Positions 1 through 64,000 of a DNA stretch of 64,000 bases are shown here, piece after piece. Where the stretch lies: contig KV454011.1 of the NCBI GenBank assembly GCA_001661245.1, positions 2,161,271-2,225,270 on the forward strand, read 5' to 3'. Source of the DNA: Pachysolen tannophilus NRRL Y-2460 (taxonomy: Eukaryota). The translations under genes were made by a program, and so were the position numbers. The notes under the pieces are model-generated. The model did no database searches and was not told where the DNA came from. It saw only the letters and a program-made list of their open reading frames with translations. Each line of letters begins with the position of its first letter. The first letter of the stretch is position 1.

Positions 1-14
1 AGGTAAAAGTTGAA

Positions 15-1574
15 TTACCATTCAAGATTTTGTGCCCATTTGACAGATTTTGATTTATTTTTCTTCAATTCTGAAACCTGTATTTCATCTTTTACACCAA
101 GTATCTTAGTTTCCTTTAATGTTGGGAACTGATTTTCTTTATCTTGAGAAATTGCATTTGGATTTTGAACTTTTGAAATATATTTTTTAAAATCTTGTTC
201 ATTGTAAAATCCAATTGTCATTTTTTCATTAAATTTTAATTTTGAAAAAGAATTTGTTGTTGATAATGCTTTCACATTTATAGCTCTTATAATGGCAGCC
301 TTATGTGTTACATTTGCATTATTTGTTGGTATGGTGACCAATTCTTTTACTGACTCTGGTAATGGAACTCCTTCACTATTTTGAGAATTAATTTCAGTAC
401 CAAACCTTGTTGCATCTTTCACATTACCTGTTGAAGCATCAACTATTAAATTTAATAAATTTTTGCATTCTTTTAATGCTGGTTTTAAAGGTTTGATTTG
501 TTTCTTAGGAGAACATATTCTCTTTGGAGATTTCAATATACGACTATATTGATCAGGATTAAGTCTTGTTGATTTTTTCAAAGTTTGCTTATATAAAGAA
601 ATTGGTTTATATTTTGATGATAATGATGAACTTATGGTTGTTGTTTTGATTGGATCATGATGTATTTGAATGATATTATTGAATCTTGTAGTTGCTGATG
701 ATTTTGAGGAACAACGAATTGGAATCTTACTTTCATAAGTTGTTGCTATATTATTACTGGAATGAGGTAAAGATGGTAAAGGTATGGTTGGTGGTTTATT
801 GGAAGAAACTTTTGATGGAAATTTTAAAGGCCCATTCAATTTTTCATAAGCTGTTATTGCTGAATTTTTTTCAATATTTGGTATTTTCTTTCCTGTATCA
901 GGAAGTATTACATCGATATCCATACTATCATCAGAATTTTGAGATATCTTATCATCAATTTCTTGTTCTTGTTCTTGTTGTGATTTATCATTTTTTTTAA
1001 TAAATTCTTCAAAATCAAATGACATATTCAGTTGAAGCTCTTCATTATCATCCAACAGGATCTCATCATTTGCTCTGACTTTGCAATCGATTTCATTAAT
1101 TTCATCGATAGACAAATTACTCACCATACTATCCAATTCAACATCTATCATTTCTTCTTTAGGAGAAGAATGTGCTTGTTTCTCCAAATCACTAGTAGTT
1201 ATAATATCTTTGAAAAAATGGTGATTTTTTGAATTATTCACAGGGGTCCACCCATCCAAATATTGAATACTATACTCTTGAAAATTCAATCTATCTGCAC
1301 CCATTTGACAAGTATATTCATCCTCATCATCACGCATATATTCATCAGCTAAAAAATTATCTTCAAAATTATTCAAGTATGATGAATTCTTAATATGATC
1401 AAAATCATCTAGTATTGTTAAATCGTCATCGGACTTGGCGCTGTTATTAACCTCCACTTCGCTGGTCACTTGATAAAATGGGATAGACGATCTATTCAAG
1501 AAATTTTCCCATTCAACGGATACAATATCATTTTTACGTTTCTCAAATGATTGGAAAAAATTTGCAGTCATCAT
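15..1574 (-). CDS. Uncharacterised 519-aa protein; acidic N-half, basic S/T-P-rich C-half, C-terminal KSVKW (RVxF/W-type PP1 docking motif); possibly SFG1-like by synteny
   Basis: Long ORF. Ends ...KSKSVKWAQNLEW. Divergent from the SPS4-like gene, as SFG1 and SPS4 are in S. cerevisiae (recalled). Confidence 0.5.
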   Translation of the reverse strand: MMTANFFQSFEKRKNDIVSVEWENFLNRSSIPFYQVTSEVEVNNSAKSDDDLTILDDFDHIKNSSYLNNFEDNFLADEYMRDDEDEYTCQMGADRLNFQEYSIQYLDGWTPVNNSKNHHFFKDIITTSDLEKQAHSSPKEEMIDVELDSMVSNLSIDEINEIDCKVRANDEILLDDNEELQLNMSFDFEEFIKKNDKSQQEQEQEIDDKISQNSDDSMDIDVILPDTGKKIPNIEKNSAITAYEKLNGPLKFPSKVSSNKPPTIPLPSLPHSSNNIATTYESKIPIRCSSKSSATTRFNNIIQIHHDPIKTTTISSSLSSKYKPISLYKQTLKKSTRLNPDQYSRILKSPKRICSPKKQIKPLKPALKECKNLLNLIVDASTGNVKDATRFGTEINSQNSEGVPLPESVKELVTIPTNNANVTHKAAIIRAINVKALSTTNSFSKLKFNEKMTIGFYNEQDFKKYISKVQNPNAISQDKENQFPTLKETKILGVKDEIQVSELKKNKSKSVKWAQNLEW

Positions 1575-2391
1575 TTGCTAATTTGGGAAAAAATAAAATG
1601 AAATAAAATAAAATAAAATAAAATAAAATAAAATAAAACAAATCTCTGGATAGCAAAAAATAATAATAACAACAACAACACGCTATAATGAATTAAATAG
1701 CTAAACTTTTAAACTGTTTATTTCAAGTTTAAAAGGTTCTTTCTTCTTTTCTTTTGCGTGTAGCAACCGCAAATGATTTGCAACTTGAAAAATCCGTTTA
1801 ATTGATTAATTATATGAATAAAGGAAATAGTCACCTTCTAAAAAAGAGAAAATGCACATGAAAACTATCTATCAATTATAAACTTGGTTGTTTACTCTAA
1901 TGTTTTCCCAACTAAACCGTTGTTGTATTTCCTAATTGGGAAACAAGTCAACAGTGCGCCACTCTAATGTACTAAACAGGAAATACTATGAGCAAAAAAA
2001 AAAATAATCACTTAGTTTTCTCAGAAGGTACGGCTGTGGCGTGGATGACTGTGAGGAGAATAGTACCTGTGGCTGGTGTGCATTGTTTTTTTTATCTTTT
2101 TTTTGTTTTTGTTTTGTTTTTTTTGATCTCATCTCATTCATTCTCACTTTGTGCGGCTCATGTATAACGTATACAAATTGGTGTGAAACGAAAAGTTTTT
2201 GATCTTGACTTTGTGTAATGTTGACTTAAATTGTTTGCTGTGAATGATTGAGCTTGAATCTGCTTTTTGAGGTTTCTCTTTGAGGTAGTAGAAGGTGCAG
2301 TGCAGTGGTGTGGGTTTTTTTAGTGTTTTATAATTAAGAGAACACAAACACCATTGTTAGTGAATTATTTGATCTATTTGATTTTTGATTT

Positions 2392-2440
2392 TTGTTGTTG
2401 TTGCTGTTGTTGTTGCTGCTGCTGCTGCTGCTGTGTTGTG
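2392..2440. repeat. (TGT/TGC)n trinucleotide microsatellite
   Basis: ttgttgttgttgctgttgttgttgctgctgctgctgctgctg directly visible. Confidence 0.85.
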
Positions 2441-2650
2441 TTTTTTTTTTTGTTTTTTTGTACATTGTACAATTTTCATTTCTTTATACTCAAATTTCCT
2501 TTTTTTCAGTTTGTTTCGTTTATTATATCAGTAAACTAATTTAACTAAAGTTTTTATTTTAATTTTTATTTTTACTTTTAATAATCAATATCTTTACTTC
2601 CAAACAGTAATCAAAAAAAAAAAAAATCTAAAAATTAAAAACTATTTGCT

Positions 2651-3691
2651 ATGCCTATTCGCCCACATTTAGATTTTATCTTGGGAAAGTCAAAGACAAA
2701 ATCAGAGTAAGTTTTATATACATCATTTAATGAATGGGTGGTTTAAGAAAATTTATTTATTTATTTATTTATTTACATAAGGACATTTTCTAATTATTTG
2801 ACTTTTTTTTTTAGTTTGCAAGAAGAATCTGAAGCTGCAGCAGCTACTGCAAGCCAACAAGTTGGATCATCAGCAGTAGAAGAGCAAGCCCCAAAGATTG
2901 CAGAATTATCAGAGCCATTATCCAGTGAAACTGCAATGGGGTCTGAAGACAACATGTCCAAGACTGCTAAGCATATTTTCAAGTATCCAATTGCTAAATC
3001 TTCAATAGAAACGGTTCAATCCATTCCACATCCAAGGATAATTGCTCCAGCAATGGTTTCGTTACGTAACACGGCACTGGTTAAACCAATTTTTGAAGTT
3101 GTTGATGGTTTGAACGATAATGCTTTATCCCAATTGGATAGAGCTATTCCTCAACTTCAGAAAATTGAACCACATGATGTTTATGATGCTGTTATGTCAC
3201 CAATATCTTCTGCCCGTGAAAATACATCGAGATTAACCGATGCAACAGAAGGAATGGTTAATGATAGAATTGTGGTCCCAGCTAGAAAACTTGTTTCAGA
3301 CGTTCGTGAACGTTATTCAGCAGTTTATGATAACCATGGTAAAGCTTTAATCCGTAGTCAAGTAGATCCAATTGTTAGACCAGTTAATACGAGATTAGAA
3401 AAATTTGTTAGTGACCATTTCCCAGAACAGGCCAAAAAATCACCAACTGAGGGTTTATCTAATGAAATTTCTCGTTCTATTCGTATAGTCTCTCCTGTTA
3501 TTAGAGAATTACCAAGTGAAGTTCGTGGTCACATTGGTCAAGTTTACAAAGATCAAAGACTTGAACAAGAACAAGGTTTTGTTGGAACTGCAAGAGCTTC
3601 AATGGCAACAAGTGCTAAACTTTGTACTGAAGCTTTTCAAAGATTTTCTGGTCTTTTTGGTGCTTCTAGAGAAACCGCAGCAGCGGCTTAA
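2651..3691 (+). CDS. SPS4: Sps4/Pln1(Pet10)-family perilipin-like protein; join(2651..2706,2815..3691)
   Basis: ATG 2651; intron 2707-2814 (GTAAGT...TTCTAAT...TTAG) joins in frame (GA|T=Asp) to the 297-aa ORF. The HIFKYP...DGLNDNALSQLDRAIPQL segment resembles the Sps4/Pet10 family. Confidence 0.6.
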
Positions 3692-4090
3692 ATGTTAAAT
3701 TGCTAGGTGTTGAGTGCTTCAAGAAAACAACTAAAAAATGGAAAAATATAAATCAGAAAAAAAGCAAAAAAAAAAAAACAAACGCTCTCGTAATATAAGA
3801 TGATTAAATAGTTGTCTCAATTTGTGTGTGTGTCTGTGTTGTTTTTTTTCTTTTTTTTTTTCTTTTCTTTTTCTTTTTCTTTTTTACCTTTTTCTTTTTT
3901 GAAAAAAGGATTAATAGATTCAAGAAATAAATAAACCTCGAAATTACTTGAGCAGAAAATAAAAATAGTAGTAAAACGTACAAGTTATAAATGAATTAAT
4001 ATTGAAAGCATTTGAACCTTAAACCTATATAATAAGCAGATCATGCAATTCTGTTTTTTTTTTTTTTTTTTCATTTCTTTTTTAGTTACA

Positions 4091-5155
4091 TTAGTTAAAA
4101 CTTAATATTTCTTCAACGTAATCCTTGAATTGAATGACTGCAATACCGTTACCTTGATAATCATATTTCTTAAATGAGTCCGTTATTTTCAATAACCATA
4201 TTAAACTCTCAACGAACATATCAAATTTCAACTGTAAACTTCCATCACTAAATTTTTGAAAGATAAATAATATAGTATCTGTAGATAATCTATAACCAAT
4301 TTTTTCTAAAGCATTTTGATATTCGCTAAATGAAATGGTTTGTGAACCTTCTTTATCAAATTTTGTAAATACTTTTCTCCAATACCCAATATAATTCCAT
4401 AACCGACAAAATTCTTTAAAATCAATATAATTTTTATTTTCTTTATCGAATAATTTTAAAATCAACCTGACTGTAGAAGGTCGAAATTTACTATAATCAT
4501 CGTTTAATAACGCGTTTGATAATTCTAATTCTGATAATCTCCCGTTACCATTTCTATCAACTTTATCAAATAATTCTCTAAGATGCATTTCACTTGCTTG
4601 ACGGTTTGAACTTGAACGAGCACCAGGATGGTTCCCACTACTCTCGCTCCCGTTATTACTAAATGGAATCGACCCCGGAATAGTACCATACGCAGACGGC
4701 GGACTACTCACTGCTGAGGTAGATCTATAATTTATTGACTGTGGATACAGCGGTTGAGGAGGAGTATGTGTTCTTTGTTGCAACTGCTGTTGCTGCGTTT
4801 TGGAAAAATATCTTGGATCTTGCTGATGCTGCTGTTGTGACTGTGGTTGTTGTTGTTGTTGCTGCTGCTGCTGTTGTAGTTTCTGAGACGTTAACGTATT
4901 TTGTTGCTGGTAGTAAGGTTGCGAGGATTGCTGCTGGTTATTAATAACCAAAGATGACGGCGGTGGTTTTCTTCTAATCTTTACTTGCTGAAGTGGAATC
5001 TGTTGCTGCTGCAGTTGTTGCAGTTGTTGCAGATAGTTCGGCGGCACATTTTGTTGCTGTTGATAATTATTATACTGCTGATTCTGAGGAGTTGGCTGAA
5101 CCCCAAATGCTTCCAGAGGGGTGGGAAATCCTATTAACTCATCACCTGCTCCCAT
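4091..5155 (-). CDS. PEF1: Penta-EF-hand protein (peflin/ALG-2 family) with Q/P-rich N-terminus
   Basis: EF-hand loops DRNGNGRLSELE, DKENKNYIDFKE, DKEGSQTISFSE, DYQGNGIAVI; lies near an SPR3-like septin. Confidence 0.88.
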   Translation of the reverse strand: MGAGDELIGFPTPLEAFGVQPTPQNQQYNNYQQQQNVPPNYLQQLQQLQQQQIPLQQVKIRRKPPPSSLVINNQQQSSQPYYQQQNTLTSQKLQQQQQQQQQQPQSQQQHQQDPRYFSKTQQQQLQQRTHTPPQPLYPQSINYRSTSAVSSPPSAYGTIPGSIPFSNNGSESSGNHPGARSSSNRQASEMHLRELFDKVDRNGNGRLSELELSNALLNDDYSKFRPSTVRLILKLFDKENKNYIDFKEFCRLWNYIGYWRKVFTKFDKEGSQTISFSEYQNALEKIGYRLSTDTILFIFQKFSDGSLQLKFDMFVESLIWLLKITDSFKKYDYQGNGIAVIQFKDYVEEILSFN

Positions 5156-5739
5156 GATTTAAATGTAAATTGCTTTTAAATTAAATTCAAAATTTTTTTT
5201 TCCAAATTAAAAAAAAAAAAACAAAAAAAAAAACAAGAAACCAATAAATACATTGAAATTTGAACTTCAATTCAAATCAAATTCTCACTGAGAAACAACC
5301 ACAATTAAATAAATCATTGATTTGACTTATTAATGAAATTTGTTTACCGTTTTCTTTTTTTTTTTAGTATGCTATTAAAATATAGAGAGCCGCTCTTTGC
5401 TCAAGGAAAAAAGCCAAGAGAAACCAAAAATAACTATTTTCGGAATTCGGCAAACTTACCCGATTGGGAAGTCGAGTGAGTATACATGAGTAAGGTCAGT
5501 TCAGTTGATGGTTTACAAAGAGATAGATAGAAGTTGTTGAGCTTACCAGGTAGAAGAAGAGGGCGAGGAATAAGAAGAATAAGAGTAAAGTGATAACAAA
5601 GTAAAGAATTATTTTCTATATGGAAGAAAAGCCCATTTAAAAACCTACTAAAAAATTATTCAAAAAATATACAACAACATTTAGTTAAAAGTAAAACGAC
5701 AAAAACATATATATTATTTTAGAAAACCTTTCATTTAAC

Positions 5740-6507
5740 CTAATCACGGGTTCTTCTTCTGTAGTTACCGTCATTTTCACGTCTTGGACCTCTGTTACCT
5801 CTTTGTGGTCTTTCTGGAATGGTATCTGGTAATAAAGTTTTTGGAACAATACCTTCTGGAACGTTCAAGTATTCACGCAAGTAAGTCAAACCTTCATCAG
5901 TTAAGGTGTAGTAATAGTATTGCCATGAAAATTGGGTTTTGACGTAACCTTTTGAGGTTAATGATTGTAAAGCCTTGATGACATACAAGTTTCTGGTGTC
6001 AATTTCTTCATGTTTTGGTTGATTGAAATCCTTCTTGGCGACAACAACACCCTCTGTTAAAAAAAAAAAAAGAAAAAAAAGTTAGTACTTCGAACTTTTT
6101 AAACTGAAAAGTTAAAATTTCTTTTGTTATATATTCACCAAGGAAGAATAAAAAAGATATGAAACCTAGCTGATTTTGTCTTGAGAGTTGGTTTAAAAAT
6201 GTCTTTTCTATTTTTCTCCTCCAAACTTTAAAATTCACTCTGATTTGAACTCCTTGGAAATCAAAATCTCCTTCTCTCTCTTTATCCCATTCACAAACAC
6301 TTTTTATAAGTTTGTAAAAAATTTTCTTGGCCTTAAACGTTCATAGCTCAAAACACAATCAACGCTAATTGTTCAAATATACTTTTTTTTTCCTTCCTCC
6401 TATCTCACTTGTCCATCTGGAAAATATAACAATTTTTTTCAAAATAACTACTTACCTTGGAAGAGATATTGGTGAATCTTCTTTCTGTCTTCTTTTGGAA
6501 TTAACAT
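5740..6507 (-). CDS. RPS10: 40S ribosomal protein eS10; join(6507..6456,6053..5740), 121 aa
   Basis: MLIPKEDRRKIHQYLFQ|EGVVVAKKDFNQPKHEEIDTRNLYVIKALQSLTSKGYVKTQFSWQYYYY. Intron 6455-6054: GTAAGT, TACTAAC at 6087-6081, CAG acceptor. Confidence 0.97.
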
Positions 6508-6725
6508 GTTGCAATAATGATGATCCTAACTTAATTGTATAGTATAACCAAAAAAAACTCAATAAAATATTTTTATAGTTATAAATTTCTTGAAAATTAT
6601 TTTCAAGTTTTTGGTAACTGGTTAAACAGCTACAACTTTTTTTTTTTTTTTTTTGGGTCGTGTTTGAAAAATTCTTTTTTTTTTTTTTCATTTTTTCATT
6701 TTCATTTTTTTTTTACATCTCCTGA

Positions 6726-6845
6726 TGTGACTGCGAATAGTTTCCCAAAAAGGTAATACCAAGAGTGTCCGGATGTTACTGCTAACTTTTGGCGGTTCGA
6801 ATCAGATTAGATTAGGGCAACAAACCCTACTGTATGGGCACGTGA
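6726..6845. promoter_or_regulatory. RPS10 promoter module: Homol-D (CAGTCACA), inverted Tbf1-like sites, Cbf1 site, B-box-like element
   Basis: TGTGACTG 6726-6733 (CAGTCACA on the RPS10 strand); GGTTCGAATC 6794-6803; TTAGGG 6812-6817 and CCCTA 6825-6829; CACGTGA 6839-6845. Confidence 0.7.
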
Positions 6846-7062
6846 TTTCCAATTATTTTTTGTCCCTTTATCTATTAAGAGAGACTAGGAATATAATCAT
6901 GTTAACTAACTCTATATATAAAATTACATATTAAAAACAGATAGTTTGTAGTAAAGAGCTAAATTGATTTTTTTTTTTTTTTGATTCAATTAATTATTAT
7001 ATGGTTGTTTTATAAATATAGAGTTTTTATTTTTTTTAGAATTTTCTTTTTAGTTGTGGAGA

Positions 7063-8166
7063 ATGCCAATTCAATTACCTCTTAATGAGGAAGATGCAGA
7101 TTTACCAAATGTTTCTTCCGGATTTCATAATCCCTTTGCAACTTTTACTGATGCTACACATAATGTAGCGTTAAGCAGTAAGTTAACAGTTAATTTTTTT
7201 TTTTTTTTTTTACCATGTTTAGTTTTAGCAGCTAGAGTTTACTTAACTTTTTTTTTTCCTTTTTGTTTTTCCGCAATTATTTATATTTTGAAAATTATAG
7301 ATCCACATACTTTTAGCAACAGGCTTAAAAGAAAAATTGGTACTCTATTAAGATCGCCGTTACGTAATATCCCGATTATCAATTACGTTATCTTAATTGT
7401 GCTAAGTTCACTATTGATTAAATTAACATTTCATTATCATAGATTATATACTTTTAATTCTGTGGTGGCAACATGTATGACAAATATTGTGTTATTTGGA
7501 ATAGCTGATACTTTAGCTCAATCCATTGCATCATATCAAAAACTGAGAAAGTTATCAGGTACAGTTGGTGTTGGGCTTTCTGATATTGAGTCACATCCTT
7601 CATATCCAAATCAAAGAAAGAATCCAAGTACAATTGCAGATTATTCAGTAAATGAATTTCCTGCTCATTCTCCTTCATCTTCTCCATATGATTTAAAAGG
7701 AAAATTCAATAAATTAGGATTGGATCTGCGTTCTGATTTTTCTAGATTTAATTTTCGAAGATTTATTGGTTTTACAGCTTGGGGGTTTTTAATGGCATTT
7801 ATTCAAGTTTTATGGTATTTTTTCTTAAATTCATCATTTTTAAATTTACCATTTTTTTTCACAATTTTAGGAAGAGTATTGGCAGATCAATTAATATTTT
7901 CACCAATAAATCTTTACTCATTTTTTGCTTATTCAACATTAATATTGGAAAAAGGTTCAAAAGAAGATTTTAATAAAAAAATACAAAACGTTTATTTCTC
8001 TACTTTAGTTGCTAATTTTTCACTTTGGTTTCCTGTTCAATTCATCAATTTTCTTATCATGCCAGTGAAATTTCAAGTCCCATTTAGTTCTACTGTTGGT
8101 GTATTATGGAATTGCTTTTTATCAATGAAAAATGCTGGCTCTAGCACTGCTACAGAAATTAAATGA
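7063..8166 (+). CDS. Mpv17/PMP22-family membrane protein (YOR292C-like); probable join(7063..7177,7301..8166)
   Basis: TNIVLFGIADTLAQ, RVLADQLIFSP, WFPVQFINF and GVLWNCFLS motifs; probable 123-nt intron GTAAGT...TAG; adjacent to RPS10. Confidence 0.85.
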   Translation: MPIQLPLNEEDADLPNVSSGFHNPFATFTDATHNVALSSKLTVNFFFFFLPCLVLAARVYLTFFFPFCFSAIIYILKIIDPHTFSNRLKRKIGTLLRSPLRNIPIINYVILIVLSSLLIKLTFHYHRLYTFNSVVATCMTNIVLFGIADTLAQSIASYQKLRKLSGTVGVGLSDIESHPSYPNQRKNPSTIADYSVNEFPAHSPSSSPYDLKGKFNKLGLDLRSDFSRFNFRRFIGFTAWGFLMAFIQVLWYFFLNSSFLNLPFFFTILGRVLADQLIFSPINLYSFFAYSTLILEKGSKEDFNKKIQNVYFSTLVANFSLWFPVQFINFLIMPVKFQVPFSSTVGVLWNCFLSMKNAGSSTATEIK

Positions 8167-8712
8167 ATCAAATCTAAAAAATTTTTCAAAGGAACTTGGA
8201 TTTATCAATAATGTATATGATATGGGGTTTTTTTTTTTTTTTTTTTTTCTATGGTTTTTTTTTAAATGGTTTTTTGATTTTTTGGCCTTCTTTTTCTTAG
8301 TAACGTTAAATTAAAGTTTGAATTAACAATCAATGTAGCAGCAGCACTAATACCCATAACTTGACTATATTTGATACTTCTTCAGTAATATTGATTGAGT
8401 TTATAGTTTTCTTGTAATCTATTTTGTTCATACACAAAACTTATCAAAACTTATCAAAATGAGCCGCACCAAATGTGTAAAAATAATTAAAAGTACATGA
8501 AGTACATGAAGTACATAAAACAACTTCATGTGGTACAAAAACAAGAATTAATTATCAGTTTTTAATGTAACCGCTTTCACCTTTGACCAGATTCTGAGTA
8601 TCTCATCTTTTTTTCCCTCTTTTTTATTCTTTCTGTAAATGTGGTAAAAGAGAAATTTATAATTTCTATTTTATATAGAAAAAAAAAATCAGCAAGTTGT
8701 CTGTTAGTCAAT

Positions 8713-10516
8713 ATGTCCGAAACTTCTGGTGCTGATTTGCAAGTTTTACCAGCTAACCTTTCAGCTGGTTCATCTGGTTTTGAGCAAGATTACCGTTTTG
8801 AAGGGAAAAAACCAAATCTTTCAGGTTCTGGTTCAGGTTCTGGTTCAGGCACACCTGATGCTTTAAAAATTATTGAAAGTCAACTTTTAAGTACAGGTAC
8901 TGAACAATCAGATAATGGTTTGTTTAAAATTACTTCAAAGACTAAACATATGGAAATTTCCCCAAAGTCAAAACTTTCTAGTCCAGTCAAATCAGTTAGA
9001 TCAGGTAGCACAAATACTACAGCTAAAATCTTAAATAGTGCTGAAGAGACAAAAAGAGATTTAACAGAAAAAATTTCCAACATCCCTGTTGGTATTGACC
9101 AAATTACAGAACAAGTGTAAGTTAAGAATTAAAAAGAAAAATTAAACAAAACTTAATGTAACTTAATACTAACTAAACCATTTTTTTATAAATTATAGTA
9201 AAAAAAGAATTTCAAGGGAAGGTGCAAGTTTCACTTTACTTGTCGCTGGAGACCGCGCCTTGGGTAAAACAACTTTTTTAAATACACTTTTTGAACCAGA
9301 GTCAGATCATGAAGAATCATGGATGGAAGAAGAAAATAGAACCACTGAATTTAGTTTACATCAAGCAGAATTGGTTGATAAAGACTTTAAGCTAAAATTT
9401 ACTGCAATTGATACTCCTGGTTTTTTCGATACCAATAATGATCATTATTGTTGGGTTCCAATCACTAATTATATAGATGAGCAGTTCAGATTACATTTGT
9501 ATCAAGAAGAACAACCAGATCGTAAAAATGCTATTGATTCAAGAGTTCATGCATGCTTATATTTTATAACCCCATCCCCAACTGGTCTCACAGCAAGTGA
9601 TATCCGTGCTATGAAAGAACTTTCTGTAAGGGTTAATTTGATACCAGTTATCTCCAAAGCAGATACTTTTACCAAAGAAGAAATTGCTAAGTTCAAACTG
9701 AATGCTCGTAAAGTTATGAAAAAATATGGAATTAAAATCTGTGAATTACTTGAAAAAGAAGAATTAGATGAAAAGCTGTTTGAAGATATTCCATTTTCTT
9801 TAATTGGTGCAGATAGTTATGTTTCAAAAAATGATGGTACAACAGTTAGAGGTCGTAAATATAATTGGGGTGTTGCAGAAGTTGAAAACGACGAACACTG
9901 TGATTTCAACAAGCTAAGAAGTATGTTATTATCAAAGAACACTTTAGATTTTATTACTAGCACTGAGCTCCATTATGAAAAATATCGTAATGAGTTATTA
10001 AAATTTAGACTCAATGCTGTTACTAAAAAAGCTGACGCTGATGATCTGACTAAATTTGATGCCAATGGAGAAGATAATTCCGCAGAATTGAATGTAGAGG
10101 AAGAAGAGATTGAAGAAAAAGCTCGTGTTGAAGAAGAATTGATTGAAACCGATATCAAGATAAAGACAACAAATCCTTTAGATTGTTTGAAATTGATTTC
10201 GAGCTTTTCTTTGGAAGAGGTTGAAGATTATCTAGCTGAGCAAAACCCAACATTTTTACAAAAACAACATTTGATTAAAAAGGGATTTTCTGGCATTGTT
10301 GCTAAACAAGAAAAAAGATTTAAAGAATGGAAAAGTGCTTTGGTTCAAATGCAAAATGAATTTAATAGTGAAAATCAAGCTCTTCGTAACAAGGTTTTAA
10401 AACTACAAGAACAATTGCAAAAACTAGAGAGTGATCTTGAAGAAAAACCTCAAACAGGATCTGAAACAGAAGCCAAATCTGTATTTGAAAATTCAGTCAG
10501 ATCAACTAGTCGTTAA
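8713..10516 (+). CDS. SPR3: Septin, probably sporulation-specific Spr3 (Cdc3/Cdc12 group); join(8713..9116,9199..10516)
   Basis: Intron 9117-9198 (GTAAGT, TACTAAC 9167-9173, TAG) fuses two ORFs in frame. G1 GDRALGKTT, G3 DTPG, G4 SKAD, GRKYNWG septin-unique element, C-terminal coiled coil. Close to PEF1; MSE core CACAAAA at 8433. Confidence 0.75.
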
Positions 10517-10999
10517 AATAACTTGATTATGACAAAGGCTGGATTTGATATTTAGCTAAAGTCTTTCAATTTTTTAATGCCTTTTATGTCCTGTGGTTGT
10601 GTTTTCATTTTTTTTTTTTTCTTTTCTTTTATATTAAAAATAAAATAAAACTTTTGAGTAAAAGTAAATGTAAGTACTCGATTATTTAAAGGTGCATCCT
10701 CCAATAATATGACTTGTAAAAGCACAAGACTATAGTTATTTTTTTTAAAAAACAAAATGACTGAAATTAGAAATAAACCTTTTTTAAAATGTTCATTTCA
10801 TCATACCGTGCAAAATACATCTTCTCATAAATGTCATTATCTCTCATGACTTTATCTGGAGTGCTTTTAAGAGCCATAGAAGAATCAATCATATATCTAG
10901 ATCAATTCTTGATCAAACCTGTTTAATGATAAATTAGTTAAGACAAAAGCCAGTAAATTGTTTACCCTATCTTTCTGGATTCTTTCAAGTTATTGAAAT

Positions 11000-12055
11000 C
11001 TATGGTGTCCATAGTTCACCAGATCCACGATTTGCATAAATCATGGTATCAAATTTTTCGCGTTGAACTCCCATATTGTTAAGTTGAGTTTTATCAACAC
11101 CAGTTTTTTTTGGTTTCCTGTTTTTTCTTTTTTTATTTCCACCATTGCCTTCACTATCAGTTTTGGAATCGATTTTTGTTGGAACCAAAGAGGATGACAG
11201 AGGAACATAAAGCAATTTTTCAGTTTTTCCAACACAAACACCATTTTTACTTAAAATATAATTTTCAGCCTCGTTAATATGGAAACAATCAATTCCAAAA
11301 GAATTCAACCACACTTTTGTTACTGAATCCTCTGTGACAACTTTCCAATCTATATTGGTAGTTTTTCCATTAGAATTATCATTCTCCACATACTGTTTCT
11401 GTATGCATGATCTGATTAAATACCTCAATCTAACAGGCATCTCTGGTTTCAGGTTCGGATTAATCTCGTTATGACCCTTACCTTGACCTGGACCTTGACC
11501 ATCACTTTTAATTGTTCTTGTGGAATCGAACGATGTTTTGTTATTTGGAAAGTCTTTAACAAGTGGCTGACGAACCCTATACTTTTTGATACAGTTATGC
11601 CACAGTGGTCCAGATTCATCAGGGGTTTCAATTAAAACAGTTGTCTCACCATAAGACCCCTTATTTTTCTTATCATTAGTCGTATCATCATCACTAAACT
11701 GGAAATCATCATCCATTGAACTCTTGAGATCAATGAATTTTATAGATTCTCTTGCATTTGTAGCTAATAGGGAGACTCCCCTCTTAATATAATCTAATTC
11801 ATGCAACGTATAAAATGGAATAAAAAGAACCAAACTGTAATCCGAAGCCCACTTTTTAATATTACCAATACCTCTTACTAGTGCTGATGGATCGAGAATC
11901 AAATGAACAACCGGTCTTTGTAAATAATCGTTGCGTTCCTAATCGCCATAATAATTGTTAGCATTATGAAAAAAAAACCAAAATCCAATAAAAAACAAAA
12001 AAAAAAAAAAAAAAAAAAAGAAGCAGTGAAAAAGACTCACCTTGTTATCAATCAT
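11000..12055 (-). CDS. NMD4: PIN-domain NMD factor Nmd4; join(12055..12041,11938..11000)
   Basis: HLILDPSALVRGIGNIKKW, FIPFYTLHELD, LIRSC, VVTED, C-terminal GELWTP. Intron 12040-11939: GTGAGT...TGCTAAC...TAG. Confidence 0.8.
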
Positions 12056-12273
12056 ATCCACTGTGAGTTAACCATTGATCCAAACTTCTTATTACTCTCT
12101 TCCTAGTCTTTCTTTTCTTTTCTTTTCAATATTATCAATTCTTTACATTTTCAATTTAATATACAGAGAAACCGTTTAATTAGTAACTTTTATATATTGA
12201 ATTTACACGACTATTACATACTATATACATGACAAAACCGACGACAAGAACCATCTTATATCTTGATTAATGA

Positions 12274-13335
12274 TCACAGGATGTGGCTTTCTAGTTCAGA
12301 GAGGTCCAGTAGAATATCTGGTCTAAATGGCCAGTTTGTAATTACCTGTGCTATTCTATTAAAATCTTCTTTTGTCATATCTTTTGGTTTTTTTTCCCAT
12401 AAGTCTTCTAGAGCTCCTGTTTCCTTTGTATAATCATAAGCTCCAGGTCCCAAGTTATTTATGGCCAGTTTCAATGGATTGTTTGCTAATATAAACAACT
12501 GTTTTGTCACAAAATCCCATGCATCTAGGTCTTGTATGTTATCAACATATTTGGGGTGAATATCTATTAGGCAAAGATCTTTAACTGCATTTGGATGTGT
12601 AAAAGTTGGGTGTCTATAAAGTGGTAATATCACTGGCTGATGTTCTTGTATTAAATCTTTGCTAATGACCGAGTCTGTGTAATCTTCTGAAACTGCAACT
12701 AATTTTGTATTAGAAAAAGTTTCAGCAACTAAAGAACATTTGGATCTTTTCTTTGAACCTGCTTTTGCAACTAATTTAGCTGCTGTAGATGGAGCACACC
12801 AAACCAACATTCTAACGTTACCATATTGTTGAACCCAGTTCCGATTGATCAAACATCCATACCATTGCATTATTAAAGCTTCTCCTCTAGGATAGTTAAG
12901 GTTAGCATGTAAGAGTAATTGAGGATTTAAATTATTTTTATCCAAATTTTTAAACAAATCAAAGTTTTGATATACTGGGAAAAATGATATCCATTTAAAC
13001 GGATCTGTTTCAAGAATCTTTATGTTTGAATTAGGTAAATATTCTTTTAATTCATTAAGTGCCTTTATATAATTTAAATGTGGTTCCAACATGATATGAT
13101 CCAAAGGTTTTAAAGCCTGATTCAACACAGATGAAAATATACCAAGTGAAGGATAAACATCTACTATCTTGACATTTCCCGGTTTATATGTAGCATCCAA
13201 TTGTAATTTATTTAATATCTTGTCAAACGATATTTGATCATAGTAAGGAGTCTTGTAACCATAAAATACTCTCTTCTCTGCAAACGATTTAGCAAAAAAA
13301 CTAAGTAAACTAAGTTGAGGTCCCTTATTCAACAT
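12274..13335 (-). CDS. MTF1: Mitochondrial transcription factor Mtf1 (rRNA dimethylase fold)
   Basis: IVDVYPSLGIFS, GEALIMQW, VRMLVW, RSKCS and WPFRPDIL motifs; divergent from TAF7; first ATG at 13335. Confidence 0.9.
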   Translation of the reverse strand: MLNKGPQLSLLSFFAKSFAEKRVFYGYKTPYYDQISFDKILNKLQLDATYKPGNVKIVDVYPSLGIFSSVLNQALKPLDHIMLEPHLNYIKALNELKEYLPNSNIKILETDPFKWISFFPVYQNFDLFKNLDKNNLNPQLLLHANLNYPRGEALIMQWYGCLINRNWVQQYGNVRMLVWCAPSTAAKLVAKAGSKKRSKCSLVAETFSNTKLVAVSEDYTDSVISKDLIQEHQPVILPLYRHPTFTHPNAVKDLCLIDIHPKYVDNIQDLDAWDFVTKQLFILANNPLKLAINNLGPGAYDYTKETGALEDLWEKKPKDMTKEDFNRIAQVITNWPFRPDILLDLSELESHIL

Positions 13336-13564
13336 AGAAAACAATATCTATAGCTCGATTCACTCACTCTAAGGATACTAAAGTAAAGTAAATTTTATCT
13401 TGTATATAAATCACCAATATATATAAAATTTTTCAGTATTGCATTTAAAAAAAAAAAATTAATAAATATATATCTATATATATTTTTTCGTGATATTATT
13501 ATTTAGTTAATTAAAAGGTTATAAAGAGAATTTGTTTCAATCAATTTGATGCAAAAAACTGAGG

Positions 13565-15388
13565 ATGCTAAAGATTAAGCTAAATGCTGGAAAGAGTTCA
13601 AAAGATGATGGGAACAATGGTAATTCCAAAAAAAATGGCAAAGTTGCTAATGTAAATCCATCATCAACGAAAAGTAAAATTAAAATAAAGAGTTCACGTC
13701 CATCATCAACAACAACATCAGCAACAGCAACAACAATAAATTCGTCTAGTTTTTATAGTAGTCAAGCTACAGCTGCTCCTACCAATGTTACGACGAAGAA
13801 ATCCAATAATGCTGTGCCAAAACTTAAGTTGGTTAAAAAGACTCCTAAGATTAAACTTAAGAATAAACGTACACCAGGTGATTGTTATGATTCTGAAGAC
13901 CCAAATAAAGAATCAGATCCATTAATTGAAGAAGGTATAGTGTTAAGAATGTTACCTGATTCTTCATTAGATTATTTGAGACATTGTGTTGAGACTGGTG
14001 ATATGGGTAAGATCAATATAAGATGGAAAGATTCTAAAAGAGCTGTTCTTTCGATTAATGGAATACTTTATGGTGCAAAATTAGTAGATTTACCTACAGT
14101 TACAGAAGTTTCCAAGACAATTGATAAGAAAAATATATTTAAAGCAATTGATGTTTGTCAAATGTTATTAGTGGTGAAGAAATTAGAAAATGAAAACCAG
14201 ATAAATGATATAAAAATCCATGAATTTGAATCTTTGCCTGATGGATTAACTCTTCCTACAAAAGATATTAAGAAAAGATTTCACAAGAGATTAAACAATT
14301 TAATTATAGGGAAAGTTGAAGTTAAAGTTCAAGAATTGTTAAAACTGGATGCTGCTGCTGAAATGAGTAAATTTGAATTGATAGATTTTGATACCACTCC
14401 ATCTACAACAACGGTAAATACACCAAGAGTAGCTACTGATTTTGATTTACAAGAATTTAATAATAGTAATAATGTTACCAGTGGTGATAGTGCAGCAGTT
14501 ACAGCAGAGCAACAAAGGATAGCTGCAAATTTGGGAAGGTCAGAGGCTGATATGGATGAAGACGAAGAAGGGGACGATGATGAAGATGAAGAAGAAGAAG
14601 ATGAAGAAGTAGAGGTTGGTATTGATATGGAAGAATTACACGAAGAAATCACAGAGGATTTAGCTCAAGAATTAGAACAAGCACTTGTTGAGTCTGAACA
14701 AAACGACGAATCAGATGAAGAGGAAGTAGAAGTAGAAGAAGAAGATGAAGAAGAAGAAGAGGATGAAGATGACGAAGAAGAAGATGATGATGATGAAGAT
14801 GAAGAGGATGAAGACGAAGAAGAAGAAGGTGGTAATGCTGCTGGCATTGATGAAAATAAGAACAATGATGATCAACATAATGAAATGATTAAGGAAGAGA
14901 TTGCTGAATTGGAATCAACAATCAGACAGAAGGAAGTTGATGTCAATAAGGCCACCAATCCAATTTTGAGAAATAGATTTACAGATATTATCAACAGATT
15001 AAAACAAGAATTGGAAATCAAGAAGAAACAGCTTAAAGTACCAGAAGAACAAGGAGATGATGACCAAAGGCCGGACGGAGAAGATGAAAATGGAGAAAAT
15101 CAAGACGAAGAAGAAGAAGAAGAAGAAGAAGAGGAAGATGAGGATGATGATGAAGACGGTGATTTATTCAACGAGGAAGAAGATCAAAAAATTGAAGAAG
15201 AATCACCTCTGGAACAAAGACCTGATGAGGATCAAGATCCAGATCCAGATCAAGACCCAGATCAGGACCCAGATCAAGACCAAGAAATGGTGGAAGACGG
15301 TACAGAGGATATGATCGTTATCGAACAAGATGACAACGATAATGGCAACTATAACGACGATGATGATGACATGGAAGGATTATTCTAG
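13565..15388 (+). CDS. TAF7: TFIID subunit Taf7 (TAFII55 domain) with very long acidic tracts
   Basis: YDSEDPNKESDPLIEEGIVLRM, GAKLVDLPTVTE, KAIDVCQML, NPILRNRF. Confidence 0.93.
   Translation: MLKIKLNAGKSSKDDGNNGNSKKNGKVANVNPSSTKSKIKIKSSRPSSTTTSATATTINSSSFYSSQATAAPTNVTTKKSNNAVPKLKLVKKTPKIKLKNKRTPGDCYDSEDPNKESDPLIEEGIVLRMLPDSSLDYLRHCVETGDMGKINIRWKDSKRAVLSINGILYGAKLVDLPTVTEVSKTIDKKNIFKAIDVCQMLLVVKKLENENQINDIKIHEFESLPDGLTLPTKDIKKRFHKRLNNLIIGKVEVKVQELLKLDAAAEMSKFELIDFDTTPSTTTVNTPRVATDFDLQEFNNSNNVTSGDSAAVTAEQQRIAANLGRSEADMDEDEEGDDDEDEEEEDEEVEVGIDMEELHEEITEDLAQELEQALVESEQNDESDEEEVEVEEEDEEEEEDEDDEEEDDDDEDEEDEDEEEEGGNAAGIDENKNNDDQHNEMIKEEIAELESTIRQKEVDVNKATNPILRNRFTDIINRLKQELEIKKKQLKVPEEQGDDDQRPDGEDENGENQDEEEEEEEEEEDEDDDEDGDLFNEEEDQKIEEESPLEQRPDEDQDPDPDQDPDQDPDQDQEMVEDGTEDMIVIEQDDNDNGNYNDDDDDMEGLF
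15230..15283 (+). repeat. Coding minisatellite (6/12-nt units) encoding DQDPDPDQDPDQDPDQDQ in TAF7
   Basis: gatcaagatccagatccagatcaagacccagatcaggacccagatcaagaccaa. Confidence 0.8.
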
Positions 15389-16150
15389 ATAAAATTTTAG
15401 TTATGCAATAGAGACTCTAAAAATTTAAAGTTTTTTTTCTTTTTTTTTTTTTTCTATATTTTTATTTATATATGAAATTTGTAAATCCAAACCCAAATAA
15501 TACAAGCATGGAGTCAAGGTTAAATAAATTTGAAACAAGAAAGGATTATACGGCTCGAGTTATATGATCTTTCAGTTGCGCATATAAAAACGGCATCAAG
15601 AAAGACCCGATGTAAACGGATACTTACGCATAGCTTTTGCTGAAAAAAATTTTTTAAAAAGTTAAAAAACAAAAAAAAAAAAAAGACTGATGCATCAAAC
15701 CAAGAGCAAAAAGGTTTTAAAAAATAATAAACCTGCTTAACCTGTACCTAATGTCATTAAGATCAAGTGGTCAAGTGCCCGAAAATAAATCCAAAAAAAA
15801 AGAAATAGAAATTATATTAGTTTGTGTAATATTAATACTTCCTTGGCAACTAGCAACCAGCAACTAGGATTGAGTCATTTTATAAGAATTGATTGATCTA
15901 TTTGATGATCTAATCATTCAATTAAAATGAAATCATAGAAACATAAAGAAGATGATAAGATTTTATTAATTTTTTCTTTTATATTTAGACATGCATGTAA
16001 AATTTCTTTTTTAAAAATAACGAAAACCGGTAATTTATAAAAAGTTTGAAAGTTAACCTGAATGATTTTTTGAAACAATTCAAATTCGACTTTTAAGATA
16101 ATAATCATATAATATATTAAATTGAATTGAAATTAAATTAAATTTAAAAA

Positions 16151-16624
16151 ATGTCTATAAATTGGGTAATGGTTAATGAAAATAATGGTAATCTTCCATT
16201 TATATTATTACCAAATGAGGAGATTAAATATGAATCACCTTTAGAAAGAACAGAATTATTAATAAGACAAGTTACATCGATTAAAAATAAAAGAATTATT
16301 AATGCCACTGGGAAAGTTTATTTATCTAATCATAGATTAGTATTTATATCTCTGTATGGAGATATTAAATCATTTTCAGTTTTATTAAATCAGATAAAGA
16401 CTCATAAATTAGAAACTCCATGGTTTATTGGTCCAACTTTATGGAAATGTATCTTTATTACAACATCAGATAAAGTTTCTGGTTTAGTAGAAAATGAAAA
16501 TTATGAATTACAATTAAAATTTAATGAAGGCGGTATATTCGATTTTACAAAAATTTTTGAAACTGTTCATACAAATTATGTTAATGATCAAGCAGATGAA
16601 TTACCTGCTTATAGCGAATTTTAA
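16151..16624 (+). CDS. WBP2-like GRAM/PH-domain protein (UPF0664-like) with C-terminal LPxY motif
   Basis: MSINWVM...LLPNE, GKVYLSNHRLVF, PWFIGP, LKFNEGGIFDF, C-terminal ELPAYS. Confidence 0.75.
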   Translation: MSINWVMVNENNGNLPFILLPNEEIKYESPLERTELLIRQVTSIKNKRIINATGKVYLSNHRLVFISLYGDIKSFSVLLNQIKTHKLETPWFIGPTLWKCIFITTSDKVSGLVENENYELQLKFNEGGIFDFTKIFETVHTNYVNDQADELPAYSEF

Positions 16625-16831
16625 ACAGGTAAAAAACAATCTCAAGAAAAAAACACAAAACAAGTTGAAATGATTTAATAAAGTAAACTGTTGGTAAACT
16701 GCTACTTTAAAAAAAAAAACAACTTTCCCCACAGCTGGCAACAATTATATATATATATATATAAATGATGTGGTGGTGATAATAATAATAATAATAATAA
16801 TAATAATATGTACATACATACGTACTTTACG

Positions 16832-16872
16832 TACTTTAAGTACTATACTTTTAAAGTAAAGTACTTAAAGTA
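16832..16872. repeat. 41-bp near-perfect palindrome
   Basis: tactttaagtact-a-tacttt-t-aaagta-a-agtacttaaagta; 19 of 20 positions pair. Confidence 0.9.
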
Positions 16873-17415
16873 AGTGCACTCAAAATGTAATCGACCACGT
16901 CCGAAAGATCCACCACCGAAAGATTAGCTACCGAAAAGTTTGTCGGGGGGAGTGCCACCGAAGATGACCGAAACTTTACCGATTTTTTGAAAATAACTAT
17001 ATTCAATTATCCCGAATTACCGAATTCCCATTTTTTCCCAAATTTTTTCAGCCTCATTACTTATTTTGGAATTTGAGGGAAAATTTTTTTTTTTCTTTTT
17101 TTTTCTATTTTTTTTTTTGTTTTTTGTTATTTTTTTGGGTAACTGAAAGGATTCCACTACACAGCATATACATATCACACATTATTATACCTTAAGGTAA
17201 TTACACAAGACCAATTTTTAGGAATTTAATTGTATCTTTGCTGCTGCTTCTGCTGCTGAGATAAGTGACTTTTTTTTTTTTTTTTTTTTTATTTACTCCT
17301 TTGTTTATCAGATCAACCACGCGTTTATTTATAAAAATTTTCTTTTTTAGAGATTGATTGATTGATTGCTTGTAATTTGATTGTTATTTCCGTGTGTTTT
17401 GTTTTTAAAAAAATA

Positions 17416-20400
17416 ATGGAGCTTAACTTTCAAAATAGATCATTCTCTCCGGAAGAAGTTAATAGCGTTTATCAAGTAAGTTTACTCTTGAACTAATTAT
17501 TATTATTATTGTTGTTATAATAATAATAATAATAATAATAATTATAATTATAATAGTAGTAATAATAATAATAATATATTACTATTATTACTACTACTAT
17601 TATTATTGTTATTATTGCGAATGTTTTAATTTTTGTCATATTTATATTTATAGGGTACTAACAAGTATGTGTTTAATTGAATTGATTAGCGATGGCAGCA
17701 ATTGGAAAAACAGTATGGCCAGAATGCTCCTGCAATTCCCGAATATGTTCAATTGACACAATATCTAAGGGCGGCTAGTAGATTTAAGCAATTGCAACAA
17801 CAACAACAACAACAACAACAACTGCAGCAACAACTGCAACAACTGCCCAGGCTCGATCACCAAATCCCGCAACAGCGGTTACCAAATAGTAATATTGGCA
17901 ATGGCAATGGCAATGGTAATAACAACAACAATAATACCGTTTTAAATAACCAACAGCTACAACAACCGCCGCAAGAACAACATCAACAACATCATCATCA
18001 GCAACAACAACAACAACAACAACAACAGAATACCGGTATAACGAGTATTTTTTCTCAAAATGAATCATTACTATTGAAAGCTCAAATATCTGCATTTAAA
18101 TCACTCATGAAGAACCAACCAATACCCCAAGACGTTTCCCAGTTCATTATTAACACTACAAATATATTAAGAAGTGAACAACAACAACAACAGCAACATC
18201 TGCTGCTGCAGTTTCAACAGCCACCAATTGTGCTGCCGCCGGCACAGCAGCAACAACAACGTTCAATTCCTCCAACACCCGTTTTACAAGAAAAGAAAAT
18301 GACACAGGCGCAGAAAAGAGCATTGAAGCAACAACAACAACAACTGCAACAACTGCAACAACGGTCTCAACCACCGACGCCCATGCAACAGCACCCTCAT
18401 CAGATGCAGCAGATGGTACCGCCTACTCCTCGACAACAATATCAACCACCACCGCCGCCGCCGATACAGCAACCGCAACCGCAGCTGCAACAACCCCAAC
18501 AACCACAATTGCAGCCGCCAGTTGCACAAGCACTGCTTCTGCATCCACATCAACAACAACTTCCACTACAATCCATGGGCCCTGTACCTGCTGTTGTGGC
18601 GCCGGTTCCGCCGCAACGGCAAATAGCTGAAAGAGTTCCTGAACCTCCTGTAAAAATTCATAATTTAAGCAAGACTTTCCCAATAGTCAAATCAATTATA
18701 CCTATTCATGATCCAACAATTCAAGTGGATGCGTTCAGTGTTCCAATCCCACCTCTGGCTGTTGATTATGATTTGTTCAATAATAGGAGTTCCAGAATTA
18801 TAATACCAGGTGTTTTTCCTGAAGGAATAGATGCAAATGGTGCTCTGGAAATGAGAGATTTAGTAATAAATTTACAAATTGATGAGGCAATGCAAAAATT
18901 GAGTATTTTAAAAGAAAAGGATATTCAGGCATCTATTGACTATGAGGCTTTATCATTACTACCTTTACAAAGAGCAATGAGGGGACAACTTGTGGGTTTT
19001 ATGAGATACCAAAATTCGTTATTGACAAATAGTCATCCAAATTTTTTGGCAAAGGCAAAAAGTATAACTATCAATGATATTTTAGTTACAAAAAATTTAT
19101 ATGAACAACAAAAGAAATTAGCTGCCAAGATTGAACAAACAAAAAAAATTGAAAAATTAAATAAACTTACTGAATCATCTCTTAATTGGATAACTCGTCA
19201 TACAAATAAGAAGGAAAGAATTGCAAGGTTTGGGAAAGCAATTGCATCTTTCCACGCTTCAACAGAAAGAGAAGAACTGCGTCGTATAGAGAGAAACGCT
19301 AAACAACGTTTACAAGCATTGAAGGCAAATGATGAAGAAGCCTATATCAAGTTGTTAGATCAAACAAAAGATACAAGAATTACACATTTGTTAAGACAGA
19401 CTAATGCTTTCTTAGGTTCTTTAGCAGAAGCTGTTAAAGCACAACAAAGAGATACAGCAGAAAAATTGCTGGAAAGTGGACATAGCGTTGAAGATTTGGA
19501 AGATGAAGATGTAAACAATGATAATATCGATTACTACTCTGTGGCTCACCGTATTAATGAAGTTATTGTAAAACAACCTTCAATTTTAGTTGGAGGTACA
19601 TTGAAAGAATACCAAATTAAAGGTCTTCAGTGGATGGTTTCTTTATTTAATAATCATTTAAACGGTATTTTAGCCGATGAAATGGGTTTAGGTAAAACCA
19701 TTCAAACCATCTCTCTTTTGACTTACTTAGTGGAAGTTAAAAAGATCTCCGGTCCTTTTTTGGTCATTGTTCCTTTGTCAACATTGACAAATTGGAATAT
19801 GGAATTTGAAAAATGGGCACCAAGTCTTAAAAAGATAACGTTCAAAGGAGCTCCAACTTATAGAAAGTTATTATATCCAGATATAAAAGCTCAAAATTTT
19901 CAAGTTTTACTTACTACTTTTGAATATGTTATTAAGGATAAACCTTTACTATCCAAGATAAAATGGGTACATATGATAATGGATGAAGGTCACAGAATGA
20001 AGAATGCTCAATCCAAATTGTCATATACTTTAACTCAATATTATCATTCTGACTATAGATTAATTTTAACAGGTACTCCATTGCAAAACAATTTACCAGA
20101 ATTATGGGCATTATTAAATTTTGTTTTGCCTAAAATTTTCAACTCTGTTAAATCTTTTGATGAATGGTTTAATACGCCTTTTGCCAATACAGGTGGACAA
20201 GAAAAGATTGGATTATCAGAAGAAGAAACTTTATTGGTTATAAGAAGATTGCATAAAGTGTTGAGGCCTTTCTTATTGAGAAGATTGAAGAAAGATGTTG
20301 AAAAAGATTTACCAAATAAAGTTGAAAAAGTTGTTAAATGCAAGATGTCAGCTTTACAATCAAAATTATACCAACAAATGTTAAAATATAACAAATTGTT

Positions 20401-22243
20401 TGTTGGTGATCACGACAAAAATGCTGTTGGTGTAAAAGGTCTTAATAATCAATTGATGCAATTGCGTAAAATCTGTAATCATCCGTTTGTATTTGAAGAG
20501 GTAGAGAATTTGATTAATCCAGAGCACGAAACTAATAGTAATATATGGAGAGTTAGTGGTAAGTTTGAATTACTAGATAAAGTTTTACCTAAACTTAAAG
20601 CCACCGGTCATAGGGTTTTAATATTTTTTCAAATGACTCAAGTTATGGATATTATGGAAGATTTTTTAAGGTTAAAAGATATGAAATACTTAAGATTGGA
20701 TGGGGGTACAAAAGCTGATGATAGACAGGAAATGTTAAAAGTTTTCAATGCTCCAAATTCAGAATATTTTACTTTCTTATTGTCTACAAGAGCTGGTGGG
20801 TTAGGTCTTAACTTACAAACAGCAGATACTGTCATTATATTTGATTCGGATTGGAATCCTCATCAGGATTTACAAGCTCAAGATCGTGCACATCGTATTG
20901 GTCAGAAAAATGAAGTTAGAATTTTAAGATTGATTACTGAAGATTCGATTGAAGAAATTATTTTAGAAAGAGCTCATCAAAAGTTGGATATTGATGGAAA
21001 AGTTATCCAAGCGGGTAAGTTTGATAACAAGTCTACTGCAGAAGAGCAAGAAGCTTTATTGAGAGCCTTAATAGAAGCAGAGGAACATAAGAAGAATGGT
21101 AATGCTGAAGATGATGAGATGAATGATAGTGAGTTGAACGAAGTATTATCTAGAAGTGAAGAGGAGTTGATTCTTTTCAAAGATTTTGATGATCAAAGGG
21201 CTAAAACTCCGTATGGTAAAAATAGATTATTTTCAGAAGCGGAATTACCTGATGTCTACAACCAGGATCCTGAATTAGTATTCAATAAAAAAGACGAAAC
21301 AATTTACGGTAGAGGTACTCGTGAACGTAAAACTACATTTTATGACGAAAATATGTCTGAAGCTCAGTGGTTAAAGCAATTTGAAGAATCAGATTCTGAT
21401 AATAATAATATTAATGATGATGATGAAGTTGTTGATGACGACGAGGACAATGAAAAGAAAACGAAGATAAAGAGAAAGCGCGGAAGACAGCCAAAGTCAA
21501 AAGCTTCTACTCCTTTGGAAGCCGAAGAAGACAGTACTGTTGGTAGAAAACGTAAGCAAGTTGATGATGGTTTTGTCATCGATGATGAGGAAGATTCTGA
21601 ATTCAGCAATAAAAGGGCTAAAACAGCAAGCAAACGCGCTGTTAAGACTACAGGTAGACGTGGCAGAGGCGGTGGCGCTTTTGGAAGAGGTGTTGGAAGA
21701 GCCAAAAGTATTACTCCATTTAATCGCCCTCCTCCTAGTGTTCCTTTAACCGACGAGGAGAGGAAACAATTACAGTTATACATGTTAAAAATTTATAACT
21801 ATGTTCATAAATATGAGGATAATGGTAGAAGATTAAGCGATATTTTTTTGCAGAAACCATCAAAGAAGTTTTATCCCGATTATTATAAATTAATTAAGTA
21901 CCCAATTGCATTTGACGTTATTAGTAAAAGGATCAACAAGGTTTTATATAATGATTTAACTGAATTTATGGAAGATATTCATGTAATGTTTACGAACGCT
22001 AAAACTTATAACCAAGAAGGATCACTTATATTTTTAGATGCTGTTAAATTAGAGAATTTAGCAATTGAAAAATTTAAAGTTTTAACAGGTAAAGACATTA
22101 ATTTTGAAGAATTTGACCTCAAATATGGATTGAAAACTTTTAATGATTCAAATGCCACTGAAAATATAGAAAATGGAGAAAGAGAACAGGATGAAACTAA
22201 TAAAGAGGATCTAGTTGATGAAGAATCAAAAAGTCCAAATTGA
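17416..22243 (+). CDS. SNF2: SWI/SNF chromatin-remodelling ATPase Snf2; join(17416..17475,17690..22243)
   Basis: Exon 1 MELNFQNRSFSPEEVNSVYQ joined to RWQQLEKQYG matches the Snf2 N-terminus. Intron 17476-17689: GTAAGT, TACTAAC 17656, TAG. QLQ, HSA, DEGH ATPase, AT-hook, RG repeats and bromodomain present; next to YPK9. Confidence 0.95.
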
Positions 22244-22610
22244 AATAAGGGTGCAGTGAATAGATTATAAATAACATTGAATAACATTTTTTTTTTCTTT
22301 TTTTCTGGTTTTGTTAATAAATATTTATATATATAATGATTAGGGGGGTTTCCTTTGTAATTTTACAAATTTTTTAATGGCATCCTTAGTATCAACCAAG
22401 GTTGTTCAGTTTTTACAACGTTTATGACCTACGTTTGTGATTTTTAGACATCCATTTTATTTATCATGAACTGCTTCATTTAACATGGTATTTATCTGTC
22501 GTACATTTTTAACAAATAGAACTCCATAATTAAAACATATCAATTTAAAAGTCCTCTTTAGTTTTTAAAAGTAATCATTAATTCTCTTGAATCAGGGAGA
22601 TAGAAGAGAC

Positions 22611-22805
22611 ATGTCTAGCTTAAAGAAACAGACAGGAAAGCAGCTTAACAAGCTTTTTGATGCTACAGCTCAGTGTTCGATTGAGTCGGGAAGGTACGGT
22701 CAATGTATACTGAAGAATTACAAACTGATAGATAAGGACGTTTGCGCTAAAGAATTCTTTGCTTTTAAAAATTGTGTTCAGAAAGTAATGAAGAAGAAAT
22801 GGTAA
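22611..22805 (+). CDS. Small twin-CX9C mitochondrial IMS protein, NDUFAF8-like complex I assembly factor
   Basis: CSIESGRYGQC and CAKEFFAFKNC (two CX9C motifs); ATG at 22611. Confidence 0.75.
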   Translation: MSSLKKQTGKQLNKLFDATAQCSIESGRYGQCILKNYKLIDKDVCAKEFFAFKNCVQKVMKKKW

Positions 22806-23150
22806 GAAGACAATTAAAATTAACCTGTTGATTAGACGTGCTCCATTCAGAATGGAAAGAGTGAAAATAATGAAAATTAATGAAAATTCAAAAAAAGAAA
22901 CATTGTGTGGTTTATTTCTTAAAATAAACGCCTGATGTGGTCTTTTCTAACCATGCAGATACGTTTTAAGGAAGAATGATGATATGTTAGTTTTCCATGT
23001 TTGTAAGCAATAAATAAGGATTATTCCAGATAGCAGATTCCCTGTTCTAATGATTTCAACCTAGTTTAAGTTGTTCATATAAATATGTTTTGATAAATGT
23101 ACGATAAATTAAACTTTATAAACTATTAATACGTTAAATAAAATTACTAA

Positions 23151-26100
23151 TTATACAGTTATATCTTCCCATTCTTTCTTCAAATTTTTAAATAATTTCT
23201 TGCTACCCTTTCTGCCGAATTGTCTCTTGTAAACTTTTGCAAACATTATAAAAACCTTCTTGTAACCTATGTCCATGAGTGCAGCATTCAATATAAACAT
23301 CATCACAATCATCAGCTTCATATCGGTTGAAATTTCTGTCAATTGTAATAATTTTCCAATCCATGATTTAGCAGGAATGAGCAATAGAGCTGTTGAAACT
23401 AAAATGTCCACAGTAGCGTTCAATATAAATGGCAAGTTTGTGAATACAGGTTTTCTGTAAGGTGGACCCACGGCCAATACCACTGCTGCTATAATATACT
23501 GATAATTAGAGAATTCGAATAACACTGTATTATCAGTGGAATCCACTGCATCATCACCACCTGGAACCGGTTTGATATACCATGGTTCAGATTGTGCAAA
23601 CAACCAAATGAAAATCTGAAACAGCATCAACAACAAGATATTACATACTAAAGGTATTAAAATTTTTGGGGAAATCAAGTTAGCAGTTGGTCTCTTAACA
23701 AATAATTTTGGAAATGGTTCAGACCACGACATGAACACTGCAATCGGTAATGTCAAAAACAAATCAATATATAAAAATTGAAAATCGCCCAAATTAGATC
23801 CCCTTTTATATAATATACTGACTGTCACAAATTGAATAGCTGAATAAAGCGAAATATACTGAAAGCATGAAAAGCTGGTCACTAGTGAGGCTCGTCCTTC
23901 TTTGATAATATCTAGTACACACGAAATTTCAAAAATTCTAGAAGTAAATGGAGCAGCAACAGAAGCTTCGGCTTCACTAAGTGATATACCAACATCAGCA
24001 GCTTTTAATGCACCGCAATCGTTAGCACCATCGCCACAAAATCCAACAGTATAATCAAGCTTCTGCAATTGTTCAACCAATTCATGCTTCTCATCAGGGG
24101 ACATTCTTGCAAATATCTTCGTTTGCATTAACATCATGTTGATTAAAGATTCATCCAGGTTTCTCTCCATCAAAAGATATTTAAATACATCACCAGTAAC
24201 CGCTAAACAGTAATTTGAATTAATACTGGTTGAAGTTGGTTTTAATGTATTTGGATCTAGCAATATACTAGGATTATCTACTTCTTCCCAGATTAATCTC
24301 GTTCCTCCTGGTAAAGCATCCCCAGTGGCTAACTCTATCGTATCAAAGCTAGGGACAAATACATAATGGTCTTGCTCGATTAATCCCGATTCTTTACCAA
24401 CGCTGACTGCTGTTAATACATTATCACCAGTACACATGATAACTCTTAATTGAGCCTGATTTAATTCCGCCAAGGACTTTTTTGTTTCTTTTTTCAATTT
24501 ATTTTCAAAAATAATGAATCCCAAAAATTCCAAAAAACTTTCACACTCCTCTCTCCTTAGTTCAGAGACAAATTTTACACTTTTCTTGTTAGATCTGTCA
24601 CTGCGTTGTTTCCTTGTCAATGGTTTTCCTGCAACTGCAATAACTCTGTAACCATTATGAGTATAATAGTGCAATAATTCATTGTAATTTGATGGAAATG
24701 TTTGTGGAGCACAAATATCTTTCATCACTTCAGGTGCACCTTTTGTAAAAACATAAAGGTCATCATCACTCTCTAGATTGTAAGGTTTAACAATCACAGA
24801 CATCCTTCTTAACTGAGAAACAAAATCAAATTCTCTTAACTGCACAATATAGTTAGAATCATCATTATGATCAAATAAATTTTGATTATCGTGTGGCTTC
24901 ATTATTGAAGGTGTAAGAGTTTCCGGTATTTTAAACAGCTTTCGAAAATTTGCCAAATGCATATCATTTGAATCTTCAAATAGCCTCCAATTTGTAAACT
25001 CAAACATTTTGAAATCTAATGGGTCACCAATCAAATCTTCATTAACTGCTTTCAATGAATGACATGTGACTAATGACATTAATAAATTTTTAGCTTTTCT
25101 GATTGTTTCTTTAGAATTTCCAAGTTCATTAAGCTTCAAAGAAACTTCATTCTCTCTATAATTAAACAAATCAGCCGGACTAGTCGCTAAGTCATGGAAA
25201 CTAGAAGCGTTGCTATTATTGAGAGGTGCACTAAGATGAATCCCTAATATATCCAACCCATCTTCTGTTAATGTTCCAGTTTTATCAAAGCACATAACAT
25301 CTAGTTTACCGCCAACATTGACCCTTGTTGGAGCTATACAAAAGACTTGTTTTTTGCGCAATCTTGCAAGAGCAAAACTAGTACCAATTGTTAAAGTTGC
25401 AGGCAATGCAGGAGGAACAACAATAGTGATAATATCCAATGCCCTTAATATGATAATCTTGTATCCAAGACCCATCTTGATAAAATTATATGTTGAAAAA
25501 ACGAATCCAACAACTGCAATTAATGTCATGAATCCTATGTATTTAAATGAATCTTCGTAAAATTTGAAACCAGTTGGCTTTGGAAATAACATGGATCTGA
25601 TTAAAGCACCTTTGGTAGTATTAAACCCTGTCTTTACCACTAGCGCCATAGCTGGCTCTTCATTAGTAGTACGTGATCTAACTATCTTAGTTCCACTATA
25701 CAAGAATGATTTAGCAAAAGTTGTTGAAAATTTAGTGCTTCTAAACTCTTCAATTAGATTGAGAGCAGTATCTTGGTCTATTGATACCTTCGAAACAGGA
25801 ACAGATTCTCCTGTAAGCATTGATTCATTAACGATACAATCACCATTGAGCAAAACGGAATCACATGGGAAAATACTGAGCGAAGGGTCTGAAACTTCAT
25901 AAATATCACCTGGTACTAAATCTTCAGAAGAAACAACTTTCCAAAAATCATTTCTCCAGACTCTAACGTCAAATTTGATTCTTGATAAGTCTCTTAATCT
26001 TATCAATGTTTTTTTTGTTTCAACTAAGGTCTGTATGATGGATATCACGGAGATCAAGAAAATACAAGCTGCGTAATAATAATAATCATCGCATAACCAT

Positions 26101-27626
26101 AATATAATTGAAGAAATTTGGAAGATATAAAAAGGGTGAAGAACTTCATCGACCAGCAACTGTGAAACACTTTTTTCTTTGATATCTATCAAATTTAATC
26201 CAAATATTAATAAACGATCATCATGAGAGTCCTGTGTCAATCCGTCTTTGACTCTTTCTAAATCACACCAGCTTTCTTCTGCCCAATTAGAGTTTGTTTT
26301 AAATATATCTTCTGTAGGCGAATAATATATTCTTCTATATCTATATTCAAATGATATTAAAATAGGTACCACAGGATCTATCTTGGAATAATAGTCACTT
26401 GTACTATCTTTATCATTTGCAGAATCTTCCTCTTCACCATCTTCTTGTTGGGAAATAGAAATAGTTAAATAATTTGATAGTCTCTTATTATACCATTGTC
26501 TCGTTAAATTTATTATTGATAATTCTCCCAACTCCGTTTCTATTACAACCCAATCAGCTTTACCCAATGCTGTCTTATTACCCATGCATTTTATTCTGTA
26601 ACGCGGGAACCATCTAAAAAATAAATACAGAATTCCAAATGACAAAATGCATAAACTGTAATACAAGATTATTTTCCACTTACAATTTTGATATCCTGCA
26701 ATACCAAATACCAAATCTTCTTCTGCAATATAAAATCTTTGATAATGCAACTTTGCAGGAAAATCAGGAAAAAAATATTCATGATTTGAAGCATCTAATC
26801 TATTTTTCAATCTTTTTACTAAATTTTTCTTATCAGCATTTTCATTACCTTCATCATCATCATCATCATAAATGTCATTATCCAACAATGGTGAATTTGA
26901 TCTTGCATCCAGCCCCGAATATCTATTCCTTATTAATGAAGAGTTATCATGACTTCCATAATCTTCTATCCCAGCGTGTCTCTTACCATTTGTAAAAGTT
27001 GATGAACTTATCGATGGCGTTCTTAAACGTGATGTACTACCACTACGAACAAAGTCGTTCCCATAATCATCATGATATGAGTTCCAATTAGTATCGTAGT
27101 CCACTGGTTCATTTGGATTATTTCCTTCCATTGTTGACGTTCCTTGTGCATTTTGAATTTGATCAATAGTGAAAAATTTAAAATTTGAACGTTCCTGTAA
27201 ATCAACAGAAGAAGCATTTGAAGAAGCTGGTCTCAACTCGTTCGATTCAAAGCCTGTATCATCTTCAGCCATAAAGATTTCCTCAGTTCCCTCATTAATC
27301 ACAGATGTGGCATTTGCATTTGCATTTGCATTCGTAGAAACAATCCCCAGGTGTGATGATAAATGTGATAAACGCAAATCTCTCATACCCACTTCATCAT
27401 CACTTGTATTTGTCGAAACATTACTCAAACGTGGTGATCTCATTCTATAATGGCTATGATGATGGAAACTAGAAATCGATGAAGGAACTACTTCTGAAGC
27501 AGCACCAGAAAACATTTCATGATCATTTTCATCAACATAATTTATATTTGAAGAAGAGACAGAAGCCCTATGTATCGATGATGATCTTCTTCTTCCAGAG
27601 AAATTTTCATTACTGTGAGAACTCAT
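23151..27626 (-). CDS. YPK9: Vacuolar P5B-type ATPase (ATP13A2 ortholog)
   Basis: PPALP, FDKTGTLT, TGES, TGDN and GDGAND motifs. Confidence 0.96.
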   Translation of the reverse strand: MSSHSNENFSGRRRSSSIHRASVSSSNINYVDENDHEMFSGAASEVVPSSISSFHHHSHYRMRSPRLSNVSTNTSDDEVGMRDLRLSHLSSHLGIVSTNANANANATSVINEGTEEIFMAEDDTGFESNELRPASSNASSVDLQERSNFKFFTIDQIQNAQGTSTMEGNNPNEPVDYDTNWNSYHDDYGNDFVRSGSTSRLRTPSISSSTFTNGKRHAGIEDYGSHDNSSLIRNRYSGLDARSNSPLLDNDIYDDDDDEGNENADKKNLVKRLKNRLDASNHEYFFPDFPAKLHYQRFYIAEEDLVFGIAGYQNCKWKIILYYSLCILSFGILYLFFRWFPRYRIKCMGNKTALGKADWVVIETELGELSIINLTRQWYNKRLSNYLTISISQQEDGEEEDSANDKDSTSDYYSKIDPVVPILISFEYRYRRIYYSPTEDIFKTNSNWAEESWCDLERVKDGLTQDSHDDRLLIFGLNLIDIKEKSVSQLLVDEVLHPFYIFQISSIILWLCDDYYYYAACIFLISVISIIQTLVETKKTLIRLRDLSRIKFDVRVWRNDFWKVVSSEDLVPGDIYEVSDPSLSIFPCDSVLLNGDCIVNESMLTGESVPVSKVSIDQDTALNLIEEFRSTKFSTTFAKSFLYSGTKIVRSRTTNEEPAMALVVKTGFNTTKGALIRSMLFPKPTGFKFYEDSFKYIGFMTLIAVVGFVFSTYNFIKMGLGYKIIILRALDIITIVVPPALPATLTIGTSFALARLRKKQVFCIAPTRVNVGGKLDVMCFDKTGTLTEDGLDILGIHLSAPLNNSNASSFHDLATSPADLFNYRENEVSLKLNELGNSKETIRKAKNLLMSLVTCHSLKAVNEDLIGDPLDFKMFEFTNWRLFEDSNDMHLANFRKLFKIPETLTPSIMKPHDNQNLFDHNDDSNYIVQLREFDFVSQLRRMSVIVKPYNLESDDDLYVFTKGAPEVMKDICAPQTFPSNYNELLHYYTHNGYRVIAVAGKPLTRKQRSDRSNKKSVKFVSELRREECESFLEFLGFIIFENKLKKETKKSLAELNQAQLRVIMCTGDNVLTAVSVGKESGLIEQDHYVFVPSFDTIELATGDALPGGTRLIWEEVDNPSILLDPNTLKPTSTSINSNYCLAVTGDVFKYLLMERNLDESLINMMLMQTKIFARMSPDEKHELVEQLQKLDYTVGFCGDGANDCGALKAADVGISLSEAEASVAAPFTSRIFEISCVLDIIKEGRASLVTSFSCFQYISLYSAIQFVTVSILYKRGSNLGDFQFLYIDLFLTLPIAVFMSWSEPFPKLFVKRPTANLISPKILIPLVCNILLLMLFQIFIWLFAQSEPWYIKPVPGGDDAVDSTDNTVLFEFSNYQYIIAAVVLAVGPPYRKPVFTNLPFILNATVDILVSTALLLIPAKSWIGKLLQLTEISTDMKLMIVMMFILNAALMDIGYKKVFIMFAKVYKRQFGRKGSKKLFKNLKKEWEDITV

Positions 27627-27992
27627 GATTCATACCAAATAATTAAAAAGATTACCAATGGTATCTATCATCTATCTATCTACCTTGACCTTGATCTTTA
27701 TATCTTTCTTTTATTTTAGCATTCATTTTTTTTTATTGCATTTTAAATAGAAAATGATATCAAAAAAAGAGGTTTTACACTACTAAGAGAACTCAATACA
27801 AAAAACAACGACAAGAACAACACAGCTACAACCTTAGCAAAGGTATAGATAGATAGATCTACAGATAGCTACAAAGGAGATGAAGAAGGTGGTGATCATT
27901 TTATAATAATAAAGAGTTTTTTTTTTCTTTCTTTTTTTAAAAAAACAAAAAAAAAAAATTGTATTAATTTATTCAAGTTACTAATAATTACT

Positions 27993-28757
27993 TCAATTTT
28001 CAAAAGCTTTCTTGATCAACCTACTAATTTGGTCAAAGCTAACGTTTTCATTATTGATATTGATAATTTTCTCTTCTTCAATTGCGATTCTAGCATCTTT
28101 TGATTTTATCAAGACCTTATCATTTTTAATTTCCCAATTTAAATCCAGGGTGATAAATTTTTCAAAACCAATTTTATCATTTTCAAAATCCAAAGAAGCT
28201 TGTAAAAATTTATAATCGATTGAATTATAAGTAATTGAAATCAATACACTTATTGCTTTTTGCAATTCGAATTTCAAATTTTCTAAAGATTTATAATGAG
28301 TTAAAATAATTTTTTGTTTTAAAAAATCATCACTATTAAAAATTTGCCAAAAATTAATAAATTTACAATTGACCAAAATATTATATATTGATATTAATTT
28401 TTGTACTTTTTCATTAAATGAATTTAAAAAAGGTGCTGTTTCATTTATTATTGTATAAGATGGAAGTAAATTCAAATATAATTGGAAATCAGCATAATTA
28501 AAATTAATTAATCCTTTTAATAAAACTTTAATACTATAATATTCTCTTTCATTTTCATCAACTTCTGGATTTGTCAATTCATAAAGTTTTAAAAGAGCCA
28601 AATTACTATTCAAATCCTGGAAATTTCTTGTTGTTTGTTCATCCAAATAATCTTGTAAATCTTTAATAACCAAGACATCATATCTTTTCAAAGAACTTAA
28701 AATCTCATTAACAACTTCTGGTCGTTGTGGAGGAACTGAAACTAATGTATTTTCCAT
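27993..28757 (-). CDS. Translation initiation factor 3 subunit K (PCI, CSN8/PSMD8/eIF3K family), divergent
   Basis: RPEVVNEILSSLKRYD...LQDYLDEQ...DLNSNLALLKLYE, CKFINFW and C-terminal ENVSFDQISRLIKKAFE resemble fungal eIF3k. Confidence 0.8.
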   Translation of the reverse strand: MENTLVSVPPQRPEVVNEILSSLKRYDVLVIKDLQDYLDEQTTRNFQDLNSNLALLKLYELTNPEVDENEREYYSIKVLLKGLINFNYADFQLYLNLLPSYTIINETAPFLNSFNEKVQKLISIYNILVNCKFINFWQIFNSDDFLKQKIILTHYKSLENLKFELQKAISVLISITYNSIDYKFLQASLDFENDKIGFEKFITLDLNWEIKNDKVLIKSKDARIAIEEEKIININNENVSFDQISRLIKKAFEN

Positions 28758-29587
28758 TTTTAATAGATAGCCAAATACCAAAAGAAAAATAATAAATATT
28801 TCAAATATTTCAAATTCCTAATATTCCTATAGCTCTGCTACTATAAATATATATATATATTTATCGATTAAATTTATTATTTTTATTTCTTTCTTTTACC
28901 TTTAAAATGAGTTTACTGATTCTTGTTGGCTTTTTTTGGCTATTTTTTTCTTGGCTTTACGGGCTCTTCACAGCATCGAGAGAGAAATTTTTCACTTTTT
29001 TTTTTTTTCTCTTATTTTTTCAACAAATAATTAGCACATTTAAACACTACTGTTTTTTCCCACACGAATATGTAACTATCTGCACTACCAAATCTATACT
29101 TACCGTAAAAGGACATTGTTAGTTTTGAATCCACTACCACAACATCTGCAATTACCACTACCGCATTGGGAAAACCTGGTGGTTTCAATACACTACCGCA
29201 TAATAAAAATAAGAATAAGTTATAAAGAAAGATAAAGTAAATTAAATTTGTTGATGAATTGATAAAAGTAAGAAGATCAACGATGGGGTTTCAAGTGTAA
29301 TAGCGATAAGTAATAAGTCATCAGATCTAATTTTCTATCAATGTTTGTTGTAGTAAGTATCTGTTTTAGTTTAATATTTTTTTTTTTTTTTGTTTTGTTT
29401 TGTAATAGAAATCGCGTTCTCTTTCTTTATTCTTTGTATTTATAAAAACGATTTTTCTACTTTCGGCGGTTATTTATTTATTTATATTTATTTTTTTATT
29501 TATTTACTTTTTGTAAACAAATTATAATATTAATATTAATTTTAATATTAATATTAATATCATTATTTATATAAATTGCTCCCAGGT

Positions 29588-32451
29588 ATGTCTGAGGATC
29601 AGGACTATTCGTCATTGCCGCTTACTGAGCGAGCAGTACATAAAGTAAGTTAGCGCCCAAGTATTTAGTTTTCATTTTTTAATTTTTAATTTCTTTTAGC
29701 TAACATTCTTTTTTTTTTTTTTTTTTTTTTAATTTTTAATTTTAGGTATGGAAAGTAAGACTTGGCGCTTATGAAGAAATGATTCAATTATTTGAAAAAT
29801 CAAGTTCTGAAAATGATGAGTGTTTCCAAGTTTTCATTTCTAATTTTGAAATTTTTAAAAAAATTGTAACTGATGCTAACGTTGTAGCTCAAGAAACTGG
29901 GCTAATAGCATTAGTTAAATTTTTAAAATATGGTAATACAGATAGAATAATATCAAAACTAAGAGTCTCAGTGATTGGTCCAATGTGTGAGAAATCCTTG
30001 CTGTCAAGTAGGGCGGGAACAAGACAGAATGCTGTTGATGCATTGATGTGGTTTATTGAATTAGATACGGCTGATCCAGTTATTGAACAATTAATACCTT
30101 ATCTTTCACATAAAATGCCAAAATTAATTTCTGGTTGTACAATGGCCTTAACTGAAATTATTAAAAATTATGGTTGTAAAACTTGTTCACCTAAACCAAT
30201 TTTACCCTTAATTCCAAAATTATTTGGTCATGCTGATAAACTTGTTAGACAAGAAGCTACAAATCTTTCAATTGAAATTTATAAATGGATGGGACAATTT
30301 TTTGAAAATTGTATTTTCCCAGATTTAAAACCTGTTCAACAAAAAGATTTAACTTTAATTTTTGAAAAAATTAAAGATGAAAAACCTCAACAAATTCGAT
30401 TTTTAAGATCACAACAAAGAGAAGCAGAAGCAGAAGCTGCTGCTGCTGCCGCTGCCGCGTCTGCAACAACAACTGGTGAAAATAATGGGAATGAAGGAGA
30501 TGTTGAAATGAACGATGCTGATAAGTTTATAAATGGGAAAGATGATGCAAACATGCTGATTGATGCTTATGATATGATTGGACCAGTGGATGTATTATCA
30601 AAATTACCTTCAAATATAAATGATAGAATAAATTCAACAAAATGGAAAGATCGTAAAGAACTTTTAGAAGAAATTCAAAAAGATTTAAATGTAATGAAAA
30701 TGTCTCCAGATGGTGATTATACTGATTTATTAAGAATGTTGGCGAAATGTGTATTAAAAGATGCAAATATTCAATGTGTTCAATTGGCTGCAAATTCTAT
30801 AGAATTTACCGCTAAAGGATTAAGAAATAAATTTGAAAGATATGTTCAAATTGTAATATCATCACTATTAGAGAGAATGAAGGAGAAAAAATTATCAGTG
30901 GTTGAAGCATTAGGTAATGCACTAGATGCTGCATTTAATAGTTCTTCATTTACTGCAATAGTAGAAGAAATTGCATTTGCAATGAAACATAAGACTCCAA
31001 ATGTTAAGATTGAAACTTGTAAATTCTTAACAAGATGTTTAAAAAATACAAAATTTATACCTTCTTCATCAGAAGTTGAATTGATAATGAATAATGGGAT
31101 TAAATTATTGGCCGATTCTCAAGAACCAGTTAGAATTGCTGCATCTGAAGCTATAGGAACTTTGATGAAACTTACAGGTGAAAGAGAATTGAACACATAT
31201 ATGGATAAAGTTGAAGAACATAGAAGATCAAAGGTGAATGAATTTTTTGAGAAGGCAGAAGTTATTGGGAAACCACAACAGCAAAGTCAACAAAAAATGA
31301 CTCTGAGACCAAGGAAACCTGCAATTGCAAATGGAACAACTTCAAGACCTGCAGCAGCTTCATCATCAAGACCAACTGCTAATTCAGATTCCAACGTTTT
31401 CCAACTGAGTTCCAGACCTTCAATGTTGAAGAAAAAATTGACAGCTCCAAAAATGCAGCAACCATCTCTTTATCCACCTTCATCAACTGTTCCATCGAAA
31501 AGAGGAGCTACTTCACCTTTAAAAAGACAAGATGAACATTCTACACAGCTGCAAATTTCAACAAGAAACATTAACGGATCACGTCAAACTAATAGCCTTA
31601 CAGGAAGATCTTTACTGTCATCAACTTCTTCTGTATTATCACAACACCAGATGCCACCAGCACCTAGATTTGAAAATCCTCTTTCTGCTCTGGAAAAATC
31701 AGAATTGGAAGCTTTACGTCTGGAGAAACAATTATGGTTAAAAGAAAAAGAGCAGTATCGTTGGACACAGAGTGATGTTGAAACTACAAAGCAAAGGTTG
31801 ATGCAAGAAATTAATAGCTTGCAAATGAGGAACGATGCATTGATGGAAGAACATACAAAGGATAATATTACTATAAAATCTAGAAATACTCAATTAAATA
31901 GACTTCAAAGTGATTTGGAATCTGCAAGACAAAGAATACTTCATCTTGAAAAAGAAATAGAAGGACTAACAAATATCAAACGTGAATCTTCAATTAATAC
32001 TTTCCAGTCTACAAGGTATACCAACTATCTTTCAGAAAGCAAACAATTACAACAACATTCTTATTCAGAAAGAGCACCTTTTTCCCCAACACAATCGAGA
32101 TATTTATCATCAACCACAGTCAGTGGTGCTAGAAGCCCCTATCTGGAAAATCTGAATAAAAATATTAGTTCAGAGTTAAGTTCTGGAGTGAAACGGTTAT
32201 CTATTGAAAACAAACTGGATAAGGAAAATGCCTTTGCATTACCGCAATTAGATTACAAGACTGGTCAAACTACAATAATAGATAGTGATAGCTCTAAGAA
32301 CAATAGTAGTAGTGGGTTTGGAACTGCATTAGGTTTAGATACTGATGATGAGAGTTGGAGAAGGGCATCAGAAGTCACTTCACAATTGAAGGCAAGAATC
32401 GAGAAAATGAAAGCAAGATCAAGGAGTAATGTTTCGAATTTTAAACCATAG
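29588..32451 (+). CDS. STU2: XMAP215/Dis1 microtubule polymerase; join(29588..29644,29746..32451)
   Basis: DYSSLPLTERAVHK|VWKVRLGAYEE; TOG1 and TOG2 (STKWKDRKE), coiled coil, C-terminal WRRASEVTSQLKARIEKMKA. Intron GTAAGT...AGCTAAC...TAG. Confidence 0.95.
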
Positions 32452-32773
32452 TTAGATACGTATATAATTGTTATGATGATCATATAGAACCAAACCAACA
32501 TATTACTTTCATCCATCTCTGCTAAACTAATCATTGTCCTTGTAGTTGTGACCATTTTCAACTTGTCTTAAATTCGAAAATTCGACTTTTGTGTGTGGTA
32601 GTGTAAAATCTGCAAAGTTTTGTTGTATTTTTCACCAATCATCTTTCTATAGTGGGGGAAAATGAGTTGAAAAGCTTTACGAAGACTTGACGAATCATAA
32701 ATATATTTATATATATATATATATATATGCTGATAATCTTGTGTTTTGAGTGGGAGTGTATTGAATAGTGAAT

Positions 32774-33541
32774 ATGTCAGGTAAATTAAGAGTTTTGGTT
32801 CCGGTTAAAAGAGTTATTGATGCTGCTTTAAAGCCAAGAATCAACAAGACCAATACTGGGGTAGAAACAAAAGGTATCAAATTTAGTATGAACCCATTTG
32901 ATGACATTGCTGTTGAAGAAGCAATCAAGATTAAAGCAAATCACAAGGGATTAATAGAGAATATTCATGCTGTATCCATTGGCCCATCAAAGAGTCAGGA
33001 AGTATTAAGAACTGCATTGGCAAAAGGTGTGGATACCTCGACTTTAGTCGATGTTGGTGATCAAGAAGTTGAACCATTACAAGTTTCCAAAATTTTGAAA
33101 AAATTGGTTGAACGTGAAAAATCTAATTTGGTCATTATGGGTAAACAAGCAATAGATGATGATTCCAATCAAACTGGACAAATGTTGGCTGGATTGCTCA
33201 ATTGGCCTCAAGCAACAAATGCTTCAAAAGTTGAAGTTAATGGAGATGTTGTCACAGTGACAAGAGAAGTAGATGGAGGATCGGAAACTATTAGACTGAA
33301 GTTACCATTGATCATAACTACAGATTTAAGATTGAATGAACCAAAATTCGTCACCTTACCTAAAATGATGAAAGCCAAGAAAAAACCATTGGAAGTTTTG
33401 AAACTGGAAGATATCGGAATTACAATTGAGACAAGATTAGAAGTATTAAGTGTAGAAGAACCTCCTGCTCGTCAATCAGGTGTAAAAGTAAACTCCGTCG
33501 ATGAATTGGTTGATAAGTTGAAAGAATTGAAAGCTATTTAA
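32774..33541 (+). CDS. CIR1: Electron transfer flavoprotein beta subunit
   Basis: VLVPVKRVID, SMNPFDDIAVEEA, GKQAIDDD, TDLRLNEP. Confidence 0.95.
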   Translation: MSGKLRVLVPVKRVIDAALKPRINKTNTGVETKGIKFSMNPFDDIAVEEAIKIKANHKGLIENIHAVSIGPSKSQEVLRTALAKGVDTSTLVDVGDQEVEPLQVSKILKKLVEREKSNLVIMGKQAIDDDSNQTGQMLAGLLNWPQATNASKVEVNGDVVTVTREVDGGSETIRLKLPLIITTDLRLNEPKFVTLPKMMKAKKKPLEVLKLEDIGITIETRLEVLSVEEPPARQSGVKVNSVDELVDKLKELKAI

Positions 33542-33825
33542 ATATATATACACATATATGATTATTTTTTTCATAAATATATAGCAAGATAGTATTAATT
33601 TGTAAATTTCAAAAATTATTTTTTTTTAATTTTTTTTCATTTAACTAAAGAAGACAAAAATATTAATTTACAAAATATGTTAAAATTTTCTTAAATCTAA
33701 TTGAAAAAGGTCAAATTCTAAATATCTGGAAATGGTTATAGCAATTGAATTGATAGTTTAGTTAACACCACTTCTGCTTATCCATATATATATATATATA
33801 TTTGAATTGAATTCAATGTCGAAGA

Positions 33826-34716
33826 ATGTCTATAGTTGAGGTTTCTTCTCAATTCTTAGAACAAAAAATCGATTCACATTTTAAGAAATCATTGTCCCCT
33901 TTAATAATCGGTATAAGTGGACCACAAGGTTCAGGAAAATCGTATCTTTCATTGAATCTTTCTGAAGAGTTGTCAAGAAAATTTCCTGATTTAACTACAG
34001 TTGCAATCTCTATTGATGATTTCTATATAACTTATGAAAAACAATTAGGTTTAGCCCTGGAATATCCTGATAATGAATTGATATCTGGTAGAGGTTTACC
34101 AGGTACTCATGATTTAGATTTATTGCGTGAAATTCTTTTCAAGATTCGAAAAAGAGAGAAAAACGTTATTATTCCTCGGTATAATAAAGCTGCTTTTTCT
34201 GGGAAAGGTGATAGGTTTCCTGAGGATCAATGGTCTTATTTAGGTGATAAAGAAATCGACATTGTTATATTAGAAGGTTGGTTTTTAGGTTTCAGGTCTA
34301 TCAAGGATAAAGATCAATTAATGGAAATTTGGAACCACATATCTTTAGCAGCAAAACAAAAATATAACAATATAAAAGTAGAAAATATCAATTTCTTGAA
34401 TGAAAAATTATCACAGTATGAGAAAGTATGGGACTTTTTTGATTATTTCATATATATAACCACAAATGATATTAACAACGTTTATACTTGGAGAATTGAT
34501 CAGGAGCATAATTTGAAATTAAAAACAAATGGCGATGTTATGTCCGACGAAGAAGTAATCAAGTTTGTTGACAGGTATATGCCTGCATATGAACTCTATT
34601 ATAATAATTTAGAACAAAATGGATGCGTGGAAAGTGGTGAAACAGATGAATTGAAAAAAAATTTGAAAATAGGTATAGATATTGATCGAAAAATTGTTGA
34701 TATTCAAAATTTATAG
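33826..34716 (+). CDS. TDA10: P-loop kinase, Tda10/D-glycerate 3-kinase-like
   Basis: GISGPQGSGKS, SIDDFY, GRGLPGTHD, EGWFLGF, WRIDQEH; adjacent to CIR1. Confidence 0.9.
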   Translation: MSIVEVSSQFLEQKIDSHFKKSLSPLIIGISGPQGSGKSYLSLNLSEELSRKFPDLTTVAISIDDFYITYEKQLGLALEYPDNELISGRGLPGTHDLDLLREILFKIRKREKNVIIPRYNKAAFSGKGDRFPEDQWSYLGDKEIDIVILEGWFLGFRSIKDKDQLMEIWNHISLAAKQKYNNIKVENINFLNEKLSQYEKVWDFFDYFIYITTNDINNVYTWRIDQEHNLKLKTNGDVMSDEEVIKFVDRYMPAYELYYNNLEQNGCVESGETDELKKNLKIGIDIDRKIVDIQNL

Positions 34717-34810
34717 TTTGAAAATTCAAAAATCTATTAAACGAAAAACTATTTAAGCTGCAATAAAAGCTATATCCTTTCAGCAAATTATGGATTATCT
34801 TAAATAGATG

Positions 34811-36016
34811 TCATAAATAATAATCATTAACTTCATCTTGTGATGGTATTTCATCAGAATATAGGAGAACCCTGTTGTTTTTATCTTGAAATTTTCCAAC
34901 ATCGTTTCTGCGTAGCCAATTTTCAATATTATCATGATTGTTATTATTCAAGTTATCCGATAATTTACTTATATAAGCTTGTACTTTGTCAATCTGTGAT
35001 AATGCTCTGTTGTGATCTTCTCTTGTTGTCTGAGATTTCTTATATTGTTTTAGATTATTATGAGTTAGTTGACTAATATCTATATTTTTCAAATTTTTTC
35101 TTGATCTTGTTATCCTATTATCACTGGTATCAATTGTTGTGTATGATCTTTTTTTCGTAATTTTTGATGAAGCTTGGGAATTGGATGTTGTCCTTTTTTT
35201 ATTCTTATTTGGAAATTTCTTATAGGGACTTTGAGACTTACCAAGTTTAGAAGTTGAATTTTGAGTAGAGAAAGGAGTATCTAGTCCATTAGAAATATTT
35301 TTATGGACAGTATTTTGATTAGCAATTAAATGATTTAAACTATTTGCCAAATTCTCATAATTTGTTTCTAAGTTATTTAATTTTTCCATTAATTCAACAG
35401 GGAGATCTATATTCAAGACATCAATTTCACTATTATTTGTATGTGTTTTCCCATTTATTTCATTTATCTTTTCATCAAGACTAGATAATTTTTCTAGTAT
35501 TTTATTTTTGTCGCCCAACAATGTGTTAACATTTTTTTTAATCAAAGTAAAATCTGTTGAATTTTTATCCTTTGTTTGATTATATTGTTTTTTATAAGGA
35601 TTATCTTCTGTAACTTGAGTAATTGCATCCAAATTTTTCTTAATAAGTTTAGGAATTTCCTCAAAAGTTTTATTATTATCTTGTAATTTATTTATTTCCA
35701 GTCTAAGTGTTTCAATTAAACCATCCTTTTCTTGATTTCTTTCTGAAAGTAATTGAATCAATCTCCTAGATTCTTTTCTTAAATCCACACTCTCCAATTC
35801 TAACCTCGATCCCCATTTTAGCAAGTATTCATTATGACGAGTAGGATCTATATCCTTAATGCTTATTACCTTATGTTCCCTTATTACTTCTTCCCCATTT
35901 TCCCCACTAGTTACAATATTAACAAAAGTTGTATCGTCATTAACAGTTTTGTCCCCTGTTCTCAAATCACCGTCACTTGAAAGTTCAGTATCATTAATCT
36001 CACTACTTATATTCAT
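34811..36016 (-). CDS. REC107: Meiotic double-strand-break factor Mer2/Rec107
   Basis: LLKWGSRLELESVDLRKESRRLIQLL matches the recalled Mer2 signature motif ([26 protein letters not shown]); central coiled coil; divergent from LSM8 as in S. cerevisiae. Confidence 0.8.
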   Translation of the reverse strand: MNISSEINDTELSSDGDLRTGDKTVNDDTTFVNIVTSGENGEEVIREHKVISIKDIDPTRHNEYLLKWGSRLELESVDLRKESRRLIQLLSERNQEKDGLIETLRLEINKLQDNNKTFEEIPKLIKKNLDAITQVTEDNPYKKQYNQTKDKNSTDFTLIKKNVNTLLGDKNKILEKLSSLDEKINEINGKTHTNNSEIDVLNIDLPVELMEKLNNLETNYENLANSLNHLIANQNTVHKNISNGLDTPFSTQNSTSKLGKSQSPYKKFPNKNKKRTTSNSQASSKITKKRSYTTIDTSDNRITRSRKNLKNIDISQLTHNNLKQYKKSQTTREDHNRALSQIDKVQAYISKLSDNLNNNNHDNIENWLRRNDVGKFQDKNNRVLLYSDEIPSQDEVNDYYL

Positions 36017-36334
36017 CGCCTCAAATAAAAACTAACTGTTGTCATCATAAATTTGTCAAACTCTTCAATAGTTTTGTTAACCATCAACTGAGAGGTAAAA
36101 TACCTTATTTATATACTTTATTTTTCTTTGACAGAAAATGAAAATCACAACATTTGAAATGTTGTGATTCAGTTACCTAATATGGAAGTTTGATATTGTA
36201 CAGACTACTCCTATAATTTTTTAGTGTCAGATTTCCATATTAAAACCACAATTTCTTTGTAATTGATTTATTCATGATAATAGTAAAGATACAGTTGAGA
36301 AACTGGTGGAATTGAAAATAGATTTGAGTCAGGG

Positions 36335-36877
36335 ATGTCAGCGTTAGGAACGTTTATAGAGAGTGAGTTATTATTAGTTTTCTTTTTTTTTGCTTTTTAC
36401 TTTAATCCACTTTTTTTTTTTTTTTTTCTTTTTTTTTTTTTGTTGGTTGGTTTGGTTGGTTGACAATTAAGCGCGCTTATTTTGAAAGTAGTTTTTACTA
36501 ACATCAAGTTTTTTTTTAACATTAGAAAAGATTAAAGTGATAACAACAGATGGAAGGCTCTTTGTGGTAAGTAATGGTGTGATGTTCTAGTTTTTGTTGT
36601 TTTGATTTTGTTTACTAACTTGAAGTTTTTTTTTTTTCTTTTGCATGAGTAGGGGAAATTGGAAGGGTACGATAACAATACGAATTTGATATTGACATCA
36701 ACAATAGAAAGGATATTTGATTTAGAAGAAGAAACCGAGCAAATTGACTTGGGGCTATATATTATAAGAGGGGACTCGGTGGTATGTGCCGGGATATTTG
36801 ACGAGGAGATAGAAAATTCGATACAATGGACAAAAGTTCATGGGGTCCAGTTAAAAGACACCAAAAATCCTTTTTAA
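36335..36877 (+). CDS. LSM8: U6 snRNA-associated Lsm8; join(36335..36362,36526..36566,36653..36877)
   Basis: MSALGTFIEK|KIKVITTDGRLFV|GKLEGYDNNTNL...IIRGDSVV. Introns 36363-36525 (GTGAGT) and 36567-36652 (GTAAGT), both with TACTAAC. Confidence 0.93.
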
Positions 36878-36941
36878 AAAAATGGTACTATAGACAATAA
36901 TTGTGTATTCTTGAACTTTTAAATAATAAATATATATAGCA

Positions 36942-37670
36942 TTATTTTACAGTTGGAATACCATGTAGTTTCATCTTGACGGCCAACTCTAATAAGTAAT
37001 CAATGGCTTCGTTATAAATTTTTGCTTTCCAAACTGTTTCACCCCAAACATAAATACCATGTCTTCTAACTAAAACCGCAGTAGTACCAGGATATTTCTT
37101 AATTATTTCTTTTAAAGGATCTTCTAAATCTTGTTCAAAGTTTGTATTTTCAATAATAGGAATAACTAATTTATCATTATAATTGAGATACCCTGCTTCA
37201 GTTATTCTAGGAATAGCTTTAATCTGTTCAACATGGGAAATCTCGAAAACATCATCAAATAATAAAGTACACATAACAGCATTTTGAGAATGGGTGTGGA
37301 TACAACCTCCAGAACCTCTTAAATCATAAGAGGCAAGAAATAAAGGAGTACATGATGAAGGCTTCAACGATATAGGTTCCCGTAAATATTTTTTTGAATT
37401 TAAAGACATAACAAATATATTTTCTGGAAGCATTCTTTCCTTTTGAACACCACTTGGTGCAATGAAAACTTTATCTCCATCTCTAATGGATACACCACCT
37501 CCTGTTCCAGTGACCCATCCATTGACATAAAAATTCTTACATAATTCACAAATTAAATTAGCTGGATGGTTTGGATCATCGGACAAAATTAAAGAATCAG
37601 ATTCTGATTCTGGCAATTTCAGCAGTCCTGATTCATCTTGCTTGGCTGAATGAGAACAATTGCAAACCAT
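36942..37670 (-). CDS. MDE1: Methylthioribulose-1-phosphate dehydratase (methionine salvage)
   Basis: [40 protein letters not shown]. Confidence 0.95.
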
Positions 37671-37878
37671 TTTCCACTAGAGCAAGTTAACTTATTTTAG
37701 TTATGGAACATTATCTAGTTATTAAGTATTATTATTTCCATCCTCTAAAGGTAAAAAACGTGTGTAAAAATAAGAGCGTCACGACGCCGTACATAGAGTC
37801 GTACGCCACAGTTAGAATTAGAATTACAAAACAATCAGTTCAATTATATTTAAGAATGCTATAAATTCAATGATTAGG

Positions 37879-40800
37879 TTAACCAAGTAACTCATCGACG
37901 ATATTTTTAAGGACAGGTCTGTTTTGGATAATTTTGGAGTCTATCTTGATACCATTTTTCTTGACTTGGGAATTATTTTTTCTCATTTTGGAAGAAGATA
38001 GTTGAGTACTTGTACTTAACAGTTTATCATTGTTTAGGAAAATATTATAGAAACCATCTCCGCCTTTCGGAATATTATACATCCAGCCTCTAGTTTCAAT
38101 GATTGACATAAATGCTTGCAAAGTGTTCAAATTATCCATCGTCTTTCTACTTCCCAATATGATTAATTTACTTCTTGCTCTTGTTATAGCAACATTGATT
38201 CTTCTCCATTCTTTTAATAACTCACCAACAGTGTTTGTATCATTAGATCTGACCATCGATATTATGATACAGTCTTTATCTCTGCCTTGAAATTGATCTG
38301 CAGTTAATATTTCGACACCTGTGTGAGTTGAAAGTTTCCTGTATAAAATTCTCAATTGTGCCCTATAAAGTGACATTACACCAATTGAATTTTCGTTAAC
38401 ACCACAATAAATAAGAGATTCTACTATTTGTCTGATCAACTCAGCTTCTGTCGGATTTTCAATTTTTTCACCGTTTATTTTTTCAAAAGCTGGCAATTCA
38501 TCATGGTTTAAAAAAACAACCTTATTTTTGGGTTCAAAAATATGTTTCAACCAATTCTGATTTTCATCTAAATCCGGATTTTTGAAAAGAGTTGTTAACT
38601 TATCAGGAAATGGTATAAGCAAAGATTGTTTTGCCACTTCTTCGGAACCACATTTTAATCTCCCTTCATATATTAACGTATTGGACAATAACATAATATC
38701 AGCACACATTCTATACTGGTAGCTCAAGTCAACAACCGATTCTGGAAACCTTTCACTGAGGATACGAAACAAAGATTTATCTAGTCCACCATTCCTTGCT
38801 TCTTGACTAACAACCAAAGGAGGCAATTGGTAGTGATCGCCAACCAATACAAATTTATCGCAGAACCTTAATGGTCCAAGACAAACTGGCATTGAAACTT
38901 GAGATGCTTCATCGATAATGCAGTAATCAAAATTTTTTCTGTGATTAAATACAACATCGTTAATCCCAAGACAAGTAGTAGCAACTACCGCTGGTTCAAT
39001 ATACGCTTTTTTGAAAGTCTGAGAGTTATTAACCGTAATTGATCCTTCCTTCTCTGAATTTGGAACAAATTTTTGAACTTCTGGATGAACTTTTGAAATA
39101 TGTCCAGTTCGCAATATGGGAATACCATCATTTTTTAATTTGATCAAGATATTATCAACAGCTGAATGGGTGTACGAAGCCAAGAGTACTGTACTGTTAT
39201 TCTTTACTAGATATCTAATAATTTGAGCAATCGCAGTAGTTTTACCTGTACCTGGCATACCCAATATTAAGCTGTAATCTTTTGTTTTTAGTATTTTGTC
39301 AAATGCTTTTATTTGATCACTGTTAAAACTAGCAGACTCAGGTAGTTCGTAAGGTAGCGGTTCTAAGCTAAATTTAGGTGCTTCCATATCAACTAAAAAT
39401 CGTCTTCTTCTTGGATCACCAACTTCATCAGGTAAAAACAAATTTAACAAGTTATATCTTGCGAGGGCCAAACCATGAAACATCTCATCTTTGTCAATTC
39501 TGTACGTCTTTGACTGTTGGACAGTAATAAGTTCACTACTCAAGTGCTGAGAATTCATTGAATGCAAGACACTTTGGAAAATTTGTTGATCCTTTTCAGC
39601 AAAACCAGGTAGTTTTACAGATGAATTGATTATTCTTCTATCAGTTTTGATTGTAATAAAACCCTCTCTAATAGATATAATCCATCCAGAGCTCAATGCA
39701 AAATGACCATCCTCGTCACTTATAATGACTCTATCATGTTTGGTCAATTGTGAATTCAAAAGACTTCGTTTCGTTTGCTCAGATTTATCAGCCAGTCTCG
39801 AAAAAGTATACATAAAGCCATGATTTGATTCCTCTTCGGATTCACAAACTTCCGTAATGACTAAATTTCCAATTGCCTTACCGCCATTTTCTTCCCTCTC
39901 CAATGCTGTCTTCACCCACAACTCTTTCTTCATACTATTGATCACGCTTTCCTCTTTTGTTATTAAGTTATCCCAATAATTAAAATACTCTATGTAGTAC
40001 GGATTCGTTTTCAAATGACCAGTAATTGCTTCGTATAGTCCTTCTTTCAAGCCACTTTCTGACTCGTTACCATTTTCCATTAGTTTATTCATTGTCATAC
40101 AAGCCGTGACTGCAAAACATCTATCACATTGACTTTGCTTCAATAACGGCGGCAATTTCCTTGAGCCCTCTTGCAAATATTGAGAAATCTTGTTTCTGAT
40201 GTTGATCAAAAGTTTTAAATCAGTTGGATTAATGTCATGTTTTTTCATATCCTTTAATTTGGAATATAACAACAAGAAAAACTTACTATCCATATCGTAC
40301 CTCTCATTGATTAATAAAGTATATAACGATGTCTGAGCTCTGTGGTTTAAATACTCTCTGCCACCGGTTTTAATCTCCAAAGGAGTGACAAATTTTCCAT
40401 CATAGTTGGAATTTTTTAAATGAGCTTCAACAGTAACATCAATTAAACCTCTTATACCAAACATAGGTGACCATATATTTTCTTCGACATCGAGAATGTT
40501 ACTGATGGACATATTGCTCTTCTCTTTCTGGCCTTCAGTAACAATAATTGCCCTCAGATCATCGTTGATAAATGTCGAATACCAATTTTGTATATAGGGA
40601 ATATGCATATTGACTTCGTCCTTAATTCTTTGAAGAGTTTCGTTTATGCTTAAAATATCGATTAAATTCGATTGTAATAAATTTTCTAAACTTTCGTTTA
40701 TAAACTCTAAAGATGTATTATTTTTTGAGAGACATTCTTGAAATAACGAATGAACGATATTACCAACAATTAAAGGAACACTTGAATCACCAGGAAATGC

Positions 40801-42657
40801 CAATTTCGAATTCAAAACAGATTTACGAGAACAATCTAAAGCTTGTCCTGTATTAGTTGCACTAATCATTATATCTGGATTCCAGATCAATAAATTATTA
40901 TCATTATCAACGATTTTTGGATTGGACCCAATTATGTGAATGACATCATTTTTAGCAATTTCTAGAGTCAGCCATAAATCTCTAACTAACACCTTATCGA
41001 CAGAGTTATCTGGTTTCATGACGGTAATGATTAATTGCTCTTTGGTTCGATTGTTTTTTGTATATTTAGCTTTTAAAACATCCAATACTTGGTATCTGTG
41101 ACAATTAGGTTTTTGTAAAGCAGATTTTGCTAAATTTTTTTGCTCCGTTTTATTATCTTTAAAGCTTTTAAGATAATCTGGTGTATCAAATCTTTTCACG
41201 CCTGTTTGAAAAATAGCTACATTGTTTCTATCAGATCTCAGTAAGAGAGTTTCTGAATCTGCAGGACTTTTTTTCAGAGCTATCGATTTTTTTTGTGAGA
41301 GTTTATTCATAATTTGACATAACTCTTCATCGTCATCTTCAGTAGAGTTATCTGATGAAAATGCATGATCACCGAACTCGTCTTCTAACTTTTTAAGTGT
41401 TGTTGGAATTTTTTCTTTTTTCGTTTCCCCTTTCATTGCTGTGCTTTCGTTTTGGCTCTTTTTCTTGAAAAAAGTATCTAATTCAACCATATCAATTTCG
41501 TCACTAAATTTATCATCATCAAAATCATCATCTTTTGAATTATCTTTTATAAGTTCATTCACTGGGGGTTTACGGTTTAATTGACTAATAGTTTTCTTTT
41601 CTATTAATTCTGATAAATCTCCTAAATCACTGCTGAAATCACTATCAGAAGAATTACTAGTTTCCTGTCCCTTTGAATTATTTTTATTTTCATCATAAAT
41701 TTGATCAGCTACCGATCCAGGTATATCTGGACTTTGAAGTCTAAAGCTATTCCCTATAGCATCCAACAACTTATTTATATCTCTAGAAGACGATGCCGAT
41801 GAAGGTGCTGATGTACATGCAGAAAGAGAATTATTATTTTTCACCATATCATTCAAATTTGTCAATGCTGGAGACAGCAGTTTACTTGAGTTTTTCTTTG
41901 ATGAAGATGGACGTCTAAATCTTGATATTCCACTTTTTAATAATTTTTTCTTATTTAAAGATAATTTGTTATATGTCAGATGATCTACTTGTAATCCTTC
42001 TGATCTTGTTCTAGCAAAAGATGGCGAGATTTGTTCATTTCCAACATCTATCGATTCAGAATCTGACGAGCTTCTAGCATGTTTCTGAGGAATTGGTGTC
42101 TGAGAATCCAAATTATCAAATGTAGCATTATATTTTTTCAATAACGGTATCAATGGATCAGTATCTGAAACAACTTTCCCATTTCCTATCAATGGTGACG
42201 AGGGAACTATTTTTGATTTTAAACCATCACGATCCAAGCTCTCCAGTTTGATACTTGCAGCCTTTGGAGTCATTTCCCAATACACATGATCTTCTGAACT
42301 GGGTAGATTATATTTATTATGAGATTTCATCGGTGTACTCTTCACGGGCAGCGGCAGCAGCAACAGCAGCAGCGGCAGCGCCTGCTGTTGCTCTTGCTGC
42401 TGCTCTTGAACCACCACCCCACCAGCATTGGCAATGACATTTGGATCTGAACTGGCTAGCAGCGACTTTGACTTTGTCTGAAACTTACTCAGATTACTAT
42501 ATTTGTTAAAATTTTCAACAATCGGTTGAAATGCATAATTAGTCTTAATCTTCTTTTTGGATATCTTTGTTATTTTTGTTTTCTTCGCAGTGAAATTCGG
42601 ATCATTCTCATCATTAACTATTGGCCTCTTGCTCTTACTATTGCTACTTTCTGACAT
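37879..42657 (-). CDS. DNA2: Dna2 nuclease/helicase
   Basis: Fe-S Cys residues (CSRK, CDRC), GLIDVT, EIKTG nuclease motifs; SF1 helicase GMPGTGKTT, DEASQ, QFQGRDKD. Confidence 0.96.
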   Translation of the reverse strand: MSESSNSKSKRPIVNDENDPNFTAKKTKITKISKKKIKTNYAFQPIVENFNKYSNLSKFQTKSKSLLASSDPNVIANAGGVVVQEQQQEQQQALPLLLLLLPLPVKSTPMKSHNKYNLPSSEDHVYWEMTPKAASIKLESLDRDGLKSKIVPSSPLIGNGKVVSDTDPLIPLLKKYNATFDNLDSQTPIPQKHARSSSDSESIDVGNEQISPSFARTRSEGLQVDHLTYNKLSLNKKKLLKSGISRFRRPSSSKKNSSKLLSPALTNLNDMVKNNNSLSACTSAPSSASSSRDINKLLDAIGNSFRLQSPDIPGSVADQIYDENKNNSKGQETSNSSDSDFSSDLGDLSELIEKKTISQLNRKPPVNELIKDNSKDDDFDDDKFSDEIDMVELDTFFKKKSQNESTAMKGETKKEKIPTTLKKLEDEFGDHAFSSDNSTEDDDEELCQIMNKLSQKKSIALKKSPADSETLLLRSDRNNVAIFQTGVKRFDTPDYLKSFKDNKTEQKNLAKSALQKPNCHRYQVLDVLKAKYTKNNRTKEQLIITVMKPDNSVDKVLVRDLWLTLEIAKNDVIHIIGSNPKIVDNDNNLLIWNPDIMISATNTGQALDCSRKSVLNSKLAFPGDSSVPLIVGNIVHSLFQECLSKNNTSLEFINESLENLLQSNLIDILSINETLQRIKDEVNMHIPYIQNWYSTFINDDLRAIIVTEGQKEKSNMSISNILDVEENIWSPMFGIRGLIDVTVEAHLKNSNYDGKFVTPLEIKTGGREYLNHRAQTSLYTLLINERYDMDSKFFLLLYSKLKDMKKHDINPTDLKLLINIRNKISQYLQEGSRKLPPLLKQSQCDRCFAVTACMTMNKLMENGNESESGLKEGLYEAITGHLKTNPYYIEYFNYWDNLITKEESVINSMKKELWVKTALEREENGGKAIGNLVITEVCESEEESNHGFMYTFSRLADKSEQTKRSLLNSQLTKHDRVIISDEDGHFALSSGWIISIREGFITIKTDRRIINSSVKLPGFAEKDQQIFQSVLHSMNSQHLSSELITVQQSKTYRIDKDEMFHGLALARYNLLNLFLPDEVGDPRRRRFLVDMEAPKFSLEPLPYELPESASFNSDQIKAFDKILKTKDYSLILGMPGTGKTTAIAQIIRYLVKNNSTVLLASYTHSAVDNILIKLKNDGIPILRTGHISKVHPEVQKFVPNSEKEGSITVNNSQTFKKAYIEPAVVATTCLGINDVVFNHRKNFDYCIIDEASQVSMPVCLGPLRFCDKFVLVGDHYQLPPLVVSQEARNGGLDKSLFRILSERFPESVVDLSYQYRMCADIMLLSNTLIYEGRLKCGSEEVAKQSLLIPFPDKLTTLFKNPDLDENQNWLKHIFEPKNKVVFLNHDELPAFEKINGEKIENPTEAELIRQIVESLIYCGVNENSIGVMSLYRAQLRILYRKLSTHTGVEILTADQFQGRDKDCIIISMVRSNDTNTVGELLKEWRRINVAITRARSKLIILGSRKTMDNLNTLQAFMSIIETRGWMYNIPKGGDGFYNIFLNNDKLLSTSTQLSSSKMRKNNSQVKKNGIKIDSKIIQNRPVLKNIVDELLG

Positions 42658-42749
42658 GACTGCTCCTCCTCCCGACCATCAACTTTACTCATCAATGAAT
42701 TAGAAATCCAACAAGACAATTATATATATATATACATCTCTTTGTGTTT

Positions 42750-42755
42750 ACGCGT
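42750..42755. promoter_or_regulatory. MCB element (ACGCGT) in the DNA2/RET1 divergent promoter
   Basis: tttACGCGTaac about 95 bp upstream of the DNA2 ATG. Confidence 0.55.
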
Positions 42756-43005
42756 AACGCTCTTAATAGAAAATAGATCAAAAAACGAAAAATGGTCGTG
42801 TAAATGATAGCACACAGAATGTTTAGTACCAAAAAATTTTTCAGGTGAGAACCCAAGACGAAAGAGAGATGGGTTAGAAGAAGAGGAAGTAAGTGATGAT
42901 TATTATCTTGTGGTGAAAGTTGAGAAATTTGTATATAAGGTTGTTGTATCTGTGGTGTGTTGAGTAGTTTCTTTGATTTTTTTTTTTTTTTTTGTTTTGT
43001 TATTG

Positions 43006-46000
43006 ATGAGAATGCAGTCAAAGAGGAAATCATCAGTTTCTCGTCAACCTTTATATAATCATGATCATAAGAAACTGGATGATTCGTTTAATGAATTATT
43101 ACAACCTGTATATAAGGGTAAAGGGTTATCTGATCTGATCAATACTGCAGAAGATAAATGGAACTTGTTACCAGCTTTTTTAAAAGTGAAAGGTTTGGTT
43201 AAGCAGCATCTTGATTCGTTCAATTATTTTGTTGATGTTGATTTGAAGAAAATTATTCTTGCAAATGAAAAAGTTTTAAGTGATGTTGATCCTGAATTTT
43301 ATTTAAAATATTTGGATATTAGAGTTGGTTATAAATCTAATGCCTCTAAGAAAGATGCTAGTTATAAAGAGGTTATATTGTCACCTCATGAGTGTCGTCT
43401 TAGAGATTCAACGTATAGTGCACCAATTTATGTTGATGTTGAATATACTAGAGGAAGAAAAATTATTATGCATAGAGATTTGGAAATTGGAAGAATGCCA
43501 ATCATGTTACGATCTAATAAGTGTATTCTTGATGGTAAGACAGAAACTGAAATGGCTGTGCTTCAAGAGTGTCCTTTGGATCCAGGTGGATATTTTATAG
43601 TAAATGGTACTGAGAAAGTCATTTTAGTTCAAGAACAATTGAGTAAAAATAGAATTATAGTTGAAGCTGATGAAAAGAAAAATATTGTTCAAGCTTCGGT
43701 AACTTCTTCAACACATGAAAGGAAATCTAAGACTTATGTTGTTACTAAAAATGGTAAAATTTATTTAAAACATAATTCGATTAGTGAAGAAATACCAATT
43801 GTAATTGTATTAAAAGCTGCAGGTATAACTTCGGATCTTGAAGTTATGCAATTAGTTTGTGGTGATAATCCAGCGTATCAAGATATATTTGTTGTAAATT
43901 TTGAAGAAGCTTCCAAAGTTGGTATTTATACTCAAAATCAAGCTTTAGAATATATTGGACAAAGAGTAAAGACAATGAGAAGAATGAATGCTCCTAGATT
44001 ATCTATTTTACAAGAAGGTATCGATGCAATTGCCACTACTGTAATAGCACATATTACAGTAAATGATTTAGATTTCCGTGAAAAATCATTATATATTGCT
44101 ATGATGACAAGAAGAGTTATCATGGCTATTGATAATCCTAAGATGGTTGATGATAGAGATTATGTTGGTAATAAACGTTTAGAATTAGCTGGTCAATTAA
44201 TGTCTTTACTTTTTGAAGATTTATTTAAAAAATTTAATTCTGATTTTAAAGCAAATATTGACAAGATTTTGAAAAAACCAAATAGAGCTTCTGAATTTGA
44301 TGCTTTATTAAGTATCAATATTCATTCTAACAATATTACAACTGGTATGAATAGAGCTATTTCTACAGGTAACTGGTCTTTAAAACGTTTTAAAATGGAA
44401 AGAGCAGGTGTTACACATGTTTTATCAAGATTGTCATATATTAGTGCTTTAGGTATGATGACTCGTATTTCATCACAATTTGAAAAATCAAGAAAAGTTT
44501 CAGGTCCAAGAGCATTACAACCATCACAATTTGGAATGTTATGTACTTCAGATACTCCTGAAGGTGAAGCTTGTGGTTTGGTTAAAAATTTAGCATTAAT
44601 GACACATATCACCACAGATGATGAAGAGGAACCTATTAGGAGATTATGTTATATATTAGGAATTAAAGATATTAGCATTACAGATAGTGGATCATTAAAC
44701 AGTAAAGGTACTTTTGGTGTATATTTAAATGGTACTATTATTGGTATTTCTAGATTTCCAACAAAATTTGTTGAAAATTTTAGAAATTTAAGAAGATCGG
44801 GGAAAATATCTGCATTTATTTCTATACATACAAATTTGCATCAATCTTCAGTACATATTGCCACGGATGGTGGGCGTATATGTAGGCCCTTGATTATAGT
44901 TTCTGATGGTGAATCTAGAGTGAAATCAGAGCATTTACTGATGTTGAAAAGTGGTCAATGGCAATTTGATGATTTCTTAACTAATGGTCTTGTTGAATAT
45001 TTGGATGTCAATGAAGAGAATGATGCTTTCATTGCATTATATGAGAATGATATTACTTATTCTTCAACTCATTTAGAAATTGAACCTTTCACTGTATTAG
45101 GTGCTGTTGCAGGGTTAATTCCATATCCTCATCATAATCAATCTCCAAGAAATACATATCAGTGTGCTATGGGTAAACAGGCAATTGGTACTATAGGGTA
45201 TAATCAATTTAGAAGAATTGATACATTATTATATTTAATGGTTTATCCACAACAACCAATGGTAAAGACTAAAACCATTGAACTTATTGAATATGACAAG
45301 CTTCCAGCTGGTCAAAATGCTACTGTAGCAGTGATGTCGTATTCTGGTTATGATATAGAAGATGCTTTAGTTTTGAATAAGGCTTCTATAGATCGAGGAT
45401 TTGGAAGATGTCAAGTTTTAAGGAAAAACACCAGTGTATTGAAAAGATATCCTAATCATTCAAAAGATATTGTTGCTGGAATGAGAGTTGATGAAAATGG
45501 TGATCCTATTTATCAACATGCGGCTTTAGGTCCCGATGGATTAGGTGAAGTTGGTATGAAAGTTGATAGTGGACAAGTTTATATAAATAAATGTGTTCCA
45601 ACAAATGCTACTGAAAGTGTCTTGGGTACCAATAATCCTAATCAACCACAACCACAAGCAGAACAACATAGAGAAACACCAGCTGTATATAGAGCACCAG
45701 AACCAAGTTATATTGATCAAGTAATGATGTCTGTAAGTGACAATGATCAGGCATTGATTAAAGTATTATTAAGACAAACAAGAAGACCAGAATTGGGTGA
45801 TAAATTTTCTTCAAGACATGGTCAAAAGGGTGTTTGTGGTATTATAGTTCAACAAGAAGATTTACCGTTTAACGATGATGGTATTTCTCCCGATATAATA
45901 ATGAACCCACATGGGTTCCCATCCCGTATGACTGTGGGCAAAATGATGGAATTAGTTTCTGGTAAAGCAGGAGTCTTGGATGGAACTTTACAATATGGTA

Positions 46001-46515
46001 CATGTTTTGGAGGCTCCAAATTAGAAGATATGTCCAGGATTTTAGTTGATAAAGGTTTCAGTTATAGCGGTAAAGATATGCTTTATTCCGGTATCACAGG
46101 AGAATGCTTACAAGCATACATTTTCTTTGGTCCAATATATTATCAAAAATTAAAACATATGGTTTTAGATAAAATGCATGCAAGAGCTAGAGGTCCAAGA
46201 GCAGTATTAACTAGACAACCAACAGAAGGTCGGTCACGTGATGGTGGTTTAAGGTTAGGAGAGATGGAGAGAGATTGTGTAATAGCTTATGGAGCATCAC
46301 AATTATTATTGGAAAGATTAATGCTAAGTTCAGACGCCTTCGATGTAGACGTGTGTGGTAGCTGCGGCTTAATGGGTTACAACGGATGGTGTCCTTCATG
46401 TAAAACTGGTGAAGGTGTAATAAAGATGAAAATACCTTATGCTGCAAAATTATTATTCCAAGAATTGATTGCAATGAATATTGCTCCTAGATTAAAGTTA
46501 GGAGATGTATTCTAA
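43006..46515 (+). CDS. RET1: RNA polymerase III second-largest subunit (C128)
   Basis: [42 protein letters not shown]; start at ATG 43006 or 43012. Confidence 0.97.
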
Positions 46516-46631
46516 TATAGAATAGAATTGAATAGTCGTGTGCACTCAACTTAAAAAAATAAATAGCCAAAAAAAAAACCCCCCAAACAGTAGTGTAACA
46601 AAATATCAAAATCTCCTATTTCTTTTTTCTT

Positions 46632-46816
46632 CCGGGTAACACTTTCTTTTTTTTTTTTTTTTTTTTTTTTAAAAATTTTTTTTTTTTTTCCTCATCTCAT
46701 CTTTTGTACCAAGAAACAAAAAGACATTTTTTTCACCAAAATTATAGTACTAAATTATATAGAAGGTAAACTAGGGTAAAAAAGAAAGAAAAAAAAAAAA
46801 AAAAAGTGAAAAATTT
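46632..46816 (+). promoter_or_regulatory. Ribosome-biogenesis promoter of NOP58: Reb1 site, poly(dT), PAC, RRPE
   Basis: CCGGGTAA 46632-46639; T-tracts; CTCATCTCATC 46691-46701; TGAAAAATTT 46807-46816. Confidence 0.75.
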
Positions 46817-47176
46817 ATTATTAGGCTAGATAATAAATATAATAGAATAAATTTTTTTTTTTTTTTTTTAATAGAAAAAAAAAATTTGAGAATTTTAAAA
46901 GACTTGAATATTTCTTTAAAGGAAGAAAGAAGAAGAATATATCATCTTTTGATACTAGATTAGAGTAAAACCAAATCAAAATATATTTGGGTTAAATTCA
47001 TTACTGCTAGATCAATATTAATAGTGATTGTTTAAAAAAAAAAATAAAAATAAAAAGAAAAAAATTTTCAAAAGTATTTGTGGTATTAATTATTTGAATT
47101 TTTTTTTTTTTTCATATTTGCTTTTTCTTTTCTTTTTGGACATAGATAACTAGATTGATAGATTGATAGATTGGAT

Positions 47177-48730
47177 ATGGCTTTTGTTTTAACAGAAACG
47201 GCAGCTGGGTATGCTTTACTCAAAGCGTCGGATAAGAAGATTTATAAGTCTACTAGTCTTTTAACTGATTTGAACAGTGCTGAAAAAGTTGCCAACCAGT
47301 TTAAGATTGCTGCTTTTTCCAAATTTAGTTCAGCAGCTAGTGCTTTAGAAGAGGCAACTTCAATTATGGATGGTAAAGTATCTGAAAAATTGAGTAAGAT
47401 GCTTGATGAAGCAAAATCTTCAAAAAAGGCAACGTTAATAGTATCTGATACTAAATTAGCCAATGCTATTAATAAGTTGGGTTTAAATTTTTCAGTTGTT
47501 TCAGATGCAGTAACTTTGGATTTATATAGAGCTGTTAGAGAATATTTACCTGAATTATTACCTGGTATTTCTGATAAAGATTTATCTACAATGTCTTTAG
47601 GTTTATCACATTCTATTGGTCGTCATAAATTAAAATTTTCTGCTGATAAAGTGGATACTATGATTGTTCAAGCCATTGCATTATTGGATGATTTAGATAA
47701 AGAATTAAACACTTATGCAATGAGATGTAAAGAATGGTATGGTTGGCATTTCCCAGAATTAGCCAAGATTGTTACTGATTCTGTTGCTTATGCAAGAATT
47801 ATTCTTACTATGGGTATTCGTTCAAATGCTGCTGATATTGATTTAAGTGAAGTTTTACCAGAAGAAATTGAACTGCAAGTTAAAAATGCTGCTGAAATTT
47901 CAATGGGTACTGAAATAACAGAAATTGATTTATTAAATATTAGAGAATTGGCTCAACAAATTGTTGAATTTTCTGCTTATAGAGAACAATTATCAAATTA
48001 TTTATCTAATAGAATGAAGGCAATTGCACCAAATTTGACTCAATTGGTTGGTGAATTGGTTGGTGCAAGATTGATTGCTCATGCTGGATCAATGGTATCC
48101 TTAGCTAAAGCTCCTGCTTCTACTATTCAAATATTAGGTGCTGAAAAGGCATTATTTAGAGCATTAAAGACAAAACATGATACTCCAAAATATGGTTTAC
48201 TTTATCATGCTTCATTAGTTGGACAAGCCTCAGGTAAAAACAAAGGTAAGATTGCAAGAGTCTTGGCTGCAAAAGCAGCAGTTGCATTACGTTATGATGC
48301 TTTAGCTGAAGAAAGAGATGATTCTGGAGATATTGGATTAGCTGCTAGAGCTAAAGTTGAATCAAGATTAAGTGCTTTAGAAGGTCGTGATTTAAGAACA
48401 ACTTCAAAGATTATTAGAGAACTGAAGAAAATTGAATTAACAGAATCTAAAGCATATAATGCAGATGCTGATGCCACTACTGATGCCATTGCTGCTGCTG
48501 AAACTACCACTGCAACTATTGCAGACTCTGATGATGAATCAGATGAAGAAGAAGAAAAAGAGAAAGTAGAGAAGAAAGAAAAGAAACACAAGAAAGAAAA
48601 GAAAGAAAAGAAAGATAAAAAGCGTAAGAGAGAAGATGAAGAAGAATCTGAAGAGAAAAAGGAGAAAAAGAAACTTAAGAAGGAAAAGAAAGAGAAAAAG
48701 GAAAAAAAAGAAAAAAAACATAAGAAATAA
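47177..48730 (+). CDS. NOP58: Box C/D snoRNP core protein Nop58
   Basis: [17 protein letters not shown], Nop domain ([24 protein letters not shown]), KKE tail. Confidence 0.97.
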
Positions 48731-49050
48731 ACTCTTTTAATTTAAGATATTTTTTTTAATTGTTTTTTTTTTGCTCTTTCCTCTTGTCTCTTGTTTCGGT
48801 TCTTTGTACTTTTCTTTATTTTATTTCATTTTTACTTTTTTTTTTTTTTTTTGAAAATATTATGTTTTAAAACTTGGTTTTTGTTTTTTTTATTTTCGTT
48901 TTTCCTTTTTGTCTTTTGTGAAGAGTGTTTCTTAGATCTTTATTCTACTTTGCATCTGTTTTTATTTTTATTTTTTTTCTTTTTTTTAATTTTAATCTAT
49001 ATGATATAGTAATGCAATGACATTATCATTTAAAAAGAAAATAAAAAAGC

Positions 49051-49818
49051 TTATCCATTATTGTTTAATGCGATTTCTAAATTTTTGAATTTTTCTTTCA
49101 ATTGCAGTAATTCCTGATTACTATTTTGATTATCTGTTACTTCATTTTCTAATACATGAATAATTTCTCCTGTTTCTAGTTTCAAATTTTCCATAATTTT
49201 TTCAAATACCAAACTATATTGTTTGTTATATTTTGATATTAATTCAATTTCACGATTTGTTGTTTCTGTTTTATCTTGAAATAATTTTGAATTACTCATT
49301 GATAATTCCAGAGTATAATTTTTTCTATTTAAAATTGAATTTTTAATTGAAATTAATAATTCTTTATTATCTTCAAGTAATTTTTCATAATTTTTACTAA
49401 AAAATTCTTGTGTTTGAAGAGTAATCATTAATTTTAAATTTTCTGATTGTAAAGAATGTATTTCGCTATCCCGGGGATCAAGAGTTTCCACTAATGTTGT
49501 TAGGTCACGTTTCCCGGTGGTGTTGGTAGTTGTGGATGTGGTTGTAGAGGAAAAAGTAGAAGAAGGAGAAGATAAAGATGCCATATTAATACCAACAGCG
49601 TTAGTATTAGTATCACCGCCACTGCTAGTGGCCCCCGCACTTGAATTTCTTAAACTATTCTCATCATCAATTTCAAACGAAGATGATGAATGTCTTGCTA
49701 TTTCCTTCAACTTATCTTCAATCTCCGTACTTTTTGAATTCTGATCCATTAAACTCGATGCCAACCGATTAAGCAACGTCTTTATTGTCACTAAATCATC
49801 TTCTGGTGTTGAATCCAT
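49051..49818 (-). CDS. FAR3: Coiled-coil protein, probable Far3 (Far/STRIPAK complex)
   Basis: IEDKLKEIARHSSSSFE and ENLKLMITLQTQEFFSK...IKNSI resemble recalled Far3 segments; position near MUD2/LHS1 is consistent with ancestral gene order. Confidence 0.55.
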   Translation of the reverse strand: MDSTPEDDLVTIKTLLNRLASSLMDQNSKSTEIEDKLKEIARHSSSSFEIDDENSLRNSSAGATSSGGDTNTNAVGINMASLSSPSSTFSSTTTSTTTNTTGKRDLTTLVETLDPRDSEIHSLQSENLKLMITLQTQEFFSKNYEKLLEDNKELLISIKNSILNRKNYTLELSMSNSKLFQDKTETTNREIELISKYNKQYSLVFEKIMENLKLETGEIIHVLENEVTDNQNSNQELLQLKEKFKNLEIALNNNG

Positions 49819-51290
49819 CTTATAATATAATAGTAAGTAGTTAATATATAATTATACACTTACTTACTTATTCACTCACTATCTATATAGATATAGTTTT
49901 AATTTAATAGTAATGAAAAATTCATAAACTTGTGCACTGTCCGCACGACCTTTTTCTTTTTCTTTTTCTTTTTCTTTTTTTAACTTTTTCACTGGAAAAA
50001 TTTAACGGAAATTTTTATTTTTTATTTCTCTGTTTTATTGTTTTCGGCGGTTAAAGTACTTCTGCACCGGCAGAATTTTTCCCTCTTTCTTCTTCTCTTC
50101 CCCTTCTTCTTTTTTCCTTTCGGAAAAAAAAAAAAAAGAAGAAGGTTCTCCCACAGTGAAACACCAATAAAGCTAAAGTTAAAACTAAAGGCTAAGTCTA
50201 AAGCTCAAATAATTTTAACTCTTTTCATATAAAACAATCAAATTGATTACAATTCTTAAATAAGATCAATTTCCTAAAAAATTTATTTTCTATCTAAGAC
50301 ATTCTATACTAATTTTAATCTATTGGCTTATTTATAGTATTTCCTAATGCGGGTTCTAGATTTTCTATTTTTTTATTTTGTATTTTTTACGTGAAAAAAT
50401 TCTGACGGCACAATTACATCATGGTAATCAGTAAAAATCAATCAATCAATCAATCATTATACAATAGAATAAGATTAATCACGATTTAAAAAACCAATTT
50501 ATTTTATTAGAAAATTTGTGCTGCTACAAGATTTTTTTTGTTAAAAATTAATTTTATATATCCATTCATCCATTAATCCATCCACATTAAATATCTCAAA
50601 AATACATTTAATTCTCTCTTTCTCTTTCTTTCTTTATTTCTCATTATATAGATATAAGCATTTTAGCTAAAAAAAGAAATTCACGTTGTCTTTTTTTAAT
50701 TTTTTTAATTTTTTTAATTTTTTTTTTCTTTCTTTTTTATTACTGTTTTTGAGGAGCTGGACTTTGACCGTTTTTTCTCACCCCTTTCCCTTTTAAAAAA
50801 AAACATAAAAACATATAGCTGTAAAATAATAATTACTATTTATTTATTTATAATTTATTTAATCATATTATTAAGGTCATTTAAGATAGGTTCCGAGCTT
50901 TCAGTTGTTGGGCCTAATTAAACTCTTTTTTTTTTTAAAAAAAGAAGAAAAAAAAAAGATTTAAGACAAAAGAAAGAAAGGGAATATTAAATTATTTTTT
51001 TTTAACTTCTTGTTCTTCTTTTTCTTTAAAAAAAAAAAGGAATCTACTGTTAATTTAATTAATTTAATTTAATTTAATTTAATTAAATTTTTTTTTTTCT
51101 TTCTTTCTTACTATACTCTCTTGAGCTTGGTTTTTTTATTTATTTTTTTTTAGTTCGTTAGTTTGTTTCCAAAAGAAATAGTTGATAGGTTTATCGCTTG
51201 GAATAGAGTTATTTTAATAATACCGCTGTTGTTAAGTTGTTTTAATTTTGTGTCTTGCGGTTATTTCCACATATTAAAATCAAGAATAAG

Positions 51291-52328
51291 ATGACTTCCA
51301 TAACGGCGGATTCTCCATCTCCTCATTTCAACTTTTCGCCATCTTTAGAACAACAAAATGATTACTTTAGTTTTAATACAAAAAATCTGCAAGTGCCAGA
51401 AGTTTCAAGAGAACAAGATACCCGTACCATTTCTCATACTCAGCATAATCGTGAATTAGCTTCAGTACTGCACTCTGTTAATGATAGGCGCCCAAGACAA
51501 GAAATACATACGCAATCATCTTATTTCCCTGTGCAGCCCCAAAACGTGATATACGAAAATGAAAATGATAGTGGTGGTGGTGGCGGTGTTGCCGCTATTG
51601 GTGTTTCTGGTTCTGGTACTCAAGTTCAATCAGTACGTAATGCACATCAAAGACCTTCTGTGCGCAAAGTGTCCCCATCAAGGAAACCATATATCAACCA
51701 TAACAAGTTGAATTCCATCTCATCAATCAGCTCAAATACATCAGAACTCACGTTGGTGGATCCCCAAAATGCTGCACTGCGGAAACTGAGCAAAAGAACA
51801 AATTCTGTGGCAAGTACAGATACATTGGTCGATGTGGGATGTGCCCATGTGCTTCCTTCTGCTCCTGCTCTTGCTCTTCCACCTGCACCTGCTCCTGCTC
51901 ATCAACATCCACATCTTCCACCTTCTTCTTCTTCGTCATCGTCCTCATCATTCTCATCGTCATCGTGCTCTTCATCGGCTTCTTCTACATGTTATCCGCT
52001 GGTGCAGCAGGTGCTGCCACTGCCACTGCCACTGCTAGCACCATCGTCAAGAGGTTCCGTCAGATCAAATACTTTAAACGATGTATCCCCGATCAGGAAA
52101 CCAAACCTAACAAGAGCATCGACTTCAAGTTCAACTTCTTCGGCACCTTCTCCAACTTTGACAGCTTTCAACCTGAATTATTCAGCTTCATTCAATTTGC
52201 CATCAAATTATCCTTTACTTAACCCTAAAAATCTTAATTTAGGTGTGTCACTGGCTTCAGCCACAGAATCGGTATTTGCTCATCATAGATCAAATACAAA
52301 TACAAATCCAATCACAAATCCAATTACA

Positions 52329-52360
<32 letters not shown>

Positions 52361-54527
52361 TAATAACTCGCAATCATTAGCAGGTGTTAAATTTCAAATG
52401 ACACCTAGACATTCTGCTTCAATGTCATTTTCATTAAAGGATTCAAACAGATTACAAAGTCGTTTGGCAAAAGATATGATTTATCAAGTTCCAGCAGAAC
52501 TCTCATTGATTTCATGTGAACTGGCTAATAAATTTATTAATTTGATGACAATGGATGAATTAACAGGATTGTCTAATTTCATAATTGTTGATGTTAGACC
52601 TTTTAATGATTATTGTAAATCACATATTAAAGATTCGATAAATATTTGTTTACCATCAACGTTGTTGAAACGCAAAAATTTTGATTTAAGTCGTTGTTTA
52701 GCTTCTTTGACACAACAGGAAAAATTATTATTTGCATCATATTTGGAAAATAAAAATATTTATGAATCACAAGGTTTAACTTTTGAGAAGTTAAATAATA
52801 AAGGTATTCCTTGCGGGAAATATGGTTTACCATCAGTTTTATTATACGATAATGCAACTGAATCGCAATCAAATGCTTCCTTGTCTGTTGCGTATTTGGC
52901 TTTGAAGTTTATCCAGGACAAAGTTTGGGATTCACCAATTTTCCTGTTAAAAGGTGGCTTTAAAAATTTTAGTACAAAATATAGCGATTTATTAGAATCG
53001 GGTACAAGAGAAAATTCAACATCTTTAGCCGGCTCTACTGATGGTACTACTGCAACTTCAAACACAACAAATATATCAAAAGTATTACCGGTGAGCAGAC
53101 CACCAACAATGATGTTGAATCTTCATCAATACCGTCCTGTTTCATCCTCAGATGAATCCTCTTTTTCAACATCACCAACTTCATCAATTCTATCGGTATC
53201 TTCTACTCCAACAAGTAAGATTTGTAGAAATTCACCAATATTGTCCAGATTTGTTCTTCCAGATCCACCACTGGTTCCAATGTTTAAAACAAGATTCCAA
53301 GAAGAATTGTTGACATCGAGGCCAGATTCAACGTTATCATTATCTATCTCAAAACAATCAATGGATGATATAGAATTAAATAATTTACCAATTTGGGCAA
53401 TGAAAATATTAGCTGATGATTGTGGCTGTTCTTCAATTTCGAAAAAATTTCATGATTTAGAGGTTGCTGAAAAGGAAAGGTTGGATCAAGTATTTGGTAA
53501 GGAAAAAGCTTTTAATTTAAATAATGATAATCAAGAATTCCCTTCAATTTCATCTGGTGTTGAATTAGGAGCTAAAAATAGGTATAAAGATATTTTCCCT
53601 TATGAACATTCAAGATGTAAAATTTTTAGCCCACCTAATGGTTGTGATTATATCAATGCATCTTACATGTCAGCTCCAGGAACTGTAAATAATTATATTG
53701 CCGCTCAAGCCCCATTAAAAAATACTATTGGCGATTTTTGGAGATTGGTTGTTGATCATAAATCAACACTTATATTATCTCTCACTGCAGAATGTGAGGC
53801 AGGTATAGAAAAATGTGCTGCATTTTGGGAACCTGGTGTATATGATAACAATGGTATGGTAAAAGTTGAACTATTAGAATGTGATTCTAATTTTAAACTT
53901 AATCAACTTTCAACTGCGGAAATAACTCTCAGGAGATTAAAAGTTACAATTGATGGGAAAGCAGAGCATGAAATTTTTCAAATTCATATAATATCATGGC
54001 CAGACTATGGTGCTGGTTTTTCAATACGAGACTTACTTTCTTTGGTCTCTTTGAAAAGGCAGATTGTAAACCGTACTTCTTCCCCAGAAACACCTGTAAT
54101 GGTGCATTGTTCTGCTGGTTGTGGAAGAACAGGTACTTTTTGTGCTGTTGATTCTGCAATAGATATTTTATTAAATGATCCTGAAAAGCTTTATACTCAG
54201 GATCTACGTGATATTAATTTTGACCCAATATTATTAACTGTTGAGTCCTTCAGAAAGCAAAGAATTAGTATGGTTCAGACATTAAGGCAATATTTCCTTG
54301 CCTATGATGCTCTTTTATTATTTTTAAGAAATTATGTTAGAGTTGTTGATGATATTAAGAATAATCCTAATGGAGTTTTCAATGCGAAAGATGGTGGATA
54401 TATGGAAATTTTGAATAATGTTGCTATCAACCTCGTTGATAGCCCTAATGAATTTAAAGAGTTAAATATACTACAGCATTTTATTAATGATTTTGGAATT
54501 GCCGGTTCACAAAAAAATATAATGTAA
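51291..54527 (+). CDS. PTP3: MAPK tyrosine phosphatase Ptp2/Ptp3 (rhodanese-like plus PTP domain)
   Basis: DVRPF...HIKDSINICLPSTLLKR, KNRYKDIFPY, WPDY, HCSAGCGRTG, QRISMVQT; lies between RET1 and YOS1. Confidence 0.9.
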
Positions 54528-54752
54528 ACAGAGAAATGTCACAGAATTGTTAATTTTATTGTATTTCCTTTTTTCTTTTAGGAGCAATGATTTACCTCTA
54601 AAAGTTTTGAAAAGTTCTGTTTTTTTTTTGTGTTTTTCTTGTTTTTTTTTTTTTTAGATTTTTTTTTTTTTTGCAAAAAAAAAAAAAATTAGATTATAAG
54701 GTTAAGATCTGGGGTATTAATGGATAAAAACGTCGATAAGATTAAAACGTTT

Positions 54753-54783
<31 letters not shown>

Positions 54784-55093
54784 CAATTTTGGATCATTTC
54801 AAGATACCTAGGATTTTAATTTTAAGGATACTTTCATTTAGTTTAGTTAATACGTGTGCTTTTTTTTTTTTTATTATTATTTTATTTTATTATATTTTAT
54901 TTTATTTTATTTTTTTCTTTACTTAATTTTGTTTTGATTAATATGTGTATCACCATTCATTCATTTTATAAAGCTTTATAGTTCATAATAATAAATTTTA
55001 ATTTGCTAATTGATATATATGTACGTAGTTTTCCCTATCTTCAATAAAAGATACATCAATAAAACAGTAACAGTAATTGTAGTAGTAACATGT

Positions 55094-55591
55094 TTATCCC
55101 CAAATAATCAAGCATCCTATTACTACTATGTTTATGATGATCAATGGTACTATTCAAAAGATGAAGAAGTTAGTAAAAAAGGTAAGAAAAAAAAAAAAAG
55201 GTTAACTAAATCTAGAGTAATCATGACAAGATCAACTTACCTCTCATGACAGTTCTCACTGCACTTATAAATTTGATTATTCTCAGCTTAACGCTTTGAT
55301 TATCCGTCAGTTGGCCAAATGCCGGTACTTCTGATTGCGTTCCCCATCCAACTAATCAAAATGTTAGTACCAAATAAAATCATTCCTATAACAATTAAAC
55401 CTTCAAGATTAATAATACTTACTTCTATTGAGAAACCTATCCTCACTCAAAATCGCGATAGAATTGAGAAGCAATACAAACGCTTTAATAATGGGTTTCA
55501 GTTAGTACACAACAATTTTCTAATACAAAGAATTTGTACAAGAGGTTTTTTTTCAATACTCACTCATAATTAAACTATAGATACCAAACAT
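55094..55591 (-). CDS. YOS1: Yos1/IER3IP1 ER-Golgi membrane protein, 84 aa; join(55591..55564,55482..55423,55351..55241,55149..55094)
   Basis: Spliced product MFGIYSLIMTFVLLLNSIAILSEDRFLNRIGWG...SVKxRIIKFISAVRTVMRVPLIIINIVVIGCLIIWG; three introns each with TACTAAC; not in the ORF track. Confidence 0.93.
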
Positions 55592-55764
55592 CTTGGAATG
55601 GATTATTCAATAATATATAATCAAAATTTTACTTGATAAATTGTTTTATAACTAAATCTATTATTATATATTTCAAACTTTTCATTTTTATATTTAATTT
55701 TTAAACACTACACACACACCATAATTGAAAACAAAAAAACAGCCCCAAATGACATTTATCTATT

Positions 55765-57532
55765 TTACCATAACTGAATATTATAGTCAGCTTCACTAAA
55801 ATAGCTTGTTAAGACGGTTCTCTCGCCAAATCTGCAACCAGCTAAAGCTTCAAAAGCTTTGGAAGAGCCTTCTAAAGAATTAAATTTGATATATATTTGG
55901 CCCACACCGGGTTCAAGTTCCAGTTTATCTCTTTGAGTAGTAGTAGGTCTTGGGATTAAAACTTCGATAACTTGACCAAATGTTGAACAATGATTATAAA
56001 AATCTTGTTTTATTCCTTCATAGATGATATCATTGTTCAATTCTGGTACATCTATACAGTTTGAGAATTGAACGATTTTTGAAGGATTATGAATTGAAAC
56101 ACCTTGACCAATTACCAGAGAAATTAATGTTTCATAGGTAATGAATTCGTCTTGTTTGTAAGAAGACAGGCAAATTCTCTTGGCTTTTAAATTATCATTT
56201 GTATTTTGAAACTTATTATTTGAGATTTTATCAATTATTGTTGTTGATAAATCATCATCTGCAAATTCCACAAATGCTAGACCAGTTGAATCGTTAGTTA
56301 AACTATGGCGTAATAGTTTAAAAGCTATAATTTCCGTTCCTGTAACTTGTTTTAAATGATCTTGTATATCTTTTTCTATTGCATCAGTAGGAATATTTGA
56401 AATTGAAAATTTTTTAATACCTTCTATAACATTTTCAGATTCTGATTTTTTCAATGGAATAGGAGTTATATATTCTTCTGGTCTTGATATCTTCAAATTA
56501 CAATCTAACAGCTCAACAAATTGACCATCAAGAGAAACCGCTATTGTAGCAAGTGAAGCATTTATAAACTCGATTATTAAATTTGTACCATCTGAACTTA
56601 ATCTTTGACTTGAAACTACATCATCTTTATTTTCGTGGTCTTCAATATTTAAATTTGTAAGAAATCTATTGAAATACAGTGAAACATCTTCCAGTTTAAA
56701 TTTAGTAAAATCCACGTTAGAAACAATAACATTTTTACTTATATGAGAACGAATTAAATTCATCTTTGAATTCTCTAATGAAATAGTCGAAAGTTTACCC
56801 AGTTTTGAAACATCTTCTTCTCTTTCATGTAATAATCTTAAAACTCTACTGTAATCGATATTCAATTTTTTAGAGCCTGGTTTTTGGAATAATCCAACCA
56901 GCTTTGCTCTGACAGCAGGAATTTTTTCAAAACCTTTAGGTGCCACATCCCATAAGGAATTACTAGGTCTCTCTATCTTATCTAATGATACAACTTGAGA
57001 AAGATCTTCATCAACTTCATCATTTTCTTCATTTTTATTTTCTTTTTTTTCTTCTTTTTCTCTTTCGAGTCTATAATTACCTCTTGTATCTCTTCCTCTA
57101 TCCCTATCTCTATCCCTATCCCTATCTCTTCTGGAATCTCTTCTATTGTCTAAATCGTTATAGTCAGATCTACCGTCTCTCATAGAATAACCTGAACTCT
57201 GATTTCTATTATCTCTCAGTGGTCTGTACGCACTTGACCTCCTATATTCATAATCGTTATTCAGCCTCCTGTCATCGTACCTTCCTCTTCCACCATAATG
57301 GCGGCTCTCATAATCATACGATCTCTGTTCAAAATTCCGATCTCTAGTGTCTCTATTCTCTCTAGTGTCTCTAGTGTCTCTAGTGTCTCTATTTCCTCTT
57401 GGACCTTGTGGAAAACCTTTTGGACCACTAGGTCTAAAATCACCTATCATACATTGTTAGTAAAACATACAAAAAAATTATAAAAATTAAAATAAAACTC
57501 AATCCATACATACCGTTCCTATCTCTACCCAT
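55765..57532 (-). CDS. MUD2: U2AF large subunit (Mud2/U2AF65); join(57532..57514,57443..55765)
   Basis: RD/RS-rich N-terminus, SLWDVAPKGFE (ULM), RRMs, UHM (GVGQIYIKF...GCRFGERTV). Intron 57513-57444: GTATGT...TACTAAC...TAG. Divergent from LHS1. Confidence 0.9.
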
Positions 57533-57820
57533 TTCAACTGCTCCTTCTTCAATCACAACCTATTAAAACACTTATAAAACCTTTAAAATCATCTTAAACC
57601 TCTTCTTCTCGTCGGGTTTTGAATTTATTATTGGGTCGTGATACACTACAGATGAGTTTTCTGGATCTTTTTTTTTTTGCCAGCGCATTATCAGGAAGAA
57701 GAAGAAGAAGAAGAAGAGATTTGAAATGATTTAATTGATTTTTGTTTATTTTAATTTTATAAAGGTGAAATAGTTCATAAGAGTAGCTAGAGGTTGATAA
57801 GTGGATATATATTGGGCGGT

Positions 57821-60586
57821 ATGAGGCTGACACGGGTTTTGTCGTTGTTGCTATTTGTGTTTGTTCCGATAATATCTTGTGCTCTATTGGGTATTGATTA
57901 TGGTCAAGAGTTTACTAAATCTGTATTGGTATCACCAGGTGTTCCTTTTGAAATAGTTTTAACTAGAGATTCTAAGAGGAAGGATACTTCTGGGCTAGCT
58001 TTGAAGCAATTGCCGAATAAGGAGATTGAACGTATTTATGGGTCAGCAACGGCGTCTTATTGTGCTAGATTACCAAATGCTTGTTTGTTACATTTAAAAT
58101 CATTGTTGGGAAAATCTATTGATGATAATAATGAGATTACAAATTATCTTTCAATGCATAAAGGTGTATCATTGGTTCCATCGAAAAATGGCCGTCATAC
58201 TATTGCATTTGATTTGGCCAAGATGGGGGTTTTTTCAATTGAAGAAGCTGTTGGTATGTCAATAAGCGAAATTAAAGAAAGAGCTCAACATCATTTACAA
58301 ATTGCAAATTCAGGTGCTGGCTACTCAACAATTCATGATGTTGTCATCACAGTTCCTAGTTTTTTCACACAAGCACAAAGAGCCGCCATTAGGGATGCTG
58401 CAGAAATTGCAAATTTGAAATTAGTTGGTTTGGTGGATGATGGAACCGCCGTTGCTGTTAATTATGTATCTTCAAGACAATTCGATAACCTGAAACATTA
58501 TCATATTATTTATGATATGGGCGCTGGATCTACAAAGGCAACTTTATTCTCAGTTACAGCTAATCAAACGACTGGTGCTTCAAATGTTGAAATTGAAGGT
58601 GTCGGGTTTGATGATAATCTTGGAGGTCATCATTTAACTAAAACAGTTATGGATATCTTGAAAGAAAAATTCCTTAAACAATATCCTAAAGTTAAAGCTT
58701 CAGCTTTTGAAAATAATGAAAGAGCTATGGCTAGATTATGGCAATCTGCTGAAAAGGCAAAAATCGTCTTGAGTGCAAATAATGATGCAAGAGTTACAAT
58801 AGAAAATTTATTTAATGATATTGATTTTAAAACTGTTGTAAGTCGTGATGAATTTGAAAATGTAAATCAAGATTTAATAATCAGGATGTTAAACCCTGTC
58901 TTGGATATTTTTAAAAGGCCGTTAAACAAGGAATTAACAATTGACGTTAATGCAATAGAATCAGTCATCTTAACCGGTGGTGCCACAAGAACTCCATTTG
59001 TTCAACAACATTTAAATTCTTTAATTGGAGGTAGCACTTCAATTGCTAAAAATGTCAATGCAGATGAGGCTGCCGTCTTGGGTGCTACTTTACGTGGAGT
59101 TTTATTATCTAAAATGTTTAAAGCTAAAGATATTTCAGTCATTGAAAGATCACTTTACGATTATCAAATTTCAATAAATAATAGTGACACATTTATTGAT
59201 CTTTTCCCAAGAGGTTCAATTTTAGGTGAAACTACTACTCTTGAATTAACTGATTTATTTAATACCACACATGATTTTTCAATAAATTTGTATGAAAATG
59301 CTGAATTATATGTTACCCAAGAATTCAAAAATATTGAAAAGGCCATTTCTGTCTTGGACTTAAACGAAACACAATGTGCAGGAGGTGTTAAATATTTTGT
59401 TACTTTTAAAATTTCTGAAAGTAAGTTTTTTTCATTAGAAAAACTTCAAGCTAAATGTATTGCTGGAGAAAAGAGTTTATTTGAGAAAATTATTGGCTCT
59501 GATAAAGAAGATAAAGAAGATGATGAAATTATTCTTGATACTAAAACAGAAGACGATGCCAAAAATAAGAAAAAGAAAATATCAACCATCTTATATGGTA
59601 AAAATACTTATGCTAAGGCTCGTCCAATGAGTAGTGTTACAAAACAGTCATCAATTGAAAAATTGAGAGAACTTTCGAAAAAAGATGCTGTCAGAAAGCA
59701 ACAGGATGAAACCAGAAATCTCTTAGAAGGTGCATTATATGATTTGCGTTCCTATGTTCAAGATGATAGCGATGTTTTGAAAAATGCTCCACAAGATTTA
59801 ATTGACGATGCTTCTGATTTACTGAGTGAATATTTGGAATGGTTGGATTATGAAAGTGATAATGCATCAACTGATTTATTAAAGCAGAAGCTTCAGGATG
59901 TGAAAATTGCTAAACTGAAAATTCAGACTTATTTAGAATATTTGAATTTACCATTAGATAAAAGTGAATTCAATAAACTTCATAAAGAAGGACTTCAGAC
60001 AATGCATGATCTACAAGATATCATGTTAACCATGGCTGAAGATGCTTCTTCTTTGCAACAGAATTTTTCAAATGTTGGATTAAACTGGGAAGAAGAGAAT
60101 AAGAAGATAAAGTTGAAATTGAAACCAATTGATGATAGTGAGGTTCAACATACTTTTATGCAGTTGAATGAAAATCTCGATAAATTGGTCACAATGTCAG
60201 TTGTAGATACCAAAGATAAAATTCAAGAAGATAAATCATCAGAGTACGATAGGGAGGAGTTGTTCGAACTACATGAAGAAATAAATGAATTGATTAAAAA
60301 ATTACAAGGCTTTAAAGATTTATTATCAAAAGCACACAAACAAAGAACAAGTGCTTTAAAGAAAGTCTTGAATAAAAAAATTGCCAAAATGATCAAGTCT
60401 GCAAAAGAATCGGCTGAAAATGAACAAAAAGAACAACAGAAAGGAAAAGAAAAGCATAAACATAAGGAACAACAAGAACAAACATCAGAAGAAATTGATG
60501 ATGAGTTTTACGATGTCACAGATGATAAACGTAGTGGTGGTAGTGAAGAGTCTTCAGAATCAGATGTTGACCATGATGAGTTGTAA
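57821..60586 (+). CDS. LHS1: ER Hsp70/Grp170 nucleotide-exchange chaperone
   Basis: Signal peptide, LLGIDYGQEF, YDMGAGST, LTGGATRTP, C-terminal HDEL. Confidence 0.95.
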   Translation: MRLTRVLSLLLFVFVPIISCALLGIDYGQEFTKSVLVSPGVPFEIVLTRDSKRKDTSGLALKQLPNKEIERIYGSATASYCARLPNACLLHLKSLLGKSIDDNNEITNYLSMHKGVSLVPSKNGRHTIAFDLAKMGVFSIEEAVGMSISEIKERAQHHLQIANSGAGYSTIHDVVITVPSFFTQAQRAAIRDAAEIANLKLVGLVDDGTAVAVNYVSSRQFDNLKHYHIIYDMGAGSTKATLFSVTANQTTGASNVEIEGVGFDDNLGGHHLTKTVMDILKEKFLKQYPKVKASAFENNERAMARLWQSAEKAKIVLSANNDARVTIENLFNDIDFKTVVSRDEFENVNQDLIIRMLNPVLDIFKRPLNKELTIDVNAIESVILTGGATRTPFVQQHLNSLIGGSTSIAKNVNADEAAVLGATLRGVLLSKMFKAKDISVIERSLYDYQISINNSDTFIDLFPRGSILGETTTLELTDLFNTTHDFSINLYENAELYVTQEFKNIEKAISVLDLNETQCAGGVKYFVTFKISESKFFSLEKLQAKCIAGEKSLFEKIIGSDKEDKEDDEIILDTKTEDDAKNKKKKISTILYGKNTYAKARPMSSVTKQSSIEKLRELSKKDAVRKQQDETRNLLEGALYDLRSYVQDDSDVLKNAPQDLIDDASDLLSEYLEWLDYESDNASTDLLKQKLQDVKIAKLKIQTYLEYLNLPLDKSEFNKLHKEGLQTMHDLQDIMLTMAEDASSLQQNFSNVGLNWEEENKKIKLKLKPIDDSEVQHTFMQLNENLDKLVTMSVVDTKDKIQEDKSSEYDREELFELHEEINELIKKLQGFKDLLSKAHKQRTSALKKVLNKKIAKMIKSAKESAENEQKEQQKGKEKHKHKEQQEQTSEEIDDEFYDVTDDKRSGGSEESSESDVDHDEL

Positions 60587-60910
60587 TTTAGGTTTAGAAA
60601 GTTCAATTAATAATTCTTTTTAATTTTACTTAATTTCTACTGATTATTTTTTTTTTTATTCGTTGTGATGTAATTTATAAGAAAACAATATTTTCAAATA
60701 CCAATATAAATAAGTAATTCTATACTATAGTAGTTTTCTGGACTTTTAGAATTGGCCAAGTTAACCAAGACTTTAGCCAAGTTGATTAAGTTAAACTGTT
60801 AAACGAGTAATAACTCCCATTTAAAATTAGTCATAGAAAGAAAGAATTAAAAGTTACTAAACGATTTTAACAACGAAAAATGAATAACAAAAATAAAAAT
60901 AAATACAGAC

Positions 60911-62719
60911 CTAGTCAAGTTTTGTGGTAATATCCCCCATACCATTTTCGATCACCTGCTTGAGCTTGATTTCATCAAAATCGTCAACTTCCAGATACTC
61001 TTCATACCATCCTTTTTCGAAAAAGGTGCTGACTGGAGTACCTTTTATTGGCCATATCCAACAAAGTATACAGTAGACGAAGAAAGACGCAAAGTATCCA
61101 CAGAAATAACTTAAATAGTATGGATACATAGCACCACCTGGAACTGTATGTGCACCGGTATCACCAACAAAACCAGTAATGTTTGGAGCAATTCCACAAA
61201 TATATGACAAATATGCTCTCCAATTACAGCCAATAGTATTATATCTATAAATACCATTTTTCTCTCCAGAATACAAGTCAAAGATATTAAGGTAACCTCT
61301 TCTAACGACGTAGTAATCTGCAGTGACCACTCCGGAGATTGCAGATAAGAAAACTGCGTATGCCGATAAGTAAGTAGTAAAGTTACTTGAAGATGAATCT
61401 AAGTTCCAAGGACAAATACAAAGTGCAAGAGCAGCACAAATATAACCACCTCTTCTAATGTTGATATACCTGGGTAATAATGCTGTCATATCTGTACCTG
61501 CAGATAATGAGTTTGCTGAAATATTGGTACCCAACTGTGCAAGAGCAAATGCAAAAGCAATAAAGAAAACACCAGCCCTATTACCACTTGTAAAATTGTC
61601 CAAGAATAATGCCAAAACATCTAATGGTGACCACAAGACAGAACCATCTGAGGTAAGCAAAGAACTAGAGGAAGAAACTAAGATACCAATTAAACCAGTA
61701 AGACTGAAACAAAGTGGAATAAATATTAACTGAGACCAAACAGCAGCAGCAGGTTTATTGGCAAAACGAGAAAAATCAGGAGCATTGACAATTAATGTAC
61801 AAAAATTAGCCAAAGCATTCATTGTTGACTTAACAAAAGCCCAACCAAATGCAGAACCTGTAAGAGTAGATTTTTCATGTATAACTGAACCAATTCCATC
61901 TGCCTTTTTAATTGTCCATATTAAAAATGCTATTCCAGCTATTGGAACAATACAAGCTTTCACTGTAAATAAATGTCTAATAGTTTGAGGAGGAAACCAA
62001 ATTGCTGGTAATGAAAAGAGCCAAAATAGAAAAAAACCTAAAAATTGAAACGTAGTTGCGTTTGGACTTGCAATACCATCAGGAATCCTTGTATTCAAAT
62101 CATTACCAAAAATTGCTTCAAGCATAATTTGTACACATTGGCCACCAATCCAAGATTGAACACCATACCAAACAATGGCCATGACAACACGATTTATAAT
62201 AGGCCATATTGAACCAAATACACCAAAGGATGCTCTACAAGAAACTGGAAAACTTACATGATAATAAGATCCAACTTTCGACGAAACAACAATAAATACA
62301 CCCACAATTCCATAACCAAGCCAAACTGTTATCCACACTGCCCACCAAGGTAAACCTGCTTCTACACCAGTGGCTGCAATTTGCCAAGTATTAATATTAA
62401 AAGAATCTGCAACCCAAAAGAATACAAAGTTATACCATTTCCAAGTCCTTCTTTCACTTTCCACTGGTTTTAAATCCGCATTATATAAAAATAATTCTTT
62501 TACTGAAAGATCACCTTTTTTCTCAAGTTCAATCTTACCTATTACACTCTTTATTGCAGTACTGAATTTCCCACGTCTTTTAATATTTGTAGAATTACCT
62601 GAATAAGAACCTAACGAGTTTTCATAATCTTCAATATCGCCATTTTTCAGTTCTTCAAGTACATTAACTTCAAAAGTTGCTTTATTTTTCTGTTCAGTAG
62701 TTATAATATCCAGGTCCAT
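60911..62719 (-). CDS. NCS1 nucleobase permease (Dal4/Fur4 family; allantoin/uracil)
   Basis: FWVADSFNINTWQI, NAPDFSRF, GTNISANS, INIRRG and PWNL motifs; GATA-rich promoter favours a Dal4-like role. Confidence 0.9.
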   Translation of the reverse strand: MDLDIITTEQKNKATFEVNVLEELKNGDIEDYENSLGSYSGNSTNIKRRGKFSTAIKSVIGKIELEKKGDLSVKELFLYNADLKPVESERRTWKWYNFVFFWVADSFNINTWQIAATGVEAGLPWWAVWITVWLGYGIVGVFIVVSSKVGSYYHVSFPVSCRASFGVFGSIWPIINRVVMAIVWYGVQSWIGGQCVQIMLEAIFGNDLNTRIPDGIASPNATTFQFLGFFLFWLFSLPAIWFPPQTIRHLFTVKACIVPIAGIAFLIWTIKKADGIGSVIHEKSTLTGSAFGWAFVKSTMNALANFCTLIVNAPDFSRFANKPAAAVWSQLIFIPLCFSLTGLIGILVSSSSSLLTSDGSVLWSPLDVLALFLDNFTSGNRAGVFFIAFAFALAQLGTNISANSLSAGTDMTALLPRYINIRRGGYICAALALCICPWNLDSSSSNFTTYLSAYAVFLSAISGVVTADYYVVRRGYLNIFDLYSGEKNGIYRYNTIGCNWRAYLSYICGIAPNITGFVGDTGAHTVPGGAMYPYYLSYFCGYFASFFVYCILCWIWPIKGTPVSTFFEKGWYEEYLEVDDFDEIKLKQVIENGMGDITTKLD

Positions 62720-62752
62720 TTTCTCAAATTCTAACTAACCAAAAAAACCACT

Positions 62753-63846
62753 TTATCGTTCTCCAATACTTCTCAGATACTATCTATCTATTCAAACTCA
62801 AGTTCCCACCAGACACATATATGTCTTGAATACTATCTTCAGTGATGGTGTATTTGTTCATTATATATGTAAGTATATACAATATGCACAACAGTTATTC
62901 AAAATTATGCATATCGTTTATTATAACTTATCTGTTACTAGATAAGCTTTATGATAAACTTTTCAACTGCACTGGACAAAAAGGCAGTCAATAGGGCCTT
63001 ATTAGGGGCATCAAGAAGGGCCTCAATAGGGCTTCTCCGTAATTGGAAAATCTTTAAAAGGGAAACTTGATGCTTTTAGTGGACCGTAAAGACGGCGATG
63101 TAAGGTACGATAAACTATTATGATAAGAGACAAGAGAAAAAGACATAAAAAAGCTTAAAAAAACCATCAAAAGGAATAGTACCCGTAACGCAGGTTTATG
63201 ACCTTTTTGTCCATAAAGTTTGCAGATAAGATAGCAACAAAAGCAAGGCTAAGTGAACTTTAATATAGATAAAAGCAAGCTCACTGAAAAGCCTGTTGAA
63301 ACACTATGTTAGAATCTAGTGTAACTTAACTGATGATGATGATGATATTTTTTTTTTTTTGTTTCACTTGCAAAAGTTGGGGAAATAGGCAAAATCTTAT
63401 TATGAGGCTAAATGAAGATGATTTTTGAAAGTTTTCACTGAGTTGATTACTTGATGAGAAGAAAAGAACTCCGTATGACGCTTAACTAACTTTGATTTTT
63501 TTCTTCGGGGTTGTCCATAACTCGTTATTGTGGTTTGGGCCGTAATTGGAAACCCGGATGCAGTGATTCGTACAAGGTAGAGAATAGCGCTAAATACAGT
63601 TGAAAGATAGAAAAAGTTCTTTTTGCTTTTTTCTGTTTTTAATTGGCGACTGTTTCATACGGAGAAAGGCTGTTTCTTATCGGGGAAACCAGTGATTGTA
63701 GATCAAAAAAACACTAGCGGCTGATGTTATCGGAGAATTTTTAGGAAAATGATCATCCTACGTACTTAAAAATATTGACAAATTTAATCTAGTCAATAAT
63801 GGGGAATGTTATTGGATATTTTTGATATTTTTGATATCTTCGATAA
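62753..63846. promoter_or_regulatory. Cluster of GATAA(G) nitrogen-catabolite (Gln3/Gat1-type) sites
   Basis: GATAAG/CTTATC at 62927, 62941, 63122, 63225 and 63676, plus about six more GATAA/TTATC. Confidence 0.65.
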
Positions 63847-63942
63847 AAAGGCTAAAACTAGACAATACATATATTTAATAACTTAAAACCCAAGAGGTAG
63901 AAAAAAAAAATTTTTTTTAAAATAAAAAATAACAAATTAACA

Positions 63943-64000
63943 ATGTCATTTTCCAATTATATTTCTTGGGTTGATGGTTCTTTGATATCATCCTATTTTT
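63943..64000 (+). CDS. Possible start of a divergently transcribed gene (MSFSNYISWVDGSLISSYF...), cut off by the window end
   Basis: ATG in an A-rich context (ttaacaATGtca); frame open to the window edge. Confidence 0.3.
   Translation, partial: MSFSNYISWVDGSLISSYF

What the first reader, a model, noticed from the sequence alone, without database searches (positions are those of the whole stretch)
9698..60994. Reassigned genetic code: CUG is not read as Leu; Ala (table 26) fits best, Ser is the alternative
Seen: in-frame CTG at NOP58 47873 (EIE[CTG]QVK) and 48422 (RE[CTG]KK), NCS1 permease 60992 (EEY[CTG]EVDDF), CIR1 33296 (IR[CTG]KLP), YPK9 26628 (GI[CTG]YL), YOS1 55284 (SVK[CTG]RI), STU2 30001 (L[CTG]SSR), RET1 43135 (SD[CTG]INT), SNF2 19277 (EE[CTG]RRIE) and septin 9698 (FK[CTG]N). 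Recalled homologs have Ala, Ser, Thr or Glu at these sites, for example Nop58 REAKK and EIEA, Fur4/Dal4 WANV/WAYV, and Yos1 KSK/KAK. Established: budding yeasts include CUG-Ser1, CUG-Ser2 and CUG-Ala (Pachysolen/Nakazawaea) clades. Inference: Ala fits most sites, including the hydrophobic ones, so the supplied translations are probably wrong at every CTG.
Basis: partly seen in the sequence, partly recalled or inferred. Interest (0 to 1): 0.85.

Follow-up and report, generated by a model that had tools for sequence, protein, structure and literature searches.

The report
Known CUG-to-alanine code of Pachysolen

Summary
All ten flagged CTG codons are in frame at the stated coordinates. The 25 ORFs of at least 150 aa hold 118 CTG codons among 15,145.

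The window is Pachysolen tannophilus nuclear DNA. Three public proteins match window ORFs at every aligned residue except the CTG sites, plus one odd residue each in two of them. All 28 aligned CTG sites read alanine in those records. Two of the records are named P. tannophilus NRRL Y-2460.

CUG=Ala in this species is published and is NCBI table 26. The tRNA(CAG) is an Ala tRNA with G3:U70 and A73, and 97.2% of 907 fully supported CUG positions were alanine by mass spectrometry (PMC4937558, Results read).

My own column test used 4 genes, 438 homologues and 21 usable CTG columns. It rejects an ordinary Leu codon: 3 of 21 CTG columns are conserved-Leu, against 203 of 358 for the other Leu codons. 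It cannot pick Ala by itself. Ser, Ala and Thr score within 0.5 log units of each other, and 0 of 21 CTG columns are conserved-Ala.

No tRNA lies in the window and no genome is held, so the tRNA could not be checked.

The parts
47873..47875 (+). CTG codon 233 of NOP58 (EIExQVK)
   Evidence: In frame. S. cerevisiae Nop58 has E here and Chaetomium has A.
48422..48424 (+). CTG codon 416 of NOP58 (RExKK)
   Evidence: In frame. S. cerevisiae has A (REAKK) and Chaetomium has P. Table 26 reads A.
60992..60994 (-). CTG codon 576 of the NCS1 permease (EEYxEVDDF)
   Evidence: In frame. Pfam Transp_cyt_pur. No homologue column was examined.
33296..33298 (+). CTG codon 175 of CIR1 / ETF-beta (IRxKLP)
   Evidence: In frame. 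Human ETFB has L and Paracoccus has V.
26628..26630 (-). CTG codon 333 of YPK9 (GIxYL)
   Evidence: The 119 homologues have G 65, F 27, A 18, L 5. The public P. tannophilus record has A.
26154..26156 (-). CTG codon 491 of YPK9, at a strongly conserved Leu column
   Evidence: L in 115 of 119 homologues, in a clean alignment. The public record has A.
55284..55286 (-). CTG in the YOS1-like reading frame (SVKxRI)
   Evidence: CAG on the + strand. The minus-strand frame reads ...FGQxTDNQSVKxRIIKFISAVRTV.... No homologue was tested.
30001..30003 (+). CTG codon 75 of STU2 (SLxSSR)
   Evidence: Weighted column S 0.61, G 0.18, A 0.14. The public record has A.
31690..31692 (+). CTG codon 638 of STU2 (SAxEKSELE), an Ala-plurality column
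   Evidence: Weighted column A 0.32. The nearest homologues read AAAEK/SAAEK.
43135..43137 (+). CTG codon 44 of RET1 (SDxINT)
   Evidence: S. cerevisiae Rpc2 has E and human has P.
19277..19279 (+). CTG codon 391 of SNF2 (EExRRIE)
   Evidence: S. cerevisiae Snf2 and Sth1 both have Q.
9698..9700 (+). CTG codon 126 of the septin (FKxN)
   Evidence: Cdc12 has S and human SEPT7 has K.
23151..27626 (-). YPK9 ORF (8 CTG), used to identify the organism
   Evidence: 1362 identical residues to P0001 (P. tannophilus NRRL Y-2460). The only mismatches are 7 CTG sites, all A in the record, and one V/I next to a gap.
29779..32451 (+). STU2 ORF (11 CTG)
   Evidence: 879 identical residues to P0241 (P. tannophilus NRRL Y-2460). 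The only mismatches are the 11 CTG sites, all A in the record.
55765..57450 (-). RRM-protein ORF (10 CTG)
   Evidence: 550 identical residues to the unnamed representative P0361. The mismatches are the 10 CTG sites, all A, and residue 2.
37879..42657 (-). DNA2 ORF (19 CTG), including the CTG-rich tract at 42349-42378
   Evidence: The tract reads GCG CTG CCG CTG CTG CTG TTG CTG CTG CCG CTG.

Best explanation
The window is nuclear DNA of Pachysolen tannophilus, a budding yeast of the CUG-Ala clade. In this species the ancestral tRNA-Leu(CAG) is absent. CUG is read by an alanine tRNA whose anticodon has mutated to CAG. Alanyl-tRNA synthetase recognises the acceptor stem (G3:U70, A73) and not the anticodon, so the tRNA is still charged with Ala. 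Every in-frame CTG in the window is therefore alanine (NCBI table 26). Shown here: the organism's identity, the in-frame CTGs, and that CTG does not behave like the other Leu codons. Taken from the literature and not tested here: the tRNA's identity and the mass-spectrometry proof. Inferred: the CTG codons are evolutionarily young and arose at weakly constrained sites after the old CUG-Leu codons were lost. That is why they sit at poorly conserved columns and not at conserved Ala columns.
For: Identity of the organism:
- YPK9 has 1362 identical residues to P0001, which is named P. tannophilus NRRL Y-2460. The only mismatches are 7 CTG sites, all A in the record, and one V/I beside a gap.
- STU2 has 879 identical residues to P0241, named the same species, with 11 of 11 CTG sites A.
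- The RRM protein has 550 identical residues to P0361, with 10 of 10 CTG sites A.

CTG is not an ordinary Leu codon:
- Columns with at least 50% Leu hold 3 of 21 CTG codons, against 203 of 358 of the other five Leu codons (Fisher p=1.6e-4).
- Leu is the commonest residue in 4 of 21 CTG columns, against 253 of 358 (p=3e-6).
- In 2000 resamples of 21 true Leu columns, logL(A)-logL(L) never rose above -13.7. The observed value is +1.4.
- The same scoring names the standard residue for 59 of 60 other sense codons.
- The closest solved orthologues have Leu at 2 of 12 aligned CTG sites, even in Nop58 and Rpc2, which align almost residue for residue with their S. cerevisiae orthologues.
- CTG makes up 28.8% of the CTN box. 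G-ending codons make up 4.4-12.6% of the seven other four-codon boxes.

Literature:
- PMC4937558 (abstract, Results and passages read): the tRNA(CAG) groups with Ala tRNAs and carries G3:U70 and A73. Of 907 fully supported CUG positions, 97.2% were Ala by LC-MS/MS.
- PMC5951914 (passages): the Ala clade comprises Pachysolen, Nakazawaea and Peterozyma.
- The translate tool's table 26 is labelled 'Pachysolen tannophilus nuclei: CTG=A'.
Against: The window's own conservation signal does not single out Ala.
- Pooled over 21 columns, Ser 0.0, Ala -0.0, Thr -0.5 and Leu -1.5 log units are nearly tied.
- In 2000 resamples of true Ala columns, logL(A)-logL(L) never fell below +13.0, and the observed value is +1.4. 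The CTG columns are therefore unlike typical Ala columns too.
- Columns with at least 50% Ala hold 0 of 21 CTG codons, against 85 of 185 GCN codons (p=7.6e-6).
- CTG sits at conserved Leu columns more often than GCN does (3 of 21 against 1 of 185, p=0.0035). This includes YPK9 codon 491, with Leu in 115 of 119 homologues.
[quoted passage not shown] My four genes do not show this.
- The Ala residues in the public records reflect annotation with table 26. They are not an independent measurement.
- The tRNA could not be examined. No tRNA is in the window and no genome is held.
Confidence: 0.96

Rival explanations
1. CUG is read as serine (table 12), as in the CUG-Ser1 (Candida/Debaryomyces) or CUG-Ser2 (Ascoidea/Saccharomycopsis) clades.
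For: The pooled column likelihood ties Ser with Ala (S 0.0, A -0.0). One CTG (STU2 codon 75) lies in a Ser-conserved column (S 0.61). Many CTGs are in hydrophilic or low-complexity contexts.
Against: The organism is P. tannophilus, which belongs to neither Ser clade (PMC5951914 passages). Its tRNA(CAG) lacks the serine-type variable arm, and mass spectrometry gives Ala at 97.2% of 907 positions (PMC4937558). CTG is at columns with at least 50% Ser in 1 of 21 cases, against 117 of 336 for Ser codons (p=0.003).
Confidence: 0.01
2. CUG is ordinary leucine (standard code), and the non-Leu columns are chance in a fast-evolving, AT-rich yeast.
For: Three of 21 CTG columns are conserved Leu, one of them at 97% (YPK9 codon 491). 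Hydrophobic columns occur at CIR1 175 (L/V/I), septin 152 (L/I), and YPK9 1335 and 1438. Under a model built only from lineage-specific positions, Leu is just 0.64 log units behind Ala.
Against: Conserved-Leu columns hold 3 of 21 CTG codons against 203 of 358 other Leu codons (p=1.6e-4). None of 2000 resamples of true Leu columns reaches the observed score. Both CTG sites of Nop58 are non-Leu in S. cerevisiae, although the core aligns almost residue for residue. The species identity and published mass spectrometry also argue against it.
Confidence: 0.01
3. CUG is decoded ambiguously, mostly as Ala with a functionally relevant minority of Leu. This would be comparable to the stochastic Ser/Leu decoding reported for Ascoidea asiatica, and would explain the CTGs at conserved Leu columns.
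For: CTG lies in conserved-Leu columns more often than GCN does (3 of 21 against 1 of 185, p=0.0035). The published mass spectrometry left 8 ambiguous positions and 18 non-Ala positions among those fully supported (PMC4937558). Stochastic CUG decoding exists in another yeast (PMC6041473; search listing and start of abstract only).
Against: The authors found the non-Ala cases no more frequent than for the unambiguous AUG codon. They also note that the tRNA lacks the long variable arm needed for Leu charging. One of my three Leu columns (DNA2 codon 56) lies in an unreliable alignment. Without it, the excess Leu mass over lineage-specific GCN columns is marginal (p=0.05). A Leu-to-Ala change through a single TTG/CTN-to-CTG step explains the excess more simply.
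Confidence: 0.02

Closest known systems
Pachysolen tannophilus nuclear code (NCBI translation table 26; CUG-Ala clade: Pachysolen, Nakazawaea, Peterozyma)
   Same: It is the same organism. Three proteins are identical to NRRL Y-2460 or unnamed public records apart from CTG sites, which are annotated Ala. CTG also avoids conserved Leu columns.
   Different: Nothing differs in kind. In my four-gene sample CTG is not found at conserved Ala columns (0 of 21). The original paper describes CUGs 'mainly at conserved alanine positions' in its motor and cytoskeletal protein set.
CUG-Ser1 code of Candida/Debaryomyces (NCBI table 12)
   Same: The same codon has been taken away from Leu in a budding yeast. 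The reassigned codons lie mostly at non-conserved positions.
   Different: A different amino acid, a different tRNA origin (a Ser tRNA with a long variable arm) and a different clade (PMC4937558 and PMC5951914).
CUG-Ser2 / stochastic decoding in Ascoidea and Saccharomycopsis
   Same: Another independent loss of CUG-Leu in Saccharomycotina.
   Different: There a Ser-tRNA(CAG) and a Leu-tRNA(CAG) coexist. For Pachysolen a single Ala-type tRNA(CAG) and unambiguous decoding are reported.

Membership tests
CUG-Ala nuclear code (NCBI table 26) | The organism belongs to the Ala clade (Pachysolen, Nakazawaea, Peterozyma) | tested here: met
   YPK9, STU2 and the RRM protein are identical to public records apart from CTG sites. 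Two of those records are named P. tannophilus NRRL Y-2460. The clade definition comes from PMC5951914 passages.
CUG-Ala nuclear code (NCBI table 26) | tRNA with anticodon CAG that carries Ala identity elements (G3:U70, A73) and has no long variable arm | not testable with these tools
   ARAGORN finds no tRNA in the window, Rfam gives 0 matches, and no genome is held. The feature is published for this species in PMC4937558 (Results read).
CUG-Ala nuclear code (NCBI table 26) | Peptides spanning CUG codons contain Ala | not testable with these tools
   Published: 97.2% of 907 fully supported CUG positions were Ala (PMC4937558).
CUG-Ala nuclear code (NCBI table 26) | CTG avoids conserved Leu columns, unlike the other Leu codons | tested here: met
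   3 of 21 against 203 of 358 (p=1.6e-4). None of 2000 Leu resamples reaches the observed score.
CUG-Ala nuclear code (NCBI table 26) | CTG columns score best as Ala, or lie at conserved Ala positions | tested here: inconclusive
   Ala was best on 14 columns. It tied with Ser on 21 columns. It was best by 0.64 log units under the lineage-specific-position model. Yet 0 of 21 CTG columns have at least 50% Ala.
CUG-Ser code (NCBI table 12) | CTG enriched at conserved Ser columns, and organism in a Ser clade | tested here: not met
   1 of 21 against 117 of 336 for Ser codons (p=0.003). The organism is P. tannophilus.
Standard code (CUG-Leu) | CTG is distributed over conserved Leu columns like TTA, TTG and CTH | tested here: not met
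   CTG is 5.5% of the six Leu-box codons in the four genes, but only 3 of the 260 columns with at least 50% Leu.

The most novel reading that the evidence does not exclude
In Pachysolen, CTG is one nucleotide away from four Leu codons but two away from every GCN Ala codon. CUG-Ala codons should therefore arise preferentially by direct Leu-to-Ala replacement and mark a special class of lineage-specific substitutions. The window hints at this. The mean Leu frequency in CTG columns is 0.19, against 0.065 in lineage-specific GCN columns (p=0.025). One CTG lies at a column that is 97% Leu (YPK9 codon 491). An alternative reading of the same excess is residual Leu decoding at some sites.
Probability: 0.3. 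Interest if true: 0.3.

Novelty: already known. Interest (0 to 1): 0.1.

Why it matters
The practical point is annotation. Any standard-code translation of this window puts Leu where the cell puts Ala at 118 positions in the 25 larger ORFs, so table 26 must be used. As biology it adds nothing to what was published in 2016-2018. It is worth noting that a reader working from raw sequence alone reached the right code. The small excess of CTG at Leu columns could be followed up genome-wide as a footprint of how a captured codon is repopulated.

Tried and rejected
- tRNA search. ARAGORN and Rfam found nothing in the window. The whole genome is not held. The scan's earlier notes hold nothing for this genome.
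- Codetta-like likelihood. It was run on 14 columns, on 21 columns, and with a model built only from lineage-specific positions. None separates Ala from Ser and Thr by more than about 2 log units, so I do not use it as support for Ala.
- One-step mutational origin. I tested whether CTG columns carry an excess of the one-step neighbour residues L, M, Q and R. The excess over all GCN columns is strong (0.27 against 0.09, p=6e-6). It mostly disappears against the proper control of GCN columns where homologues lack Ala (0.275 against 0.165, p=0.12). Only Leu stays marginal (p=0.025, or 0.05 without the doubtful DNA2-56 column).
- Nearest relatives. The residues of the closest relatives at CTG sites were uninformative.
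- Solved-structure searches. One (RET1 whole protein) was run without alignments and gave no site information. The eIF3k-like ORF's CTG (codon 204) fell outside the aligned region. RET1 codon 24 aligns to a gap. Septin codon 242 lies outside the Cdc12 alignment, and I did not count its low-confidence SEPT7 alignment.
- Not examined. Only 21 of the window's 118 CTG codons were tested in deep alignments, plus 12 against solved orthologues.
Full report
**Observation**

The window has about 30% G+C (0.286-0.326 in 4-kb windows). It holds 25 ATG-initiated ORFs of at least 150 aa. Pfam identifies them as ordinary budding-yeast nuclear genes: Nop58, Rpc2/RET1, a Snf2-type ATPase, a P5-ATPase (YPK9), Stu2, Dna2, ETF-beta, a septin, an NCS1 permease and others.

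Counting codons in these ORFs gives 118 CTG among 15,145 codons. The YOS1-like one lies on the minus strand at 55284-55286.

**What organism this is**

A homologue search with YPK9 returned, as best hit, a protein named Pachysolen tannophilus NRRL Y-2460.
- Aligned to the window ORF with CTG masked, 1362 residues are identical. The only mismatches are 7 CTG sites, all Ala in the record, and one V/I next to a gap. The 121 gap columns are five in-frame blocks missing from the public gene model.
- Stu2 gave the same picture. Its best hit is named P. tannophilus NRRL Y-2460, 879 residues are identical, and all 11 mismatches are CTG sites that read Ala.
- The RRM protein matches an unnamed representative. 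550 residues are identical, 10 of 10 CTG sites read Ala, and residue 2 also differs.

So 28 of 28 aligned CTG sites are Ala in public records. The window is P. tannophilus DNA, or DNA indistinguishable from it at these three genes. The Ala letters in the records reflect annotation with table 26. They are not independent evidence for the code.

**What is published**

In Mühlhausen et al. 2016 (PMC4937558) I read the abstract, the Results and several passages.
- The P. tannophilus tRNA(CAG) groups with alanine tRNAs.
- It carries the Ala identity elements G3:U70 and A73 and lacks an extended variable loop.
- In LC-MS/MS, 907 CUG positions were fully supported by fragment ions, and 97.2% of them were Ala.
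- The few exceptions were no more frequent than for AUG.

In Krassowski et al. 2018 (PMC5951914) I read passages only. The paper places Pachysolen with Nakazawaea and Peterozyma in an 'Ala clade'. The translate tool labels NCBI table 26 'Pachysolen tannophilus nuclei: CTG=A'. The finding is therefore a re-discovery of a known code.

**Independent test inside the window**

I aligned four window proteins, with CTG masked as X, to homologues. The sets were YPK9 (119), DNA2 (120), STU2 (119) and the RRM protein (80), with the species' own records left out. Only columns with at most 30% gaps were used, which leaves 3693 columns, 21 of them CTG.

CTG does not behave like the other five Leu codons.
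- Columns with at least 50% Leu hold 3 of 21 CTG codons, against 203 of 358 (p=1.6e-4).
- Leu is the commonest residue in 4 of 21 CTG columns, against 253 of 358 (p=3e-6).
- A Codetta-like score names the standard residue for 59 of 60 other sense codons. The miss is CGC, with 2 columns.
- In 2000 resamples of 21 true Leu columns, logL(A)-logL(L) never exceeded -13.7. The observed value is +1.4.

CTG also makes up 28.8% of the CTN box. G-ending codons make up 4.4-12.6% of the seven other four-codon boxes.

Against the closest solved orthologues, the residues at 12 aligned CTG sites are E, A, S, L, E, R, Q, K, L, P, Q and K. That is Leu at 2 of 12, Ala at 1 and Ser at 1.

The same data do not identify Ala.
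- The pooled scores are Ser 0.0, Ala -0.0, Thr -0.5 and Leu -1.5.
- Resampled true Ala columns never give logL(A)-logL(L) below +13.0.
- Columns with at least 50% Ala hold 0 of 21 CTG codons, against 85 of 185 GCN codons (p=7.6e-6).

CTG columns are simply poorly conserved. The median top-residue frequency is 0.28, against 0.55 for all columns (p=7e-4). They resemble the 87 GCN columns in which homologues rarely have Ala. This fits the published view that the old CUG codons were lost and new ones arose later.

[quoted passage not shown] My sample is small and uses different genes. The 2014 paper (PMC4986446, passages read) reports no Pachysolen CUG at highly conserved Leu positions in that protein set. 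Here, YPK9 codon 491 is a CTG at a column with Leu in 115 of 119 homologues, in a clean alignment. A second such column (DNA2 codon 56) lies in an unreliable alignment.

**A minor lead**

CTG is one step from TTG and CTH (Leu) but two steps from any GCN codon. New CUG-Ala codons should therefore often replace Leu. The mean Leu frequency is 0.19 in CTG columns, against 0.065 in lineage-specific GCN columns (p=0.025, or 0.05 without DNA2-56). The other one-step neighbours (M, Q, R, V, P) show no excess. This is suggestive only.

**What could not be done**

The tRNA(CAG) could not be inspected. No tRNA lies in the window, no genome is held, and the scan has no earlier notes on this genome. Only 21 CTG codons in deep alignments and 12 against solved structures were examined, out of 118. 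I did not open the supplementary tables of PMC4937558, which may list peptide evidence for genes in this window.

**Verdict**

The support comes from the organism's identity and the published tRNA and proteomic evidence, not from the window's alignment columns. The finding is already known and of low interest.

Noticed in passing
window 23151-27626 (-): The public gene model for YPK9 (P0001, 1370 aa) lacks five in-frame blocks of 43, 29, 20, 12 and 17 aa. The window reads through all of them as one uninterrupted 1491-aa ORF. At the 17-aa block, homologues P0002 and P0003 have sequence. At least some of these predicted introns therefore look spurious.
   Followed up: partly
window 9323-10516 (+): The septin ORF begins at a position that aligns to about residue 89 of Cdc12, after the P-loop region. 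The real gene probably has an upstream exon or an earlier start.
   Followed up: no
window 26154-26156 (-): YPK9 codon 491 is a CTG at a column with Leu in 115 of 119 homologues (QLLVDEVLHPFY motif). If it is read as Ala, this is a lineage-specific Leu-to-Ala change at a highly conserved site.
   Followed up: partly
window 42349-42378 (-), 51999-52034 (+), 18200-18208 (+): There are CTG-rich low-complexity tracts in DNA2 (codons 94-103), the tyrosine phosphatase (237-248) and SNF2 (32-34). Under table 26 they read as Ala/Pro-rich or Ala-rich linkers. Under the standard code they would be odd Leu/Pro runs.
   Followed up: no
window 18107-27626: The SNF2-type ATPase and YPK9 are adjacent, and RET1 lies near a PTP-type phosphatase (43006-54527). 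From memory, these pairs are also neighbours in S. cerevisiae (YOR290C/YOR291W and YOR207C/YOR208W). This was not checked with any tool.
   Followed up: no
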